Below the pieces are notes generated by a model. That model ran no database searches and was not told the origin of the DNA. It saw nothing but the letters and a program-made list of their open reading frames with translations. Below, one piece after another: positions 1-32,000 of a stretch of DNA of 32,000 bases. Made by a program: the position numbers and the translations under genes. This DNA comes from an uncultured bacterium (GTDB lineage Bacteria; Margulisbacteria; WOR-1; CAVSGV01): contig OY969425.1 in the NCBI GenBank assembly GCA_963699255.1, positions 30,001-62,000 of the forward strand, given 5' to 3'. The stretch's first letter is position 1. Every line of letters begins with the position of its first letter.

Positions 1-12
1 TTTAAAAACCAG

Positions 13-40
13 TGAAATTTACGACGAAACCTGCCGATAT
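13..40 (+). promoter_or_regulatory. sigma28 (FliA/SigD)-class-like promoter upstream of the 107-4486 gene
   Basis: TGAAATTT (13-20), 12-nt spacer, GCCGATAT (33-40). Read as GAAA-N15-GCCGATAT it has the spacing and exact -10 of the B. subtilis SigD consensus TAAA-N15-GCCGATAT. It ends 66 nt before ATG 107. The same architecture recurs at 6632, 22494 and 22574. Confidence 0.5.
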
Positions 41-106
41 ATATATGTCGGAAATAAGGCCGAAAATCGACTTAACGCGGCCAAAATATATTAGGGGGAA
101 ATACAA

Positions 107-3100
107 ATGGGTGAGCAAGTAAGACTGGGAACGACCACGGATTATTATAGTCCGCAGCCGATAGATGTAGGGCACGATAAAGTAACCGGAGAAGAAATAT
201 ACAGGCAGAGAACTTACGCGAAATGCAGCGTGGGCAAACAGAGCAACCTGACATTGGATGCCGCGCTTGATGAGGTTGAATCAGAGAAGATAGATTATCT
301 GAATAAAAAACAGCCGTCACAGGCCTTTGGATGCATGATCCAGGCAGCCGGACTTTACGGGAACAGGGACGACATTGGCGACCGGAAAAAAGCATATTTA
401 TTGCTCCGCAAAATAATAGTCCTGGCAAGCAAAGATACGATAGAAAGAACGAAAAAGACCATTGCCTATGGCGTGCCGGGCGGAGAAATAACAACCGCTG
501 AATTTGCAACATTTGACCCTAAGTTTTTGAAAGATCCCCAGGTGCAGGAAGCCCAGGCGAAGATCGCTATAGCTGATCTGGTCCTGAAGCAGCTGAACGA
601 CAATGAGGTCCCGGATGTTAAGGTTGTAGACCCAAAGATCACAGACGCGACAGCCTACGCGATAAGCTGCTGCCAGTCCGCGAGAACCGCCCTTAACGCG
701 TTTAAATACAAAGACGATTTCAATATAAGCAAGAGCTACATACTAGAGGCAAAATTGATGGCTTTGAGTAAAGCATCGGATGACGATGTCCGCGCGAAAC
801 TTAAGTCAGCGCACATCGATTGGAACGCGATCAAAGACCGCGTTTCGGATGATCCGAATGTCAAAGATGAAAGCCTGAGGCCGGCCGGGATGAGCAAGGA
901 TGACTACATTGAAGAGATCAGGAAAGGCACCGTATACATCAATGCGTGGGCGATGGTTGAAGACGCGCATCTTACCGACCAGAAGGTGAACGTCAGCACG
1001 GAGGACATATCCGCGAAGATAGGTTTATGCAGTGATGCTCATGTAATGCTTTCCGGCAAGGACACGGACAACGGCATAGACAAGGCAAAGGATTATATTA
1101 ACCACGACGCGTTTTTAACAGAGGCGAACCTTACCGCGAAACTTGCCCGCCTTAACATTAATGATCCGGACAAATATAGGGGCGGCTTGAATGACGCAAG
1201 GGCCCTGTATAAAGAAATATCGGAGAAAACCGCGTTCAGTGATATAAAAGCTATCGCGATCGCAGCAAAAATATCCATCGATATGGAGCTTGGCGAATTC
1301 ACATGGGATGACGCGAAAAGTGCTTTAGAGGCTTATTTTGATCCAACAACCAGCACATTTCCCCTTAAATCCCCATTCGCTGAAAATTCATTCACATACC
1401 TGTCCATGGAGCTCCTGGAGGCCCAGCTGAGGAATACAACGCAAAGGAAGAAAGTGTGGGTCCCCGGCTGCGGCGATTGCACATATAAAACGAAGACCGA
1501 AGTTGCTGATTATACCCTCGCGGGGATAAGGACGGACAACGTGAAAAAGGCCATTAAAGCCAGATCAGTTAAGGCGGTCAGGGATCCGGAGGCGCTGAAC
1601 GACCTTAATATCAGGGCAAGTCTTGAACACGCCAGATCAACAGCTTTGGAAGGCATAGCGCTAAGGGACGATATCGCCAAAAGGGCGAAATTCAATGACG
1701 ACGCCATAAAAGAGCTTACGGATATCCTGGGCCCCACCGGCCTTAATGAAACCACGGACAATATATTGAACAATCTCGGCGGCAAGAGAAAAATGGAAAG
1801 CTCCTTCTATGTGACGCTGTGGGGGGAATGGGCGAATTACCTGGAGCAGATAGCGTGGCTGGACAGCAAGGATAAGCCGGGAGACATGAACATATTTAAA
1901 GCCGCCAATGACAAATACGATGAAACAATAAAGCTCTGCGGTTATTCAAAGGCCACATATGACAAAGGGGTAGCGGGGCAGGAAAGCGCCAGGAAGCAAA
2001 TGATAAAGCTTTCCAAGGACAACATTAAAAATTCCGTGGAGAATAATATTGAAGTTGCCGCGCTTACCAACCCGGACGCGCAAAAGGCGATAACCGCTTT
2101 GGATGGTGTTATCAAGAACATCGGCGACTTCAAGATACCGTCCGAGTTCAAAGGCACGCAGCTGGTAAAAATGCAGGCGGAATTGAACAGGAGAAAGCTG
2201 GAGATCCGCTGCAAAGAGGTGTTCTACATAAACAAACAGCCGACCAGCTACCTTTACACCAGCAGCAAGACGAACGCTCCGATCAGCGCGGATGACAAGA
2301 AAAAAGATGTCAGCGCGGATGACAAGATAAAAGATGTCAGCGCGGATGACAAGAAAAAAGATGTCAGCGCGGATGACAAGATAAAAGAGCTGTATCAGCA
2401 GATCAATGACCTGGCGGACAAAACGCTCCCGTACCTGGATACCCCGTATTATTCCATTTTGAACCTGTTCGGGGTGAATTCTGTTTACATGAGGATAAAT
2501 AAAGATGCGGCCGCGGACGAGATAGTCGCGCTGTACGGCAATTATATAAAGGGAAAGGATTTTGAAACAACTTACGACATGATAGACCCCCTTGCGAATG
2601 CCGCTTTAATAAGGACCGGCAGAATTAAAACAGCAAAGGGAGCCGACACAAATCTTAAGGGCGAGATAATGGATTATCTAACTACATTATTAACGGGATC
2701 CAAGACGACGGCTGCTGACAAGGCGAAAGCTTATGTCTGGAAAGCGCGCATGAATGTCTGGTTCAAGGATAGCCAGGATCTAAACCAAGCGTTGAAAGAT
2801 TATGACGAGGCGATCAAACTTTACGGCACTATTACGGACGGCAATAAGCTTTACGGGAACGGCGCGTCAAAACTGGCTGTAATGGAGGAGCGATCGTTCG
2901 CCCAGTTCATGCTCGTGAACGATACCAAGAAAGGCGACGCGAATGCGAAGGATAGAATCGGTCAATACCAGCAGATCGCCAAGTATATCAACGATAATAT
3001 CCTTAAGGGGGCCGCAACGACCGGCTTGAGCGAGGAGATCGCGAAGAAAGTGGATAAGCAGGACGCGGCGGCAAAAATAAAGGCGCGCCTCACCCTGATA

Positions 3101-4486
3101 TCCATGACCATGGGCATCGCCGAACCTCTGAAAAAGGGCCTCCTGGCGGATCCAGTGATGGTCACGGCGGTTACGGATATCTGCGGCGAGAACATCACGG
3201 ACGAGAACAAGCTTTTTGTCAAAACGGAAGAATTGTTCAATAGCGTTACAGCCGATATAAAAAAGCTTGGATTGATCGATACTGAGATGGTGAGCCTGGG
3301 GATAGATGTTCCCACTGTTTACGCGCGCATGGCCGAAAACTACATGATCCTGGCGTTAGAAGCCATGGTGCCTGGCAGAGATATTGATGATGCTGATGAT
3401 TTATTAGAAGACTTGAAGGACGAGAAAGCCTCAATGGAAAATACTAATACCAGCTCAATGCCGGCAAAACGACTCGAACGGTTCAATCAAAACATGAAAG
3501 CGATTTCAGACGCGATCCTTAAAGTAAGTTCCGCCCTGACTCAAGTTCAGAGCAAGAAGAACATTATTGCCCAGAACGCGCAAAAATACATCGAAAATAT
3601 GAACAACTATTTAACTAAAGCTGCAAGTATCGCGGAAAAGGACGCTAACAGCTTAGCGCAGGCTAAAGCCCTTCTTGTTCAGGCGCAATACGCAGGCTGG
3701 ACTGCGGGAAGTGATATTGACAAGTTAAAGGTAGCTCGAGGGTTATATGAAAAAGTCATCAGCATAAATCCCGTCGCTATGGATATGAAGGCGAAATTGG
3801 ACTATGCCGGCGTGATCTCGATCATATCGTTAAGGCTCCTGAAAACTGACAAAACAGCGGCGGCGGATGTAGCCAATATAGCCATAAGCAAATATAAAGA
3901 GGTAAAGACGAATGACGATATCGCTCTTGGCGCCAGGGCTTGCATAGAAATGGCGAATCTTCAAGCTGCGTTCGCAGTTGAAGATGGGACCAAGCTGAGG
4001 GAGGCGCGGGCAAGTGTCTACGACGCCCTTATAAAACTTACAGGATCGAAACAGGATACCATGGGATACATTAACCTGGTGAACGGCATGATCAACCTGA
4101 ATAAGCCCGTCGATAAAACAATAATACAAGCCCTCTGCTATCTTGGCGTGATCGAAGCCAGATTGTACACGTCAAAGACTAACCTGACGGAGCCGCAAAG
4201 ATTGGCGGGGTATAATGCGATAAAAGGGATTATGGGCGGGATCGGAACTGTTACCGGCGGCATATACGGTATTATCAAGCAGCAGAATCTGGAAGGTGAC
4301 GCCTCATTGAAAGTAGTTATGAAGCAATTTATGGATTTTAAGGCTGAGGTGGTGCTTGCCTGGGGAGATGCCGGAGGAGACGAGTCAACTGATGAATATA
4401 AACAGGCAAGCTACAAAACGTCTAACTATGATGCCAGGGTGCAAGAAGCCATAGAGAAATTAAAAAAATTAGAGGATATAAAATAG
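107..4486 (+). CDS. 1459-aa helical, TPR-like repeat protein of unknown function, no signal peptide
   Basis: ATG at 107 is preceded by AGGGGGA (93-99), followed by 4.4 kb of open frame. The protein is K/D/A/E-rich with recurring TPR-like signatures (KAYVWKARMNVWFKDSQDLNQALKDYDEAIKLYG; ANDKYDETIKLCG; ARGLYEKVISINP). It contains an internal SADDK(K/I)KDV x4 repeat and a C-terminal glycine-zipper GIMGGIGTVTGGIYGII. I recognise no family by eye. Confidence 0.85.
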   Translation: MGEQVRLGTTTDYYSPQPIDVGHDKVTGEEIYRQRTYAKCSVGKQSNLTLDAALDEVESEKIDYLNKKQPSQAFGCMIQAAGLYGNRDDIGDRKKAYLLLRKIIVLASKDTIERTKKTIAYGVPGGEITTAEFATFDPKFLKDPQVQEAQAKIAIADLVLKQLNDNEVPDVKVVDPKITDATAYAISCCQSARTALNAFKYKDDFNISKSYILEAKLMALSKASDDDVRAKLKSAHIDWNAIKDRVSDDPNVKDESLRPAGMSKDDYIEEIRKGTVYINAWAMVEDAHLTDQKVNVSTEDISAKIGLCSDAHVMLSGKDTDNGIDKAKDYINHDAFLTEANLTAKLARLNINDPDKYRGGLNDARALYKEISEKTAFSDIKAIAIAAKISIDMELGEFTWDDAKSALEAYFDPTTSTFPLKSPFAENSFTYLSMELLEAQLRNTTQRKKVWVPGCGDCTYKTKTEVADYTLAGIRTDNVKKAIKARSVKAVRDPEALNDLNIRASLEHARSTALEGIALRDDIAKRAKFNDDAIKELTDILGPTGLNETTDNILNNLGGKRKMESSFYVTLWGEWANYLEQIAWLDSKDKPGDMNIFKAANDKYDETIKLCGYSKATYDKGVAGQESARKQMIKLSKDNIKNSVENNIEVAALTNPDAQKAITALDGVIKNIGDFKIPSEFKGTQLVKMQAELNRRKLEIRCKEVFYINKQPTSYLYTSSKTNAPISADDKKKDVSADDKIKDVSADDKKKDVSADDKIKELYQQINDLADKTLPYLDTPYYSILNLFGVNSVYMRINKDAAADEIVALYGNYIKGKDFETTYDMIDPLANAALIRTGRIKTAKGADTNLKGEIMDYLTTLLTGSKTTAADKAKAYVWKARMNVWFKDSQDLNQALKDYDEAIKLYGTITDGNKLYGNGASKLAVMEERSFAQFMLVNDTKKGDANAKDRIGQYQQIAKYINDNILKGAATTGLSEEIAKKVDKQDAAAKIKARLTLISMTMGIAEPLKKGLLADPVMVTAVTDICGENITDENKLFVKTEELFNSVTADIKKLGLIDTEMVSLGIDVPTVYARMAENYMILALEAMVPGRDIDDADDLLEDLKDEKASMENTNTSSMPAKRLERFNQNMKAISDAILKVSSALTQVQSKKNIIAQNAQKYIENMNNYLTKAASIAEKDANSLAQAKALLVQAQYAGWTAGSDIDKLKVARGLYEKVISINPVAMDMKAKLDYAGVISIISLRLLKTDKTAAADVANIAISKYKEVKTNDDIALGARACIEMANLQAAFAVEDGTKLREARASVYDALIKLTGSKQDTMGYINLVNGMINLNKPVDKTIIQALCYLGVIEARLYTSKTNLTEPQRLAGYNAIKGIMGGIGTVTGGIYGIIKQQNLEGDASLKVVMKQFMDFKAEVVLAWGDAGGDESTDEYKQASYKTSNYDARVQEAIEKLKKLEDIK
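2285..2392 (+). repeat. In-frame tandem repeat, 27-bp unit x4 (equivalently 54 bp x2)
   Basis: agcgcggatgacaag(a/at)aaaa(a)gatgtc is repeated head to tail and encodes SADDKKKDV-SADDKIKDV-SADDKKKDV-SADDKIKEL. The first three units are exact apart from the alternating KKK/KIK codon. Confidence 0.95.
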
Positions 4487-4499
4487 GGGAGACGAAAAA

Positions 4500-6587
4500 A
4501 TGAGCTCAGCCGGTAGAATATCAGGTTCCATGTACCAGACGTTTTCTAGCGATTCCATCGCTCAGGATACCGTACACATACGCAACAATAAAATATCAAA
4601 GGAAGACCTGAAAAGGATAACGTCGCAGAAGGATGCGAACAGTAAAACAGTTTCTATCGTTTTCGATCAGAACGAAGTTGGCAAGAATGACCAGAGTCAA
4701 ACCCAGCCGCAGGGCCAGCAAACACAGACCCAGCCAAAGGATACGACAAACAATGTGACCAGGCAGCCGTTCGAGTTCCCCGGATGGAAAGATGCCGAGC
4801 AGCTAAAAAAATATCAAGAGATCGAAAATGACATTCTTTGCGCGGATATAAACTATTATAACGGCAACATACCGGAATTTCACAAATACAGCGATTGGGC
4901 TATAGGTAATGGATATAAAAAGGATTCACCGTCAGGAAAGCGGTTTTGGCCCCAATTCAGGGAAATATCGCTCTATACCAAACCGATCATCCAAGTGTCC
5001 AGTTATTGGTCCAAAAGCAATATCAGGCCGGAATTTGTGAATTTTATAGATGAGAATAATATGGGCGCGGATGGGAAGATGCTGACGGACGGGGTGAAGC
5101 AGCCCTGGGAAAAATACTCATACATTTATAATGCCGATAGTACTAAGATAATCAGGCCCGATTATAAATTAAGCGATGTTAAACAGCCGCAGAACGCGTT
5201 GACAACGCAGGTCTCATACATAATCCCGAATTTTGACTTTGAGGGCAAAGGTTTTAACACCAAAAATGCCAAAGACCGGATACTGGACCTTCAGGGGACC
5301 CTGATCGTGGACCTGCTCAAGACCGACTACAACGGGACCCTCAACACAGGGTTCAACTTATACTCTTTTATCAATCCCGATCATCCTGAATATACTCTGA
5401 ATTACCTGAAGAAACTTAACGGGAATGAATATACGGCATGCGAATTCGGGCCTGTTTATTCCCAGCATGTGTTATTCGGACTCGCCCAGCCTTTGTTCGG
5501 CACGCTTCCCGAAATGCCTCAAGCGATCCGCTGGCTGGTCCCTATTTTAGTGAACAAGCTGTCGGCAACATATGAGAACACACTGACGGAAATGAGCATG
5601 AGAGCTTTTCCGAATTACGCGTACAACGAATCGACAAAGAACCTGGCGAATTATATATACGATTATGCACACAATGAATCCACCAACATCCTGGCGCCGG
5701 AGGGAATTAAGGGACTTTTTGTCAGCGACCTCCAGTCTCTCACGCTTGGTTTTGAGTCTCGAACGCTGACGATGTTAAAGAACAAATGGCCGTATTCGAT
5801 ATATCCCGCCCTGATATTCAAGTATAAATTCTCCTGGCTTTCCAGCAACATGCCGGACCCGTATTATCTGTCCGAAAAGTATTATGTCCCGCCTTTTTAT
5901 GATAAGGACGTTAAGCTTACCCAGGCCCAGAGGGACACCATAATGAACGATTATGTCAATAATTACCTGCCGGAGAGAAGTGAAAATAAGGGACTTACCG
6001 CCAACGAGATGACTCTCGGCGCGAGGGTGAATTTCCCGGGCTTTGCGCAGCTCCTTACCGGCATGGGGATCCTGAGCATCCCTGACGGAGGGGCCGACCA
6101 GACAAAGACCCTTTTTCAGTACACCATCACCGGTTATGATCCGATACGGAACACGGGGGGGAACGGGCTTTCCCCGGCATATCTGAACCACTTCGCGGAG
6201 TATCATCTGGATGAGTCCGGCAACCTTGTGAAGGTGGGCAGCAACTATCACGCGCCGATAGAGCCGTATAAAGGGCATTCATGGCGTTTTTCACTGGACA
6301 ACAATATCAGACTGAGCAAGGGCCCCGATCTGGATGATAAGGGAAATGACATAACCACAGGGATCTACATGCCTGTTGGATTCAGCATAGGCGGAGGCAG
6401 CTACACGGTGGGTGGAGTTAAGAAGCACTCGTCCGAGTGGAGCTTCAATATAGGACTGGGCATAACGGACCAGGCGACCTTAAGATACACCATATCCAAG
6501 AACAACAACGGGTATGATTATGATGAGGCCGTTCAATCCTTGACGTTCACATGGATGTTCGACGAACCGAAGAAACATAAGAAATGA
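4500..6587 (+). CDS. 695-aa hypothetical protein, beta-rich and aromatic/Asn/Gly-rich, no Sec signal peptide, disordered Q/T-rich N-terminus
   Basis: ATG is 14 nt after the upstream stop, with a GGGGAG RBS (4486-4491). The N-terminus MSSAGRISGSMYQTFSSDSIAQDT has no hydrophobic h-region. A QSQTQPQGQQTQTQP low-complexity tract follows. The C-terminal third shows alternating hydrophobic patterns (SEWSFNIGLGITDQATLRYTIS, SLTFTWMF). Confidence 0.85.
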   Translation: MSSAGRISGSMYQTFSSDSIAQDTVHIRNNKISKEDLKRITSQKDANSKTVSIVFDQNEVGKNDQSQTQPQGQQTQTQPKDTTNNVTRQPFEFPGWKDAEQLKKYQEIENDILCADINYYNGNIPEFHKYSDWAIGNGYKKDSPSGKRFWPQFREISLYTKPIIQVSSYWSKSNIRPEFVNFIDENNMGADGKMLTDGVKQPWEKYSYIYNADSTKIIRPDYKLSDVKQPQNALTTQVSYIIPNFDFEGKGFNTKNAKDRILDLQGTLIVDLLKTDYNGTLNTGFNLYSFINPDHPEYTLNYLKKLNGNEYTACEFGPVYSQHVLFGLAQPLFGTLPEMPQAIRWLVPILVNKLSATYENTLTEMSMRAFPNYAYNESTKNLANYIYDYAHNESTNILAPEGIKGLFVSDLQSLTLGFESRTLTMLKNKWPYSIYPALIFKYKFSWLSSNMPDPYYLSEKYYVPPFYDKDVKLTQAQRDTIMNDYVNNYLPERSENKGLTANEMTLGARVNFPGFAQLLTGMGILSIPDGGADQTKTLFQYTITGYDPIRNTGGNGLSPAYLNHFAEYHLDESGNLVKVGSNYHAPIEPYKGHSWRFSLDNNIRLSKGPDLDDKGNDITTGIYMPVGFSIGGGSYTVGGVKKHSSEWSFNIGLGITDQATLRYTISKNNNGYDYDEAVQSLTFTWMFDEPKKHKK

Positions 6588-6631
6588 GCCGCGCTTTAAG
6601 GATTTTCCCGTCCAGAAAAATCATTAAAAAC

Positions 6632-6659
6632 TGAAATTCTTCATAAGATCCGACGATAA
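6632..6659 (+). promoter_or_regulatory. sigma28-class-like promoter upstream of the 6722-8527 gene
   Basis: TGAAATTC (6632-6639), 12-nt spacer, GACGATAA (6652-6659). It ends 62 nt before ATG 6722 and lies in the 134-nt intergenic gap. Confidence 0.45.
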
Positions 6660-6721
6660 TATAGTATAGGGAAAAAGCGTCTTTCGGGCTTGAGCGTAGC
6701 ATATAAGGAGATAAACAGTAT

Positions 6722-8527
6722 ATGGACCCTATTAATAGTATATCGAATAATTCCCTGTTATATCAGCAGAGCGATACGACCTCCTCGGCGCAGGATACAA
6801 CAAAAAAGGCAAAGGTCAAGGTCGTGCCTCAGCCAAACCCCCATCCCCAAATTGACGCGTTCAACAAACCGGTGTTCGGGACCGGGGACATTTATTTTGT
6901 CGACAAAATCGAATGGCAGCCTTTCGGGAACGAAGTGTGGAACATAAAGGATTTCGGGAACGGGAACGATCTTGTCAATAAGAGCTCTGTCGGGCTCGGG
7001 TTGGGCGCGAACCTGACAATTCCCAGCATCGGACTTCTCAATGCTTTATCGGTGAATTATGATAACGCCGATTACACGTACGGAGGGGGCGACGCCGGGA
7101 ACAACAGGAACTTCAGCTTAAACTTGCAGACGCTGATCCCCGAAAAAAAATATCTCGATAAGGTCTTTCCATCAATAAGCGGCGACCCGCTGTTCAAGGG
7201 CAAGGAATGGTACCAGCAGCCGGCAGAAGCGCTCAGGATGTTGTGGAGATGGCCGTCCTACCTGAAAGATCAAGTGGATGGTCTTTCGGACGGCTGGAAG
7301 GCGGTCGGCATGCTTGCGGACATTCCGCTGACCGTATTAAAATTTGCCGCCGAGGATATCCCGAATTCGCTCATCGGCGGGCAGGTAAGATATTCATTCA
7401 TTGATAACAGCGAGAGGGATATCCCGAACTTTTATGATCCGTCCGTGAAAGCCGCGGGCATTAACTTGAACGCGTACTGGGCCCTGGGCAATTCTTCTTT
7501 TATAACGACTTCATACGAGCGCAGGCTGGGCACAAAGGAGTACACGCTTGGGCTTCCGCACAGGTCCGACGACAGGAACTGGGCGGTCCGCTTTGACGCG
7601 CCGAACATTCTGGATGAGAACTGGGGACTTTCTTTCCTGAGGCTCCATCCGTGGGCGGAGTTCAGGAAAGGACGGGATCAGCTGCAGATATCCTCCAGCT
7701 CCACTGTCACAACAACGGAAACGGACCCGATAACCCTGGTGGAATCAGACACGACGAATAATGTGTCCGGCAGGGCGGCCGAAATACAGATCGCGTATTC
7801 AAAGCTCAGCGGCGGGGTCAACATGTATCTCTTTGATAACAGGCTGGAGGCGGGAGTGGCACTTTCAAAAGAGACGCGCCAGATGCAGAAGGACAGGCAG
7901 ACCACCGAATATCATCTGACCTACGGGCCGGCGACCTTGAAATACTCGCAGATCCAGAACCCGATAATGTTCTACCATATGAACACGAACCTGCCGGAAG
8001 AACAGAACAGGTTCGAATTTGAATTCGATCCAAGGTACTACACTGGCAGTGCCGGGCAGTTCATTCCCAGCGTGGTCATCGGCTATGAGAAAACATGGGT
8101 GGATAACGGCGGTTTGCGTACCATTAAGGACAATTTCCCGTATTTCGGCATAAAGTTCTCATTGAGGCTGTCCGGCAGGAAGCAAAAACAGGCGGTATGC
8201 AACTACGGCAATGAACAGTTCATTAACGCTTCGGACGTTACTAACATCATGGGGAACAATAAATACACCTCGGACAGGTATCTTACGTATAAGATCGTGC
8301 AGAACTTGAAGATCGATCATGAAAAAGCACTGAAGACATGCATCTACAACATGTTGCCGAACGCCGATGATATAACAAAAGCCAAGGACAAGGAAAGAGC
8401 GAAATTAGATGACTACATAAAGGACTTCAAAACAATAGTCAGGCAGAAAGGCCTTGCTTCTGATGAGGCGACAGCAAAGAAAACCGAGATAGATAAGTAC
8501 ATAAAGGAGCTGTCAACTACCAAATGA
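6722..8527 (+). CDS. 601-aa hypothetical protein, beta-rich core with a Lys-rich helical C-terminal tail, no Sec signal peptide
   Basis: AAGGAG RBS at 6704-6709. The N-terminus MDPINSISNNSLLYQQSDTTSSAQDT resembles that of the preceding protein. Porin-like alternating segments are present (SVGLGLGANLTIPSIG, YFGIKFSLRL). The C-terminal ~90 aa are K/D/E-rich and helical. Confidence 0.85.
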   Translation: MDPINSISNNSLLYQQSDTTSSAQDTTKKAKVKVVPQPNPHPQIDAFNKPVFGTGDIYFVDKIEWQPFGNEVWNIKDFGNGNDLVNKSSVGLGLGANLTIPSIGLLNALSVNYDNADYTYGGGDAGNNRNFSLNLQTLIPEKKYLDKVFPSISGDPLFKGKEWYQQPAEALRMLWRWPSYLKDQVDGLSDGWKAVGMLADIPLTVLKFAAEDIPNSLIGGQVRYSFIDNSERDIPNFYDPSVKAAGINLNAYWALGNSSFITTSYERRLGTKEYTLGLPHRSDDRNWAVRFDAPNILDENWGLSFLRLHPWAEFRKGRDQLQISSSSTVTTTETDPITLVESDTTNNVSGRAAEIQIAYSKLSGGVNMYLFDNRLEAGVALSKETRQMQKDRQTTEYHLTYGPATLKYSQIQNPIMFYHMNTNLPEEQNRFEFEFDPRYYTGSAGQFIPSVVIGYEKTWVDNGGLRTIKDNFPYFGIKFSLRLSGRKQKQAVCNYGNEQFINASDVTNIMGNNKYTSDRYLTYKIVQNLKIDHEKALKTCIYNMLPNADDITKAKDKERAKLDDYIKDFKTIVRQKGLASDEATAKKTEIDKYIKELSTTK

Positions 8528-8566
8528 TGTTAGAAAAAGTAAGGGGTGTAAAAGGGGGAATAAGAT

Positions 8567-9418
8567 ATGCCTATTAGCGCATTATCATCGGACTCAACAA
8601 GCACGGTAAAGCCGGTTATTTTAAATAATAATTTAGCAAAATCTGATTCGACAAAGACGGATTCAACGTACGTCATGCCGCTGGTCTACCCTGACGGCAC
8701 TTTCAACCAGAAACCGGCTAAAGGGAAAAAAGAGGCAAATACCTGGGGGATAACTCCTCTCATTACCGAGGATCAGAACAGGAATGGCGGCACTGTAGGG
8801 GCTAATGTGGATCTCTGGCGCTTGATGTCGAAGGACGATAAGGGCACTTTTGACTTCGGCGTTGAGAACAGGATGGGCAAGGATCTCAGCACCAATAAGA
8901 ACATGTTGAGCAAAGATCTTAATGTATACGCATATATTGATCCGGGCGTGTGCAAGATCGGGACGTTCAATAGGAACCTGAAATTCCTTGGCGAGCTTCA
9001 GATAAGGCCGACCGTGGACCTGAATTACGGCTATAACTCAGAGTTCAAAACGAACAGACTTGATGGTTTCGGGTCGTTCGCAATGGGGCTTAATAAACCG
9101 TTCCAGTCCGACAAGTTCAAACTTGTCAATTACTTTGGCTTTACTGTGGCTTATTCCGGAAGCGCCGCGCTGAGCGGAAAAAAGATGGATGTTCTCCTGG
9201 GAAATTATGAGGATAACGGGGAGGCGGCGGACAGGGAATTATCGGTGAAAACAGAGATACGGTTCGCGCCGAAACCGGGTTCAAGTATCTTTGATTTCGC
9301 GGACATATATATGAAGAACAATCTTGGGAGGGACCCCTTCAATCCGTATCTTACTTCGAGAGAGAAATTCAGGCTCGGGGGGTATCTTCAGCGTCGACAG
9401 GAGCAGGTTTATCCTTGA
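8567..9418 (+). CDS. Fragment 1 of a frameshifted ~646-aa hypothetical beta-rich protein (whole gene 8567-10507)
   Basis: GGGGGA RBS at 8553-8558. The N-terminus is MPISALSSDSTST, with no signal peptide. The frame is lost at the G6 run 9377-9382, and sensible sequence continues in the next frame (..REKFRLGG|IFSVDRSRFILDVEAYK..). Confidence 0.75.
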   Translation: MPISALSSDSTSTVKPVILNNNLAKSDSTKTDSTYVMPLVYPDGTFNQKPAKGKKEANTWGITPLITEDQNRNGGTVGANVDLWRLMSKDDKGTFDFGVENRMGKDLSTNKNMLSKDLNVYAYIDPGVCKIGTFNRNLKFLGELQIRPTVDLNYGYNSEFKTNRLDGFGSFAMGLNKPFQSDKFKLVNYFGFTVAYSGSAALSGKKMDVLLGNYEDNGEAADRELSVKTEIRFAPKPGSSIFDFADIYMKNNLGRDPFNPYLTSREKFRLGGYLQRRQEQVYP

Positions 9419-9947
9419 CGTGGAGGCTTATAAGGCGCCTTCATATTATGCGGGTGATCCTTACAGCAAGAAGCTTGACCTGGATGCGTTCCTCAGATAT
9501 CAAATAGTTAATTGGGATAATAAGAAGAGCGGAGAGAACAGGAGATCCGTGGTCATTACCGGGGATGTGTCCTCGACCGGTATCTTCGGATGGTTGAACA
9601 AGGGATATCCATTTTCGCCCATTCTTTTGGAGCTTACCGCGAATATCGACCTTGGCTGGGGCCATATCAATGGATCATATCAACATATATTTAAAAGCAA
9701 ACATGTGAACGATGGACCGGTAGAGCTGATCCAACCGGGGCTTCAGACCGTGACAGCCCAATGGAACGGCATCTCGGTGGATATGTCCGGCGGGCCGTAC
9801 CAGACCACGAAAGAGGTAAGTCTTACAGCGGAGAAAATCTATGCGGATCCTAACTCCAAGCCGCAGATCACCATAAATGCGGGTAATGTGGATTATCAGA
9901 TAAGAGCCTTAGGACGGGGCCGGATGCGATCGGTGAAAATGCTCTGA
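9324..9947 (+). CDS. Fragment 2 of the same frameshifted gene (genuinely coding about 9379-9916)
   Basis: The protein-like sequence YYAGDPYSKKLDLDAFLRYQIVNWDNKK...ITINAGNVDYQIRALG joins fragment 1 at the G6 run. It leaves the frame at the G4 run 9916-9919. Confidence 0.7.
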   Translation: MGGTPSIRILLRERNSGSGGIFSVDRSRFILDVEAYKAPSYYAGDPYSKKLDLDAFLRYQIVNWDNKKSGENRRSVVITGDVSSTGIFGWLNKGYPFSPILLELTANIDLGWGHINGSYQHIFKSKHVNDGPVELIQPGLQTVTAQWNGISVDMSGGPYQTTKEVSLTAEKIYADPNSKPQITINAGNVDYQIRALGRGRMRSVKML

Positions 9948-10159
9948 CCACGTGGCAGGACGGCGGATCGGCTCCTGTTAAACTATATGTAAGGAGCGTA
10001 AAGCTTATTGACAATGCCCATAACCGTATCTGGGGCCTTAATTCTGCCGGAAAATGGGTACCGCTTTCAGGGGCTCAGCCTACAACGTCGCCGGAAATCC
10101 TGCCGGAATCGAAATTTAATCTCTCCGGCGGATCGCGAACATTCACTTTTCCGGCGGAT

Positions 10160-10507
10160 ATGTGGTCAAGCCTCTTAAGCGATGGAACAAGAAGTTTTAC
10201 CGTGAAAGTGGAATACGGCGCTGATATTTCAAAGCTTCCCCCAGATATAAATGCTCTTAAAAAATACACCTCGGGGAGCAACAGAGTATTGGTCTGGGAT
10301 CCAGATCAAGGTGTCGGGTATGTGCATGATAATTACGTTAGGTGGGACGCTCAAGGCGGATGGGCAGCGTATCATTATGATGACATCAACAGGATCGTAG
10401 TTGATCCGTATGACCCGGCGCAACCGAACGATCCTAATACGAACCCGTATTATGTCGGGCTCATGAAACTGTCGACGATATTCCTTGGAACTACATTGCA
10501 GTATTAA
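10160..10507 (+). CDS. Fragment 3 of the same frameshifted gene (this frame is open from 9887; continuation begins about 9917)
   Basis: My hand translation upstream of Met 10160 gives GPDAIGENALTTWQDGGSAPVKLYVRSVKLIDNAHNRIWGLNSAGKWVPLSGAQ..TFTFPADMWSS. This continues fragment 2 if one G is added at 9916-9919. Confidence 0.7.
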   Translation: MWSSLLSDGTRSFTVKVEYGADISKLPPDINALKKYTSGSNRVLVWDPDQGVGYVHDNYVRWDAQGGWAAYHYDDINRIVVDPYDPAQPNDPNTNPYYVGLMKLSTIFLGTTLQY

Positions 10508-10512
10508 AAGGC

Positions 10513-10528
10513 CCGCAATCGATTGCGG
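10513..10528 (+). terminator. Perfect 16-nt palindrome/hairpin 6 nt after the stop at 10507
   Basis: ccgcaatcgattgcgg is fully self-complementary. No T-tract follows, so terminator function is uncertain. Confidence 0.3.
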
Positions 10529-10633
10529 TGCCTCAGGAATAGGAGTAAAATATACATATATATGTAAAGGCCGGAAATGAAGGAAAACCGCGGGTAACCT
10601 GCCCTTGGCGGGTTTTTGGTCAGGAAGGATAAT

Positions 10634-11053
10634 ATGCGCATAAAAAATTTATTGATAGGGTTAATGACGGTAATGCTGACGGCGATGCTGTCATCTGCCG
10701 CGTTCGCGGTGCTGGATCCCGCGTCAGGCACTTCAACCCCGAACGGTGATTTTATTTTTGTCCCCAACCAGACGAACACCGCGTCGATAGAGGTAGTAAG
10801 GACGTCCGATGATGCTGCGGTGCAGGCGATCAACGTTGCAAGCGGAACCCCGGCCAGCATGGCGACTTCCCCGGACGGAAAAACCCTTTTTGTCGTCGTT
10901 GCCGGAGCTACAGGAAGCAGGGTAAGGGCCTACAGCATAGGTTCCACAGAGCCTTACTTCTTTATCCTATACGGTACTGAGCTCCACCTACACCGCAGGA
11001 AGGCAGTGCGCCATCACCCCCGACGGAAAATACCTTTATGTGGCGAACTATGA
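10634..11053 (+). CDS. N-terminal fragment of the giant surface protein: signal peptide plus first YVTN beta-propeller blades
   Basis: ATG 10634 is preceded by AGGAAGG (10622-10628); the ORF track starts at TTG 10616. MRIKNLLIGLMTVMLTAMLSSAAFA is a classic Sec signal. SPDGKTLFVV is a YVTN-type repeat motif. After about 10955 the frame becomes implausible (..FFILYGTELHLHRRKAVRHHPRRK) while the giant ORF frame reads ..CAITPDGKYLYVANY. Confidence 0.75.
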   Translation: MRIKNLLIGLMTVMLTAMLSSAAFAVLDPASGTSTPNGDFIFVPNQTNTASIEVVRTSDDAAVQAINVASGTPASMATSPDGKTLFVVVAGATGSRVRAYSIGSTEPYFFILYGTELHLHRRKAVRHHPRRKIPLCGEL

Positions 11054-14000
11054 TGATTCATTCGCGGGCGCAGGCAGGAGGGTTTACATACTTGATGTTT
11101 CAAATCCTTCAGCAATGACCGTTGCGGGCAGTTTCCAGGTCGCCGCTTCGGATTCCACGGTCAACCTCTGGGGAATAGCCATAAAACCGGACGGCACAAG
11201 GCTTTATGTGGGAGACAGGTACAACTACTACGGTTATTACAAGGTGTGCGTCTACAACATAGCGGGTGCGAACAGAACAAGTCCCCAGCATGTTACGGAC
11301 ATAAACCTTGGCACGACCAAGAACCCGACCTATCTTGCCGTGAATACGGACGGGAACAGGTTATTCGTGAAAGTGGATGAGACAGCGGATCCGGGCGACG
11401 GCGCCAGAAAAGACGTTGAAATGTACGATATTTCAGGCCCCACGCCTGTGCTTATGGCGGAGGTTTATAAGATAACGGGAAATAATTACAGAAGCTACCT
11501 TCCCGGGGACCATCTTCCAACCGGCAACGATCTGGACACGAGGAACGGCAGCGAGGGTATGGCATTAAGCCCCAACGGCTGGTTCATGTATTTTTCAAAT
11601 TTTAACGGGCCTTCCGGCGACGGGAGCCTTTACTATCGGGATACTTTATACGGCTCTTCGATCGCTAATTTAACGAACGGTTTTGACAGGACAAATCCGG
11701 GGGACATCTGGGTAAGCTGGGGCGGATGCACACAGGAGTCCCCGGCCATCTGGAGCGGATGGCATTCTTCCGACGGCATCATCGCCACAAGAAACAATAA
11801 AGTTTATTTTACTTACAGCGATGTAAGCGTGACCCCGGAATATCTCAGCGTGCCGACGACGACCGACGCGAATATTCCCCCGACAGCGCCGAAAATAACC
11901 TATCCTCTGCCGCAAGCTACTAATGTTTCCGGTTTCATTACCTGGGAGCCTTCGCTGGATGACGGCATCGGTCCTCACGGATTAACATACACCGTTGAAA
12001 CCATAGAAGCTTCGACTCTGGAAGGCGGAACAACCGCCTGGAATCACATGGCTTACACCGCGACGGGCGAGGTATATACGCCTCTTATCGGAGTCAAGCC
12101 CGGCGGAACGTATTATGCCAGAGTGCAGGCTTTTGACGGCACATATACCAGCCCATGGTCCTATACGGGGCCGTTCACCATGGATGCCAATTTCCTTTTG
12201 CCACCCACATGGGAGAGCTCTTATCTGATCACATCCAGAGAAGCGGTGATCGACTGGGCAAGTGTTGCGGCGGCCGACAGTTACATTATCCAGTATAGGA
12301 TAACAGGCGAAGCGACCTGGCACAGCACGTCTGCTATAGCAAGCACATACAGGTATAATTCGACAGATCCAAATCCGAACTATAGGCTTACGAACCTTAC
12401 TCCGAGCGCGACCTATGAGGTGAATTTAATCGCGGTTAGGAGCGGGGTCAAAAGCGTCCCGTCTTCAAAGCCTTATGTTTCTTTCTACACGCTGGAAGAG
12501 CCGTGGGTGAGCCACGCCAGGGTCACGTCGACAGAGGCATATATATTGTGGGGACCTGAGGTAAGCACATTGGAGCTGAATGTTCCGAACGCTGTCAATT
12601 ATGAATGCTGGTACAGGATACAGAATGCGCCTGTGGACTGGACAAGAGTCACATGGCCTTCCGGAAAGCAGGACAGTACAACAATGACAGTGTTGAACGC
12701 CAAGCTGAGCGGCTTAACGGCGTCCACCACATATGAGGTCAGGATGAGGACCGTAGATGCATATGGCGGGCGCTCTCTCTGGTCGCCAATTCATGATGTG
12801 TACACGATGGAGCGGCCGTGGGTGAGCCACGCAAAGGTCACATCAACAGAGGCGTATATATTGTGGGGACCCGAAGAAAGCACTTCTTTTAATATACCCA
12901 ATGCCGCCAGCTATCAATATCAGTATATGAAGAAAACGGATACCTCATGGACCACCGGTCCCGAGCCTCTCAGCAAGAGAGACGATGGAACTATGCCCGT
13001 ATTGAATTTTAAGCTGAGCAATTTAACGGCGTCAACCACATATGAAGTTCAGATGAGAGCGTTGGATGTCTATGGCCGCACTTCCGACTGGTCAGCGACG
13101 GATGAAGTGTATACTCTTGAGAGCCCGTGGGTGAGCCACGCCAAGACGTCAACGAACGAATCGTACATATTGTGGGGTTCCTCGACGAGCTTTGAAGTTA
13201 GGAACGCCACTACCTACGAAGCAAGAGCCAGAATAACATCCAGCGCTTCGTGGGATGCGGTCCCGATCAAAGGGGTGCCTCGATATAATCGCGATGACGG
13301 CACCATGTCGCCGACGTTAAACATCAAATTAAGCTCGTTGCTCGGATTTACTCCGATAGTAAACACTACATATGAGGTCAGGATGAGGGCGAGAAATGCC
13401 GGCGGAGCATCTGACTGGTCCGCCACAAATGAAGTGTATGTGCTGGGGACCCCGTGGGTAAGCGCCGCGAAGGTCACATCGAAAGAGGCGTATATATTGT
13501 GGGGGCCGGTAGGCGAGACCGGGCTGGATGTGACCGGAGCTACAAGTTATCAGTGCTGGTACAGGGTGCAGAATGCGCCTGTGGACTGGACAAAGGTCAC
13601 ATGGCCTGTCGGCAAGCAGGACGATAGGACAATGGCAACGTTGAACGCCAAGCTGAGCGGCTTAACGGCGTCCACCACATATGAGGTCCAGATGAGGGCG
13701 GTTGGATCAGGAGGATACTCTGACTGGTCGCCTATCTATGATGTGTTCACATTTGAGCGGCCCTGGGTGAATCATGCGAACGTCAAAGCGACAGAAGCAT
13801 ACATATTATGGGGGCCTGAAGAAAGCGCTTCTCTTAATATACCCAATGCCGCCAGCTATGTGTATCAATACAGGAAGCCGGCGGATACTTCATGGACCAG
13901 CGGTCCCGAGCCTCTAAGCAAGCAGGACGATGGGACCATGCCCGTGTTGAATTTTAAGTTAACGGGCTTGACGGCGTTGACCACATATGAAGTTCAGATG

Positions 14001-17000
14001 AAAGCGCTGGATTCTATCGGCCGCAGCTCAGACTGGTCCGCCACAAACGAGGTGTTCACACTTGAGTGCCCGTGGGTGAGCCACGCCAAGACGTCAACGA
14101 ACGAAGCGTACATATTATGGGGTTCCACGACGAGCTTTGAAGTGATAAACGCCACGACCTACGAAGCCAAAGCCAGAATAGCATCCAGCGCTTCGTGGGC
14201 TTCCATACCGTCGATAGGGGTTCCGCGATATAACCGCGATGATGCCACCATGTCTCCTACGCTGAACATCAAACTAAGCAAGCTGCTTGGTTATGCTCCG
14301 ACTACCGGCGTTACCTATGAGGTAATAATGAGGGCGGATGGACCGGGAGGATACTCCGACTGGTCGGCCACACATGAGGTGTTCATGCTTGAGAGTCCAT
14401 GGGTGGGGCACGCCAAGGTGGCGACCAATGAGGCGATAATATTGTGGGGCGCCACGACCAGTTTCGAGGTTCAAGGGGCTACTAGCTATCAGGCTATGGC
14501 ATGCGCCAAGAACGGGGCATGGCAGCCGATAGTGAGCGTGCCTAACTTTAATATCGATGATGGGACCATAAGCCCGACGGCTACAAGTATGTTCAATATC
14601 AAATTAAGCAAGTTGCTCGGATCAGCTCCGACACTGAACACTACTTATGAAGTAATGATGAGAGCGGTCGGATCCGCGGGTTACTCCGACTGGTCAGCCA
14701 CTCATGAGGTATATATATTGGGGGCCCCATGGGTAAGCCACGCTAATGTTACAGCAACGCAGGAATATGTGTTATGGGGTCCGATAGGCCAAAGCGGCTT
14801 GAATGTGACCGGCGCGGTAAGTTATGAATATCAATACAAGAGAAAGATAGATACTTCATGGATCGGCGGCTCCGAGCCTCTCAGCAAGAGAGATAATATT
14901 TTGATGAGTTGCTTGAACTTCAGGTTGACCGGTTTGACGGCGTCAACCACATATGATGTTCAGGTGAGGTCGGTCGGGACATACGGTCGCTCCGACTGGT
15001 CTGCCACAGATGAAGTGTACACTCTTGAAAGCCCGTGGGTGAGCTACGCTAACATAACAACAAATGAAGCATCCATATTGTGGGGTTCAACGTCGAGCTT
15101 TGAAGTGATAAATGCGGCAACATATGAAGCTAAAGCCAGGATACAGGGCGGCGCTTCGTGGGATACCATCTCGTCCATAGGTGTGCCGCGATATAACCGC
15201 GATGATCCAACTATGGCTCCAACATTGAACATAAAATTAAGCAAGCTGCTCGGAATTGCTCCGACATCGGGCGTTACTTATGAAGTAATTATGAGAGCGG
15301 ATAATGCCGGCGGAGTTTCAGACTGGTCAGCCACAGCTGAGGTGTTCATGATAGGGACCCCGTGGGTAAGCCACGCGAAGGTTTCGTCTAAGGAAGCTTA
15401 TGTGTTGTGGGGACCGATAGGTCAAAGCGGTCTGGATGTGACCGGAGCCTCATCTTATGAATGCCGATACAGGATAAAGGGAGCGCAGGTGCCGTGGACA
15501 ACGAAGATCGAGCCTCTCGGCAAGCAGGACGATCCGACAATGCCTGTATTGAACTTCGAGCTTAGCAATTTAACGCCGTCCACAACATATCAGATCCAGA
15601 TGAGGGCGGATGGAACAGGAGGGAACTCCGGCTGGTCGGCAACAGATGAGGTGTATACTCTGGAGACCCCGTGGGTGAACCATGCGAACGTCAAAAAGAC
15701 AGAAGCATACATAATATGGGGATCGATAAGCGGAGGGTTGGACGTTCCCAACGCCGCCTATTACAAATATCAATACAAGAAGCTGTCGTCCGCGGTATGG
15801 ATGAGCGGTACTCAGCCTCTCGGCATGAAAGACGATCCATCAATGGCCGTGTTGAACTTCAGGCTGGCTGGATTAACGGCATCGACCTCGTATGAGGTCC
15901 AGATGAAGGCGGTAGACGCCCTCGGCGGCGAATCCGACTGGTCGGCCATTGATTATTTCATAACGATACAAGGCCCGTGGTGGATAGATGTAAGCCATGT
16001 AACCGGAACATCCGCTCTTATTTCCTGGGATAATACGGCTCCGGGAGTGACACAGTATGATCTTAGGTACAGCACGGCCCCGTCGGCGGAACTCGGGACA
16101 GCGGTCCTTACTACGGATGCCCAGCTTGCCGTCACCGGTCTTAGTACGAATACACAGTATTACGCGAAAGTGAGGGCGATAACCGCTGCCGGCCCGAGCA
16201 GCTGGACGAGTGTTGCGCCCTTCTTTACAAATCCTGTTGTAGGCCCGTCATGGATAGCTGCTTTCAATACGACAACAACAGCAACAATGGTCACGTGGGA
16301 AGGTGTATCCGGCGCAACATCGTATGAAGTGAATTACGGGATAAATACCATGCCCATGGTGTGGACTTCCTGGGCTCCGTCGCCGCAGGATCAGAATTAC
16401 GGCGGTCCTATTACAGGATTGAACCCGAGGACATGGTATAACCTGAGGGTCAAGCTGCACAGCGGCGCAAGCGCAAGCGAGTGGTCACCCACGGCGTTAT
16501 TTTATACGATACCCGCTCCGACCGGTGTTACACAGATAGGCTCCACCGTGACCACAGCGACCATTACATGGGAGCCCGTGGACATGGGCGGAGGAACGCC
16601 CGCACCCGCTTACGAGATAAGCTGGGGCGTGGATGCTACTGCTTCCGGAAGCGGTGATGCCGTAACGGGCAACATTAATTATACTATGACAGGATTAACG
16701 ACCGGCTTAACATATTATGTGACGGTCAGGGCACGCGAGAGCTCCAATCCTTCCGATGGATACAGCGATTGGTCCCCGTATCCGGCACTGCAGGTAGTGG
16801 CATCGGGAACCATGGGTCCTGTCGCTCCAGCGTGGTCAAGCCATTACCTGGTCACTTCGAATGAGGCGGTGGTGAACTGGGGAAGCGTTGCACTGGCGGA
16901 CCATTATATCGTGCAATATAAGAAATTGACCGATGCGACCTGGGCCAGCGTAGAGGTGCTAAGCACATATCAATACAATACAGCCGATACGAACCCGAAT

Positions 17001-19754
17001 TGCCAGCTTACCAATCTTTCTCCAACCGTGACCTATCAGGTAAGGGTGATATCGGAGATAGGCGCGCTGCAAAGCTTCCCGTCCAATCCGCCGGATACTT
17101 TCTACACTCTGGAAAGGCCATGGGTGGACACCTATAAGCCTGACTCAACCCAGATATATGTTACCTGGGGGCCGGAGGTCAATACATCAGAAGTAGCTGT
17201 TCCGCTCGCGGACCATTATCTCCTGCAATACAGCCAGAACGGCGGAACATCATGGACGACTTATTCGGCCAAGATCCTGGATAACACCGTTCACGATGAC
17301 GCGACCAACCTGAATTTGAACATATTATTGAGCGGCCTGATCACAAATTCAACATATGAGGTCCAGATGAGGACCGTTGACAGCACGGGCGGGTTGAGCG
17401 ACTGGTCGGCCATCAAGACGTTCCACACGATAAGAGCGCCCTGGTGGATAGACGCGACCATTACGGGAGCCGACTCTGCCAACATATTCTGGGACAATGT
17501 GTCAGCTCCGCAGTATGAACTCAGGTACAGCCATAATCCTTCAGCTGAAGGTGCAGGCATGACCGTTGTTACTACTACGGATGCAAAGTGCGCTGTCGCC
17601 GGCCTAGATGTCAATTCCACGTATTATGCGAAGGTCAGGGCGCTGACAGTCGCCGGCGCGAGCGACTGGTCGCCCATAAAGATGTTCGGTACGTTGCCCG
17701 GACCGACCTGGATATCTAATTATTTGACAACGACCACCTCGACCTCGTTCACCTGGGAGGGGGTTGCCGGGACTTATGAGGTGAGCTACGGGACAAATAC
17801 GGATGCTTCAGGCACCCTTATTTATCCGTTCATGCCGACCGATCCTTTTATCACAGGTATTACCGGGCTGACGCCGAAGACATGGTATCACGCGAAAGTG
17901 AGGGCTTATTCCAGCGGGAGCGTAAGCTCATGGTCGCCGATAGATGACTTTTTCACTATACCCGCTCCGAACAATGTTGCCTGGACAGGGTCCACTATAA
18001 CCACAGCATCCATAACATGGGAGCCGGTGGACCTGGGCGGGACGCCGTGCACCTCTTATGAGGTAAGCTGGAGCCTGACGCCCGAGGTTACGGGAAGCGT
18101 CAGTATTATGACCAAAGAGGTTTACTCGACCATATCCGGCTTAACGACAGGTTCGACTTATTATGTGAAAGTCAGGGCGCGTGACGACGCCGACAGCGGA
18201 TACAGCAGCTGGGCGCCGTATCCTCCTCTTACTATCGTGGCGACGGATCAAGCTACGATAAACGATGTGAACGCGGGTTATGGCGTTACAGGCGGCTGGA
18301 GAGGCACAACGGTCATGATCGAAGGGATGAATTTCGGTTCAACTATGGGGACCGTTTCATTTGGATCAACGGTCGCGCAGCCCGGTTACTGGAAGAACAA
18401 TGAAATAGCCGTGTCCGTGCCGCCGACCGCGGTTTCAGGACCTAATGCCATAACGGTCGTGACCAATGCCGGGGTCACCGCGACGAGCGTCCCGTCAACA
18501 TTTTTCTTTACCGTGACCGACGGCGGGGTTGTTCTTGATGACTTTGAAGGCGGCGCGTGGCAGTTCTCCACCTGCGAGGTCGGACCTCTGAACTCCGTGA
18601 GCGCAGTGAAGAACTACACCAACCCGCAGGAGAGGAACACTTATTTGACGGTTGAATGCAACGGGACCGCGGCTTATGAAATAGTGGGCGGGGTTACCCC
18701 GTACGGCGACCAGCCTACCGAGAATGGCATCGACATAAGTTCATGCAAGCAGATAAAGCTCTGGTTCAAAGGCGACGGCTCCACGAATATCGCCACATTC
18801 GAGCTGGGCGAAAGCAATATGGCGCCCGGAAACAATCCGACGAACCCGAATGCCGCGGAAATATGGGCATATAATGTTCCGATCTCCATGTCTAATACGA
18901 ACTGGCAGCAGATAACCATAAACCTGACCACTGAAGGGGCGGGCAGTTTCGCGGTTACCAACTACTGGCCCGGAGACGGCGTTCTTGAACTTAACATGAT
19001 AAAGAGCTACCAGATACTTACGAGCGGCGGGAACCCGAAATCATACGCTGTAGATTATATTTTCGCGACGACGGAAGCAGGCGGAGGCCCTGGGACAGTT
19101 AGCTATAATCTTCAGAATAATGCATCAGGGAACGTCAACTGGGTCGCATTTCCTTATACCGGTTCCGGATATAACACGACGACTGATCTGGCTGCGGCGA
19201 TAGGCAACACGATACCTATTGGTTCTCGTACCGCCTGGGTGGATGTTGTGGAAGTGAACGTATGGGATGCCACCGCCCAGTCTCAAACGACATATCAATC
19301 ATGGTGGGATGGGACCATCTGGAATGATCTGGGCAGCAACGCGAATCTGGTAGTTGGAGATATGTATACGGTTACGGTCCCAAGCAGCGCTAATGGGAAT
19401 GCTTTCTCGATCAATGGGAACACGCCTGCAAGCGGTTCTGTTTCATTTACTCTTCAGAATAATGCATCCGGAAATGTCAACTGGATGACGATACCTGCGT
19501 ATTTATCGGGGATCGTGACAACGACCGATCTGGCAACATCAATAGGCAATAAGATACCGATAGGTTCTCGCACCGCATGGGTGGATGTTGTGGAAGTGAA
19601 CGTATGGGATCCCGTCGCTCAGTCTCAAACGACATATCAATCATGGTGGGATGGGACCATCTGGAATGATCTGGGCAGCAATACGGCCGTGGTTACACCA
19701 GGCGCGTATAAAGTAACAGTTCCATCGTCAGCAAATGGCCTTGTTTGGCCATAA
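11040..19754 (+). CDS. Giant (2904 aa as tracked, ~3040 aa if joined to 10634) multi-FN3 surface/adhesin protein
   Basis: The frame is open from 10941; the tracked start is GTG 11040. YVTN/lactonase-type propeller motifs are present (ITPDGKYLYVANY, IKPDGTRLYVGDR, VNTDGNRLFVKV, LSPNGWFMYFSN). About 21 FN3-like modules follow (W..., TTYEVQMRA.., SDWS signatures). Next comes an IPT/TIG-like domain (TTVMIEGMNFGSTMGTVSFG...ITVVTNAG), then a CBM-like domain (VLDDFEGGAWQF...). Two copies of an unknown 114-aa domain close the protein. Confidence 0.9.
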   Translation: MANYDDSFAGAGRRVYILDVSNPSAMTVAGSFQVAASDSTVNLWGIAIKPDGTRLYVGDRYNYYGYYKVCVYNIAGANRTSPQHVTDINLGTTKNPTYLAVNTDGNRLFVKVDETADPGDGARKDVEMYDISGPTPVLMAEVYKITGNNYRSYLPGDHLPTGNDLDTRNGSEGMALSPNGWFMYFSNFNGPSGDGSLYYRDTLYGSSIANLTNGFDRTNPGDIWVSWGGCTQESPAIWSGWHSSDGIIATRNNKVYFTYSDVSVTPEYLSVPTTTDANIPPTAPKITYPLPQATNVSGFITWEPSLDDGIGPHGLTYTVETIEASTLEGGTTAWNHMAYTATGEVYTPLIGVKPGGTYYARVQAFDGTYTSPWSYTGPFTMDANFLLPPTWESSYLITSREAVIDWASVAAADSYIIQYRITGEATWHSTSAIASTYRYNSTDPNPNYRLTNLTPSATYEVNLIAVRSGVKSVPSSKPYVSFYTLEEPWVSHARVTSTEAYILWGPEVSTLELNVPNAVNYECWYRIQNAPVDWTRVTWPSGKQDSTTMTVLNAKLSGLTASTTYEVRMRTVDAYGGRSLWSPIHDVYTMERPWVSHAKVTSTEAYILWGPEESTSFNIPNAASYQYQYMKKTDTSWTTGPEPLSKRDDGTMPVLNFKLSNLTASTTYEVQMRALDVYGRTSDWSATDEVYTLESPWVSHAKTSTNESYILWGSSTSFEVRNATTYEARARITSSASWDAVPIKGVPRYNRDDGTMSPTLNIKLSSLLGFTPIVNTTYEVRMRARNAGGASDWSATNEVYVLGTPWVSAAKVTSKEAYILWGPVGETGLDVTGATSYQCWYRVQNAPVDWTKVTWPVGKQDDRTMATLNAKLSGLTASTTYEVQMRAVGSGGYSDWSPIYDVFTFERPWVNHANVKATEAYILWGPEESASLNIPNAASYVYQYRKPADTSWTSGPEPLSKQDDGTMPVLNFKLTGLTALTTYEVQMKALDSIGRSSDWSATNEVFTLECPWVSHAKTSTNEAYILWGSTTSFEVINATTYEAKARIASSASWASIPSIGVPRYNRDDATMSPTLNIKLSKLLGYAPTTGVTYEVIMRADGPGGYSDWSATHEVFMLESPWVGHAKVATNEAIILWGATTSFEVQGATSYQAMACAKNGAWQPIVSVPNFNIDDGTISPTATSMFNIKLSKLLGSAPTLNTTYEVMMRAVGSAGYSDWSATHEVYILGAPWVSHANVTATQEYVLWGPIGQSGLNVTGAVSYEYQYKRKIDTSWIGGSEPLSKRDNILMSCLNFRLTGLTASTTYDVQVRSVGTYGRSDWSATDEVYTLESPWVSYANITTNEASILWGSTSSFEVINAATYEAKARIQGGASWDTISSIGVPRYNRDDPTMAPTLNIKLSKLLGIAPTSGVTYEVIMRADNAGGVSDWSATAEVFMIGTPWVSHAKVSSKEAYVLWGPIGQSGLDVTGASSYECRYRIKGAQVPWTTKIEPLGKQDDPTMPVLNFELSNLTPSTTYQIQMRADGTGGNSGWSATDEVYTLETPWVNHANVKKTEAYIIWGSISGGLDVPNAAYYKYQYKKLSSAVWMSGTQPLGMKDDPSMAVLNFRLAGLTASTSYEVQMKAVDALGGESDWSAIDYFITIQGPWWIDVSHVTGTSALISWDNTAPGVTQYDLRYSTAPSAELGTAVLTTDAQLAVTGLSTNTQYYAKVRAITAAGPSSWTSVAPFFTNPVVGPSWIAAFNTTTTATMVTWEGVSGATSYEVNYGINTMPMVWTSWAPSPQDQNYGGPITGLNPRTWYNLRVKLHSGASASEWSPTALFYTIPAPTGVTQIGSTVTTATITWEPVDMGGGTPAPAYEISWGVDATASGSGDAVTGNINYTMTGLTTGLTYYVTVRARESSNPSDGYSDWSPYPALQVVASGTMGPVAPAWSSHYLVTSNEAVVNWGSVALADHYIVQYKKLTDATWASVEVLSTYQYNTADTNPNCQLTNLSPTVTYQVRVISEIGALQSFPSNPPDTFYTLERPWVDTYKPDSTQIYVTWGPEVNTSEVAVPLADHYLLQYSQNGGTSWTTYSAKILDNTVHDDATNLNLNILLSGLITNSTYEVQMRTVDSTGGLSDWSAIKTFHTIRAPWWIDATITGADSANIFWDNVSAPQYELRYSHNPSAEGAGMTVVTTTDAKCAVAGLDVNSTYYAKVRALTVAGASDWSPIKMFGTLPGPTWISNYLTTTTSTSFTWEGVAGTYEVSYGTNTDASGTLIYPFMPTDPFITGITGLTPKTWYHAKVRAYSSGSVSSWSPIDDFFTIPAPNNVAWTGSTITTASITWEPVDLGGTPCTSYEVSWSLTPEVTGSVSIMTKEVYSTISGLTTGSTYYVKVRARDDADSGYSSWAPYPPLTIVATDQATINDVNAGYGVTGGWRGTTVMIEGMNFGSTMGTVSFGSTVAQPGYWKNNEIAVSVPPTAVSGPNAITVVTNAGVTATSVPSTFFFTVTDGGVVLDDFEGGAWQFSTCEVGPLNSVSAVKNYTNPQERNTYLTVECNGTAAYEIVGGVTPYGDQPTENGIDISSCKQIKLWFKGDGSTNIATFELGESNMAPGNNPTNPNAAEIWAYNVPISMSNTNWQQITINLTTEGAGSFAVTNYWPGDGVLELNMIKSYQILTSGGNPKSYAVDYIFATTEAGGGPGTVSYNLQNNASGNVNWVAFPYTGSGYNTTTDLAAAIGNTIPIGSRTAWVDVVEVNVWDATAQSQTTYQSWWDGTIWNDLGSNANLVVGDMYTVTVPSSANGNAFSINGNTPASGSVSFTLQNNASGNVNWMTIPAYLSGIVTTTDLATSIGNKIPIGSRTAWVDVVEVNVWDPVAQSQTTYQSWWDGTIWNDLGSNTAVVTPGAYKVTVPSSANGLVWP
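12501..15974 (+). repeat. Array of 11 tandem FN3-like modules (306-330 bp each), organised as three subtypes
   Basis: The module-initial PWV(S/N)HA motif (ccgtgggtgagccacgc and variants) occurs at 12501, 12816, 13125, 13452, 13761, 14070, 14397, 14727, 15033, 15360 and 15669. The subtype order is 1-2-3-1-2-3-3'-2'-3-1-2, so the first two triads (12501-13451, 13452-14396) form a ~950-bp supra-repeat. Confidence 0.9.
15975..18242 (+). repeat. Segmental duplication inside the giant gene: three-FN3 cassette 15975-16802 repeated at 17439-18242
   Basis: Cassette 1 reads PWWIDVSHVTG...YYAKVRAITAAGPSSW...TWEGVSGATSYEVNYG...TITWEPVDMGG...YYVTVRARE. Cassette 2 reads PWWIDATITGA...YYAKVRALTVAGASDW...TWEGVAGTYEVSYG...ITWEPVDLGG...YYVKVRARD. 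The spacer (16803-17438) repeats the X module of 12195-12500 plus one PWV module. The overall plan is therefore [X + PWV x11 + cassette][X' + PWV x1 + cassette']. Confidence 0.85.
19098..19751 (+). repeat. Tandem 342-bp duplication encoding two copies of an unknown C-terminal domain
   Basis: Copy 1 is 19098-19439 (VSYNLQNNASGNVNW...) and copy 2 is 19440-19751 (VSFTLQNNASGNVNW...). Exact DNA runs of 33 and 62 nt are shared between 19221-19339 and 19563-19681, while the flanks are diverged. Confidence 0.95.
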
Positions 19755-19779
19755 TTTTATAAACGGGAGGAAGATTTTT

Positions 19780-22179
19780 ATGATAAAAATGAATTTAAAT
19801 AGAGGAGGGAAGATAGGGCTGCTGATGCTTATGGTGGCGGCAGTTCTGTGCGTAACCGCCAGTGCGTCATTTGCGGTCACGGATCAGACCTGGCTTAAAA
19901 CCGCTGCCGGGGGGCAGGTTGCTGCGGCCGGGAATTGCCGTTTTATAGCCGTTGCAAAAGGCGATGACAGCTACATCATGACAGAGGACGACGGCGGCGC
20001 GAGTTATGCCGACTCGAACGGTGCATATATGGCAGCTGGAACTACAGGATTTGCCAAAACGGACAGCACTCACTGGTCGACAGGATGGATCGTTGCAACG
20101 GATACTTACGCTATATGGGTTTCTTCGATCGCGGACGGTCAGACCGGCACTGCTTCAGGCACGATCGGCACCACTTCACCGAATTACACTACTCCGGGGA
20201 CCAACGCATCCCAGCTGTCTCTGGCAACGACCAGTTATATGGCCGCGCCGGGGAACTTTAAAGCATATGCCGGGGACAAAGTTGCATTATTGAAATGGGA
20301 TGCGGTGACAGGCGCAACAAAGTACAGGATATTCAAGGGACCGGTAACCGGCAATTCCAACAGTCTGTATTCAAAAGTGGGAACAACAACCGGTCTTTGT
20401 TATGAAGATACTTCCTTAACGGATGGAACGGCCTATTATTATATAGTTGTGCCTATGAACGGCAGCAATTGGTACGGTGTTCATGCCAATCAGTTATCGG
20501 TGACACCAAGCGCAACAGGCGCGCCGACCATATCATTGAACCCCACGACCGGTATCGTAGGCTCATCGGTCACGATAACCGGCACAAATTTTGGGGCCGC
20601 ACAGGGGACCGGGTTCGTTGAGTTCAATGGAGTGGTGGCTACGGTAACTTCATGGAGCGCTACTTCAGTGGTTGTAACAGTTCCGACCGGCGCGACAACG
20701 GGCCTTGTTTGTTTAGTTAACTCATCCAATGCCGCAAGCAATGGCGTCACTTTTACGGTTTCCACGCCCGGCACTCCTTCATTTACCAGTATTACTCCCT
20801 CAAGCGGATATAAGGGCGACACGCTCACAAGCGTTGCTATAGTGGGTGCGAATACGAACTTTGTTAATGGAACGACCACGGTGAGCATTAGCGGGAGCAA
20901 TGTGACCGTAAGCAATGTTACCGTGACCAACTCCACACATTTAACCTGTGATATCGCCATAGCTGCCGGGGCAGCCGCGGGAGCAAGGGATGTTGTTGTT
21001 ACGACCGGCAGCGAAGTCGTTACCGGGACAGGATCTTTCACGGTCAAAGCACCTGTATTCACGAGCATTTCTCCGGCCAGTGAAGCGGAGGGGACGACTA
21101 CCAGCGTGACCATAGTTGGAACAGGAACGCACTTTACCGGAACGCCTACTGTGACCTTTAGCGGGACCGGCGTTACCGCCAGCGGCATTTCTGTAACCGA
21201 TGCCACGCATTTAACATGTAATGCCGTCATCGTGGCCGTCACGGCATTGACAGCAAGGGATGTCACCGTAACGACCGGCAGTGAAACCGTTACCGGTACC
21301 GGCGTATTCACGGTCACTTCCGGAGCGCCGACCGTTACCAGCGTTTCTCCGTCAAGCGGGGCGTCGCCGGCTACGGGAATAACGATATCAGGAACGAATT
21401 TCAACGGCGTAACAGGTATAGTTATCGGCTCTACCGCGATAACCACATACACCGTTTCAAGCGCAACATCCATAACCGGCGTTTCCATCCCTTCCGGATT
21501 GGCTGCCGGAGCATATGATATAAAGGTCACGAACGCGTCAGGGACGAGCTCAGTTGTGGCAGGGGATAAATATACGGTAACACCCGGAGTGCCCACCGTT
21601 ACGAGCGTTTCTCCGTCAAGCGGAGCGTCGCCGAATACGGGAATAACGATATCAGGAACGAATTTCAGCGGCGTAACAGGTATAGTTATCGGTTCTACCG
21701 CTATAACCACATACACCGTTTCAAGCGCAACATCCATAACCGGCGTTTCCATCCCCTCCGGACTGGCTGCCGGTATATATGATATACAGGTGACGAACTC
21801 GTCAGGTCAGAGCTCGATCACGGCAGGGGATAAATATACGGTTATCGCCGGCGGCGGCGGCAATGGCTCGGGCATATATGAAGGAGCCGGCGGAGTAATG
21901 ATGGCTTATCCGAACCCGTTCAATCCGCTGGACAAGGCCAATCCGCTCAAGATGCTATTTAACGTGGCTACCGGAGAAGCGGTTGATATTTACATCTTTG
22001 ACACGAACGGAAGGGTGATCTACCAGGACAGGAACAGCGCGATCAATGCGGACAGAACGGTTACTTGGTCCGGAGACACAGCATATGGCGAAACAGTGGA
22101 TAACGGGCTCTACCTTATAAGGGTCGTAAACAACGGAAAACTGGTCGCAAAGGGCAAGATCCTGGTAATAAAGAATTGA
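19780..22179 (+). CDS. 800-aa secreted FN3 + IPT/TIG/Ig-repeat protein with a T9SS-type (FlgD-Ig-like) C-terminal sorting domain
   Basis: ATG 19780 follows GGGAGGA (19765-19771); the ORF track starts at 19735, inside the upstream gene. The signal peptide is KIGLLMLMVAAVLCVTASASFA. An FN3 domain is present (ALLKWDAVTGATKYRIF...YYYIVVP). Five IPT/Ig-like modules follow (SVTITGTNFG..). The C-terminus is AYPNPFNPL...VDIYIFDTNGRVIY...WSGD...NGLYLIRV...KGKILVIKN. Confidence 0.9.
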   Translation: MIKMNLNRGGKIGLLMLMVAAVLCVTASASFAVTDQTWLKTAAGGQVAAAGNCRFIAVAKGDDSYIMTEDDGGASYADSNGAYMAAGTTGFAKTDSTHWSTGWIVATDTYAIWVSSIADGQTGTASGTIGTTSPNYTTPGTNASQLSLATTSYMAAPGNFKAYAGDKVALLKWDAVTGATKYRIFKGPVTGNSNSLYSKVGTTTGLCYEDTSLTDGTAYYYIVVPMNGSNWYGVHANQLSVTPSATGAPTISLNPTTGIVGSSVTITGTNFGAAQGTGFVEFNGVVATVTSWSATSVVVTVPTGATTGLVCLVNSSNAASNGVTFTVSTPGTPSFTSITPSSGYKGDTLTSVAIVGANTNFVNGTTTVSISGSNVTVSNVTVTNSTHLTCDIAIAAGAAAGARDVVVTTGSEVVTGTGSFTVKAPVFTSISPASEAEGTTTSVTIVGTGTHFTGTPTVTFSGTGVTASGISVTDATHLTCNAVIVAVTALTARDVTVTTGSETVTGTGVFTVTSGAPTVTSVSPSSGASPATGITISGTNFNGVTGIVIGSTAITTYTVSSATSITGVSIPSGLAAGAYDIKVTNASGTSSVVAGDKYTVTPGVPTVTSVSPSSGASPNTGITISGTNFSGVTGIVIGSTAITTYTVSSATSITGVSIPSGLAAGIYDIQVTNSSGQSSITAGDKYTVIAGGGGNGSGIYEGAGGVMMAYPNPFNPLDKANPLKMLFNVATGEAVDIYIFDTNGRVIYQDRNSAINADRTVTWSGDTAYGETVDNGLYLIRVVNNGKLVAKGKILVIKN
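21322..21849 (+). repeat. Near-identical tandem 264-bp duplication (two IPT/TIG modules, 88 aa each)
   Basis: 21322-21585 and 21586-21849 differ at only a few scattered positions (GAPTVTSVSPSSGASPATGITISGTNFNGV... versus GVPTVTSVSPSSGASPNTGITISGTNFSGV...). Confidence 0.95.
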
Positions 22180-22230
22180 AGCCTTTTAAACCCTCCGTCA
22201 ATAACTGACCCAGGGAAATTTCATTCGGAC

Positions 22231-22252
22231 GTCCCGACGCTATAGTCGGGGC
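22231..22252 (+). terminator. Hairpin about 50 nt after the stop at 22179 (possible terminator)
   Basis: In gtcccgac-gctata-gtcggggc the core stem cccgac/gtcggg is perfect. No T-tract follows. Confidence 0.3.
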
Positions 22253-22493
22253 AAATGAACAGCCATGATACTAAAAGTTTGTCAACATTTTAATGGTTTT
22301 TCCCGTCCAATCTGTGGGGCTTCCGCTATTCTTTCATGTGATCGAACATCTCGAACGCGCGATATTTACATGTACATATATATACATAACAGACTTGATA
22401 TCAGGATCGCGGGCTCTGGAAGCGCGAAAAGAATTTGATGGAAAATCGTCCGCCGGAGGCGGGCGGTACCTTACCGGTAATTTTGGTGAAAAG

Positions 22494-22521
22494 TGAAATT
22501 TATCCAGCGATCGGTCGATAA
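22494..22521 (+). promoter_or_regulatory. Distal sigma28-class-like promoter copy upstream of the PorV-like/SLH gene
   Basis: TGAAATTT (22494-22501), 12-nt spacer, GTCGATAA (22514-22521). It lies exactly 80 bp upstream of the proximal copy and shares the 11-mer AAGTGAAATTT with it. Confidence 0.4.
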
Positions 22522-22573
22522 TAATAAGAGAGGAACTGACAGGATTGATCGGTCAGGGAAATTAAAGAAGAAG

Positions 22574-22601
22574 TGAAATTTAAAGTGGATTTTAACGATA
22601 T
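22574..22601 (+). promoter_or_regulatory. Proximal sigma28-class-like promoter upstream of the PorV-like/SLH gene
   Basis: TGAAATTT (22574-22581), 12-nt spacer, AACGATAT (22594-22601). It ends 62 nt before ATG 22664. It shares the exact AGTGAAATTT-N15-GATATATATAT with the site at 11-46. Confidence 0.5.
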
Positions 22602-22663
22602 ATATATAGAGGGAAAGGATATAAGAGGATCAATATATCAGGCGATCAGGGGGAGAAATTCAA

Positions 22664-25252
22664 ATGCTTGGTAAAAGAAAATATTGTTTAATATTCGCGC
22701 TGTGCCTCGCGGCATGCCTCATGAGCTTTACCCCGGCTTTTTCCCTTACAGCCGACCCGATGGATCTCTCGGTGGGAGCAAGGTCAATGGGAATGGGCAA
22801 CGCCTATGTCGCTCTCGGGGAGGATGCGGAGACCGTATTTGTTAACCCTGCGGGACTCGGGACCATATCCTCGCTAAAGCTCGGGAGCATGTACACGAGC
22901 CTTCTTGATGATGTGAATTATACGGTGATATCCGGCGTATACCCGATGGACAGTAATTCAGGCACGATAGGAGCCGGCATCATAAACCAGTCCGTATCCA
23001 GCATTCCTCTTTACAGCACCGAAGGGACGCCCGAAGGCAACGGCACGTACGGGGACAATGTCTTTTTTATCTCTCACGGATTCGACCTGAGCAAAAAAGG
23101 GATTGCTGCAAATAACCTCTACGGTGGATATACATTAAAATATTTCATGAAGAGCGCGAGCGGCCAGGATACCTCGGACATGACAGGCACCGGTTTTGCC
23201 GCGGATCTCGGGCTGTTATATAAACCAACAGGATCCATATCATATGGCTTGACCCTGCAGAACATACTTGCGGGCACAATGAACTATGCCAACGGGGATG
23301 AAGATGACATCGACTCCGCCATGAAGATCGGCACCAATATAAATCTCCTCGGCGACGCGCAGGGCGGAGACGCTATTTATCAGAACGATTCAAAGGTGAA
23401 TATGGCCCTTGAATATGACATAGGCCTCAGAGGGAAAGTCCCGGCCACGGCACACGTGGGATTTGAATATAAACCCCAGCTGGGCGTTAACTTTATAGAT
23501 AAGATATTAACTCTCAGGGCAGGCTTGAACCAGATCTCCAGCCCGACAGGTAACATAAGCGATGCCACAATCGGCGTTGGCATAAATGTCCAGGGCGTGG
23601 AATTCAACTATGCCTACAGCCCGATGTACGAAGACATTCCGGGAACATCGACCCAGTACTTCTCTCTGTCATATGTGGGCGTGCCTGCGCCGGTTAAACC
23701 GATAGAAGAAATGAAGCCTCTGATCTCGCAGGCGCCTATGCCCATGATCTCCATGGTAACGCCCGATGACAAACTCGTAACGAGCGCGTCAACGATCCTT
23801 GTCCAGGGCAGGGTATCGGTCCCCGCGAAGCTGGCAAAGCTGGAGATCAATAATGCGGGAGTGAACGTTTCCGATATAGGCGCGTTCGAGATGAACGTTC
23901 CGCTTTCTTCGACAGGCAAGCACCTGATAGTCGTCCGCGCGACGGATACAGCGGGAAAGACCGAGGAGCGCCAGATAAGAGTGGTAAGAATGTCGCAATT
24001 CACGGATGTTCCAAATAATCACTGGGCGGTAACCCCGATACAACAGCTTGCCACGGCAGGCCTGATAGAAGGGTATCCGACCGGGGCATTCCAGCCGGAA
24101 AGGGCGCTGTCCAGAGCGGAGCTTGCCACTCTTCTTGTGAAGAGCAAGGGCATAGAATCAGCTCAAGCTACTGGAAGGATATTTAAAGATGTGCCTCCTT
24201 CCCACTGGGCGGCAAAATATGTGAAAGACGCGGTCGCAATGGGGCTTGTTACGGGGTACCCGGACAGGACATTCAAGCCGAACAATAAGATAAGCAGAAT
24301 GGAAGGCGTGGCGGTCCTCGCAAGGTTCGGCGAACTTCAGCAGGCCGGGCTTACAGCGAACCCGTATCCGGATGTGTCTGCCAGGTCCTGGGCGTCTCCT
24401 TTCATAGCCGCCGCAAAGACAGCCGGATTGCTTGATTATATCGGCAACAATAACTTTGAGCCCAGGAGAACTCTTACAAGGGCTGAGGCAGCTGAGATGC
24501 TCGCAAAGACCACTTATGTCAAGGCAAAACTGGACAATCTTATGGACTGGACGGTCGGCTTTGCGCCTGAAACCGGAAAAGCGGTCGTGGCCGCAGCACC
24601 CGCTACGGTTACGGGACAAACCGCCAATGTAGTTGGATTGCCCGTGCCCGGCATGGGGACAATGGTAACGCCGGGAACCGAGTTTTCCGATATACCGGAT
24701 GATTTCTGGGCAAGTAACTCGGTCAAGTACATTGCCGCTGCAGGCGTCATGAAAGGGTATCCTGACGGTACATTCAAGCCGAATAAGATCGTGAGCAGGG
24801 CGGATCTCGCTTCAATACTCGTAAAAGCAAGAAGGATCCCGGTCAATAAAGTTGCCGTGACGCAGTATTCGGATGTTTCAAGGCAGAACGTGGCGGCGCC
24901 GTACATAAAGGCCGCGGTCGTTTCCGGATATTTAACGGGAAGAAAAGGCAGCAAGTTCGAGCCGAACAAAGGGGCGTCAAGGGCCGAAGCCGTCGCCGCG
25001 CTGGTAAAGTTCGACAAAATGGAAGTGCCGACAGGACTTCGCGAGGGGCCATTCTCGGACATGAAAGCTAAAGACTGGTCATCAAAGTACGTCGCCGCAG
25101 CGAAAGATGCCGGAATGCTGGAGTTCCTGCAAGGGGATAACTTTGAAGCGAACAAGCCCATAACCAGGGCGGAGCTTGCGGAGATGATCGCAAAGACAAG
25201 TTTCGGACAGGCGAAGATAGATCAAGTGAAATCTGCCGGCATATCTCAATAA
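22664..25252 (+). CDS. 862-aa fusion: PorV/PorQ-like (FadL-type) outer-membrane beta-barrel + Ig-like domain + six SLH domains
   Basis: AGGGGGAG RBS. The signal peptide is YCLIFALCLAACLMSFTPAFS. The barrel-family N-terminal signature is GARSMGMGNAYVALGEDAETVFVNPAGLG, followed by ~340 aa of alternating strands ending YFSLSYVG. An Ig-like domain spans about 23745-23990. Six SLH repeats lie in 23999-25200, each with the pattern F/Y-x-D-V/I..W(A)...GYPDGTFKP and the TRAE-type motif (SRAELATLL, SRMEGVAVL, TRAEAAEML, SRADLASIL, SRAEAVAAL, TRAELAEMI). They form two triplets split by an A/V/T/G/P linker. Confidence 0.85.
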   Translation: MLGKRKYCLIFALCLAACLMSFTPAFSLTADPMDLSVGARSMGMGNAYVALGEDAETVFVNPAGLGTISSLKLGSMYTSLLDDVNYTVISGVYPMDSNSGTIGAGIINQSVSSIPLYSTEGTPEGNGTYGDNVFFISHGFDLSKKGIAANNLYGGYTLKYFMKSASGQDTSDMTGTGFAADLGLLYKPTGSISYGLTLQNILAGTMNYANGDEDDIDSAMKIGTNINLLGDAQGGDAIYQNDSKVNMALEYDIGLRGKVPATAHVGFEYKPQLGVNFIDKILTLRAGLNQISSPTGNISDATIGVGINVQGVEFNYAYSPMYEDIPGTSTQYFSLSYVGVPAPVKPIEEMKPLISQAPMPMISMVTPDDKLVTSASTILVQGRVSVPAKLAKLEINNAGVNVSDIGAFEMNVPLSSTGKHLIVVRATDTAGKTEERQIRVVRMSQFTDVPNNHWAVTPIQQLATAGLIEGYPTGAFQPERALSRAELATLLVKSKGIESAQATGRIFKDVPPSHWAAKYVKDAVAMGLVTGYPDRTFKPNNKISRMEGVAVLARFGELQQAGLTANPYPDVSARSWASPFIAAAKTAGLLDYIGNNNFEPRRTLTRAEAAEMLAKTTYVKAKLDNLMDWTVGFAPETGKAVVAAAPATVTGQTANVVGLPVPGMGTMVTPGTEFSDIPDDFWASNSVKYIAAAGVMKGYPDGTFKPNKIVSRADLASILVKARRIPVNKVAVTQYSDVSRQNVAAPYIKAAVVSGYLTGRKGSKFEPNKGASRAEAVAALVKFDKMEVPTGLREGPFSDMKAKDWSSKYVAAAKDAGMLEFLQGDNFEANKPITRAELAEMIAKTSFGQAKIDQVKSAGISQ

Positions 25253-25320
25253 AAGAATAAGCCCTAAATCCTAAGCACTAAACCCTAAACAATCCCAAGA
25301 TCAGAAGATCGAAATTCCGC

Positions 25321-25354
25321 TTGACAAAATATACCCAATACCTGTATGGTGTAT
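25321..25354 (+). promoter_or_regulatory. Sigma70-like promoter with an overlapping imperfect palindrome (candidate autoregulatory operator)
   Basis: TTGACA (25321-25326), 18-nt spacer, TATGGT (25345-25350). The 24-nt palindrome ATACCCAATACC|TGTATGGTGTAT (25331-25354) pairs at 9 of 12 positions. The ATG at 25369 has no obvious SD, so the leader would be very short. Confidence 0.4.
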
Positions 25355-25368
25355 CATAGCGTATAAAT

Positions 25369-25629
25369 ATGGCTAATACAGGCAGGGAAGAAATAATAAA
25401 TCGGCTTAACCGCATAAAAGGGCAGGTGGAGGGGATACTGCGCATGGTGGACCGTCCGAAGCCCGCGGTAGAGATATTCCATCAGATCACGGCGGCCAGG
25501 AAGGCCCTTGATTCAACGGGGAGACTGCTGCTGGAGAATTATATCCAGGAAAATTTAAGCGGTGTATCAAGGTCAAAAGGGGATAGCGATAAGATCAGGG
25601 AAATACTCGAAATAATGGAGAAGTTCTAA
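25369..25629 (+). CDS. CsoR/RcnR-fold (DUF156) transcriptional repressor, non-canonical (no Cys/His ligand set)
   Basis: The 86-aa protein has the family signature INRLNRIKGQVEGILRMV....I.HQITAARKAL...LLENY. The usual ligand positions read Ala (PAVEIF, normally Y-C-I-D) and Tyr/Asn (LLENYIQENL, normally H..HC). Confidence 0.75.
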   Translation: MANTGREEIINRLNRIKGQVEGILRMVDRPKPAVEIFHQITAARKALDSTGRLLLENYIQENLSGVSRSKGDSDKIREILEIMEKF

Positions 25630-25671
25630 TGGGGCAATTAAAAATGAACAATTTCTCAATTAACAACAAGG

Positions 25672-25687
25672 TGTCGCTTTCGCGACA
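25672..25687 (+). terminator. Hairpin after the regulator gene, followed by a T-rich tract
   Basis: tgtcgc-tttc-gcgaca forms a perfect 6-bp stem and is followed by taatatattattctttgttgtt. Flanking arms aacaacaa / ttgttgtt could extend the structure. Confidence 0.4.
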
Positions 25688-25759
25688 TAATATATTATTC
25701 TTTGTTGTTCATTGTGTCATTGTTAATTGTTCATTGTCCATTTAAATTGAAGGGGGTGT

Positions 25760-26749
25760 ATGTGTATGGTAGAATGTAACAAAATGAAGAGATTTGAAAG
25801 GGTGGGCATTGTAGGTCTGGCGCTGTTCCTGTCCCTCGCAAGCCTGCCGGCCGGCAGGCGGGGGGAGGCTTTTGCGTTCTCATCCCCTCCATCAAAAGAA
25901 AAGTCGGAAGCGCCAAAAGTGGTGAGCAGGTTCAGTGCGCCTCCTGCCGAAACAGATTGGCCCACCTTCCACGGGGATGTGGACAGGAACGGCATATCTC
26001 TTGCTAAATACATCAAGCCGCCGCTTTCTGTTAAGTGGGGATACTCCACCGGCGGGAACATATGGTCTTCTCCAGCCGTGGTCGCGGACACGCTCTTTGT
26101 CGGGTCGTCTGACGGCAAGCTGTACAGCCTGGACGTCGGGGACGGCAATATGCGCTGGGCGTTCAAGACGGGAGGCGCGGTATTCTCTTCTCCGGCAGTC
26201 GACAAAGGGAACGTATATTTCGGTTCGTCGGATCACATGTTTTACGCCCTGGATGCCGATACAGGGGACCTGAAATGGTTTTTTGAGACCGGCGACCAGA
26301 TAACATCATCACCCGCGGCCTATGAAGGCAGGATTTATTTCGGTTCGTGGGACGGCTCCATGTATGCCTTAACGGATAGCGGAGGACTGAAGTGGAAATT
26401 CCAGACTGACGGCGCCATATATTCATCTCCCGCTCTGGCTTACAAGAAGGTCTTTTTCGGCTCATCTGACGGCAAGGTGTACGCGCTGGACAGGGAAAAA
26501 GGAACCCTGTCTGGACGTTCCAGACAGACGACAACATTTCCGCGACCCCGTCCATCTCGGGGAAGGTCATTTATATCGGGTCATGGGACGGCAGCATGTA
26601 CGCTCTGGGCAGCGAGGACGGGAAGCTGTTATGGAAATTCAGGACCGGGGGAGGGGTTTATTCTTCGCCGGCGATATTGGACGATACGATCATTTTTGGT
26701 TCGTATGACGGCAAGCTATACTGCCTTGACAAACAAACGGGCGCGCTAA
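25760..26749 (+). CDS. N-terminal fragment of a frameshifted PQQ-like 8-bladed beta-propeller protein (whole gene about 25760-27903)
   Basis: GAAGGGGG RBS at 25750-25757; the likely start is ATG 25766 or 25784. The signal peptide is VGIVGLALFLSLASLPAG. Blades have the form SSPAV..g.vyfGSsDgklYALD..tG.lkW.F.T. After EKGTL (about 26509) the tracked frame turns into Arg/Ser/Thr-rich junk. Confidence 0.75.
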   Translation: MCMVECNKMKRFERVGIVGLALFLSLASLPAGRRGEAFAFSSPPSKEKSEAPKVVSRFSAPPAETDWPTFHGDVDRNGISLAKYIKPPLSVKWGYSTGGNIWSSPAVVADTLFVGSSDGKLYSLDVGDGNMRWAFKTGGAVFSSPAVDKGNVYFGSSDHMFYALDADTGDLKWFFETGDQITSSPAAYEGRIYFGSWDGSMYALTDSGGLKWKFQTDGAIYSSPALAYKKVFFGSSDGKVYALDREKGTLSGRSRQTTTFPRPRPSRGRSFISGHGTAACTLWAARTGSCYGNSGPGEGFILRRRYWTIRSFLVRMTASYTALTNKRAR

Positions 26750-27903
26750 GGTGGTTTTATGCCTCAAAAGATTCCGTTTACCATTCATCGCCGGTCGTTG
26801 CCAACGGCGTTGTGTATGTGGGGCTTGGCTACAAGAACAAGGTACAGGCATTTAACGCAAGGACCGGAGAATATTTGTGGAGCTATCCGACAGGAGCGTC
26901 CGTAGGGGCCACTCCGGCTATTTCCGAAACCAACATGTACATAGCCGCGTCGGACGGCAAAATATACGCCTTCGGGGACATTGTGCCTCCGGATGCAAAA
27001 GTTAATCCGCTTAAGATGGCGCACAATCGATATGATTTTGTTGTCAGCTGGTCGGGGGAGGACAAGGGGGGATCCGGTATAAGGTCCTACGATGTCCAGT
27101 TCAGGTCGGGAGCCGGAGAGCCGTGGCAGAACTGGCTTACGAACGTGGCGACCACGTTCGCCGTTTTCGGCCCAAATGATCCTGTAGATGTCAGGGATAA
27201 TACCGTTTATTATTTCCAGGCGCGGGCCCACGATCATGCGGGGAATGTCGGCGCTTACGCCGGCGGCGACGGGGACACTTACACGATCATCGATCTGACC
27301 CCGCCGAGGATCGCGAAAGTAAGCATAAATAATGTTCAGGTGCAGTCCGGAAGTTTCATAAGCGCCAAACCGCTCATCCAGGCTTCCATAAGCGACAATG
27401 TTTCCGTGGATCCGGAGAGCCTGAAAGTCTATATCGATAATGCCGAATTCATCCCGAACAGCTTCATAGGAGGGATCATGAAGTACCAGCACAAGATCCC
27501 GCTTACGCCCGGGAAGCACAATATAAAGGTCGTCGCGGAGGACACTTCCGGCAATTGGGCTGATACGTGGGAGGTAAAGAGCGTGAGGGTTTCTGAAGGG
27601 ATAGAGGCGGCGGATATCTCGGCTTATCCTACGCCGTTCAATCCTCTGGCCGGCCCTATATATATTTCTTACAGGCTTAACGCCAGCGCGGAAACCAACA
27701 TATACATTTATGAGAGATCCGGCTCCCTGATTTTTTCGATGAAATTCAGCGAGGGGGCGAACGGAGGAAAGCGCGGCTGGAACAAAATAGCATGGAACGG
27801 CGTATCGGCATCCGACAGCATCGCGGGGAACGGGGAATATTCCTATAAGATAGTCGCCAACAGGAATCTGGTCGGAAAAGGTCAGATAATAATACAAAAA
27901 TAA
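26596..27903 (+). CDS. C-terminal fragment of the same gene: remaining propeller blades + FN3/Ig-like domains + T9SS-type C-terminal sorting domain
   Basis: This frame is already meaningful from 26512 (WTFQTDDNISATPSISGKVIYIGSWDGSMYALG). The C-terminus is AYPTPFNPLAGPIYISY...NIYIYERSGSLIF...WNG...GEYSYKIV...GKGQIIIQK, which parallels the C-terminus of the 19780-22179 protein. Confidence 0.8.
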   Translation: MYALGSEDGKLLWKFRTGGGVYSSPAILDDTIIFGSYDGKLYCLDKQTGALRWFYASKDSVYHSSPVVANGVVYVGLGYKNKVQAFNARTGEYLWSYPTGASVGATPAISETNMYIAASDGKIYAFGDIVPPDAKVNPLKMAHNRYDFVVSWSGEDKGGSGIRSYDVQFRSGAGEPWQNWLTNVATTFAVFGPNDPVDVRDNTVYYFQARAHDHAGNVGAYAGGDGDTYTIIDLTPPRIAKVSINNVQVQSGSFISAKPLIQASISDNVSVDPESLKVYIDNAEFIPNSFIGGIMKYQHKIPLTPGKHNIKVVAEDTSGNWADTWEVKSVRVSEGIEAADISAYPTPFNPLAGPIYISYRLNASAETNIYIYERSGSLIFSMKFSEGANGGKRGWNKIAWNGVSASDSIAGNGEYSYKIVANRNLVGKGQIIIQK

Positions 27904-27907
27904 CACG

Positions 27908-29185
27908 ATGAAATTCAGCGAAAGCTTTATCAGCAGGATCGCCCGCCTTGAGAGGGTCTCCGAAAAGAAAATATTGAGCGGGCTCAGCTCCGGAGAGATC
28001 GCCATCCCGTATAACAAGGTCCATTCTCCTCTTCATCCCGTGGCGATCGGCGCGGGACTGCGGACAAAGGTAAACGCGAATATCGGGACCTCACAGGAAT
28101 TCTGCGACCTCTCGCTTGAACTTGAAAAGGTGGAAGTGTGCCTGAAGAACAAGGCCGACGCGATAATGGACCTGTCCATCGGAGGCGACATGGACGAGAT
28201 AAGACAGGCGGTGATCAACGCTTCCACCGTTCCCGTGGGCACGGTCCCCATTTATCAGGCGGCGATAGAATCGGGTTCAATAGAGAAAATGACGGCGGAC
28301 ATAATGTTCAGGGTCATCGAGAAGCACGCCCGGTCGGGGGTCGATTTCATGACGGTCCACTGCGGCGTGACAAGGTCCCTCATAAAAAGGACAAAAGGCA
28401 AAAAGCGCATCATGGACATAGTAAGCCGCGGAGGCGCATTTTTGTATAAATGGATCGTTTCGAGAGATATGGAGAATCCCCTGTATGAACAGTACGACAG
28501 GCTGCTTGAGATAGCGGAAAAATACGGAGTGACGCTCAGCCTCGGAGACGGAATGAGGCCGGGGTGCATAGCCGATGCCGGCGATATGCTTCAGCTTGGG
28601 GAGCTGAAGGTGCTGGGGCAGCTGGCCCAGAGGGCCCGCAGGGCTGGCGTACAGGTCATCATTGAAGGGCCGGGGCATGTTCCTATCGATAAGATAGAGG
28701 AGCAGATCAGGCTGGAGAAAAAGATATGCAGGAAGGCGCCTTTCTATGTGCTCGGGCCGCTTCCCACGGATGTCGCGCCGGGCTATGACCATTTGACCTC
28801 CGCCATAGGAGGGGCGATCGCGGCCGCCGCGGGAGCGGATTTCCTGTGCTACGTGACGCCGTCCGAGCACCTGGGGCTCCCGAATTTATCGGATGTGAAG
28901 AACGGGATCGTCGCGGCCAGGATCGCCGCGCACATAGGGGATATAGCGAAGGGCGTTAACGGAGCCAGGGAGTGGGACCTGGAAATGTCCAAAGCAAGAA
29001 AAGCGCTTGATTGGGATAAACAAATCGACCTTGCTGTCGATCCAGTCACCGCGGCGGAGATAAGGGAGACAAGGTCCGCTGCTAAAAAAACGGATACCTG
29101 CACCATGTGCGGGGAATTTTGCGCGATGAAAGTGATGTCGGAAGCAAAGCCTGCCTTGCCGTCAGGCAGGAAGCGCAAAAAATGA
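27908..29185 (+). CDS. thiC: Phosphomethylpyrimidine synthase ThiC (short, 425-aa form)
   Basis: Diagnostic blocks are NANIGTS, DAIMDLSIGG, VPIYQA, DFMTVHCGV, LSLGDGMRPG, IEGPGHVP, GPLPTDVAPGYDH and FLCYVTPSEHLGLP. The C-terminal Fe-S motif is CTMCGEFC. Confidence 0.95.
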   Translation: MKFSESFISRIARLERVSEKKILSGLSSGEIAIPYNKVHSPLHPVAIGAGLRTKVNANIGTSQEFCDLSLELEKVEVCLKNKADAIMDLSIGGDMDEIRQAVINASTVPVGTVPIYQAAIESGSIEKMTADIMFRVIEKHARSGVDFMTVHCGVTRSLIKRTKGKKRIMDIVSRGGAFLYKWIVSRDMENPLYEQYDRLLEIAEKYGVTLSLGDGMRPGCIADAGDMLQLGELKVLGQLAQRARRAGVQVIIEGPGHVPIDKIEEQIRLEKKICRKAPFYVLGPLPTDVAPGYDHLTSAIGGAIAAAAGADFLCYVTPSEHLGLPNLSDVKNGIVAARIAAHIGDIAKGVNGAREWDLEMSKARKALDWDKQIDLAVDPVTAAEIRETRSAAKKTDTCTMCGEFCAMKVMSEAKPALPSGRKRKK

Positions 29186-30117
29186 AGATATCCAAAGTCG
29201 GGCAGTTCGGGCTGATCGATATCATAAAAAGAAAGAATCCTTCAAGAGCGAAGGATGTTGTTGCCTCTATCGGCGACGATGCAGCCGTAATAAAAAACAA
29301 CGCAAAAGATAAATATATATTATTGACCACGGATACGCTGGTCGAGAAGACACATTTCAATTTAAAATATTTCACGTTTTTCGAATTAGGATGGAAACTT
29401 CTCGCGGTGAACCTTTCGGATATCGCCGCTATGGGAGGCGTCCCGAAGTATGCTCTCGTGACGCTGGGACTGAAGAAGGATCTAAGCGTTGCGGATATCA
29501 ATGGCTTTTATGCGGGGATCAGGGCCCTTGCCGGAAAGCATCATGTTGAAATAGTCGGCGGGGACATCGTAAGTTCGCCGCGGAATTTATTTTTTACTCT
29601 GGACCTTTTTGGCACGGCGGAAAAAGTCATCAAGAGGAGCGGGGCAAGGCCCGGTGATGCGGTTGTTTCGATCGGGAGTATTGGCGGATCCGCTGCGGGG
29701 CTTGCATCTTTGAGAAAATACGGCAGGAAAGCTTTGAATATTGATAGATCGAATGCGAAAGCCCATCTTATGCCGTATCCCATGATCAAAGAAGGCCGCC
29801 TCGCGTCCAGATACGCGACTTCGATGATAGATAACAGCGACGGGCTCGCGAGATGCCTCATTGAAATATGCGGATCAGGCAAAGTCGGCGCGAAAATATA
29901 CTTAAAGAGCGTCCCGGTCGCCAAAGGGGCCACACTTAAGGATGCGTTCGACGGCGGGGAAGATTACAACTTGATCTTAACCGTCCCGAAAAATAAAGTT
30001 AAGCTGGTCAAAAAAGGCGTAATGATCGGAGAGGTTACGAGGGCAAGGAAGATCGTTCTAGTCGACGGCAAAGGCCGGGAGTCTCTCATGAAAGCAAAGG
30101 GGTACGAGCACTTTTGA
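29182..30117 (+). CDS. thiL: Thiamine-monophosphate kinase ThiL
   Basis: ATG 29182 overlaps the thiC stop (ATGA); the ORF track begins at 29107, inside thiC. Motifs are IGDDAAV, TTDTLVEKTHF, GWKLLAVNLSDIAAMGG, GGDIV, IDNSDGLA and GGEDYNLILTVP. Confidence 0.9.
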   Translation: MKISKVGQFGLIDIIKRKNPSRAKDVVASIGDDAAVIKNNAKDKYILLTTDTLVEKTHFNLKYFTFFELGWKLLAVNLSDIAAMGGVPKYALVTLGLKKDLSVADINGFYAGIRALAGKHHVEIVGGDIVSSPRNLFFTLDLFGTAEKVIKRSGARPGDAVVSIGSIGGSAAGLASLRKYGRKALNIDRSNAKAHLMPYPMIKEGRLASRYATSMIDNSDGLARCLIEICGSGKVGAKIYLKSVPVAKGATLKDAFDGGEDYNLILTVPKNKVKLVKKGVMIGEVTRARKIVLVDGKGRESLMKAKGYEHF

Positions 30118-30140
30118 AGGGGTGAGGTCGGAGGGTAATT

Positions 30141-31256
30141 TTGATAAATAAGAACAATTTGGTAAAGCGTTTCATTAAATACGTTAAGATCGACAGCCTG
30201 TCGGGAAAAGAAGCCCGGTTCATGAAGCTTATCAGGAAACAGCTGTCGGATATGGGGATCAGGTCATATCAGGACAATGCCGGCCGCAAGATCGGGGGCG
30301 ACTGCGGCAACCTTTACGCTTTCATTAAAGGCACGGTAAAGGGCGCGCCAAGGATACTTATTAACGCTCATGTTGACACGGTCATGCCGGGGGAGAACAT
30401 CAGGCCGCGGATAAGGAAAGGGATCATCCGCAGCGACGGGAAAACTATATTAGGCGCGGATAACAAGGCCGGCGTCGCGGTGATAATGGAAGTTTTAAAA
30501 ACGATCAGGTCAAATAAAGTGCCTCACGGGGACCTGGATATTCTGTTCACTGTTTCGGAAGAAACCGGTCTCATGGGCTCAAAATACGTGGACAGGAAAT
30601 TCCTGAAGGCCGACTTCGGCTATGTCCTGGACGGCGGGGAAGTGGAGGAGATGATCAACAATGCCCCTTCGCAGGACTCGTTCGACATCACGATAACGGG
30701 GCGCGCGGCGCATGCAGGGGTCCATCCGGAGCAGGGGATAAACGCGATCAAGGTCGCGTCCGCGGCGATATCAAAGATGAGACTCGGAAGGATCGACCAT
30801 GAAACCACCGCCAATATCGGGATAATAAAAGGCGGCGTCGCGACGAATATCGTCCCTGAAACCGTTAATATTCTGGGAGAGGCGAGGAGCCGCGACATGA
30901 AGAAACTGAGGCGGCAGGTGAAGCATATGGTAAGCGTCCTGCGCGAGGCGTGCTCTAAATTCAAGGCAAAACTGATATGCAAGGTCACGCCTTCTTACAG
31001 GGCGTTCAATATCCCAAAGACGCATAAGGCATTGGTCCTGGCGCAGAAAGCGGCAAAAAAGATCGGATTGAAACCGGTCGTTAAACCTACCGGCGGCGGA
31101 AGCGACGCGAATATTTTCTCTTCATTTGGACTGCCGTGCCTGATCCTGGGCGTCGGAGCGGACAGCGTCCACACAAAAAAAGAGAACATAGCCGTGGATG
31201 ACATGGCGGCCGGCGCGGACCTTCTTTTAAATATCATAAAGGAGAGCTTGGGATGA
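30141..31256 (+). CDS. M20/M25/M40-family metallopeptidase (PepT-like tripeptidase)
   Basis: The start is TTG, preceded by GGAGGG (30130-30135). Motifs are NAHVDTV, GADNKAG, TVSEETGLMGS, GRAAHAG and GGGSDAN. Confidence 0.85.
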   Translation: MINKNNLVKRFIKYVKIDSLSGKEARFMKLIRKQLSDMGIRSYQDNAGRKIGGDCGNLYAFIKGTVKGAPRILINAHVDTVMPGENIRPRIRKGIIRSDGKTILGADNKAGVAVIMEVLKTIRSNKVPHGDLDILFTVSEETGLMGSKYVDRKFLKADFGYVLDGGEVEEMINNAPSQDSFDITITGRAAHAGVHPEQGINAIKVASAAISKMRLGRIDHETTANIGIIKGGVATNIVPETVNILGEARSRDMKKLRRQVKHMVSVLREACSKFKAKLICKVTPSYRAFNIPKTHKALVLAQKAAKKIGLKPVVKPTGGGSDANIFSSFGLPCLILGVGADSVHTKKENIAVDDMAAGADLLLNIIKESLG

Positions 31257-31783
31257 TGGAGAAGACCCTGAAAACAAATAGGATATATAAAGGCAGGATC
31301 GTCGGATTGAGGGAGGACACTGTCAAACTAGTTAACGGAGTGGTGTCCAAAAGGGAGATAGTTGAGCATCCGGGCGCCGTCGCCGTTATCGCCGTTACAA
31401 AAGACGGCAGGATGGTCCTGATAAGGCAGTTCAGGAAACCCGCGGAGAAAGTTCTTCTTGAAATTCCCGCGGGGCTTGTGCACAAGGGAGAAAGCAATAT
31501 CAACGGCGCGCGAAGGGAGCTTACGGAAGAGACCGGATATGTGGCCGGCAGGATCAGGGAGATATTCAGCGGCTACTCGTCCCCTGGGTACAGCACGGAA
31601 GTGATAAAATTCTTCCTCGCGACCGACCTGAAGAAAGCGGAACAAAATTGCGATGCGGATGAAATGATCAGCGTTGAACTTTGTCCCGTGAAAAAAGCCC
31701 TGAAGATGCTGAGGCTGGGAAAGATAAGGGACAATAAAACAGCCGTCGGAATACTGCTAGCTAATATTTTATGGAAAAGATAA
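31253..31783 (+). CDS. Nudix hydrolase, ADP-ribose pyrophosphatase-like
   Basis: The ATG overlaps the upstream stop (ATGA). The Nudix box is GLVHKGESNINGARRELTEETGY. The length (176 aa) and the flanking EIVEHPGAVAVIAV are typical of the NudF type. Confidence 0.85.
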   Translation: MMEKTLKTNRIYKGRIVGLREDTVKLVNGVVSKREIVEHPGAVAVIAVTKDGRMVLIRQFRKPAEKVLLEIPAGLVHKGESNINGARRELTEETGYVAGRIREIFSGYSSPGYSTEVIKFFLATDLKKAEQNCDADEMISVELCPVKKALKMLRLGKIRDNKTAVGILLANILWKR

Positions 31784-32000
31784 TAGAAGAATTTTTAAGC
31801 CACCTTAAGTATGAAAGGGGATACAGCGGGAACACCGTATCTGCTTATAAGAGGGACCTTGCTCATTTTGACAGGCATTTGAGGCAGCTGAATATCAGCT
31901 CTGTAAGCAGCATCACAAGGCCCGCGATAAGTTCGTTCGTCACGGCCCTTGTGGGGATGGGGCTTGAAGCTTCAAGCATAGAAAGGCATGTTGCGGCGGT
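31771..32000 (+). CDS. Tyrosine recombinase, XerC/XerD type (5' partial; runs off the window)
   Basis: ATG 31771 overlaps the Nudix gene by 13 nt. My hand translation MEKIIEEFLSHLKYERGYSGNTVSAYKRDLAHFDRHL matches the N-terminal SAM-like core-binding domain signature of Xer recombinases. Confidence 0.8.
   Translation, partial: MEKIIEEFLSHLKYERGYSGNTVSAYKRDLAHFDRHLRQLNISSVSSITRPAISSFVTALVGMGLEASSIERHVAA

Follow-up and report, generated by a model that had tools for sequence, protein, structure and literature searches.

The question raised by this locus is which sigma factor serves four copies of a two-part motif that stand in front of its genes. The DNA analysed (the window) is a stretch of 32,000 nucleotides of a 1,770,855-bp contig from an uncultured WOR-1 bacterium of the Margulisbacteria. 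A sequence-only reading of the window had taken the four copies for sigma-28-type promoters, and their coordinates, plus-strand orientation and sequences are all reproduced here. The pattern TGAAATTY-N14-CGATAW has 4 matches in the window, against 0.00 expected from 100 dinucleotide-preserving shuffles, and the looser form GAAA-N17-CGATAW returns the same four sites against 0.23 expected. A weight matrix built from 195 sites of other genomes gives the four sites 26 to 42 bits, with the next best position of the window at 8.2. All four are intergenic and directed towards the downstream gene. As that reading had also noticed, sites 1 and 4 have AGTGAAATTT and GATATATATAT in common, 15 nt apart, and the motif ends 66 nt before the ATG at 107 (site 1), 62 nt before that at 6722 (site 2) and 62 nt before that at 22664 (site 4). 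The leader from sites 3 and 4 to the ATG shows no unusual fold (z = -0.04), and an Rfam search of the window leaders returns no known family. Tandem promoter copies 76 to 80 bp apart occur at window sites 3 and 4 (22494-22521 and 22574-22601) and in L088, L098 and L117, heading four unrelated genes in four genomes. The features are collected in Table 1.

Table 1. Motif sites, predicted transcription starts, transcription units and genes of the window, with the small-RNA loci of other genomes
Feature	Position	Strand	Description
Site 1	11..47	+	ORF1-ORF2 promoter; AGTGAAATTT (-35) 11-20; TG 32-33; CGATAT (-10) 35-40; 42.5 bits
Site 1, predicted +1	G47	+	T before it; leader 60 nt; +1 inferred from the 195-site logo
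Site 2	6630..6666	+	Promoter of ORF3 and following genes; -35 CTGAAATTC; -10 CGATAA 6654-6659; 25.9 bits
Site 2, predicted +1	A6666	+	Leader 56 nt
Site 3	22492..22528	+	Upstream half of tandem pair; AGTGAAATTT; CGATAA 22516-22521; 33.0 bits
Site 3, predicted +1	near G22528	+	136-nt leader runs through site 4
Site 4	22572..22608	+	Proximal promoter of PorV-SLH gene; AGTGAAATTT; CGATAT 22596-22601; 41.3 bits
Site 4, predicted +1	A22608	+	Leader 56 nt
Transcription unit 1	107..6587	+	ORF1 and ORF2; syntenic in L147 and L148
ORF1	107-4486	+	1459 aa, helical
ORF2	4500-6587	+	695 aa
Transcription unit 2	6722..22179	+	ORF3 to TIG protein; extent inferred
ORF3	6722-8527	+	601 aa
Gene split into three ORFs	8567-10507	+	One 641-aa gene in L148
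Giant FN3 protein	10616-19754	+	Split in window; single ORF in L147 and L148
TIG protein	19735-22179	+	C-terminal T9SS-type sorting domain
Transcription unit 3	22664..25252	+	862-aa outer-membrane protein
Small-RNA loci			L010, L012, L019, L027, L032, L033, L051, L066, L068, L073 (two copies), L080, L083, L094, L096, L097, L105; none in window

ORF1, ORF2 and ORF3 have no Pfam or NCBIfam family match and no signal peptide. The 862-aa protein of the third unit carries a signal peptide and is built of a PorV/PorQ-family barrel (101 bits to NF033709, cut-off 90), one Ig-like domain and five SLH domains (E = 1e-65). The earlier description of this protein as an outer-membrane barrel with an SLH anchor holds for both components, with the order corrected to an N-terminal PorV/PorQ-family barrel followed by the five SLH domains, presumably the reverse of the classic OmpM-type SLH-porin. 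The TIG protein at the end of the second unit closes with a sorting domain of T9SS type A (30.7 bits to TIGR04183, cut-off 23). Reviews describe the T9SS as confined to the Bacteroidota/FCB group, and a literature search for a T9SS in Margulisbacteria found no mention of one. A gene ending in such a C-terminal domain (CTD) followed by a PorV-SLH gene is a gene order seen in the window and in several Margulisbacteria metagenome-assembled genomes (MAGs; L081, L017, L048, L052, L099 and L006).

Hairpins at 10508-10620 may cause partial termination of the second unit. The other genes of the window encode a CsoR-like repressor, a PQQ-propeller protein, ThiC, an AIR-synthase-like protein, an M20 peptidase and a NUDIX protein. 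The gene of the CsoR/RcnR-type metal-sensing repressor (25370-25629, within the region 25321-25629) has a TTGACA box at 25321 and no copy of the motif. Compared with L001, a contig assembled from short reads of the same organism, the window carries two extra bases, at 26502 and 26505, which split the 711-aa PQQ-propeller gene; the apparent frameshifts at this place, in 8567-10507 and in 10616-19754 are probably assembly indels.

Orthologues of ORF1, ORF3 and the PorV-SLH gene in other genomes retain the motif upstream. A search of 5.8 billion proteins gives only two homologues of ORF3; both are encoded on JGI metagenome contigs that are syntenic with positions 1-20000 of the window, and their identities are 46% (L147) and 58% (L148). 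Both orthologues are preceded by CTGAAATTC...CGATAATAATA, at 9887 in L147 and 2162 in L148, as at site 2, and the position orthologous to site 1 before the ORF1-like gene of L147 reads AAGTGAAATTT-N12-GCCGATAA. PorV-SLH orthologues with 37 to 41% identity are present in at least 9 loci; the motif precedes 7 of 9 close ones, often overlapping the stop codon of the preceding gene, and the remaining two appear to be cotranscribed with the preceding gene. The ThiC of the window shows 59% identity to that in L085. By these homologies the bacterium of the window groups with the motif-bearing genomes. An exact look-up of ORF1 and a protein-pattern search of the species genomes gave no match, and look-ups of other window proteins led only to short Logan contigs from the same organism.

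The spread of the motif was followed with the pattern AGTGAAATTT-N14-CGATAWWWATA, which fits sites 1, 3 and 4, in 185,579 species genomes (one per species). This pattern carries 39 bits, and the chance matches are estimated at a few, perhaps up to about 15 given AT-rich genomes. At least 119 loci carry the extended motif. Among the 119 loci listed, 80 are labelled Candidatus Margulisiibacteriota, Saganbacteria or WOR-1 and 32 are unnamed MAGs, so that 112 belong to these two groups; the 7 from other taxa are Stygiolobus, Anaerococcus (three), Bacteroidota, Flavobacteriales and Dehalococcoidia. The Saganbacteria MAG JABMQY01 accounts for at least about 21 perfect (20-position) matches among the loci listed, and the relaxed motif occurs outside the selected sites roughly once per 27 kb. 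Use of the motif is phylum-wide in the Margulisbacteria; it marks the entire phylum and is not a feature local to the window. The literature searched on gene regulation in Margulisbacteria makes no mention of promoters or sigma factors.

The 195 sites share a logo that reads A (-36), S (-35), TGAAATTT, YY, then AAA (-20 to -18), T (-15), G (-14), any base, CGATAW (-12 to -7), ATATAT, T (-1) and A or G (+1). The spacing is rigid: behind 314 unselected copies of TGAAATT, CGA stands at exactly +22 in 65 cases and CGATA in 39, compared with no more than 9 cases at any other of the tested offsets from +18 to +27. The -35 box is near all-or-none, as unselected CGATAW sites comprise 22 with a perfect TGAAATTT and 10 with one mismatch, mostly in the last T. 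In 76 unselected sites anchored on CGA only, the next base is T in 70% and the one after it A in 83%. Transcription had been expected to begin 6 to 9 nt past CGATAW, and the logo agrees, placing +1, a purine behind a T, 7 nt downstream. Most start codons lie 19 to 55 nt past CGATAW. Around 13 genes without a Shine-Dalgarno sequence start 6 to 10 nt past the box; they would be leaderless, because their start codons lie at the predicted +1 or within a few nucleotides of it. Only 6 of 174 sites (3%) lie deep within an open frame of 200 aa, compared with 66% of random positions.

At least 17 loci present the motif, then 60 to 73 nt, then an intrinsic terminator, and these are small-RNA genes. The RNAs are of two types, type A with an invariant CAUACC (CATACC in the DNA) and a conserved TCGAA and type B with CUUAUUUGGUU. 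The terminator loop GCCUGU (GCCTGT) is invariant in both types and its stem covaries, with compensatory changes at 6 pairs in 11 sequences. An Rfam search of the small RNAs gives no family match.

These observations bear on whether the motif is a promoter at all. Two conserved boxes at a fixed distance could also be produced by a dimeric regulator, and a repeated element or transcription-factor binding site was considered on this ground. The two boxes, however, are unrelated in sequence and occur in a single orientation towards the gene; they keep a fixed distance to leaderless start codons and are followed by a pyrimidine-purine start signal, and the stand-alone small-RNA genes consist of motif, RNA and terminator. 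A mobile repeat is contradicted by flanks and spacers that are not conserved. This explanation was rejected on account of the leaderless starts, the small-RNA genes and the 3% versus 66% in open frames, and it can be given hardly any weight. The housekeeping (group 1) promoter of the phylum, written as GTGAAA-N18-GATAAT and comparable to the unusual primary promoter of Bacteroidota, is a very improbable reading as well. The motif is frequent, and sites 2 and 3 reach 9/12 in a generic sigma-70 scan, but in that frame position -7 is mostly A and not T, and ribosomal and other core genes are absent among the best sites. The tRNA genes decide against it: those in the motif loci carry the canonical TTGACT-N17-TATAAT (L023) or clear TATAAT boxes (L005 and others), which differ from the motif, and the housekeeping reading was rejected for this reason. 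The motif is a promoter, and not the housekeeping one. Because tRNA genes of the same genomes use the canonical TTGACT-N17-TATAAT, it is the promoter of an alternative sigma factor, and the original proposal of alternative-sigma promoters heading three separate transcription units in the window stands.

In the proposed mechanism, RNA polymerase with a single alternative sigma factor would read the -35 box (A)(G/C)TGAAATTT at -36 to -27, and behind a fixed spacer the extended -10 element TGnCGATAW at -15 to -7 would be recognized. Transcription would start 7 nt downstream at a purine with a T before it. The window would be transcribed as three units: ORF1-ORF2, ORF3 to the giant surface proteins, and the PorV-SLH protein with its two tandem promoters.

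The genes counted downstream of the motif encode 6 FGE-sulfatase-domain proteins, 6 Ser/Thr kinases, 3 GGDEF proteins and 6 PorV-SLH proteins, together with PKD proteins; glycogen synthase, phosphorylase, phosphofructokinase and rpoN are also among them, and many have no family match. The phylum-wide regulon would comprise PorV-SLH barrels, surface proteins with PKD or FN3 domains, Ser/Thr kinases and lineage-specific proteins that lack a signal peptide, as well as FGE-sulfatase-domain proteins, diguanylate cyclases, glycogen enzymes and the small-RNA family. Many downstream proteins in loci L004 to L121 lack a signal peptide and have N-termini rich in Ser, Thr, Gly, Arg and Pro, often starting with MS; ORF1 to ORF3 of the window are similar to them. 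A protein of 61 to 63 aa (YDVASISxPGKxKRxN...GQFVKVFADMFLRKE) is conserved behind perfect-consensus promoters in five MAGs (L028, L029, L045, L060 and L101), and in L045 and L101 a 72-aa ORF comes after its gene. Pfam and NCBIfam searches give this family no match, and the same search, which included a 73-aa protein in L058, returns no FlgM or anti-sigma factor; a role of the 61- to 63-aa protein as regulator or anti-sigma factor is only a guess. In L023, at 291-318, a weaker copy of the motif (TGAAATTT...CGAAAA) stands 20 nt upstream of rpoN (sigma-54) and overlaps a canonical tRNA-Met promoter on the opposite strand.

A flagellar connection was looked for in several ways. None of 152 downstream genes (93 plus 59) encodes a flagellar, flagellin, chemotaxis, FlgM or sigma domain. 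In searches with phmmer and jackhmmer, with SigD and SigW of B. subtilis and FliA, RpoE, RpoD and FliC of E. coli as queries, no flagellin is found in about 880 kb of flanking DNA, and no sigma-70-family gene in 935 kb of flanking DNA, which samples only the surroundings of the sites and holds no positive control for this search. Metagenomes scanned for copies of the motif ahead of a flagellin N-terminus (codon pattern for DDA[AS]G), with leaders of 18 to 48 nt, give no genuine case: of the 24 matches, 21 are copies of a single coding-sequence coincidence from a gut bacterium and 2 are further coincidences, and the last is a flagellin array (L140), in which the supposed motif is C-terminal coding sequence of the preceding flagellin. 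The literature on flagella, sigma factors and T9SS in Margulisbacteria yields only two passing mentions, of flagellins and FlgV homologues in some members (PMC7018530, PMC11607428). Since some Margulisbacteria have these proteins, a FliA gene may exist in the phylum.

The assignment to the sigma-28 class, made in the sequence-only reading, survives in the -10 half and the spacing. The core CGATA(A/T) at about -12 to -7, present at all four window sites, is the core of GCCGATAA. The spacing GAAA-N15-nnCGATAW holds at all sites, with no tolerance of +1 or -1, and equals that of sigma-28. TG at -15/-14 occurs in 79 of the 195 sites (41%, compared with about 6% expected), with T at -15 in 66% and G at -14 in 54%. 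A TG ahead of the -10 box presupposes that the factor has a region 3, and ECF factors have none. FliA sites from E. coli ChIP-seq, 50 in number, show G at -14 in 43, T at -15 in 26 and TG in 25, and one bound site reads TGAAATTG-N11-GCCGATAA (PMC4183435, Table 2). No flagellar link appears (0 of 152 genes), the -35 box has G as its first base or reads TGAAAT, and the C at -13 is found in 22% of the 195 sites compared with 80% in the E. coli FliA sites. The box TGAAATTT has 6 of 8 positions identical to TAAAGTTT with a 12-nt spacer, or can be read as GAAATTTy, which leaves the canonical 11-nt spacer. For E. coli FliA a matrix was derived from the 25 strongest sites, with weak genuine sites kept out for comparison. 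It gives the Margulisbacteria sites a median of 11.6 bits and the left-out weak E. coli sites 12.0, and a fraction of 3.7e-5 of the background reaches at least 11.6. The score comes mostly from the -10 half, the -35 half lying only in the top 2% of the background, and the test is partly circular because the sites had been selected for CGA.

An ECF (group 4) factor reading these promoters, as in an envelope-stress regulon, accounts for several features. The geometry TGAAAT-N16-CGAT is that of the B. subtilis sigma-W promoter, TGAAAC-N16-CGTA, with exactly 16 nt and no tolerance between TGAAAT and CGA; the -35 box is very stringent (the 22 perfect 8-mers against 10 one-mismatch copies in the unselected set) and is followed by a T-tract, as in GGAACTT. 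Some ECF -10 boxes are CGAT, such as that of M. tuberculosis SigD. PorV-SLH barrels, surface proteins and small RNAs with perfect-consensus promoters are among the targets, and E. coli sigma-E controls outer-membrane proteins and their biogenesis genes together with the small RNAs MicA and RybB. The details of the boxes point elsewhere: the AAC core of the -35 is absent (GAAAT), the -10 is CGA(T) instead of CGT or GTC, the T-A-W behind CGA is conserved, and the region reading the TG at -15/-14 is missing from ECF factors. ECF genes are usually autoregulated, but no sigma/anti-sigma operon lies at about 190 sites and no sigma-70-family gene within 8 kb of them (about 39 assemblies, sampled around the sites), and the regulon takes in glycogen metabolism, kinases and cyclases. 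An ECF factor is considered unlikely on balance. A similarly low probability falls to another lineage-specific sigma factor, neither a FliA orthologue nor ECF, for instance a group-3 stress or stationary-phase factor with a sigma-32-like -35 box (TTGAAA) and a -10 box of its own, acting as a global second sigma. It would suit the large mixed regulon of ORFans, signalling proteins, glycogen synthase, phosphorylase, phosphofructokinase, rpoN and small RNAs and the density of sites (at least about 21 perfect matches in one MAG, about one relaxed motif per 27 kb), and GTGAAA resembles the sigma-32 -35 box. Chaperone and protease genes, however, are absent among the targets, the -10 box fits sigma-28 far better than CCCCATNT or GGGTAT, and the 935 kb around the sites hold no candidate factor. 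From promoter sequence, a sigma-28-related group-3 factor (FliA/SigD/WhiG) uncoupled from flagella is given about an even chance of being the cognate factor and is favoured over an ECF factor.

The sequence-only interpretation is partly supported: the motif is an alternative-sigma promoter of the Margulisbacteria with a sigma-28-like code and a large nonflagellar regulon, the probable identity of the factor being read from its putative binding sites. A wider proposal, possible rather than probable, is that the Margulisbacteria, the sister phylum of the Cyanobacteria, possess a phylum-wide second transcription programme. It would be run by a sigma-28-derived factor without a flagellar tie, and the genes under this factor, numerous and fast-evolving, would encode surface and lineage-specific proteins, among them a T9SS-like PorV barrel with CTD-bearing cargo, proteins of c-di-GMP and kinase signalling and of glycogen metabolism, and also a small-RNA family not described before, in which the CAUACC seed and the GCCUGU terminator loop are invariant. 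The near-invariant promoter allows the whole regulon to be read directly from metagenome-assembled genomes and points to coexpressed uncharacterized proteins and small RNAs, while the predicted transcription starts can be checked with metatranscriptomes. In addition, unlabelled MAGs can be recognized by the motif as members of the phylum. If the sigma-28-derived programme is real, it is a natural example of a sigma-28-like recognition code put to nonflagellar use, with a promoter strict enough to serve as taxonomic barcode and regulon finder in metagenomes.

Among known systems, the Bacteroidota consensus of the primary sigma factor (TTTG and TAnnTTTG) is comparable as a promoter that marks a whole phylum. 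The Bacteroidota signature belongs to the housekeeping sigma factor, whereas housekeeping promoters in Margulisbacteria are canonical and the signature is that of the alternative factor. The promoters of sigma-W and sigma-E share TGAAA(T/C), the rigid 16-nt spacer, a -10 box starting with CG and envelope and small-RNA targets; the Margulisbacteria promoter lacks AAC and CGT, its conserved -10 box is longer and has an upstream TG, and no site shows an autoregulated sigma/anti-sigma operon. The sigma-28 promoters of FliA and SigD, TAAAGTTT-N11-GCCGATAA in E. coli and TAAA-N15-GCCGATAT in B. subtilis, resemble the motif in CGATA(A/T), TG or G at -15/-14, the T-rich second half of the -35 box, the spacing and the stringency. 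They differ from it in the first base of the -35 box, which is G in the motif and T or A in sigma-28 promoters (alternatively, the motif has TGAAAT and a spacer one base longer), and in the regulon, which in Margulisbacteria is far more extensive and made up mostly of lineage-specific genes, without flagellar or chemotaxis targets being found. Its size and mixed content are atypical of sigma-28. In Chlamydia, sigma-28 serves late genes such as hctB, and in Streptomyces WhiG serves sporulation genes, both nonmotility uses in lineages or contexts without flagella. These two systems are a model for an uncoupled sigma-28, flagellar targets not being universal in the family. Both have small regulons and a TAAA -35 box, in contrast to the Margulisbacteria, which likely have many tens of sites per genome and add small RNAs.

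Follow-up and report, generated by a model that had tools for sequence, protein, structure and literature searches.

Does the long run of surface-related genes at this locus form one functional system, how is it expressed, and how would those of its proteins that lack a signal peptide reach the envelope? The first-pass annotation had described positions 107-27903 of the window (the whole 32,000-nucleotide stretch that was analysed) as a self-contained, undescribed surface-display or attachment module.

Gene layout of the locus

The window comes from Candidatus Margulisiibacteriota, because P0008, a member of the g2 family, lies on a contig of 'Candidatus Margulisiibacteriota bacterium SAG AM-311-D05' and the named homologues of g7 are from Margulisbacteria, Saganbacteria or WOR-1. 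Candidatus Margulisiibacteriota are diderm and sister to Cyanobacteria. ORF and family searches confirmed the gene layout and domain calls of the first-pass annotation, as follows.

g1, 107..4486, + strand: 1459 aa, leaderless, Lys/Asp/Ala-rich, with an internal K/D-rich tandem repeat
g2, 4500..6587, + strand: 695 aa, leaderless
g3, 6722..8527, + strand: 601 aa, leaderless, with a Ser/Asn/Ile-rich N-terminus
g4, 8567..10507, + strand: ~646 aa, leaderless, in three frames here
Conserved intergenic element, 10508..10633, + strand: ahead of the giant gene
giant, 10634..19754, + strand: ~3040 aa, adhesin-like, with one frameshift
g6, 19780..22179, + strand: Sec signal, FN3-like and IPT/TIG repeats, T9SS type A sorting domain
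g7, 22664..25252, + strand: signal peptide, PorV/PorQ-family (FadL-like) barrel, Glucodextran_B-type Ig domain, six SLH domains
g8, 25369..25629, + strand: 86 aa, CsoR/RcnR/FrmR-type, no cysteine
g9, 25784..27903, + strand: signal peptide, PQQ/BamB-type beta-propeller, C-terminal sorting domain of the g6 type, with a frameshift

In the ORF listing, g1-g9 and the giant all lie on the + strand (107-27903). The run extends on the same strand through thiC, thiL, M20 and NUDIX to 31783, and GC skew is positive over the entire window. Co-directionality is thus not specific to the locus; the co-directional block holds as a description of strand, but not as a module boundary. Family searches gave no matches in the window for the T9SS core, T1SS, T2SS or T5SS, as the first-pass annotation had stated for canonical secretion machinery. 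Genes for fliA, flagella, the T9SS core, BAM or csaB were found neither in the window nor in ~150 kb of related loci examined.

Sigma-28-class promoters

The motif GAAATT-N15-CGATAW occurs four times in the window, always on the + strand and always between genes.

14..40, + strand: candidate sigma-28-class promoter (GAAATTTACGACGAAACCTGCCGATAT), upstream of g1
6633..6659, + strand: candidate sigma-28-class promoter, upstream of g3
22495-22521 and 22575-22601, + strand: two tandem candidate sigma-28-class promoters, upstream of g7 (PorV-SLH)

By chance, 0.05 copies would be expected per window, and four copies were reached in none of 100 shuffles. The extended form TGAAATT-N15-CGATAW-ATATAgAGGG stands upstream of orthologues in L002, L003, L004, L006, L007, L008, L011 and L013, with variable spacers. 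A site orthologous to the g1 promoter was located at 4547 in L006 and at 4910 in L011, in each case 5′ of the g1 homologue, and the g3 promoter is kept 5′ of g3 orthologues in L002, L003, L006, L008 and L011, again with a varying spacer sequence. Both tandem g7 promoters are kept in L004 (4459, 4540), and one in L013 (9868). No exact copy precedes the window's giant gene; one is present for the giant of L007. The sharing of one motif by the first, third and PorV-SLH transcription units, reported earlier, was therefore borne out, and its conservation upstream of orthologues favours the suggestion made at that time that the g1, g3 and g7 units are co-regulated.

The motif had also been called unusual, which it is not. 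A published sigma-28-class consensus has GCCGATAA at -10 and TCTAAAG at -35 (PMC12784957), and another, T(A/C)AA-N16-GCCGATAA with an invariant CGA core, covers regulons that include non-flagellar ones (PMC12871210). TGAAATT-N15-CGATAW fits the consensus of the sigma-28/FliA/SigD/WhiG class, and we infer that the cognate sigma factor belongs to the sigma-28 family.

g1-g4 and the giant protein

The order g1-g2-g3-g4-giant was kept in six independent loci (L002, L003, L006, L007, L008 and L011/L012) at identities down to ~22%; the block is syntenic in related genomes, not scattered. The giant gene is directly 3′ of g4 in L002, L006 and L007, and one extra gene of 542 aa lies between the two in L011/L012. 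Divergence within the block is extreme: identity to the congener is 24% for g1, 28% for g2, 46% for g3 and ~50% for g4, vs 93% for ThiC and 85% for the PorV-SLH protein, and genes flanking g1-g4 are 80-93% identical between congeners.

Searches of Pfam, NCBIfam, PDB sequences, PHROGs and PADLOC gave no match for any of g1-g4, in agreement with the first impression that these four proteins have no recognisable family; the proposal that this ORFan block builds or exports a structure gained no support. g1 had been described as a TPR-like protein of 1459 aa. The length stands; however, neither Pfam nor hhalign detected a TPR in g1 of the window, and the TPR match of the L003 orthologue was weak. 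Its composition suggests a helical protein. g1 orthologues of 1649-1754 aa (24-28% identity) occupy the identical position in L006 and L011. g3 orthologues are 58% (L002), 46% (L006), 35% (L003) and 25% (L008) identical. g4 has a conserved C-terminal domain that ends in ..LGTTLQY; the intact L002 orthologue (641 aa) spans all three window pieces at 56-67% identity, and the homologues in L006 and L011 have 1325 and 987 aa, respectively. g2, g3 and g4 were leaderless, as first noted, and g1-g4 thus contrast with the giant, g6, g7 and g9, which have classical signal peptides.

The giant, earlier described as a ~3000-aa FN3 protein, indeed matched fn3 (E 1e-76) over a module array with 14 regularly spaced boundary motifs. 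It also has a Sec signal peptide, a lactonase/YVTN-type propeller, TIG and CBM11-like domains, and a duplicated C-terminal domain of ~100 aa; the intact orthologue in L004/L006 has 3506 aa. The element ahead of its gene has two hairpins, the first being CCGCAATCGATTGCGG and the second followed by a T-run, and an AT-rich box, ATATACATATATATGTAAAGG. L002 and L006 keep the first hairpin and the AT box.

The PorV-SLH gene and its neighbours

g6 has four TIG domains and scored 30.7 bits against the T9SS type A sorting-domain model TIGR04183 (cut-off 23), upholding its earlier description. Its C-terminal end, KGKILVIKN, is common to L14_1069, which adjoins a PorV-SLH gene. The last ~95 aa of g9 align with the C-terminal domain of g6, as had been proposed for this PQQ propeller; intact g9 in L004 has 706 aa.

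g7 proved to be a PorV-like barrel with six SLH motifs, as annotated: residues 34-337 match PorV_fam NF033709 (101 bits; cut-off 90), and the PorV and PorQ equivalog models gave 34-40 bits, far under their cut-offs of 220-250. On the order of a hundred clusters match g7 over most of its length. The PorV-SLH fusion is a phylum-wide family (Margulisbacteria, Saganbacteria) that GenBank already auto-annotates. PorV binds type A C-terminal domains in T9SS (PMC5562754, PMC12618676), and in diderm Terrabacteria, Margulisbacteria among them, the outer membrane is tethered by proteins that combine SLH and barrel (bioRxiv 10.1101/2021.05.31.446380). By analogy, the fusion probably has two roles, as an outer-membrane tether and as a docking site for cargo. 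Where no T9SS is present, sorting domains of the T9SS type may be dealt with in quite another way.

The small regulator g8, called atypical, was likewise recovered as a cysteine-free CsoR/RcnR/FrmR-type protein. It has its own sigma-70-like promoter (25321-25350) and is probably a neighbour outside the system.

Two conserved units at one locus

TIG/CBM11 proteins are the neighbours of the PorV-SLH gene in L013 and L014, and one of them has a C-terminal sorting domain: in L014 this protein abuts the PorV-SLH gene, and in L013 TIG/CBM11 proteins precede it. No g1-g4 homologue was found in the ~10 kb fetched upstream of PorV-SLH in either locus; the locus is therefore not one self-contained module. 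On gene order, it is made up of two separately conserved units, unit A (g1-g4 and the giant) and unit B (the TIG/CTD protein and PorV-SLH), which appear to happen to be adjacent only in this genus. The description as a self-contained module survives in part, since g1-g4-giant synteny and the shared promoter support it, but a single unit does not, with at least two separately conserved ones.

A more far-reaching alternative is that there is no module in any functional sense: the genes would be chance-neighbour envelope genes in a leading-strand run, PorV-SLH a housekeeping OmpM-like tether, and the motif a general envelope promoter. The strand and skew pattern through NUDIX to the window end agrees with this, as do the phylum-wide spread of the PorV-SLH family, the additional motif copy ahead of an unrelated TPR protein (L004 19084), and L013, where thiC directly follows PorV-SLH and the order PorV-SLH-thiC-thiL-M20-NUDIX is kept, with g8 and g9 both missing and no g1-g4 homologue within the ~10 kb fetched on the upstream side. 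However, chance neighbours would not explain the linkage of g1-g4 and the giant in six loci, or the TIG-type protein beside PorV-SLH in L004, L013 and L014. This linkage and adjacency point to at least two real functional units with a promoter type in common, and we consider the alternative unlikely, although it is the strongest that we weighed.

g2 resembles an outer-membrane barrel

In the AF2 model of g2 (pLDDT 75.3, pTM 0.75; 15-sequence MSA), residues 1-93 are predicted to be disordered and residues 98-160 helical, followed by ~14 long beta strands. Foldseek against PDB placed FadL (best, E 2.5e-8) and TodX on top, and the rest of the matches listed were also outer-membrane barrels or chains of outer-membrane barrel complexes; TM-scores were low (0.27-0.49). 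The C-terminus, ..LTFTWMF, resembles a beta-signal. The family has just 15 clusters among 1.84e9 protein representatives; in all 15 members an aromatic residue, usually Phe, is at the C-terminus or close to it, and all 15 lack a signal peptide. g2 is predicted to be a ~14-stranded outer-membrane barrel of the FadL/PorV class with a terminal-Phe beta-signal.

The g2 ATG follows a GGGAG ribosome-binding site by 8 nt. In L006 and L011 promoter and ribosome-binding site are directly ahead of the g2 start, which excludes a missed N-terminal extension. A protein with a terminal beta-signal should be inserted by BAM from the periplasmic side, and this normally requires Sec export. A protein that resembles an outer-membrane barrel yet has no signal peptide is a new observation.

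Proposed mechanism

We propose, with a probability of about 45%, that the window is part of a cell-envelope regulon read by a sigma-28-family (FliA/SigD/WhiG-type) sigma factor, in which units A and B stand side by side, g1-g4 are exported by a non-Sec route and g7 docks cargo. In unit B, the six SLH domains of g7 would reach into the periplasm and bind wall polymer in the manner of OmpM-type tethers, and its barrel would most likely bind the C-terminal domains of g6 and g9, as PorV does, and so hold this cargo on the cell surface. In unit A, each operon would be under a sigma-28-type promoter, and the lineage-specific g1-g4 are made without Sec signal peptides, with g1, large and helical by composition, as a possible scaffold. 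Flagellar type III export is the most economical guess for their exit from the cytoplasm, as it agrees with the missing signal peptides, with the sigma-28 promoters and with N-termini that are disordered and rich in Ser, Asn and Ile. Non-flagellar proteins do leave through the flagellar export apparatus (Campylobacter FlaC/FspA/Cia); beta-barrels are not known among flagellar type III substrates. Once outside, g1-g4 might form an exposed envelope structure that acts with the Sec-exported propeller/FN3/TIG giant adhesin always encoded just 3′ of them. The extreme divergence of g1-g4 among congeners fits exposure to selection by phage, prey or host.

Alternatively, g1-g4 could export or process exopolysaccharide in a synthase-dependent system of the BcsC/PelB/AlgK-AlgE type, with g1 as TPR-like scaffold, g2 as porin, a GH8 hydrolase in place of BcsZ, and the giant binding in a matrix made of the polymer. 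The weak TPR match of the L003 g1 orthologue and the CBM11-like domains on the giant and g6-like proteins are in keeping with this. In the P0016 and P0018 clusters a GH8 protein of ~1050-1240 aa is encoded directly 5′ of the g1 homologue, and the g2 model matched the PelBC exopolysaccharide transporter with TMt 0.49, behind only the BrkA and CymA barrels. However, none of the clusters has a glycosyltransferase or synthase, the congener's upstream genes have no GH8 domain, the window's g1 has no TPR, and signal peptides are missing from g1-g4 and the GH8 protein alike, while BcsC, PelB, AlgK, AlgE and BcsZ are all Sec-exported. We regard this function as improbable.

It is still less probable that the locus is decaying, with g4, the giant and g9 as true pseudogenes and nothing functional left. 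Four frameshifts do fall inside 32 kb: two in g4 (~9377-9382, in a G6 run, and ~9902-9920), one in the giant (~10948) and one in g9 (~26497-26506, in an A5 run). However, at least three of them are at short homopolymers (G6, G4, A5), as expected of long-read consensus errors; every ORF piece is 56-89% identical to intact orthologues, without internal stops; and L001, assembled independently from the same run, is 100% identical as far as the G6 run and ends precisely there. In relatives, each of the three genes is unbroken.

That g1-g4 are a mobile, phage-derived or defence cassette unrelated to adhesion, made hypervariable by horizontal exchange, would suit the low g1 and g2 identity (24-28%) between flanks that are 80-93% identical and the very narrow family distribution, but is very improbable, as PHROGs and PADLOC gave no matches, g2/g3 relatives are absent from IMG/VR viral contigs, the viral structure library returned only generic barrels, no integrase, transposase or repeat boundary lies beside the block, and the block keeps its position and order by the giant and shares a host-type promoter with the PorV-SLH gene.

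Comparison with known systems

The proposed envelope regulon shares features with several known systems. As in AlgK/AlgE, PelB/PelC, BcsC and PgaA, a large, probably helical protein (g1) is encoded beside a predicted barrel (g2); the GH8 gene upstream in distant relatives and the PelBC match of g2 are further likenesses to exopolysaccharide exporters. Here, in contrast, synthase and signal peptides are missing, no TPR was detected in g1 of the window, and neither the window nor the congener shows the GH8 gene.

FadL and TodX, the best matches of the g2 model, are 14-stranded channels with a similar strand count; the N-terminal helical segment of g2 could be a plug, and the C-terminal aromatic beta-signal is also alike. 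However, g2 is outside their sequence family, lacks a signal peptide, is 200-300 residues larger, has a disordered N-terminus of ~90 residues, and reaches TM-scores of only 0.27-0.41 with them.

The promoters have the xAAA-N15/16-xxCGATAA architecture of sigma-28 late promoters. In common with flagellar-exported Campylobacter proteins, g1-g4 are free of Sec signals, their N-termini are polar and disordered, and their sequences vary greatly; in contrast, g1-g4 have no flagellin, hook or rod domain, and g2 is a predicted membrane-type beta-barrel.

With the PorV/PorQ shuttles of Bacteroidota T9SS, g7 shares a barrel that scores above the cut-off of the NCBIfam PorV/PorQ family model. g6 likewise clears the sorting-domain model of type A cargo, g9 has the same domain, and a cargo gene adjoins the barrel gene in relatives. 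The differences are the host phylum, Margulisiibacteriota (Terrabacteria), the fusion of the g7 barrel to Ig-like and six SLH domains, and that PorK/L/M/N, Sov/SprA and PorU genes were not seen near g7. Like g7, the OmpM/SlpA/Slp tethers, which link outer membrane and peptidoglycan in diderm Terrabacteria, carry SLH and an outer-membrane beta-barrel on one polypeptide, and such tethers are reported in Margulisbacteria/Saganbacteria, where the g7 family is present throughout. However, the order is reversed in g7 (barrel N-terminal, SLH C-terminal), its barrel is of the FadL/PorV class and not a porin, it has six SLH domains vs one, and its gene is under sigma-28-type promoters.

Gene organization and reading frames

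The ORF map of the window matched the gene list of the first-pass annotation, and the + strand carries all ORFs of note:

107-4486, + strand: g1, leaderless ORFan, 1459 aa
4500-6587, + strand: g2, leaderless ORFan, 695 aa
6722-8527, + strand: g3, leaderless ORFan, 601 aa
8567-10507, + strand: g4, leaderless ORFan
10634-19754, + strand: giant gene, encoding an FN3 protein
19780-22179, + strand: g6, TIG/sorting-domain protein
22664-25252, + strand: g7, PorV-SLH protein
25369-25629, + strand: g8, CsoR/RcnR/FrmR-type protein
25784-27903, + strand: g9, PQQ propeller

The region 107-27903 had been described as a co-directional locus. All of its genes are indeed on one strand, but the same strand continues past 27903 through housekeeping genes: thiC, a thiL-type AIRS gene, an M20 peptidase gene, and a NUDIX gene. 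Because these genes are also on the + strand and GC skew is positive over the whole 32 kb, the co-directionality looks like a leading-strand feature and does not delimit a module. thiC starts 4 nt past the g9 stop (27903-27908), and in related locus L013 it lies directly 3′ of the PorV-SLH gene rather than of g9; thus, thiamine and envelope genes seem to be co-transcribed. An Rfam search of the whole window gave no match, including no TPP riboswitch ahead of thiC.

Four frameshifts were present in the window: two in g4 (~9377-9382, a G6 run, and ~9902-9920), one in the giant gene (~10948), and one in g9 (~26497-26506, an A5 run). At least three are at short homopolymer runs. Relatives have intact single ORFs (g4, 641 aa in L002; giant, 3506 aa, and g9, 706 aa, in L004), and an independent Logan assembly of the same sequencing run, 100% identical over 2359-9381, stops precisely at the G6 run. 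For these reasons, we read the frameshifts as consensus errors, not decay.

Lineage and distribution

The window almost certainly comes from the phylum Margulisiibacteriota, judging from one g2-family member on a contig titled 'Candidatus Margulisiibacteriota bacterium isolate SAG AM-311-D05' and from the names of g7 homologues (Margulisbacteria, Margulisiibacteriota, Saganbacteria, or WOR-1). Margulisiibacteriota are a diderm sister group of Cyanobacteria; Margulisbacteria are uncultured, and some are attached to or inside other organisms. A literature search on their motility or envelope gave nothing specific. g2 is extremely rare: a search of 5.8 billion proteins found no more than three, and a profile search gave 15 clusters among 1.84 billion representatives. 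When the homologue search was repeated with the 15-sequence profile, the same three proteins were returned. The 3-sequence g2 alignment had no match in GTDB genomes or JGI metagenome contigs, and alignments of g2 and g3 had none in viral contigs.

Two separately conserved units

Gene order g1-g2-g3-g4-giant (unit A) was kept across related loci, some of which cover only part of it. L002 has g2-g4 at 47-62% identity and giant at 78%; L003 covers g1-g3, and L008 covers g2 and g3. The congener contig L006, which continues into L004, has two proteins without Pfam match (1340 and 995 aa) upstream of g1, a position not visible in the window, which begins too near g1 to show upstream neighbours. The SAG contig (L007) begins inside g2, followed by two large leaderless proteins weakly similar to g4 and g3, and then giant. 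The most distant clusters (L011/L012 and the contig of g2-family member P0016) have the order (2300-2600 aa)-(~1100 aa with GH8)-g1-g2-g3-g4-(542 aa)-giant; the 2300-2600-aa protein has no Pfam match, and the GH8-domain protein preceding g1 (L011 1716-4862; P0016 contig) is leaderless, of ~1050-1240 aa. Conservation of gene order in relatives had been proposed as a check, and the ORFan block proved to be real, kept, and syntenic with giant.

Identity to the congener (L004/L006) was 93% for ThiC, 86-89% for g9, 85% for g7, ~76% for giant, 55% for g6, ~50% for g4, 46% for g3, 28% for g2, and 24% for g1. In view of this steep gap relative to the well-kept flanking genes, unit A is, on sequence comparison, a position-fixed, very fast-evolving cassette, as expected for exposed structures. 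The gradient peaks at g1 and g2, which points to diversifying selection or allele replacement centred there.

The description of g1-g4 as ORFans held: neither single sequences nor profiles gave a match in Pfam, NCBIfam, PDB, PHROGs, or PADLOC. hhalign comparison of the g2, g3, g4, and g7 PorV-domain profiles showed them to be mutually unrelated, so that g2-g4 are not detectable paralogues. A signal peptide was absent from every unit A protein except giant, which always has one. In giant, the Sec signal peptide is followed by a lactonase/YVTN-type propeller and an FN3-type array (fn3 E 1e-76), in which 14 boundary motifs recur at regular spacing. Also present are a TIG domain, a region resembling CBM11, and, at the C-terminus, a domain of ~100 aa that is duplicated. 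g1 contains a tandem K/D-rich peptide repeat, DDKKKDVSADDKIKDVSADDKKKDVSADDKIKE (2305-2450, roughly residues 735-780; period ~54 nt).

The PorV-SLH neighbourhood (unit B: a g6-type sorting-domain protein and g7) was conserved differently from unit A. The PorV-SLH protein of L013 (59% identity) is preceded by TIG/CBM11 proteins and a sigma-28-type promoter and followed by thiC-thiL-M20-NUDIX; no g1-g4 homologue was found in the ~10 kb fetched upstream of it, and both g8 and g9 are missing. The PorV-SLH gene of L014 follows, at a distance of 3 nt, a gene whose product has CBM11, TIG, and sorting domains; the C-terminus of this product (KGKILVIKRN) resembles that of g6 (KGKILVIKN). The locus had been interpreted as a single self-contained module; this was rejected, since it consists of two separately conserved units, one of which has, in L013, no g1-g4 homologue within the ~10 kb upstream. 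The earlier observation is confirmed with corrections, and its interpretation is partly supported.

Sigma-28-class promoters

The motif GAAATT-N15-CGATAW was present in four copies in the window, all intergenic and on the + strand (0.05 expected from shuffles): g1 and g3 are each preceded by a single copy, and g7 by two. This bears out the claim that the first, third, and PorV-SLH transcription units share a motif. In sigma-28-class promoters, the -10 consensus is GCCGATAA and the -35 consensus is TCTAAAG (PMC12784957); T(A/C)AA-N16-GCCGATAA, with an invariant CGA core, has also been described, and the regulons are not always flagellar (PMC12871210). The -10 element xxCGATAA, with its CGA core, was found in 4/4 window sites and in 16 sites of related loci. 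The -35 element is GAAA (as TGAAATT), with G instead of T at the first position, and the spacer is exactly N15 in every site. By its sequence, the motif is of the sigma-28/FliA/SigD/WhiG class (xAAA-N15-xxCGATAA), with a sigma factor of this class as its putative reader; contrary to the earlier description, it is not unusual in kind.

An extended form, (A/C)(G/C)TGAAATT-N15-CGATA(A/T)-ATATA-gAGGG, recurs 5′ of orthologues in related loci, while the spacer sequence varies. The motif precedes g3 homologues in L002, L003, L006, L008, and L011; g1 homologues in L006 and L011; the g2 homologue in L006 (that of L011 has a near-match); all genes of the SAG cluster L007, giant included; and PorV-SLH genes in L004 (twice) and L013. 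This phylogenetic footprint is good evidence that the motif is functional. The proposed co-regulation of the ORFan block with the PorV-SLH gene is likewise supported by the same sigma-28-class promoter, conserved across orthologues.

A further copy was observed in L004 (19084-19110), upstream of a gene for a 405-aa protein of ~10 TPR repeats, ~8 kb downstream of thiC; this suggests a regulon reaching beyond the locus. A sigma-28-type sigma factor appears to run a cell-surface regulon, not motility genes alone. Generic sigma-70 and terminator scans were near shuffle expectation and uninformative, except for the g8 promoter.

A conserved element was also seen between g4 and giant (window 10508-10633; L002 6149-6220; L006 18139-18200). 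Its first part is a hairpin, CCGCAATCGATTGCGG; next comes an AT-rich box, AAAATATACATATATATGTAAAGG, similar to the ATATA..AGGG start region seen at sigma-28-type promoters but lacking GAAATT and CGATA. A similar AT-rich box is present at 22360-22390.

A predicted barrel without a signal peptide

AF2 modelling of g2 with the 3-sequence alignment gave an unusable model (pLDDT 36); the 15-member alignment gave pLDDT 75.3 and pTM 0.75. In the latter model, residues 1-93 are disordered, residues 98-160 are helical, and ~14 long strands follow. The PDB matches listed by Foldseek were outer-membrane barrels or chains of outer-membrane-barrel complexes: FadL and TodX ranked top (E 2.5e-8), ahead of chains from the BAM complex, autotransporter barrels, and PelBC. 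TM-scores were modest (0.27-0.49 overall; 0.27-0.41 for FadL/TodX). Foldseek against viral structures gave generic barrels only. None of the 15 g2 members matched Pfam Toluene_X or similar at E 0.1, and the g2 profile did not match the PorV domain of g7. Our own amphipathic-strand count did not separate barrels from soluble proteins and was discarded.

Every protein of the g2 family ends with, or close to, an aromatic residue (Phe in most), and the pattern there, x-[VL]-x-[LA]-x-[YI]-[RK]-F, resembles the BAM beta-signal. A G-x-G-W-N-D-A motif precedes the barrel in most members. No member has a signal peptide. The g2 starts are not extendable, because g2 begins 14 nt past the g1 stop with a GGGAG ribosome-binding site, and the g2 homologues of L006 and L011 each have a promoter and ribosome-binding site immediately 5′. 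The ~14 long strands of the g2 model may correspond to the 14-stranded barrel of FadL/TodX channels; the Sec signal peptide that delivers such channels to BAM in the periplasm is absent from g2.

The leaderless predicted barrel is the most surprising point of the locus. Bacterial barrel proteins require Sec export, and we know of no bacterial precedent for a leaderless outer-membrane-type barrel. Set against this rule, the prediction points either to an export route not yet known or to a barrel fold in an unexpected location. What is new here is a leaderless gene set, specific to the lineage, that includes a predicted barrel; the biogenesis of this barrel would be without known precedent.

Proposed working of unit A

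An explanation of unit A has to account for the sigma-28-type promoters, often one per gene; the missing Sec signals; N-termini that are disordered and rich in Ser, Asn, and Ile; the beta-signal carried by a barrel; hypervariability; and the constant position of giant just downstream. We favour a sigma-28-controlled exposed envelope structure, with a probability of roughly 0.45; the figure for the export route is much lower. The components of this structure would leave the cytoplasm by a non-Sec pathway and cooperate with giant. Flagellar type III export would be the simplest candidate: g1-g4 are leaderless with sigma-28-type promoters, and their N-termini resemble those of axial proteins as judged by eye only. 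No Pfam or NCBIfam match to the N- or C-terminal domains of flagellin, hook, or rod proteins was found in g1-g4 or their orthologues, and the beta-signal of g2 is an argument against such export, since it is from the periplasm that BAM acts.

Short N-terminal motifs recur among the leaderless proteins and could be a shared targeting or export signal. In L007 (2202-2330, 4633-4760), two leaderless proteins carry N-terminal (I/L)xxAQADTGLDDLFGDT; in L011 (10001, 11881, 16719), three proteins start with MSDL..LFG or MSSSDGLF. The G-x-G-W-N-D-A motif of the g2 family could be a signal of the same kind.

A joint reading goes further, and we regard it as unlikely: the g2 family would comprise the first signal-peptide-less bacterial outer-membrane-type barrels, part of a new sigma-28-controlled export and attachment apparatus in which the barrel inserts from outside and giant makes contact. 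Its members would be g2 with g1, g3, and g4, joined in relatives by the leaderless GH8 protein and further large proteins. The route would be non-Sec, either flagellar-type or entirely new, and the target either the cell's own outer membrane or that of a partner or prey cell.

Alternatively, unit A might be an exopolysaccharide export/processing system of the BcsC/PelB/AlgKE type. This possibility would account for the GH8 gene, for a protein that is probably helical, and for the barrel; however, no cluster contains a glycosyltransferase synthase, GH8 occurs in distant relatives only, and TPR and barrel components would be expected to be Sec-exported, whereas all are leaderless here. Mere adjacency of unrelated envelope genes is another alternative, to be set beside the kept gene order. 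A mobile, phage, or defence cassette was rejected because g1-g4 had no match in PHROGs or PADLOC, and g2 and g3 none in viral contigs. True pseudogenisation was rejected as well: orthologues are intact, the breaks are mostly at homopolymers, and the independent assembly breaks off at G6.

The PorV-SLH protein and its putative cargo

g7 has a signal peptide and passed NCBIfam PorV_fam NF033709 (101.1 bits; cut-off 90; residues 34-337), and was below the cut-offs of the equivalog models for PorV (34.5 vs 250) and PorQ (39.9 vs 220). The barrel (34-337) is followed by a Glucodextran_B Ig-like domain (360-441) and six SLH motifs (446-862; E 1e-65). The barrel and six SLH domains of the described PorV-like/SLH hybrid are thus confirmed, but the hybrid is not peculiar to the locus: on the order of 100 clusters align with g7 over most of its length, forming a phylum-wide family. 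Most of these are ~630 aa, as against ~860 aa for the subfamily found in the window.

g6 combines a signal peptide and at least four IPT/TIG repeats with a sorting domain of T9SS type A (TIGR04183; 30.7 bits, cut-off 23). g9 is a PQQ/BamB-type propeller with a sub-threshold sorting domain (FlgD_ig E 5e-4); its last ~95 aa align with the C-terminal domain of g6 (AYPxPFNP ... GNGxY ... GKGxIxIxK).

g8 (86 aa) belongs to the CsoR/RcnR/FrmR family and has no cysteine, so that the usual metal-binding residues are missing. Its own near-consensus sigma-70 promoter, TTGACA-N18-TATGGT, is just upstream (25321-25350). An imperfect inverted repeat by appearance, ATACCCAATACCTGTATGGTGTAT, also lies upstream and could be a g8 operator.

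In T9SS, PorV binds type A C-terminal domains (PMC5562754, PMC12618676). In diderm Terrabacteria, Margulisbacteria included, proteins that combine SLH with a barrel serve as outer-membrane tethers (bioRxiv 10.1101/2021.05.31.446380). By analogy, and most economically, g7 would be a barrel of the outer membrane that its SLH domains anchor to the wall, and g7 would also hold the g6 and g9 sorting domains at the surface. This putative tether and cargo dock would be new in architecture. csaB, on which the pyruvylated wall polymer bound by the SLH domains of OmpM-type tethers depends, was not found in the sequence available.

As in T9SS, a cargo sorting domain (g6) and a PorV/PorQ-family barrel (g7) are both present. 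As previously noted, the window has no canonical T9SS machinery: PorK/L/M/N, Sov/SprA, and PorU were found neither there nor in the Pfam lists for neighbouring genes of L004, L006, L011, L013, and L014. Margulisbacteria are not known to have a T9SS; fusion of a PorV-class barrel to SLH domains suggests how T9SS-style sorting domains could serve surface display there. g7 also falls within the operational definition of an OmpM-type tether, SLH and an outer-membrane barrel in one protein (bioRxiv 10.1101/2021.05.31.446380). The canonical OmpM order is N-terminal SLH, coiled coil, and C-terminal porin barrel, whereas in g7 the barrel comes first, which suggests that outer membrane and wall are tethered here by a protein of new architecture.

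Follow-up and report, generated by a model that had tools for sequence, protein, structure and literature searches.

Where in the cell do three consecutive proteins reside that look like beta-barrels and carry no recognizable export signal, and by which route would they get there? The proteins are encoded by an uncultured WOR-1 bacterium, in a stretch of 32,000 nucleotides that we analysed as a whole and that we call the window. We refer to their genes as A, B and C:

4500..6587, plus strand: gene A, 695 aa, a predicted outer-membrane-type beta-barrel without signal peptide
6722..8527, plus strand: gene B, 601 aa, without signal peptide
8567..10507, plus strand: gene C, 646 aa after repair of two frameshifts, C-terminus ...TTLQY, without signal peptide

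The sizes first proposed for them (695, 601 and, by reconstruction, about 646 aa) are borne out by the list of open reading frames and by the repaired frameshifts. The reading frame of C is broken into 8567-9418, 9324-9947 and 10160-10507, and the 646 residues result when the pieces are joined at two G runs, G6 at 9377-9382 and G4 at 9916-9919. Both junctions are spanned by alignment with intact homologues of 641 aa, and the HMM of the C family matches all three fragments as well as 16038-17960 of the related locus L092, while that of the B family picks out the gene next after A in L088, L089 and L092. Residue counts (Tyr 5-6.6%, Asn 7-8%, Gly 7-9%, Cys 0.2-0.3%) match the earlier description of the three proteins as rich in Tyr, Asn and Gly. 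None of them has a match in Pfam, NCBIfam or PHROGs, and hhalign finds no relation of B to A or C. On sequence grounds, we treat them as three unrelated families. B and C are probably beta-rich like A; B has a middle part resembling beta-strands, followed from about aa 485 by a Lys/Glu-rich C-terminal tail that is probably helical.

The lack of Sec, Tat and lipoprotein signals is real, and it is kept in all relatives. The maximal Kyte-Doolittle value of the first 45 residues (10-residue window) stays at 0.09-0.82 in A, B and C, and reaches 2.8-3.1 in the TIG, PorV-SLH and PQQ proteins. In eight related loci, it does not exceed 1.35 in any of the A, B, C, helical and GH proteins, and it is 3.0-3.3 in all the FN3 giants; P0016, a member of the A family known from the protein search alone, reaches 1.67. 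No hydrophobic N-terminal stretch could be found in A, B, C or their orthologues of the related loci. The starts leave no space for a missed upstream signal peptide, as the first-pass annotation had argued: the nearest in-frame stop lies 6 codons upstream for A, 5 for B and 0 for C, and each start is preceded by a purine-rich ribosome-binding site (GGGAG at 4487-4491, AAGGAG at 6705-6710 and GGGGGA at 8554-8559, respectively). The neighbouring genes that matter here are the following:

107..4486, plus strand: the gene "up", 1459 aa, rich in Ala, Lys, Asp and Leu, without signal peptide
10634..19754, plus strand: giant surface protein of the FN3/TIG type, immediately following C in all cases and starting with a classical signal peptide (MRIKNLLIGLMTVMLTAMLSSAAFA)
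22664-25252: PorV-like protein, the PorV-SLH of the window, signal peptide present

The absence is confined to the block, since the FN3 giant, TIG, PorV-SLH and PQQ proteins downstream of it have classical signal peptides, which are also found in all the FN3 giant orthologues of L004, L005, L090 and L092. The claim that the neighbours on both sides carry such peptides holds for the downstream ones but not for the upstream protein of 1459 aa, which is signal-less and belongs to the same block. Indeed, within the window the hypervariable block begins with up; the start of up lies 4 codons downstream of a stop, and all frames are closed across positions 1-106. The domain search gives no more than faint TPR matches for it; it is probably an alpha-helical repeat protein, and its orthologues (1415-1754 aa) are always found before A.

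What A, B and C have in place of a signal peptide is best seen in A:

4500..4634, plus strand: N-terminal peptide of A (aa 1-45) with the motif DSIAQDTV, the best-conserved part of A

A shares 77% identity with its L005 orthologue over aa 1-30 and 49% overall. An HMM of the A N-termini matches the N-terminus of the B-family protein of L004 (E=7.5e-5), and after one iteration the N-terminus of the window's B is the top remaining match. The motif D[ST][ITS]x2-4D[ST][ITVY], which was defined after the sequences had been seen, has 9 occurrences in 358,882 residues, and every one of them falls between residues 15 and 35 of A, B or C. These matches indicate a short acidic Ser/Thr motif at the N-terminus that is common to A, B and C of the window's lineage; it cannot be made out in the loci that are most distant.

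The structural argument was verified for A only. A profile search of 1.84 billion representative proteins returned just 15 relatives, and the resulting alignment of 16 sequences was used for an AlphaFold2 model (pLDDT 74.9, pTM 0.76, 243 residues at pLDDT >= 90), which DSSP and pLDDT divide as follows:

aa 1-92: disordered stretch of A
4791..4979, plus strand: aa 98-160 of A, helical and TPR-like
4986..6557, plus strand: aa 163-686 of A, the beta-barrel, with about 14 strands of 11-23 residues each, the last ending ...LTFTWMF

The N-terminal disorder expected from the sequence is thus present in the model, but the strands do not follow it directly, as a short helical segment intervenes. A TPR protein of the PDB matches this segment faintly, and weak TPR Pfam matches fall in the N-terminal helices of several members of the family. 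With Foldseek, the model gives 145 PDB matches at E<=1e-3, the best being FadL (5e-9), and each of the 50 listed is an outer-membrane barrel (FadL, TodX, autotransporters, Occ, FapF). The TM-scores are low (0.25-0.45), so that A would be an outer-membrane-type barrel of a generic kind that does not fall into any known family. A viral structure library likewise returned only matches resembling outer-membrane proteins, with no capsid protein among them. All 14 strands contain, in the family average, 9 consecutive residues of which one face is hydrophobic and the other polar; the hydrophobic faces average +0.7 to +2.7 (at least +1.15 in 13 of them) and the opposite ones -0.6 to -2.5. To our knowledge, a barrel that a single chain forms from 14 long strands, polar in its lumen and hydrophobic on its outer face, occurs only in outer membranes. 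Most connections are long at both ends of the barrel. At the C-terminus, h-x-h-x-[RK]-F ends a strand in 14 of the 16 family members, in 8 of them at the exact end, with extra residues beyond the terminal Phe in half of the family; it resembles the beta-signal of outer-membrane proteins. The porin-like character first noticed is therefore upheld for A, and the suggestion of a cytoplasmic protein with a new fold is not, since the fold is already known from the outer-membrane barrels among the listed PDB matches.

The genes are part of a conserved cluster that comprises at least eight genes, a wider context, including glycoside-hydrolase and sugar-nucleotide genes, that the first reading of the locus had missed. 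Its order is a membrane giant with 3-4 hydrophobic helices, a protein fused to a GH8 (BcsZ-like) or GH26 domain, a helical protein of 1400-1750 aa, A, B, C and the secreted FN3 giant. The same order was found in L002-L005, L088-L094 and L098, and the sequences place this very rare but conserved cluster in uncultivated bacteria. A GT5-UDPGP fusion lies immediately upstream of it in L094 and L095, and L095 additionally has GT2 and epimerase genes. These distant relatives are the only ones in which glycosyltransferase genes were seen, and no processive GT2 synthase was found in the core cluster. The GH proteins are signal-less as well, which fits a cytoplasmic system equally well. The block also stands out by its divergence. 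In one genome pair, identity is 24% for up, 28% for A, 46% for B and 51% for C, against 82-93% for the flanking ThiC, ThiL, M20 peptidase, NUDIX, PQQ and PorV-SLH; the relative whose up orthologue shares 24% has a ThiC that is 93% identical. These values mark the four genes as hypervariable relative to their flanks, and fast divergence next to conserved flanks is the usual pattern of exposed proteins.

We tentatively read A, B and C as barrels of the envelope that serve a glycan-export-like system and that would reach their place by a non-Sec route. They would be structural envelope proteins, A being an outer-membrane-type barrel with a short TPR-like N-terminal part, and the parts of the cluster (hydrolase, alpha-repeat scaffold, barrel porin) would correspond to the apparatus of synthase-dependent exopolysaccharide export. 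The lack of any Sec, Tat or lipoprotein signal, together with the common N-terminal motif, leads us to infer a dedicated non-Sec route, on which the N-terminal peptide may act as an address or assembly tag. Of the two explanations considered at first, this is now the leading one. In the envelope, the three proteins may form the outer channel or anchor of a surface layer made of glycan and FN3 protein.

BcsC, PgaA, PelB and AlgK with AlgE are TPR-plus-barrel exporters that have periplasmic hydrolases such as BcsZ (GH8) as partners, and we took the defining parts of these synthase-dependent exopolysaccharide systems as given in PMC9384988. Like BcsC, PgaA and PelB, A is predicted to join an N-terminal TPR-like part to a C-terminal outer-membrane-type barrel. 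The cluster also shares with these systems a GH8/GH26 protein, large alpha-helical proteins and a membrane-anchored giant, as well as, in distant relatives, sugar-nucleotide and glycosyltransferase genes upstream. However, sequence similarity to these families is absent, A has about 14 strands where BcsC and PgaA have 16, and its helical part is only about 60 residues long. Moreover, neither a GT2 synthase nor a c-di-GMP module turned up in the core cluster, its components other than the FN3 protein lack Sec, Tat and lipoprotein signals, and it has three different barrel candidates in place of one barrel. The 14-stranded FadL, TodX and PorV barrels are the best Foldseek matches of A (E 5e-9 to 1e-7) and have a similar number of long strands, but with TM-scores of only 0.26-0.43 and an rmsd of about 14 A. 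A has no Toluene_X or PorV Pfam match and no evident N-terminal hatch domain, and it is signal-less, unlike the PorV-like protein of the window itself. GfcD/EpsX-type porins of OPX/beta-barrel translocons are separate outer-membrane barrels for polysaccharide export, encoded in glycan clusters, that have signal peptides and cooperate with OPX proteins and with Wzx/Wzy or ABC pathways (PMC9601211, PMC9603273). Here, no Wzx/Wzy, ABC pathway or OPX protein was seen, and A, B and C are signal-less.

It is rather unlikely, though still to be reckoned with, that the GH protein, the helical giant, A, B and C all stay inside the cell, either in the cytoplasm or at the inner membrane on its cytoplasmic side, handling an intracellular glycan, for instance a storage or structural glucan, with the barrel of A as a soluble or peripheral glycan-threading module that needs no export. 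At least five consecutive gene products without any signal would be accounted for, as would the failure to see secretion-system genes in any locus. Upstream in L094 and L095, besides, the glycosyltransferase is a GlgA-like GT5, soluble and in fusion with a UDP-sugar pyrophosphorylase, as is typical of polymerisation in the cytoplasm. Against this stand the hydrophobic outer face and polar lumen of A, whose listed structural matches are all outer-membrane proteins, and the conserved beta-signal-like C-terminus. Divergence so much faster than that of the flanking housekeeping genes would also be unusual for cytoplasmic machinery. In addition, the next gene is always the secreted FN3 giant, with a weak CBM_11 match sometimes there or in the adjoining downstream gene, and the GH8 protein of the distant L095 system has a lipoprotein-type signal.

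We consider it improbable that A, B and C are delivered weapons, that is, pore-forming barrels that are transferred by contact, with GH8/GH26 domains degrading wall or matrix, into the envelope of a prey, host or competitor. Such a delivery would explain both the missing signals and the quick evolution of the block, and the exchange of GH8 and GH26 domains between lineages and the small genome (contig of 1.77 Mb) would suit it. Yet no T3SS, T4SS, T6SS or contractile system lies near any locus, and small genes of an immunity-like kind were not seen either. A strict gene order with giant helical scaffolds suits a resident structure better than effectors, and we know of no toxin that has the format of a single-chain outer-membrane-type barrel.

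The first-pass annotation had linked the disordered N-termini to late flagellar type III export under a sigma-28 promoter, probably on account of this site:

6633..6659, plus strand: sigma-28-like site upstream of B, GAAATT...CGACGATAA, two mismatches to TAAA-N15-GCCGATAA

Similar sites occur at 14-40 and 22495-22521, and none in the window has the exact consensus. The seven two-mismatch matches, against 3.4 expected by chance, are not a significant excess (6 of 100 shuffles reach 7). No flagellar or T3SS genes were found in the window and about ten related loci, and A, as a predicted barrel, lacks the helical domains of flagellin or hook proteins. We therefore regard this link as highly improbable, whereas the block-specific absence of signals stands. 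That this absence is an annotation or assembly artefact, with 5' extensions hidden by the G/C homopolymer breaks that interrupt four genes of the window (among them the FN3 giant, near the C5 run 11017-11021), is effectively refuted by the homologues, as independent assemblies from other samples (L002-L005, L088-L094) have the same signal-less N-termini as maximal open reading frames, the gaps from the preceding stop to A (13 nt) and C (39 nt) cannot hold a signal peptide, and the signal peptides of the FN3 and PQQ genes are recognisable in spite of the frameshifts.

If A, B and C are indeed envelope barrels, a parallel in targeting would lie outside bacteria. VDAC, Tom40 and Sam50, barrels of mitochondrial and plastid outer membranes, have no cleavable N-terminal signal peptide and are recognised via a C-terminal beta-signal and inserted by an Omp85-type machine. 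They are, however, proteins of eukaryotic organelles, which they enter from the cytosol through TOM, whereas A, B and C are bacterial and chromosomally encoded and would first need to cross the inner membrane. We know of no pathway that brings signal-less barrels to a bacterial outer membrane.

The genes considered here lie on the same strand and form a block made of A, B and C, the three adjacent large genes whose products have no signal peptide, and of the gene that precedes them (up). The block is followed by the genes of the FN3 giant and of the TIG, PorV-SLH and PQQ proteins, all of which carry classical signal peptides.

Genes of the block and the gene that follows it (window coordinates)
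107-4486, same strand as A, B and C: up, a helical protein of 1459 aa
4500-6587, same strand: A, 695 aa
6722-8527, same strand: B, 601 aa
8567-9418 + 9324-9947 + 10160-10507, same strand: C, 646 aa when its pieces are joined
downstream of C, same strand: FN3 giant, 2904 aa

The pieces of C change frame at a G6 run (9377-9382) and at a G4 run (9916-9919), and intact C homologues of 641 aa align straight through both junctions, so that the reconstruction of C proposed in the first-pass annotation was right. All four frameshifts of the window, namely these two, one in the FN3 giant (11017-11021) and one in the PQQ gene (26647-26656), are located at G or C homopolymers, and an independent Logan contig (L001), identical to the window over 2359-9381, terminates within the G6 run. 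Long-read homopolymer error is the likely cause of these frameshifts, for which poly-G phase variation of a surface gene may be an alternative. Repeats are also found in two genes: up contains a 27-bp tandem repeat (2283-2388, 3.9 copies) that encodes KKDVSADDK units, and the TIG gene contains a direct duplication of 264 bp (21320-21842).

The starts of A, B and C leave no coding room upstream. In-frame stops are found 6, 5 and 0 codons before them, respectively, the gaps that separate A and C from the stop before them measure 13 nt and 39 nt, and a purine-rich ribosome-binding site precedes each of the three starts. The maximum 10-residue hydropathy over the first 45 aa is 0.09-0.82 for A, B and C, versus 2.8-3.1 for the TIG, PorV-SLH and PQQ proteins. 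No orthologue of A, B or C has an N-terminal hydrophobic stretch, and the start of every A-family member is devoid of any hydrophobic segment. The close in-frame stops and the signal-less orthologues thus lead us to reject signal peptides missed upstream. In every locus that carries A, B and C, the GH, helical, A, B and C proteins are signal-less, while the FN3 proteins always have a signal. It had been claimed that this absence is specific to A, B and C and that their neighbours carry signals; this stands for the TIG, PorV-SLH and PQQ proteins, but the upstream 1459-aa protein is signal-less as well and is part of the block. The cleavable Sec signal peptide of classical BAM-assembled outer-membrane proteins (OMPs) is therefore absent from A, B and C. 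To our knowledge, all the bacterial outer-membrane barrels studied to date cross the inner membrane via Sec with an N-terminal signal peptide, and we found no description of an equivalent system in the literature on signal-less bacterial outer-membrane barrels or in that retrieved with the sample accessions. As for the neighbours, the TIG protein (19780-22179) and the PQQ beta-propeller (26596-27903) both end in a FlgD_ig/Por_Secre_tail-like C-terminal domain, and between them lies a protein (22664-25252) in which a PorV/UPF0164-like N-terminal region, probably a barrel, is followed by five SLH domains. This arrangement suggests C-terminal sorting of a T9SS-like kind, in a bacterium whose outer membrane is tethered by SLH domains.

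AlphaFold2 (AF2) gave an unusable model of A with three sequences (pLDDT 36), which was replaced by a model built on a 16-sequence alignment (pLDDT 74.9, pTM 0.76). In the latter, residues 1-92 are disordered and residues 98-160 helical, and about 14 strands of 11-23 residues then follow up to residue 686. Foldseek returned 145 PDB matches at E<=1e-3 for this model, and the best 50 of the 145 are all outer-membrane barrels; among the matches listed are FadL (5e-9), TodX, the autotransporters EstA and EspP, Occ/OprD, FapF and TonB-dependent receptors. The TM-scores are low (0.25-0.45), which means that the fold class of A is clear and that no family membership follows from it. Indeed, A does not fall within the FadL/TodX/PorV family, characterised by 14 strands and an N-terminal hatch: FadL is the top match, but with TM-scores of 0.26-0.43 and an rmsd of about 14 A, and A has no match to Toluene_X or related Pfam models. 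When averaged over the family alignment, each of the 14 strands has a stretch of 9 residues in which one face is hydrophobic (+0.7 to +2.7, with at least +1.15 in 13 of the strands) and the other polar (-0.6 to -2.5). In a wide barrel, such alternating faces would give a hydrophobic exterior, and we predict from this model that A is a transmembrane-type beta-barrel. Of the three proteins, it is for A that this likeness to classical BAM-assembled OMPs is predicted, from its OMP-only structural matches and its strand faces. The last strand ends in h-x-h-x-[RK]-F in 14 of the 16 A-family members (it is the true C-terminus in 8 of the 16), and C-family proteins end in ...TL[QNK]Y. These endings agree with the C-terminal beta-signal of classical BAM-assembled OMPs, which closes on an aromatic residue; it is not seen in B, which has a probable helical tail. 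Judging from their sequences, B and C are probably beta-rich, and a count of amphipathic beta-windows was non-discriminating for them, as it failed to separate barrels from ThiC or helical proteins.

Homologues of the block belong to a larger cluster, the gene order of which is always the same across loci.

Genes of the cluster, in order
Gene 1: membrane-associated giant, 1340-2619 aa
Gene 2: GH protein of 885-1243 aa with a GH8 (BcsZ-like) or GH26 domain
Gene 3: helical protein, 1400-1750 aa
Genes 4 and 5: A and B
Gene 6: C, the N-terminal helical half of which is sometimes a separate gene
Gene 7: FN3/TIG giant with a signal peptide

Searched with HMMs of the B and C families, even distant loci show these genes where the order predicts them. 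Pfam, NCBIfam and the PDB offer no match for the membrane giant. In loci L090 and L092, it carries 3-4 hydrophobic helices close to its C-terminus; the available parts of its L089 and L098 orthologues have no hydrophobic segment above threshold. Since the window opens in the intergenic stretch ahead of up, we infer the presence of the GH and membrane genes in this genome from the close relative L098. The hydrolase of the second gene differs by lineage, being of GH26 type in L089 (1994-4774) and L098 (1544-4531) and of GH8 type in L090 (1716-4862) and L094 (11571-14228), with the remaining cluster conserved, so that the polymer or target may differ too. In L004 (12040-16023), C carries a helical N-terminal extension of about 690 aa. 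In L090 (13650-16613 and 16719-18347, by BLAST), this helical part and C are separate genes, and by position they appear to be so in L092 (14128-17960) as well. The C of the window has no such extension, which indicates that genes of the cluster have been fused, split or lost. Immediately upstream of the cluster in L094 are a UDP-sugar pyrophosphorylase-like gene and a GlgA-like GT5-UDPGP fusion; the more distant L095 also has radical-SAM, GT2 and epimerase genes, GT2 being seen only there. The membrane protein (28-30% identical), GH8 and the GT5-UDPGP fusion recur in this more distant system (L095 11503-15471 with the downstream ORF, and L097). In L095, a lipoprotein-type signal peptide is present on the GH8 protein and on the next one, unlike in the A-B-C clusters, where the GH proteins are signal-less.

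What defines synthase-dependent exopolysaccharide systems is a synthase in the inner membrane, periplasmic enzymes that modify the polymer, an alpha/alpha-repeat domain and a barrel porin of the outer membrane (PMC9384988). The cluster is reminiscent of these exporters in that it combines a hydrolase with alpha-repeat scaffolds, barrel proteins and a membrane component, and has genes for sugar nucleotides and glycosyltransferases nearby. The likeness is partial for the barrel, the repeats and the operon. A is modelled as an outer-membrane-type barrel with about 14 long strands versus 16 in BcsC and PgaA, and BcsC, PgaA and PelB are absent among its best 50 of 145 Foldseek matches. A has helices (aa 98-160); TPR matches in the N-terminal helices of several A-family members are weak and sub-threshold, and those of the separate 1459-aa helical protein are faint. 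The relatives have a GH8/GH26 protein and a membrane giant, with GT5-UDPGP upstream in L094 and L095, and no recognisable synthase was found in the core cluster. Models of the BcsC/PgaA/PelB type show no homology to the sequences of A, B and C, and proteins of this type carry the N-terminal Sec signal that A, B and C do not have. Membership thus breaks down over sequence and, most of all, over the absent signals; the strand number and the lack of a synthase in the core also weigh against it. We would rather say that the cluster works like these systems than that it is a member of them.

Between the A proteins of the window and of L005, the first 30 residues are 77% identical, versus 49% overall. 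An HMM built from three A N-termini had, among 1444 ORFs, a sole other significant match, the N-terminus of the L004 B-family protein (E=7.5e-5), and after one iteration the N-terminus of the window's B was the top remaining match (E=0.08). The motif D[ST][ITS]x2-4D[ST][ITVY] occurs 9 times in the 358,882 residues of the ORFs of all loci, always at residues 15-35 of A, B or C. This count overstates its significance, because the sequences had been seen before the motif was drawn up, and the most distant loci do not show it. Nevertheless, three unrelated families in one lineage have this putative N-terminal tag in common. The string QGD[ST]I[AV]K.DTIP heads both a B-family protein (L004 9977-12001) and an A-family protein (L002 118-2094), and the tag seems to move between unrelated proteins.

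Our preferred reading is that A, and probably B and C, would be barrels of the envelope, within a surface system of glycan and FN3 proteins, and would travel by a route other than Sec, with the N-terminal tag as its mark; taken jointly, we put these two statements at slightly below an even chance. The main rival, in which the whole block is cytoplasmic, is compatible with the lack of signals throughout the block and sits less easily with the hydrophobic exterior predicted for A; we consider it unlikely. The envelope reading can be extended to a dedicated Sec-independent pathway that would take outer-membrane-type barrels and giant helical partners to the envelope, or to the membrane of another cell, via a short acidic Ser/Thr tag (D-S/T-I...D-S/T-I) common to the three families, and this extension is doubtful.

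A, B and C have no Pfam or NCBIfam match even at E<=10, no PHROGs match and no match in PDB sequence searches. Neither BLAST nor profile-profile comparison (hhalign) relates them to one another; paralogy is thus rejected, and each stands as a family of its own. Among 5.8 billion proteins searched by word index, each has 2-3 relatives; in a full HMMER run against 1.84 billion representatives, the A profile retrieved 15 proteins in all, and nothing was found in the GTDB representative genomes scanned with the A alignment. The window's ThiC is at most 60% identical to those of GTDB representatives, spread over many phyla. Synteny with the window is complete for one JGI contig (L004/L086/L098), whose ThiC also belongs to the same 90% cluster. 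Identity to this contig is 82-93% for ThiC, ThiL, the M20 peptidase, NUDIX, PQQ and PorV-SLH, 72% for the FN3 giant, 51% for C, 50% for TIG, 46% for B, 28% for A and 24% for up. The gradient is sharp, with 24-51% over 107-10507 versus 82-93% over 22664-31783 (against L004/L086). Such divergence amid conserved flanks makes the block a hypervariable island, a pattern typical of exposed or conflict-related proteins, and its extent between close relatives suggests that the cluster operates where the cell meets phages, hosts or competitors. A, B and C could also be pore-formers delivered to other cells, which this divergence and the lack of signals would suit; we regard this as very unlikely.

The first-pass annotation had further seen a sigma-28-type promoter and, as a speculation, a likeness to late flagellar-type export substrates. 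The window contains no exact sigma-28 site, the matches with 2 mismatches are not in significant excess (7 versus 3.4 expected), no flagellar genes are found in the window or the related loci, and A has a barrel fold, not a helical D0/D1-type one; the disordered N-terminus of A aside, late substrates of a flagellar T3SS are not supported, and the sigma-28/flagellar reading is rejected. Sites that read GAAATT-N13-15-(C)CGATAA/T occur at three intergenic positions (14-40, 6633-6659 and 22495-22521), upstream of up, B and the PorV-SLH gene, and they may represent a lineage-specific promoter common to envelope genes. A viral capsid or phage structural protein (jelly-roll, HK97-like) was also rejected: besides the lack of PHROGs matches, the viral structure library (BFVD) gave only OMP-like matches, and the locus lies on the chromosome, in synteny with housekeeping genes. 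Finally, an artefact is excluded as the explanation of the missing signals, which recur in independent assemblies.

The cluster defines three new protein families and, on our reading, a new envelope or glycan system in uncultivated bacteria. Conserved signal-less barrels would mean either an unrecognised route of export and assembly, with a candidate N-terminal tag, or the first cytoplasmic use of this fold. If the dedicated pathway is real, it would be a new bacterial route of protein export and outer-membrane biogenesis, built around an undescribed cluster of eight or more genes.

Follow-up and report, generated by a model that had tools for sequence, protein, structure and literature searches.

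What does an outer-membrane barrel do when it carries its own cell-wall anchor and lies next to genes for CTD-bearing surface proteins? The question is raised by one gene in the window, the 32,000-nucleotide stretch of Margulisbacteria DNA analysed here, whose product begins as a PorV-like barrel and ends in six SLH repeats. Recognition between PorV and a cargo C-terminal domain (CTD), like type IX secretion (T9SS), is usually regarded as a speciality of the FCB superphylum, and SLH-based tethering of the outer membrane is known only from proteins in which SLH comes first and the porin last; in the lineage studied here, a sister phylum of Cyanobacteria, PorV-like barrel/CTD pairing and SLH tethering occur together. 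Our survey uncovered a large, undescribed family of PorV-like barrels, mostly paired with an upstream gene for a CTD-tagged surface protein and in most cases fused to a complete SLH module. The recurrence of this gene pair across Margulisbacteria and Saganbacteria suggests an undescribed way to anchor surface proteins in the wall across the outer membrane.

A PorV/PorQ-family barrel followed by two SLH triplets

The gene and the parts of its product are arranged as follows.

22664..25252, plus strand: whole gene, an intact reading frame of 862 aa (signal peptide, PorV-like barrel, Ig-like domain, 2 x 3 SLH)
22649..22655, plus strand: ribosome-binding site GGGGGAG, 8 nt 5' of the ATG, read from the sequence
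22664..22744, plus strand: signal peptide, aa 1-27, with a probable cleavage site between ...TPAFS and LTADP (the models show a hydrophobic helix at aa 5-19; alignment with homologues begins near aa 28)
22745..22873, plus strand: N-terminal hatch or plug, aa 28-70, motif GARxxGMG...NPAGL (homologue alignment, AF2 model)
22874..23683, plus strand: 14-strand outer-membrane beta-barrel of the PorV/PorQ family, aa 71-340 (NF033709, AF2, Foldseek, family profile)
23684..23743, plus strand: Pro-rich low-confidence linker, aa 341-360 (pLDDT ~55)
23744..23989, plus strand: Ig-like beta-sandwich, Glucodextran_B-like, aa ~360-442 (Pfam E 9e-9; seven strands, pLDDT ~95)
23996..24544, plus strand: SLH triplet 1, aa ~444-627, motifs SRAE, SRME and TRAE (Pfam; pLDDT 90-98)
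24545..24682, plus strand: disordered linker rich in Ala, Pro, Gly, Thr and Val, aa 628-673 (pLDDT ~30 at aa 639-673)
24683..25234, plus strand: SLH triplet 2, aa ~672-857, motifs SRAD, SRAE and TRAE (pLDDT 65-90; match to Bacillus anthracis Sap SLH, E 1e-21)

The N-terminal domain belongs to the PorV/PorQ family. The NCBIfam model PorV_fam (NF033709) matches aa 34-337 over profile positions 8-324 of 326, with 101.1 bits against a cutoff of 90, and the AF2 model of aa 1-349 (pLDDT 90.1, pTM 0.85) contains 14 long strands, with a helical hatch at the N-terminus. In a Foldseek comparison the closest PDB folds are the PorV chains 8gl6_F and 6h3i_F (TM 0.65-0.67), with Flavobacterium johnsoniae PorV as the best match; TbuX, TodX and FadL are significant matches that rank behind PorV at a TM of about 0.5, and OmpM1 (8bys) is a weak one (TM 0.36). 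The family profile (A1) aligns with PorV 6h3i_F over the full length at E 1.3e-42, compared with about 1e-6 for TbuX and TodX; a narrower subfamily profile (A2) had no match among PDB sequences at E<=1, the broader A1 alone reaching PorV. The scores fall far below the equivalog cutoffs for PorV (NF033710, 34.5 versus 250 bits), PorQ (NF033711, 39.9 versus 220) and PorV2 (NF052325, 40 versus 325). At E<=1, no PorP/SprF family model was among the NCBIfam matches of the protein, and at E<1 Pfam gave no match to FadL/Toluene_X (PF03349). Within the hatch, all 104 homologues have N61 and P62, and at least 90% of them keep A63, G64 and L65. NPA is a hallmark of the FadL-family hatch, and entries for FadL NPA mutants are among the fold matches.

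Beyond the barrel, Pfam recognises six SLH stretches (PF00395, E 1.1e-65). The two triplets are colinear and 40% identical (E 8e-54); the second is an old duplicate of the first. A triplet superposes on the SLH module of Sap (3pyw, TMt 0.85, rmsd 2.3 A; 6bt4, with pyruvylated SCWP bound, 0.87) and on that of SpaA (TMt 0.77-0.81). In characterised proteins, the pseudo-trimeric module formed by such a triplet is the binding site for pyruvylated secondary cell-wall polymer; by analogy, the same polymer would be the ligand here. Counted by alignment column, the TRAE-type Arg is kept at all six positions in all five six-SLH members of the family, and among three-SLH members it occurs in 61 of 61 for both SLH1 and SLH3 and in 36 of 61 for SLH2. 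The domain reading given in the earlier note, a PorV/PorQ-like barrel after a signal peptide, then an Ig-like domain, then six SLH repeats in two triplets, is thus borne out by the profile searches, the strand count and the packing of the modelled SLH domains. Its description of all six motifs as TRAE-type stands for the Arg, which every repeat has, but not for the motifs as a whole, which vary from repeat to repeat.

Could this architecture be an artefact, produced by assembly or sequencing errors that fused a barrel gene to an SLH gene? Apparent frameshifts in two other genes of the window indicate that the assembly does have indel-type problems, and the earlier note had singled out the region across about 23690-24000 for such a check. 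A chimera is nevertheless ruled out, and we reject it with near certainty, because the identical 862-aa protein is found on an independent Logan contig of 4,006 bp and because orthologues of 45-75% identity, including those at loci L007-L010, have the same architecture, with five sharing the six-SLH form. Barrel, Ig-like and SLH regions align as a single stretch in more than 100 clusters at 50% identity, and the identity between triplets is just 40%, which also argues against a chimera.

Based on a survey of 93 barrel genes at 84 non-redundant loci (1.27 Mb; the genome scan profile, A3, was built from five closer sequences), a large family in Margulisiibacteriota and Saganbacteria has the barrel-first, SLH-last arrangement as its standard form, with several paralogues per genome. 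Three SLH repeats are present in 61 of the surveyed genes, six in 5 and none in 23. The six-SLH proteins form a small monophyletic subclade, and the form in the window is a minor elaboration of the family, with a duplicated anchor. The order is indeed reversed relative to OmpM/Slp-type tethers, as first noticed, with the barrel N-terminal and the SLH repeats C-terminal; it is not, however, unusual, since it is the majority form of this family, common though undescribed. Our literature searches found no published description of the family or of type IX secretion in Margulisbacteria or Saganbacteria, and no envelope study covering the outer membrane or secretion systems of Margulisbacteria.

Pairing of barrel genes with CTD genes

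The neighbourhood of the gene in the window contains the following features.

11040..19754, plus strand: giant surface protein of fn3 repeats, lacking a CTD; the stop codon overlaps the downstream TIG-CTD gene
19735..22179, plus strand: upstream partner (814 aa in the list of reading frames), with signal peptide, TIG/IPT repeats and a type-A-like CTD
21913..22173, plus strand: CTD of the upstream partner, aa 727-813, YPNPFNP...GKGKILVIKN (TIGR04183; self-built CTD HMM, E 9e-27)
25369..25629, plus strand: CsoR-like metal-sensing repressor gene
25760..27903, plus strand: second CTD gene, with BamB-like propeller, Ig-like region and CTD
27634..27900, plus strand: CTD of the downstream propeller protein (...NRNLVGKGQIIIQK; self-built CTD HMM, E 1e-24; matches the PorU C-terminal region)

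The upstream partner probably starts at the Met preceding its signal peptide, at about 19780, and matches the type-A CTD model TIGR04183 with 30.7 bits as a whole and 36.6 bits as an isolated CTD (cutoff 23). Between it and the barrel gene lie 484 nt with promoter-like and terminator-like motifs, a looser spacing than the typical -28 to +60 nt. The upstream position of the giant fn3-repeat gene is conserved within the six-SLH clade, and the CsoR-like gene between the barrel and propeller-CTD genes is conserved at L008, L009 and L010. The propeller-CTD gene is split into two reading frames (25760-26749 and 26596-27903) by a frameshift near 26497-26506. Two flanking cargo genes had been claimed for this barrel; CTD genes do lie on both sides, but the downstream one is frameshifted and parted from the barrel by the CsoR-like gene. 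Scans for tRNAs, Rfam families, promoters and terminators gave nothing decisive.

Across the family, the gene immediately upstream ends in a type-A-like CTD for 70 of the 87 testable barrel genes (~80%), on the same strand and often overlapping, and the rest of the flanks has no more than some 15-21 CTD genes. The distances among barrels correlate with those among CTDs (Mantel r=0.74, 0 of 2000 permutations): the two co-diversify. Most partner CTDs (69/84) match both TIGR04183 (E<=0.01) and the PorU C-terminus, 48/84 match the PorZ C-terminus, and only 6/84 match the type-B model TIGR04131. The partners carry TIG, CBM_11, Big, fn3, PKD and cadherin-type surface domains and reach 2,210 aa. Those of the barrel-only members, at 108-122 aa, consist of a signal peptide and a CTD and nothing else, an arrangement that favours a CTD acting as a stable ligand over one acting as a disposable signal. 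The pairing extends to a LysM-fused barrel variant (P0013) and to an Elusimicrobiota PorV-like gene, each of which follows a CTD gene. When the 954 flanking genes were clustered, T9SS core, sortase and CsaB genes were not among the recurrent neighbours in these 1.27 Mb, a small fraction of each genome, and the recurrent non-CTD neighbours reflected only orthologous housekeeping synteny. Adjacency and correlated divergence could also stem from plain operon co-inheritance with some other functional link.

A model of docking and tethering, and its alternatives

We propose the following model for the protein in the window. A monomeric 14-strand barrel would reside in the outer membrane and continue at its C-terminus into the Ig-like domain, probably a periplasmic spacer, and the two three-SLH modules. 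The even number of strands places the barrel's C-terminus in the periplasm, where the SLH part is likewise expected to lie; each triplet folds into a pseudo-trimeric module, and with both modules binding wall polymer the barrel would be pinned to the wall at two points. On its outer face, the barrel may hold the uncleaved type-A-like CTD of the TIG-repeat protein encoded next to it, much as PorQ holds PorZ and PorP-like barrels hold proteins with type-B CTDs; binding and retention of the CTD are suggested by analogy with these systems. One polypeptide would then do the job of the Bacteroidota PorP together with the peptidoglycan-binding PorE. On balance, we think it slightly more likely than not that the barrel is such a fixed dock for a cognate surface protein, completing a continuous chain from surface protein through CTD, barrel and SLH repeats to the wall. 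The earlier note had suggested cargo docking and outer-membrane tethering from this one locus; the family-wide adjacency and co-diversification strengthen the suggestion, in which docking itself is argued from gene linkage and from analogy with related barrels.

How else might these observations be accounted for? The barrel could be a mere membrane anchor, OmpA-like, with the SLH repeats stapling the outer membrane to the wall and the CTD genes unrelated or only co-regulated. Two intact triplets with conserved Arg, several paralogues per genome, the rule of SLH-based tethering in diderm Terrabacteria and the roughly 20% of the family without an adjacent CTD gene would all suit a purely structural tether. 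We consider it unlikely, since a CTD gene stands directly upstream in ~80% of cases, with few elsewhere and with correlated divergence, and since the barrel comes from the one barrel family known to bind CTDs. Moreover, the pairing is independent of tethering, because barrel-only members, which have no SLH repeats, retain a CTD-only partner. Distinctly unlikely, in our estimate, is a dedicated export or assembly factor of a two-partner or type-V-like kind, in which the partner would be directed by its CTD to its own barrel and the barrel, with BAM, would move it across the outer membrane, so that no SprA translocon would be needed. A 14-strand barrel whose lumen is filled by the modelled hatch would be a poor conduit for Ig/TIG/CBM proteins of up to 2,210 aa, and we know of no precedent for PorV- or FadL-type barrels as protein translocons. 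Such a factor would nonetheless fit the strict one-to-one pairing with overlapping stop and start codons, the lack of T9SS core genes in the surveyed flanks, the restriction of reported T9SS to FCB phyla (PMC11205867) and the finding that in F. johnsoniae the cognate PorP/SprF is needed for secretion, beyond anchoring (PMC12618676).

The remaining alternatives turn on the affinities of the barrel itself. A wall-anchored FadL-type channel, its NPA hatch and FadL-like fold serving the uptake of hydrophobic substrates rather than docking, would accord with the conserved NPAGL motif, in which NPA is invariant or nearly so among homologues, and with the significant structural matches to TbuX, TodX and FadL. 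PorV is closer, however, by fold (TM 0.66 versus ~0.5) and by profile (E 1e-42 versus 1e-6), Pfam finds neither FadL nor Toluene_X at E<1, and the pairing with CTD genes would be left unexplained; we give this reading little credence. Least probable of the four is a mobile PorV shuttle that carries CTD cargo from SprA to the PorU sortase of a canonical T9SS encoded elsewhere in the genome. PorV family membership and the type-A-like CTDs on neighbouring genes point in its direction, but two SLH wall anchors would immobilise a shuttle, the scores lie far below the PorV equivalog cutoff, many paralogues each have their own CTD gene in place of one general shuttle for all cargo, and T9SS is not reported outside FCB (PMC11205867).

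If the docking model is true, it describes a genetically compact coupling of surface protein coat, outer membrane and cell wall. About 70 natural cognate pairs would then be usable for deriving rules of CTD-barrel recognition, and the family would offer a handle on the evolution of the T9SS attachment module and on envelope cohesion in lineages from which the Lol system and Pal are reported to be missing and in which OmpA is reported only sporadically. More speculatively, and as a possibility that we hold tentatively, the cassettes of CTD protein and PorV-like barrel in Margulisiibacteriota and at least some Elusimicrobiota could constitute a form of surface display without SprA/PorKLMN, in which the barrel receives and permanently holds its cognate protein and SLH (or LysM) links the coat with the wall across the outer membrane. 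Such cassettes would form an independent system, possibly ancestral to the cargo-recognition and attachment part of T9SS, and would give diderm Terrabacteria a second envelope tether based on SLH.

Relation to known envelope systems

How does the proposed device compare with characterised ones? In the T9SS, reported only from the FCB superphylum (PMC11205867), PorQ anchors PorZ in a complex that forms independently of PorU and PorV, and the CTDs of PorU and PorZ are uncleaved (PMC10947112). The PorQ-PorZ and PorV-PorU pairs of Bacteroidota share with our system a 14-strand PorV/PorQ-family barrel and the proposed non-covalent hold on an uncleaved CTD, and 48-69 of the 84 surveyed CTDs resemble the PorZ/PorU C-termini. 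Unlike those pairs, the barrel described here has its own wall anchor of six SLH repeats, occurs in many paralogous, adjacent barrel/CTD gene pairs per genome, belongs to a phylum outside FCB and scores far below the PorV and PorQ equivalog cutoffs.

A different likeness links it to PorE-PorP-PG1035, which exists as a complex, and to SprF, which binds SprB (PMC9143113). Cognate PorP/SprF genes are linked to type-B cargo genes (PMC12618676), and a PorP-type barrel reaches peptidoglycan via PorE and its OmpA_C-like domain (PMC9143113, PMC10947112, PMC12618676). In both settings a cargo gene is linked to the gene of an outer-membrane barrel; as we propose for ours, the barrel acts as the surface anchor of its cognate cargo and is connected to the wall by a periplasmic wall-binding module. 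The barrel here is of the PorV/PorQ type and not PorP/SprF, however, the CTD is type-A-like and not type B (6/84 match TIGR04131), and the wall-binding module is SLH fused in cis, whereas PorE is a separate lipoprotein.

With OmpM, Slp, SlpA and the cyanobacterial SLH-porins, found in the same broad lineage, Margulisbacteria and Saganbacteria included, the family shares the use of SLH to link an outer-membrane beta-barrel to a modified cell wall. It differs in its reversed order and in having three or six SLH repeats per chain in place of a single N-terminal one. One-SLH proteins of the OmpM/Slp type obtain their triplet by trimerising, each of the three chains contributing one SLH. Their barrel is a porin, not a 14-strand PorV/FadL-type barrel (TM 0.36 to OmpM1), and an Ig-like domain here takes the position of their coiled-coil stalk, none being predicted. 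OmpA follows the same topological logic as the protein in the window: its barrel comes first, the beta-signal of the last strand is internal, and the C-terminal domain is periplasmic and binds the wall. Unlike the protein in the window, OmpA combines an 8-strand barrel with an OmpA_C domain and has no link to CTD cargo. Finally, the whole triplet aligns with and superposes on those of B. anthracis Sap and Paenibacillus alvei SpaA (E 1e-21; TMt 0.77-0.87) and retains the TRAE-type Arg. In these monoderms the triplet ties the S-layer protein directly to the wall, whereas in our protein it lies beneath an outer-membrane barrel, with another polypeptide as the surface protein.

The barrel and wall-binding halves of the 22664-25252 product

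Our analyses confirmed the observation of a barrel followed by six SLH domains, and the product belongs to the PorV/PorQ family at the subfamily level, not to PorV or PorQ proper. NF033709 (PorV_fam, NCBIfam) matches aa 34-337 over profile positions 8-324 of 326 with 101.1 bits against a cutoff of 90, and the product scores far under the cutoffs of the NCBIfam equivalog models for PorV, PorQ and PorV2. An AlphaFold2 model of aa 1-349, based on an alignment of 104 homologues (pLDDT 90.1, pTM 0.85), comprises 14 long strands preceded by a signal helix and a short N-terminal hatch that is helical. Its top Foldseek matches in the PDB are 8gl6_F and 6h3i_F, the PorV chains of F. johnsoniae SprA-PorV (TM 0.65-0.67), followed by TbuX, TodX and FadL (TM ~0.5), with OmpM1 much lower (TM 0.36). 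A broad-family profile aligned with PorV 6h3i_F over its full length (E 1.3e-42) and with TbuX/TodX at ~1e-6; a PDB search with the narrow subfamily profile alone gave no match. NPA is the hatch hallmark of the FadL superfamily, and an NPAGL motif is invariant or near-invariant in the 104 homologues. The N-terminal PorV/PorQ-like barrel proposed in the earlier note is thus borne out by profile score, strand count and closest folds.

Features of the barrel-6SLH gene and, in the full-length model (pLDDT 83.9), of its product
22664-25252, +: intact ORF, 862 aa
8 nt before the ATG, +: ribosome-binding site GGGGGAG
aa 341-360: Pro-rich linker, low confidence
aa 361-442: Ig-like sandwich of seven strands, pLDDT ~95
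aa 445-627: SLH triplet 1, pLDDT 90-98
aa 639-673: disordered linker, pLDDT ~30
aa 674-857: SLH triplet 2, pLDDT 65-90

The predicted Ig-like domain followed by two SLH triplets was recovered by Pfam (Glucodextran_B at aa 360-441; six SLH stretches, E 1.1e-65), by the full-length model and by superposition of a triplet on Bacillus anthracis Sap SLH (3pyw; TMt 0.85, rmsd 2.3 Å), on Sap SLH with pyruvylated SCWP (6bt4; TMt 0.87) and on Paenibacillus alvei SpaA-SLH (TMt 0.77-0.81). Triplet 2 also aligns with the Sap SLH sequence at E 1e-21. The motifs, in repeat order SRAE, SRME, TRAE, SRAD, SRAE and TRAE, had been described as six of TRAE type; the Arg is kept in all six, the exact TRAE in just two. 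By alignment-column count, the motif Arg occupies 6/6 positions in each of the five six-SLH proteins, and in three-SLH relatives it is found in 61/61 (SLH1), 36/61 (SLH2) and 61/61 (SLH3), with Lys in many SLH2 repeats that lack it.

Triplets 1 and 2 align colinearly at 40% identity (E 8e-54), which marks them as an ancient duplication of one entire triplet and not as an artefact of repeat collapse. An assembly chimera is likewise ruled out, as a separate Logan assembly contig of 4,006 bp carries a gene for an identical 862-aa protein and orthologues in four related loci (L007-L010; 75, 75, 63 and 45% identity) share the barrel-Ig-6xSLH layout. Databases list the protein from a 1.77-Mb contig as well.

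Distribution of the barrel-first, SLH-last order

A barrel-only query retrieved 196 homologous proteins, the closest 22 of which include many SLH proteins of 575-608 aa, some labelled Candidatus Margulisbacteria or Saganbacteria and all with the barrel first and the SLH domains last. Scanning one genome per GTDB species yielded 295 relatives; the best 80 loci are nearly all from Margulisiibacteriota, Saganbacteria or WOR-1, often several per genome. ORFs were called de novo in the loci and searched with self-built barrel and SLH HMMs, giving 93 barrel genes from a non-redundant set of 84 loci.

SLH content of the 93 barrel genes
Three SLH: 61/93, ~600-690 aa
Six SLH: 5/93
No SLH: 23/93
Truncated or degenerate: 4/93

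The SLH domains are C-terminal in every SLH-bearing barrel gene surveyed. A library of 1.84 billion representatives contained 514 proteins at E<=1e-30; among the best 150 of them, most align unbroken over query aa ~10-635 (barrel, Ig-like domain and triplet 1), and a few reach 800-950 aa. A neighbor-joining tree groups the six-SLH proteins in one clade and the barrel-only proteins with mini-partners (signal peptide and CTD alone) in another. Taken together, the gene survey, library matches and tree establish that the architecture is common within the phylum. The earlier note had considered that the order might prove both common and already characterised: the former holds within the phylum, and our literature search found no paper describing it, databases naming the family just "PorV/PorQ family protein" or "S-layer homology domain-containing protein".

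TPR repeats are found fused to many PorV/PorQ-family proteins of Zixibacteria, Goldbacteria, Spirochaetes and other groups (for example homologues P0046, P0059, P0066, P0073 and P0116). These fusions suggest that periplasmic add-ons may be a general theme of this barrel.

Gene neighbourhood and the CTD-barrel cassette

Genes around the barrel-6SLH gene in the window
10616-11053: signal-peptide-bearing ORF beginning MRIKNLLIGLMTVMLTAMLSSAAFA, in another frame and running into the fn3 giant start
11040-19754: fn3 giant, 2,904 aa; GTG start, without signal peptide or CTD; stop overlaps the next gene
19735-22179, +: upstream partner; signal peptide, TIG repeats, CTD
25369-25629: CsoR-like metal-sensing repressor, kept between the barrel-6SLH and propeller-CTD genes in L008, L009 and L010
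25760-27903: BamB-like propeller, Ig-like region, CTD; split into ORFs 25760-26749 and 26596-27903

The order in the six-SLH clade is fn3 giant (no CTD), TIG-CTD, barrel-6SLH, CsoR-like and propeller-CTD genes, then thiC onward; L008 and L009 carry fn3 giant orthologues upstream of the TIG-CTD gene, and L007 is without the CsoR-like gene, thiC directly following the barrel. The propeller gene is frameshifted near 26497-26506, at an A5 run in GGGAAAAAGG, and is either a pseudogene or the product of an indel error; its orthologues in L008, L009 and L010 are intact (703-715 aa). The overlapping reading frames at the fn3 giant start suggest a second frameshift in the window.

Further upstream, 107-9947 holds five consecutive + strand ORFs (1459, 695, 601, 283 and 207 aa) with no Pfam or NCBIfam match, no homologue in the 84 related loci and no obvious signal peptides. 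Their coding strand is strongly A-rich (AT skew 0.22-0.28 over 1-5000), and the 695-aa product has a beta-rich aromatic C-terminal stretch, ...SLTFTWMF.

CTD-bearing genes do lie on both sides of the barrel gene, as had been claimed: the upstream CTD passes TIGR04183 (T9SS type-A; 30.7 bits whole, 36.6 isolated, cutoff 23), and the terminal domain of the downstream propeller protein is related to it and matches the C-terminal region of PorU. With both domains as seed, an HMM detected 85 CTDs, each C-terminal, across the non-redundant loci. At strict thresholds, 64 CTD genes directly precede a co-directional barrel gene, at gaps of -28 to +271 nt; at relaxed thresholds, this holds for 70/87 barrel genes with usable upstream flank. 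Most exceptions come second in a tandem pair of barrel genes or are followed directly by the CTD gene. In the window, 484 nt separate the CTD gene from the barrel gene, with weak promoter-like and terminator-like motifs between. TIGR04183 and the PorU C-terminus were matched by 69/84 CTDs, the PorZ C-terminus by 48/84 and the type-B model by just 6/84; in Pfam, the same set gave FlgD_ig (65) and Por_Secre_tail (42). Pairwise distances of barrels and adjoining CTDs are correlated (Mantel r=0.74; 0/2000 permutations as high), and the nearest-barrel neighbour falls within the five nearest CTDs in 58/70 pairs. When 954 flank genes were clustered, no other family recurred beside the cassettes.

Partner domains are typical cell-surface modules (TIG in 24/49, CBM_11 in 12/49; also Big, fn3, PKD, cadherin and BNR). 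Barrel-only members are mostly paired with mini-partners of 108-122 aa. This pair adjoins the conserved housekeeping genes rpsB-tsf-polA and sepF-proC in at least 10 genomes, forms its own clade (L035 9501-10963; also L038, L039, L042, L045, L048, L052, L054, L055, L057, L058 and L060) and looks like a housekeeping CTD/barrel pair. In the homologue P0013 (L087 1921-4289), the same barrel carries a C-terminal LysM and no SLH, behind a CTD gene with stop/start overlap; it is an independent fusion of a wall-binding module to a PorV-like barrel. The PorV-like gene of P0097 (Elusimicrobiota; L088 1-6939, L089 2-3408) overlaps the stop codon of the gene for a 5,456-aa giant whose C-terminus is CTD-like, and the cassette therefore reaches a second non-FCB phylum.

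Some loci hold two barrel-SLH paralogues, in tandem or interleaved, together with one or two CTD genes (L002 4603-15851, L005 6918-13768), with BNR/PSII_BNR CTD proteins in L002 and further arrays in L041, L043, L073 and L077. These arrays indicate local duplication of the cassette.

A proposed fixed dock and its precedents

What might a doubly anchored PorV-like barrel do? Both termini of an even-stranded outer-membrane barrel are periplasmic, and hence the Ig-like domain would lie in the periplasm, as would the two SLH triplets. Given the Sap/SpaA match, and since CsaB and SLH are reported to occur together in diderm Terrabacteria, the SLH ligand is probably a pyruvylated secondary cell-wall polymer. 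PorV/FadL-type barrels are monomers, whereas OmpM-type tethers are trimers in which three chains together supply an SLH triplet; the PorV-like family would therefore need three SLH in cis. The outer face of the barrel, we propose, holds the uncleaved CTD of the cognate partner, based on three precedents: PorQ anchors PorZ, and the CTDs of PorU and PorZ are uncleaved (PMC10947112); PorP-like barrels bind type-B CTD proteins, with PorE joining the complex to peptidoglycan (PMC9143113); and cognate PorP/SprF genes are linked to cargo genes (PMC12618676). One may instead consider the protein a mobile shuttle, but a shuttle with two wall anchors would be immobilised, which makes this unlikely. Our preferred reading of the product is a fixed dock whose wall anchor is doubled. 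The earlier interpretation as a cargo-docking and outer-membrane-tethering device is supported and extended.

The T9SS has been described as FCB-specific (PMC11205867). While 22664-25252 is one gene among many of its family, the CTD-barrel-SLH cassette that recurs throughout this family outside the FCB superphylum seems to be undescribed and can be tested directly. The product combines two known kinds of protein, a PorV/PorQ-family barrel and an SLH wall tether, and is not an OmpM-type tether: unlike the latter, with its single N-terminal SLH on a porin, it bears six C-terminal SLH on a PorV-type barrel, and the reversal of domain order noticed earlier, barrel first and SLH last, holds.
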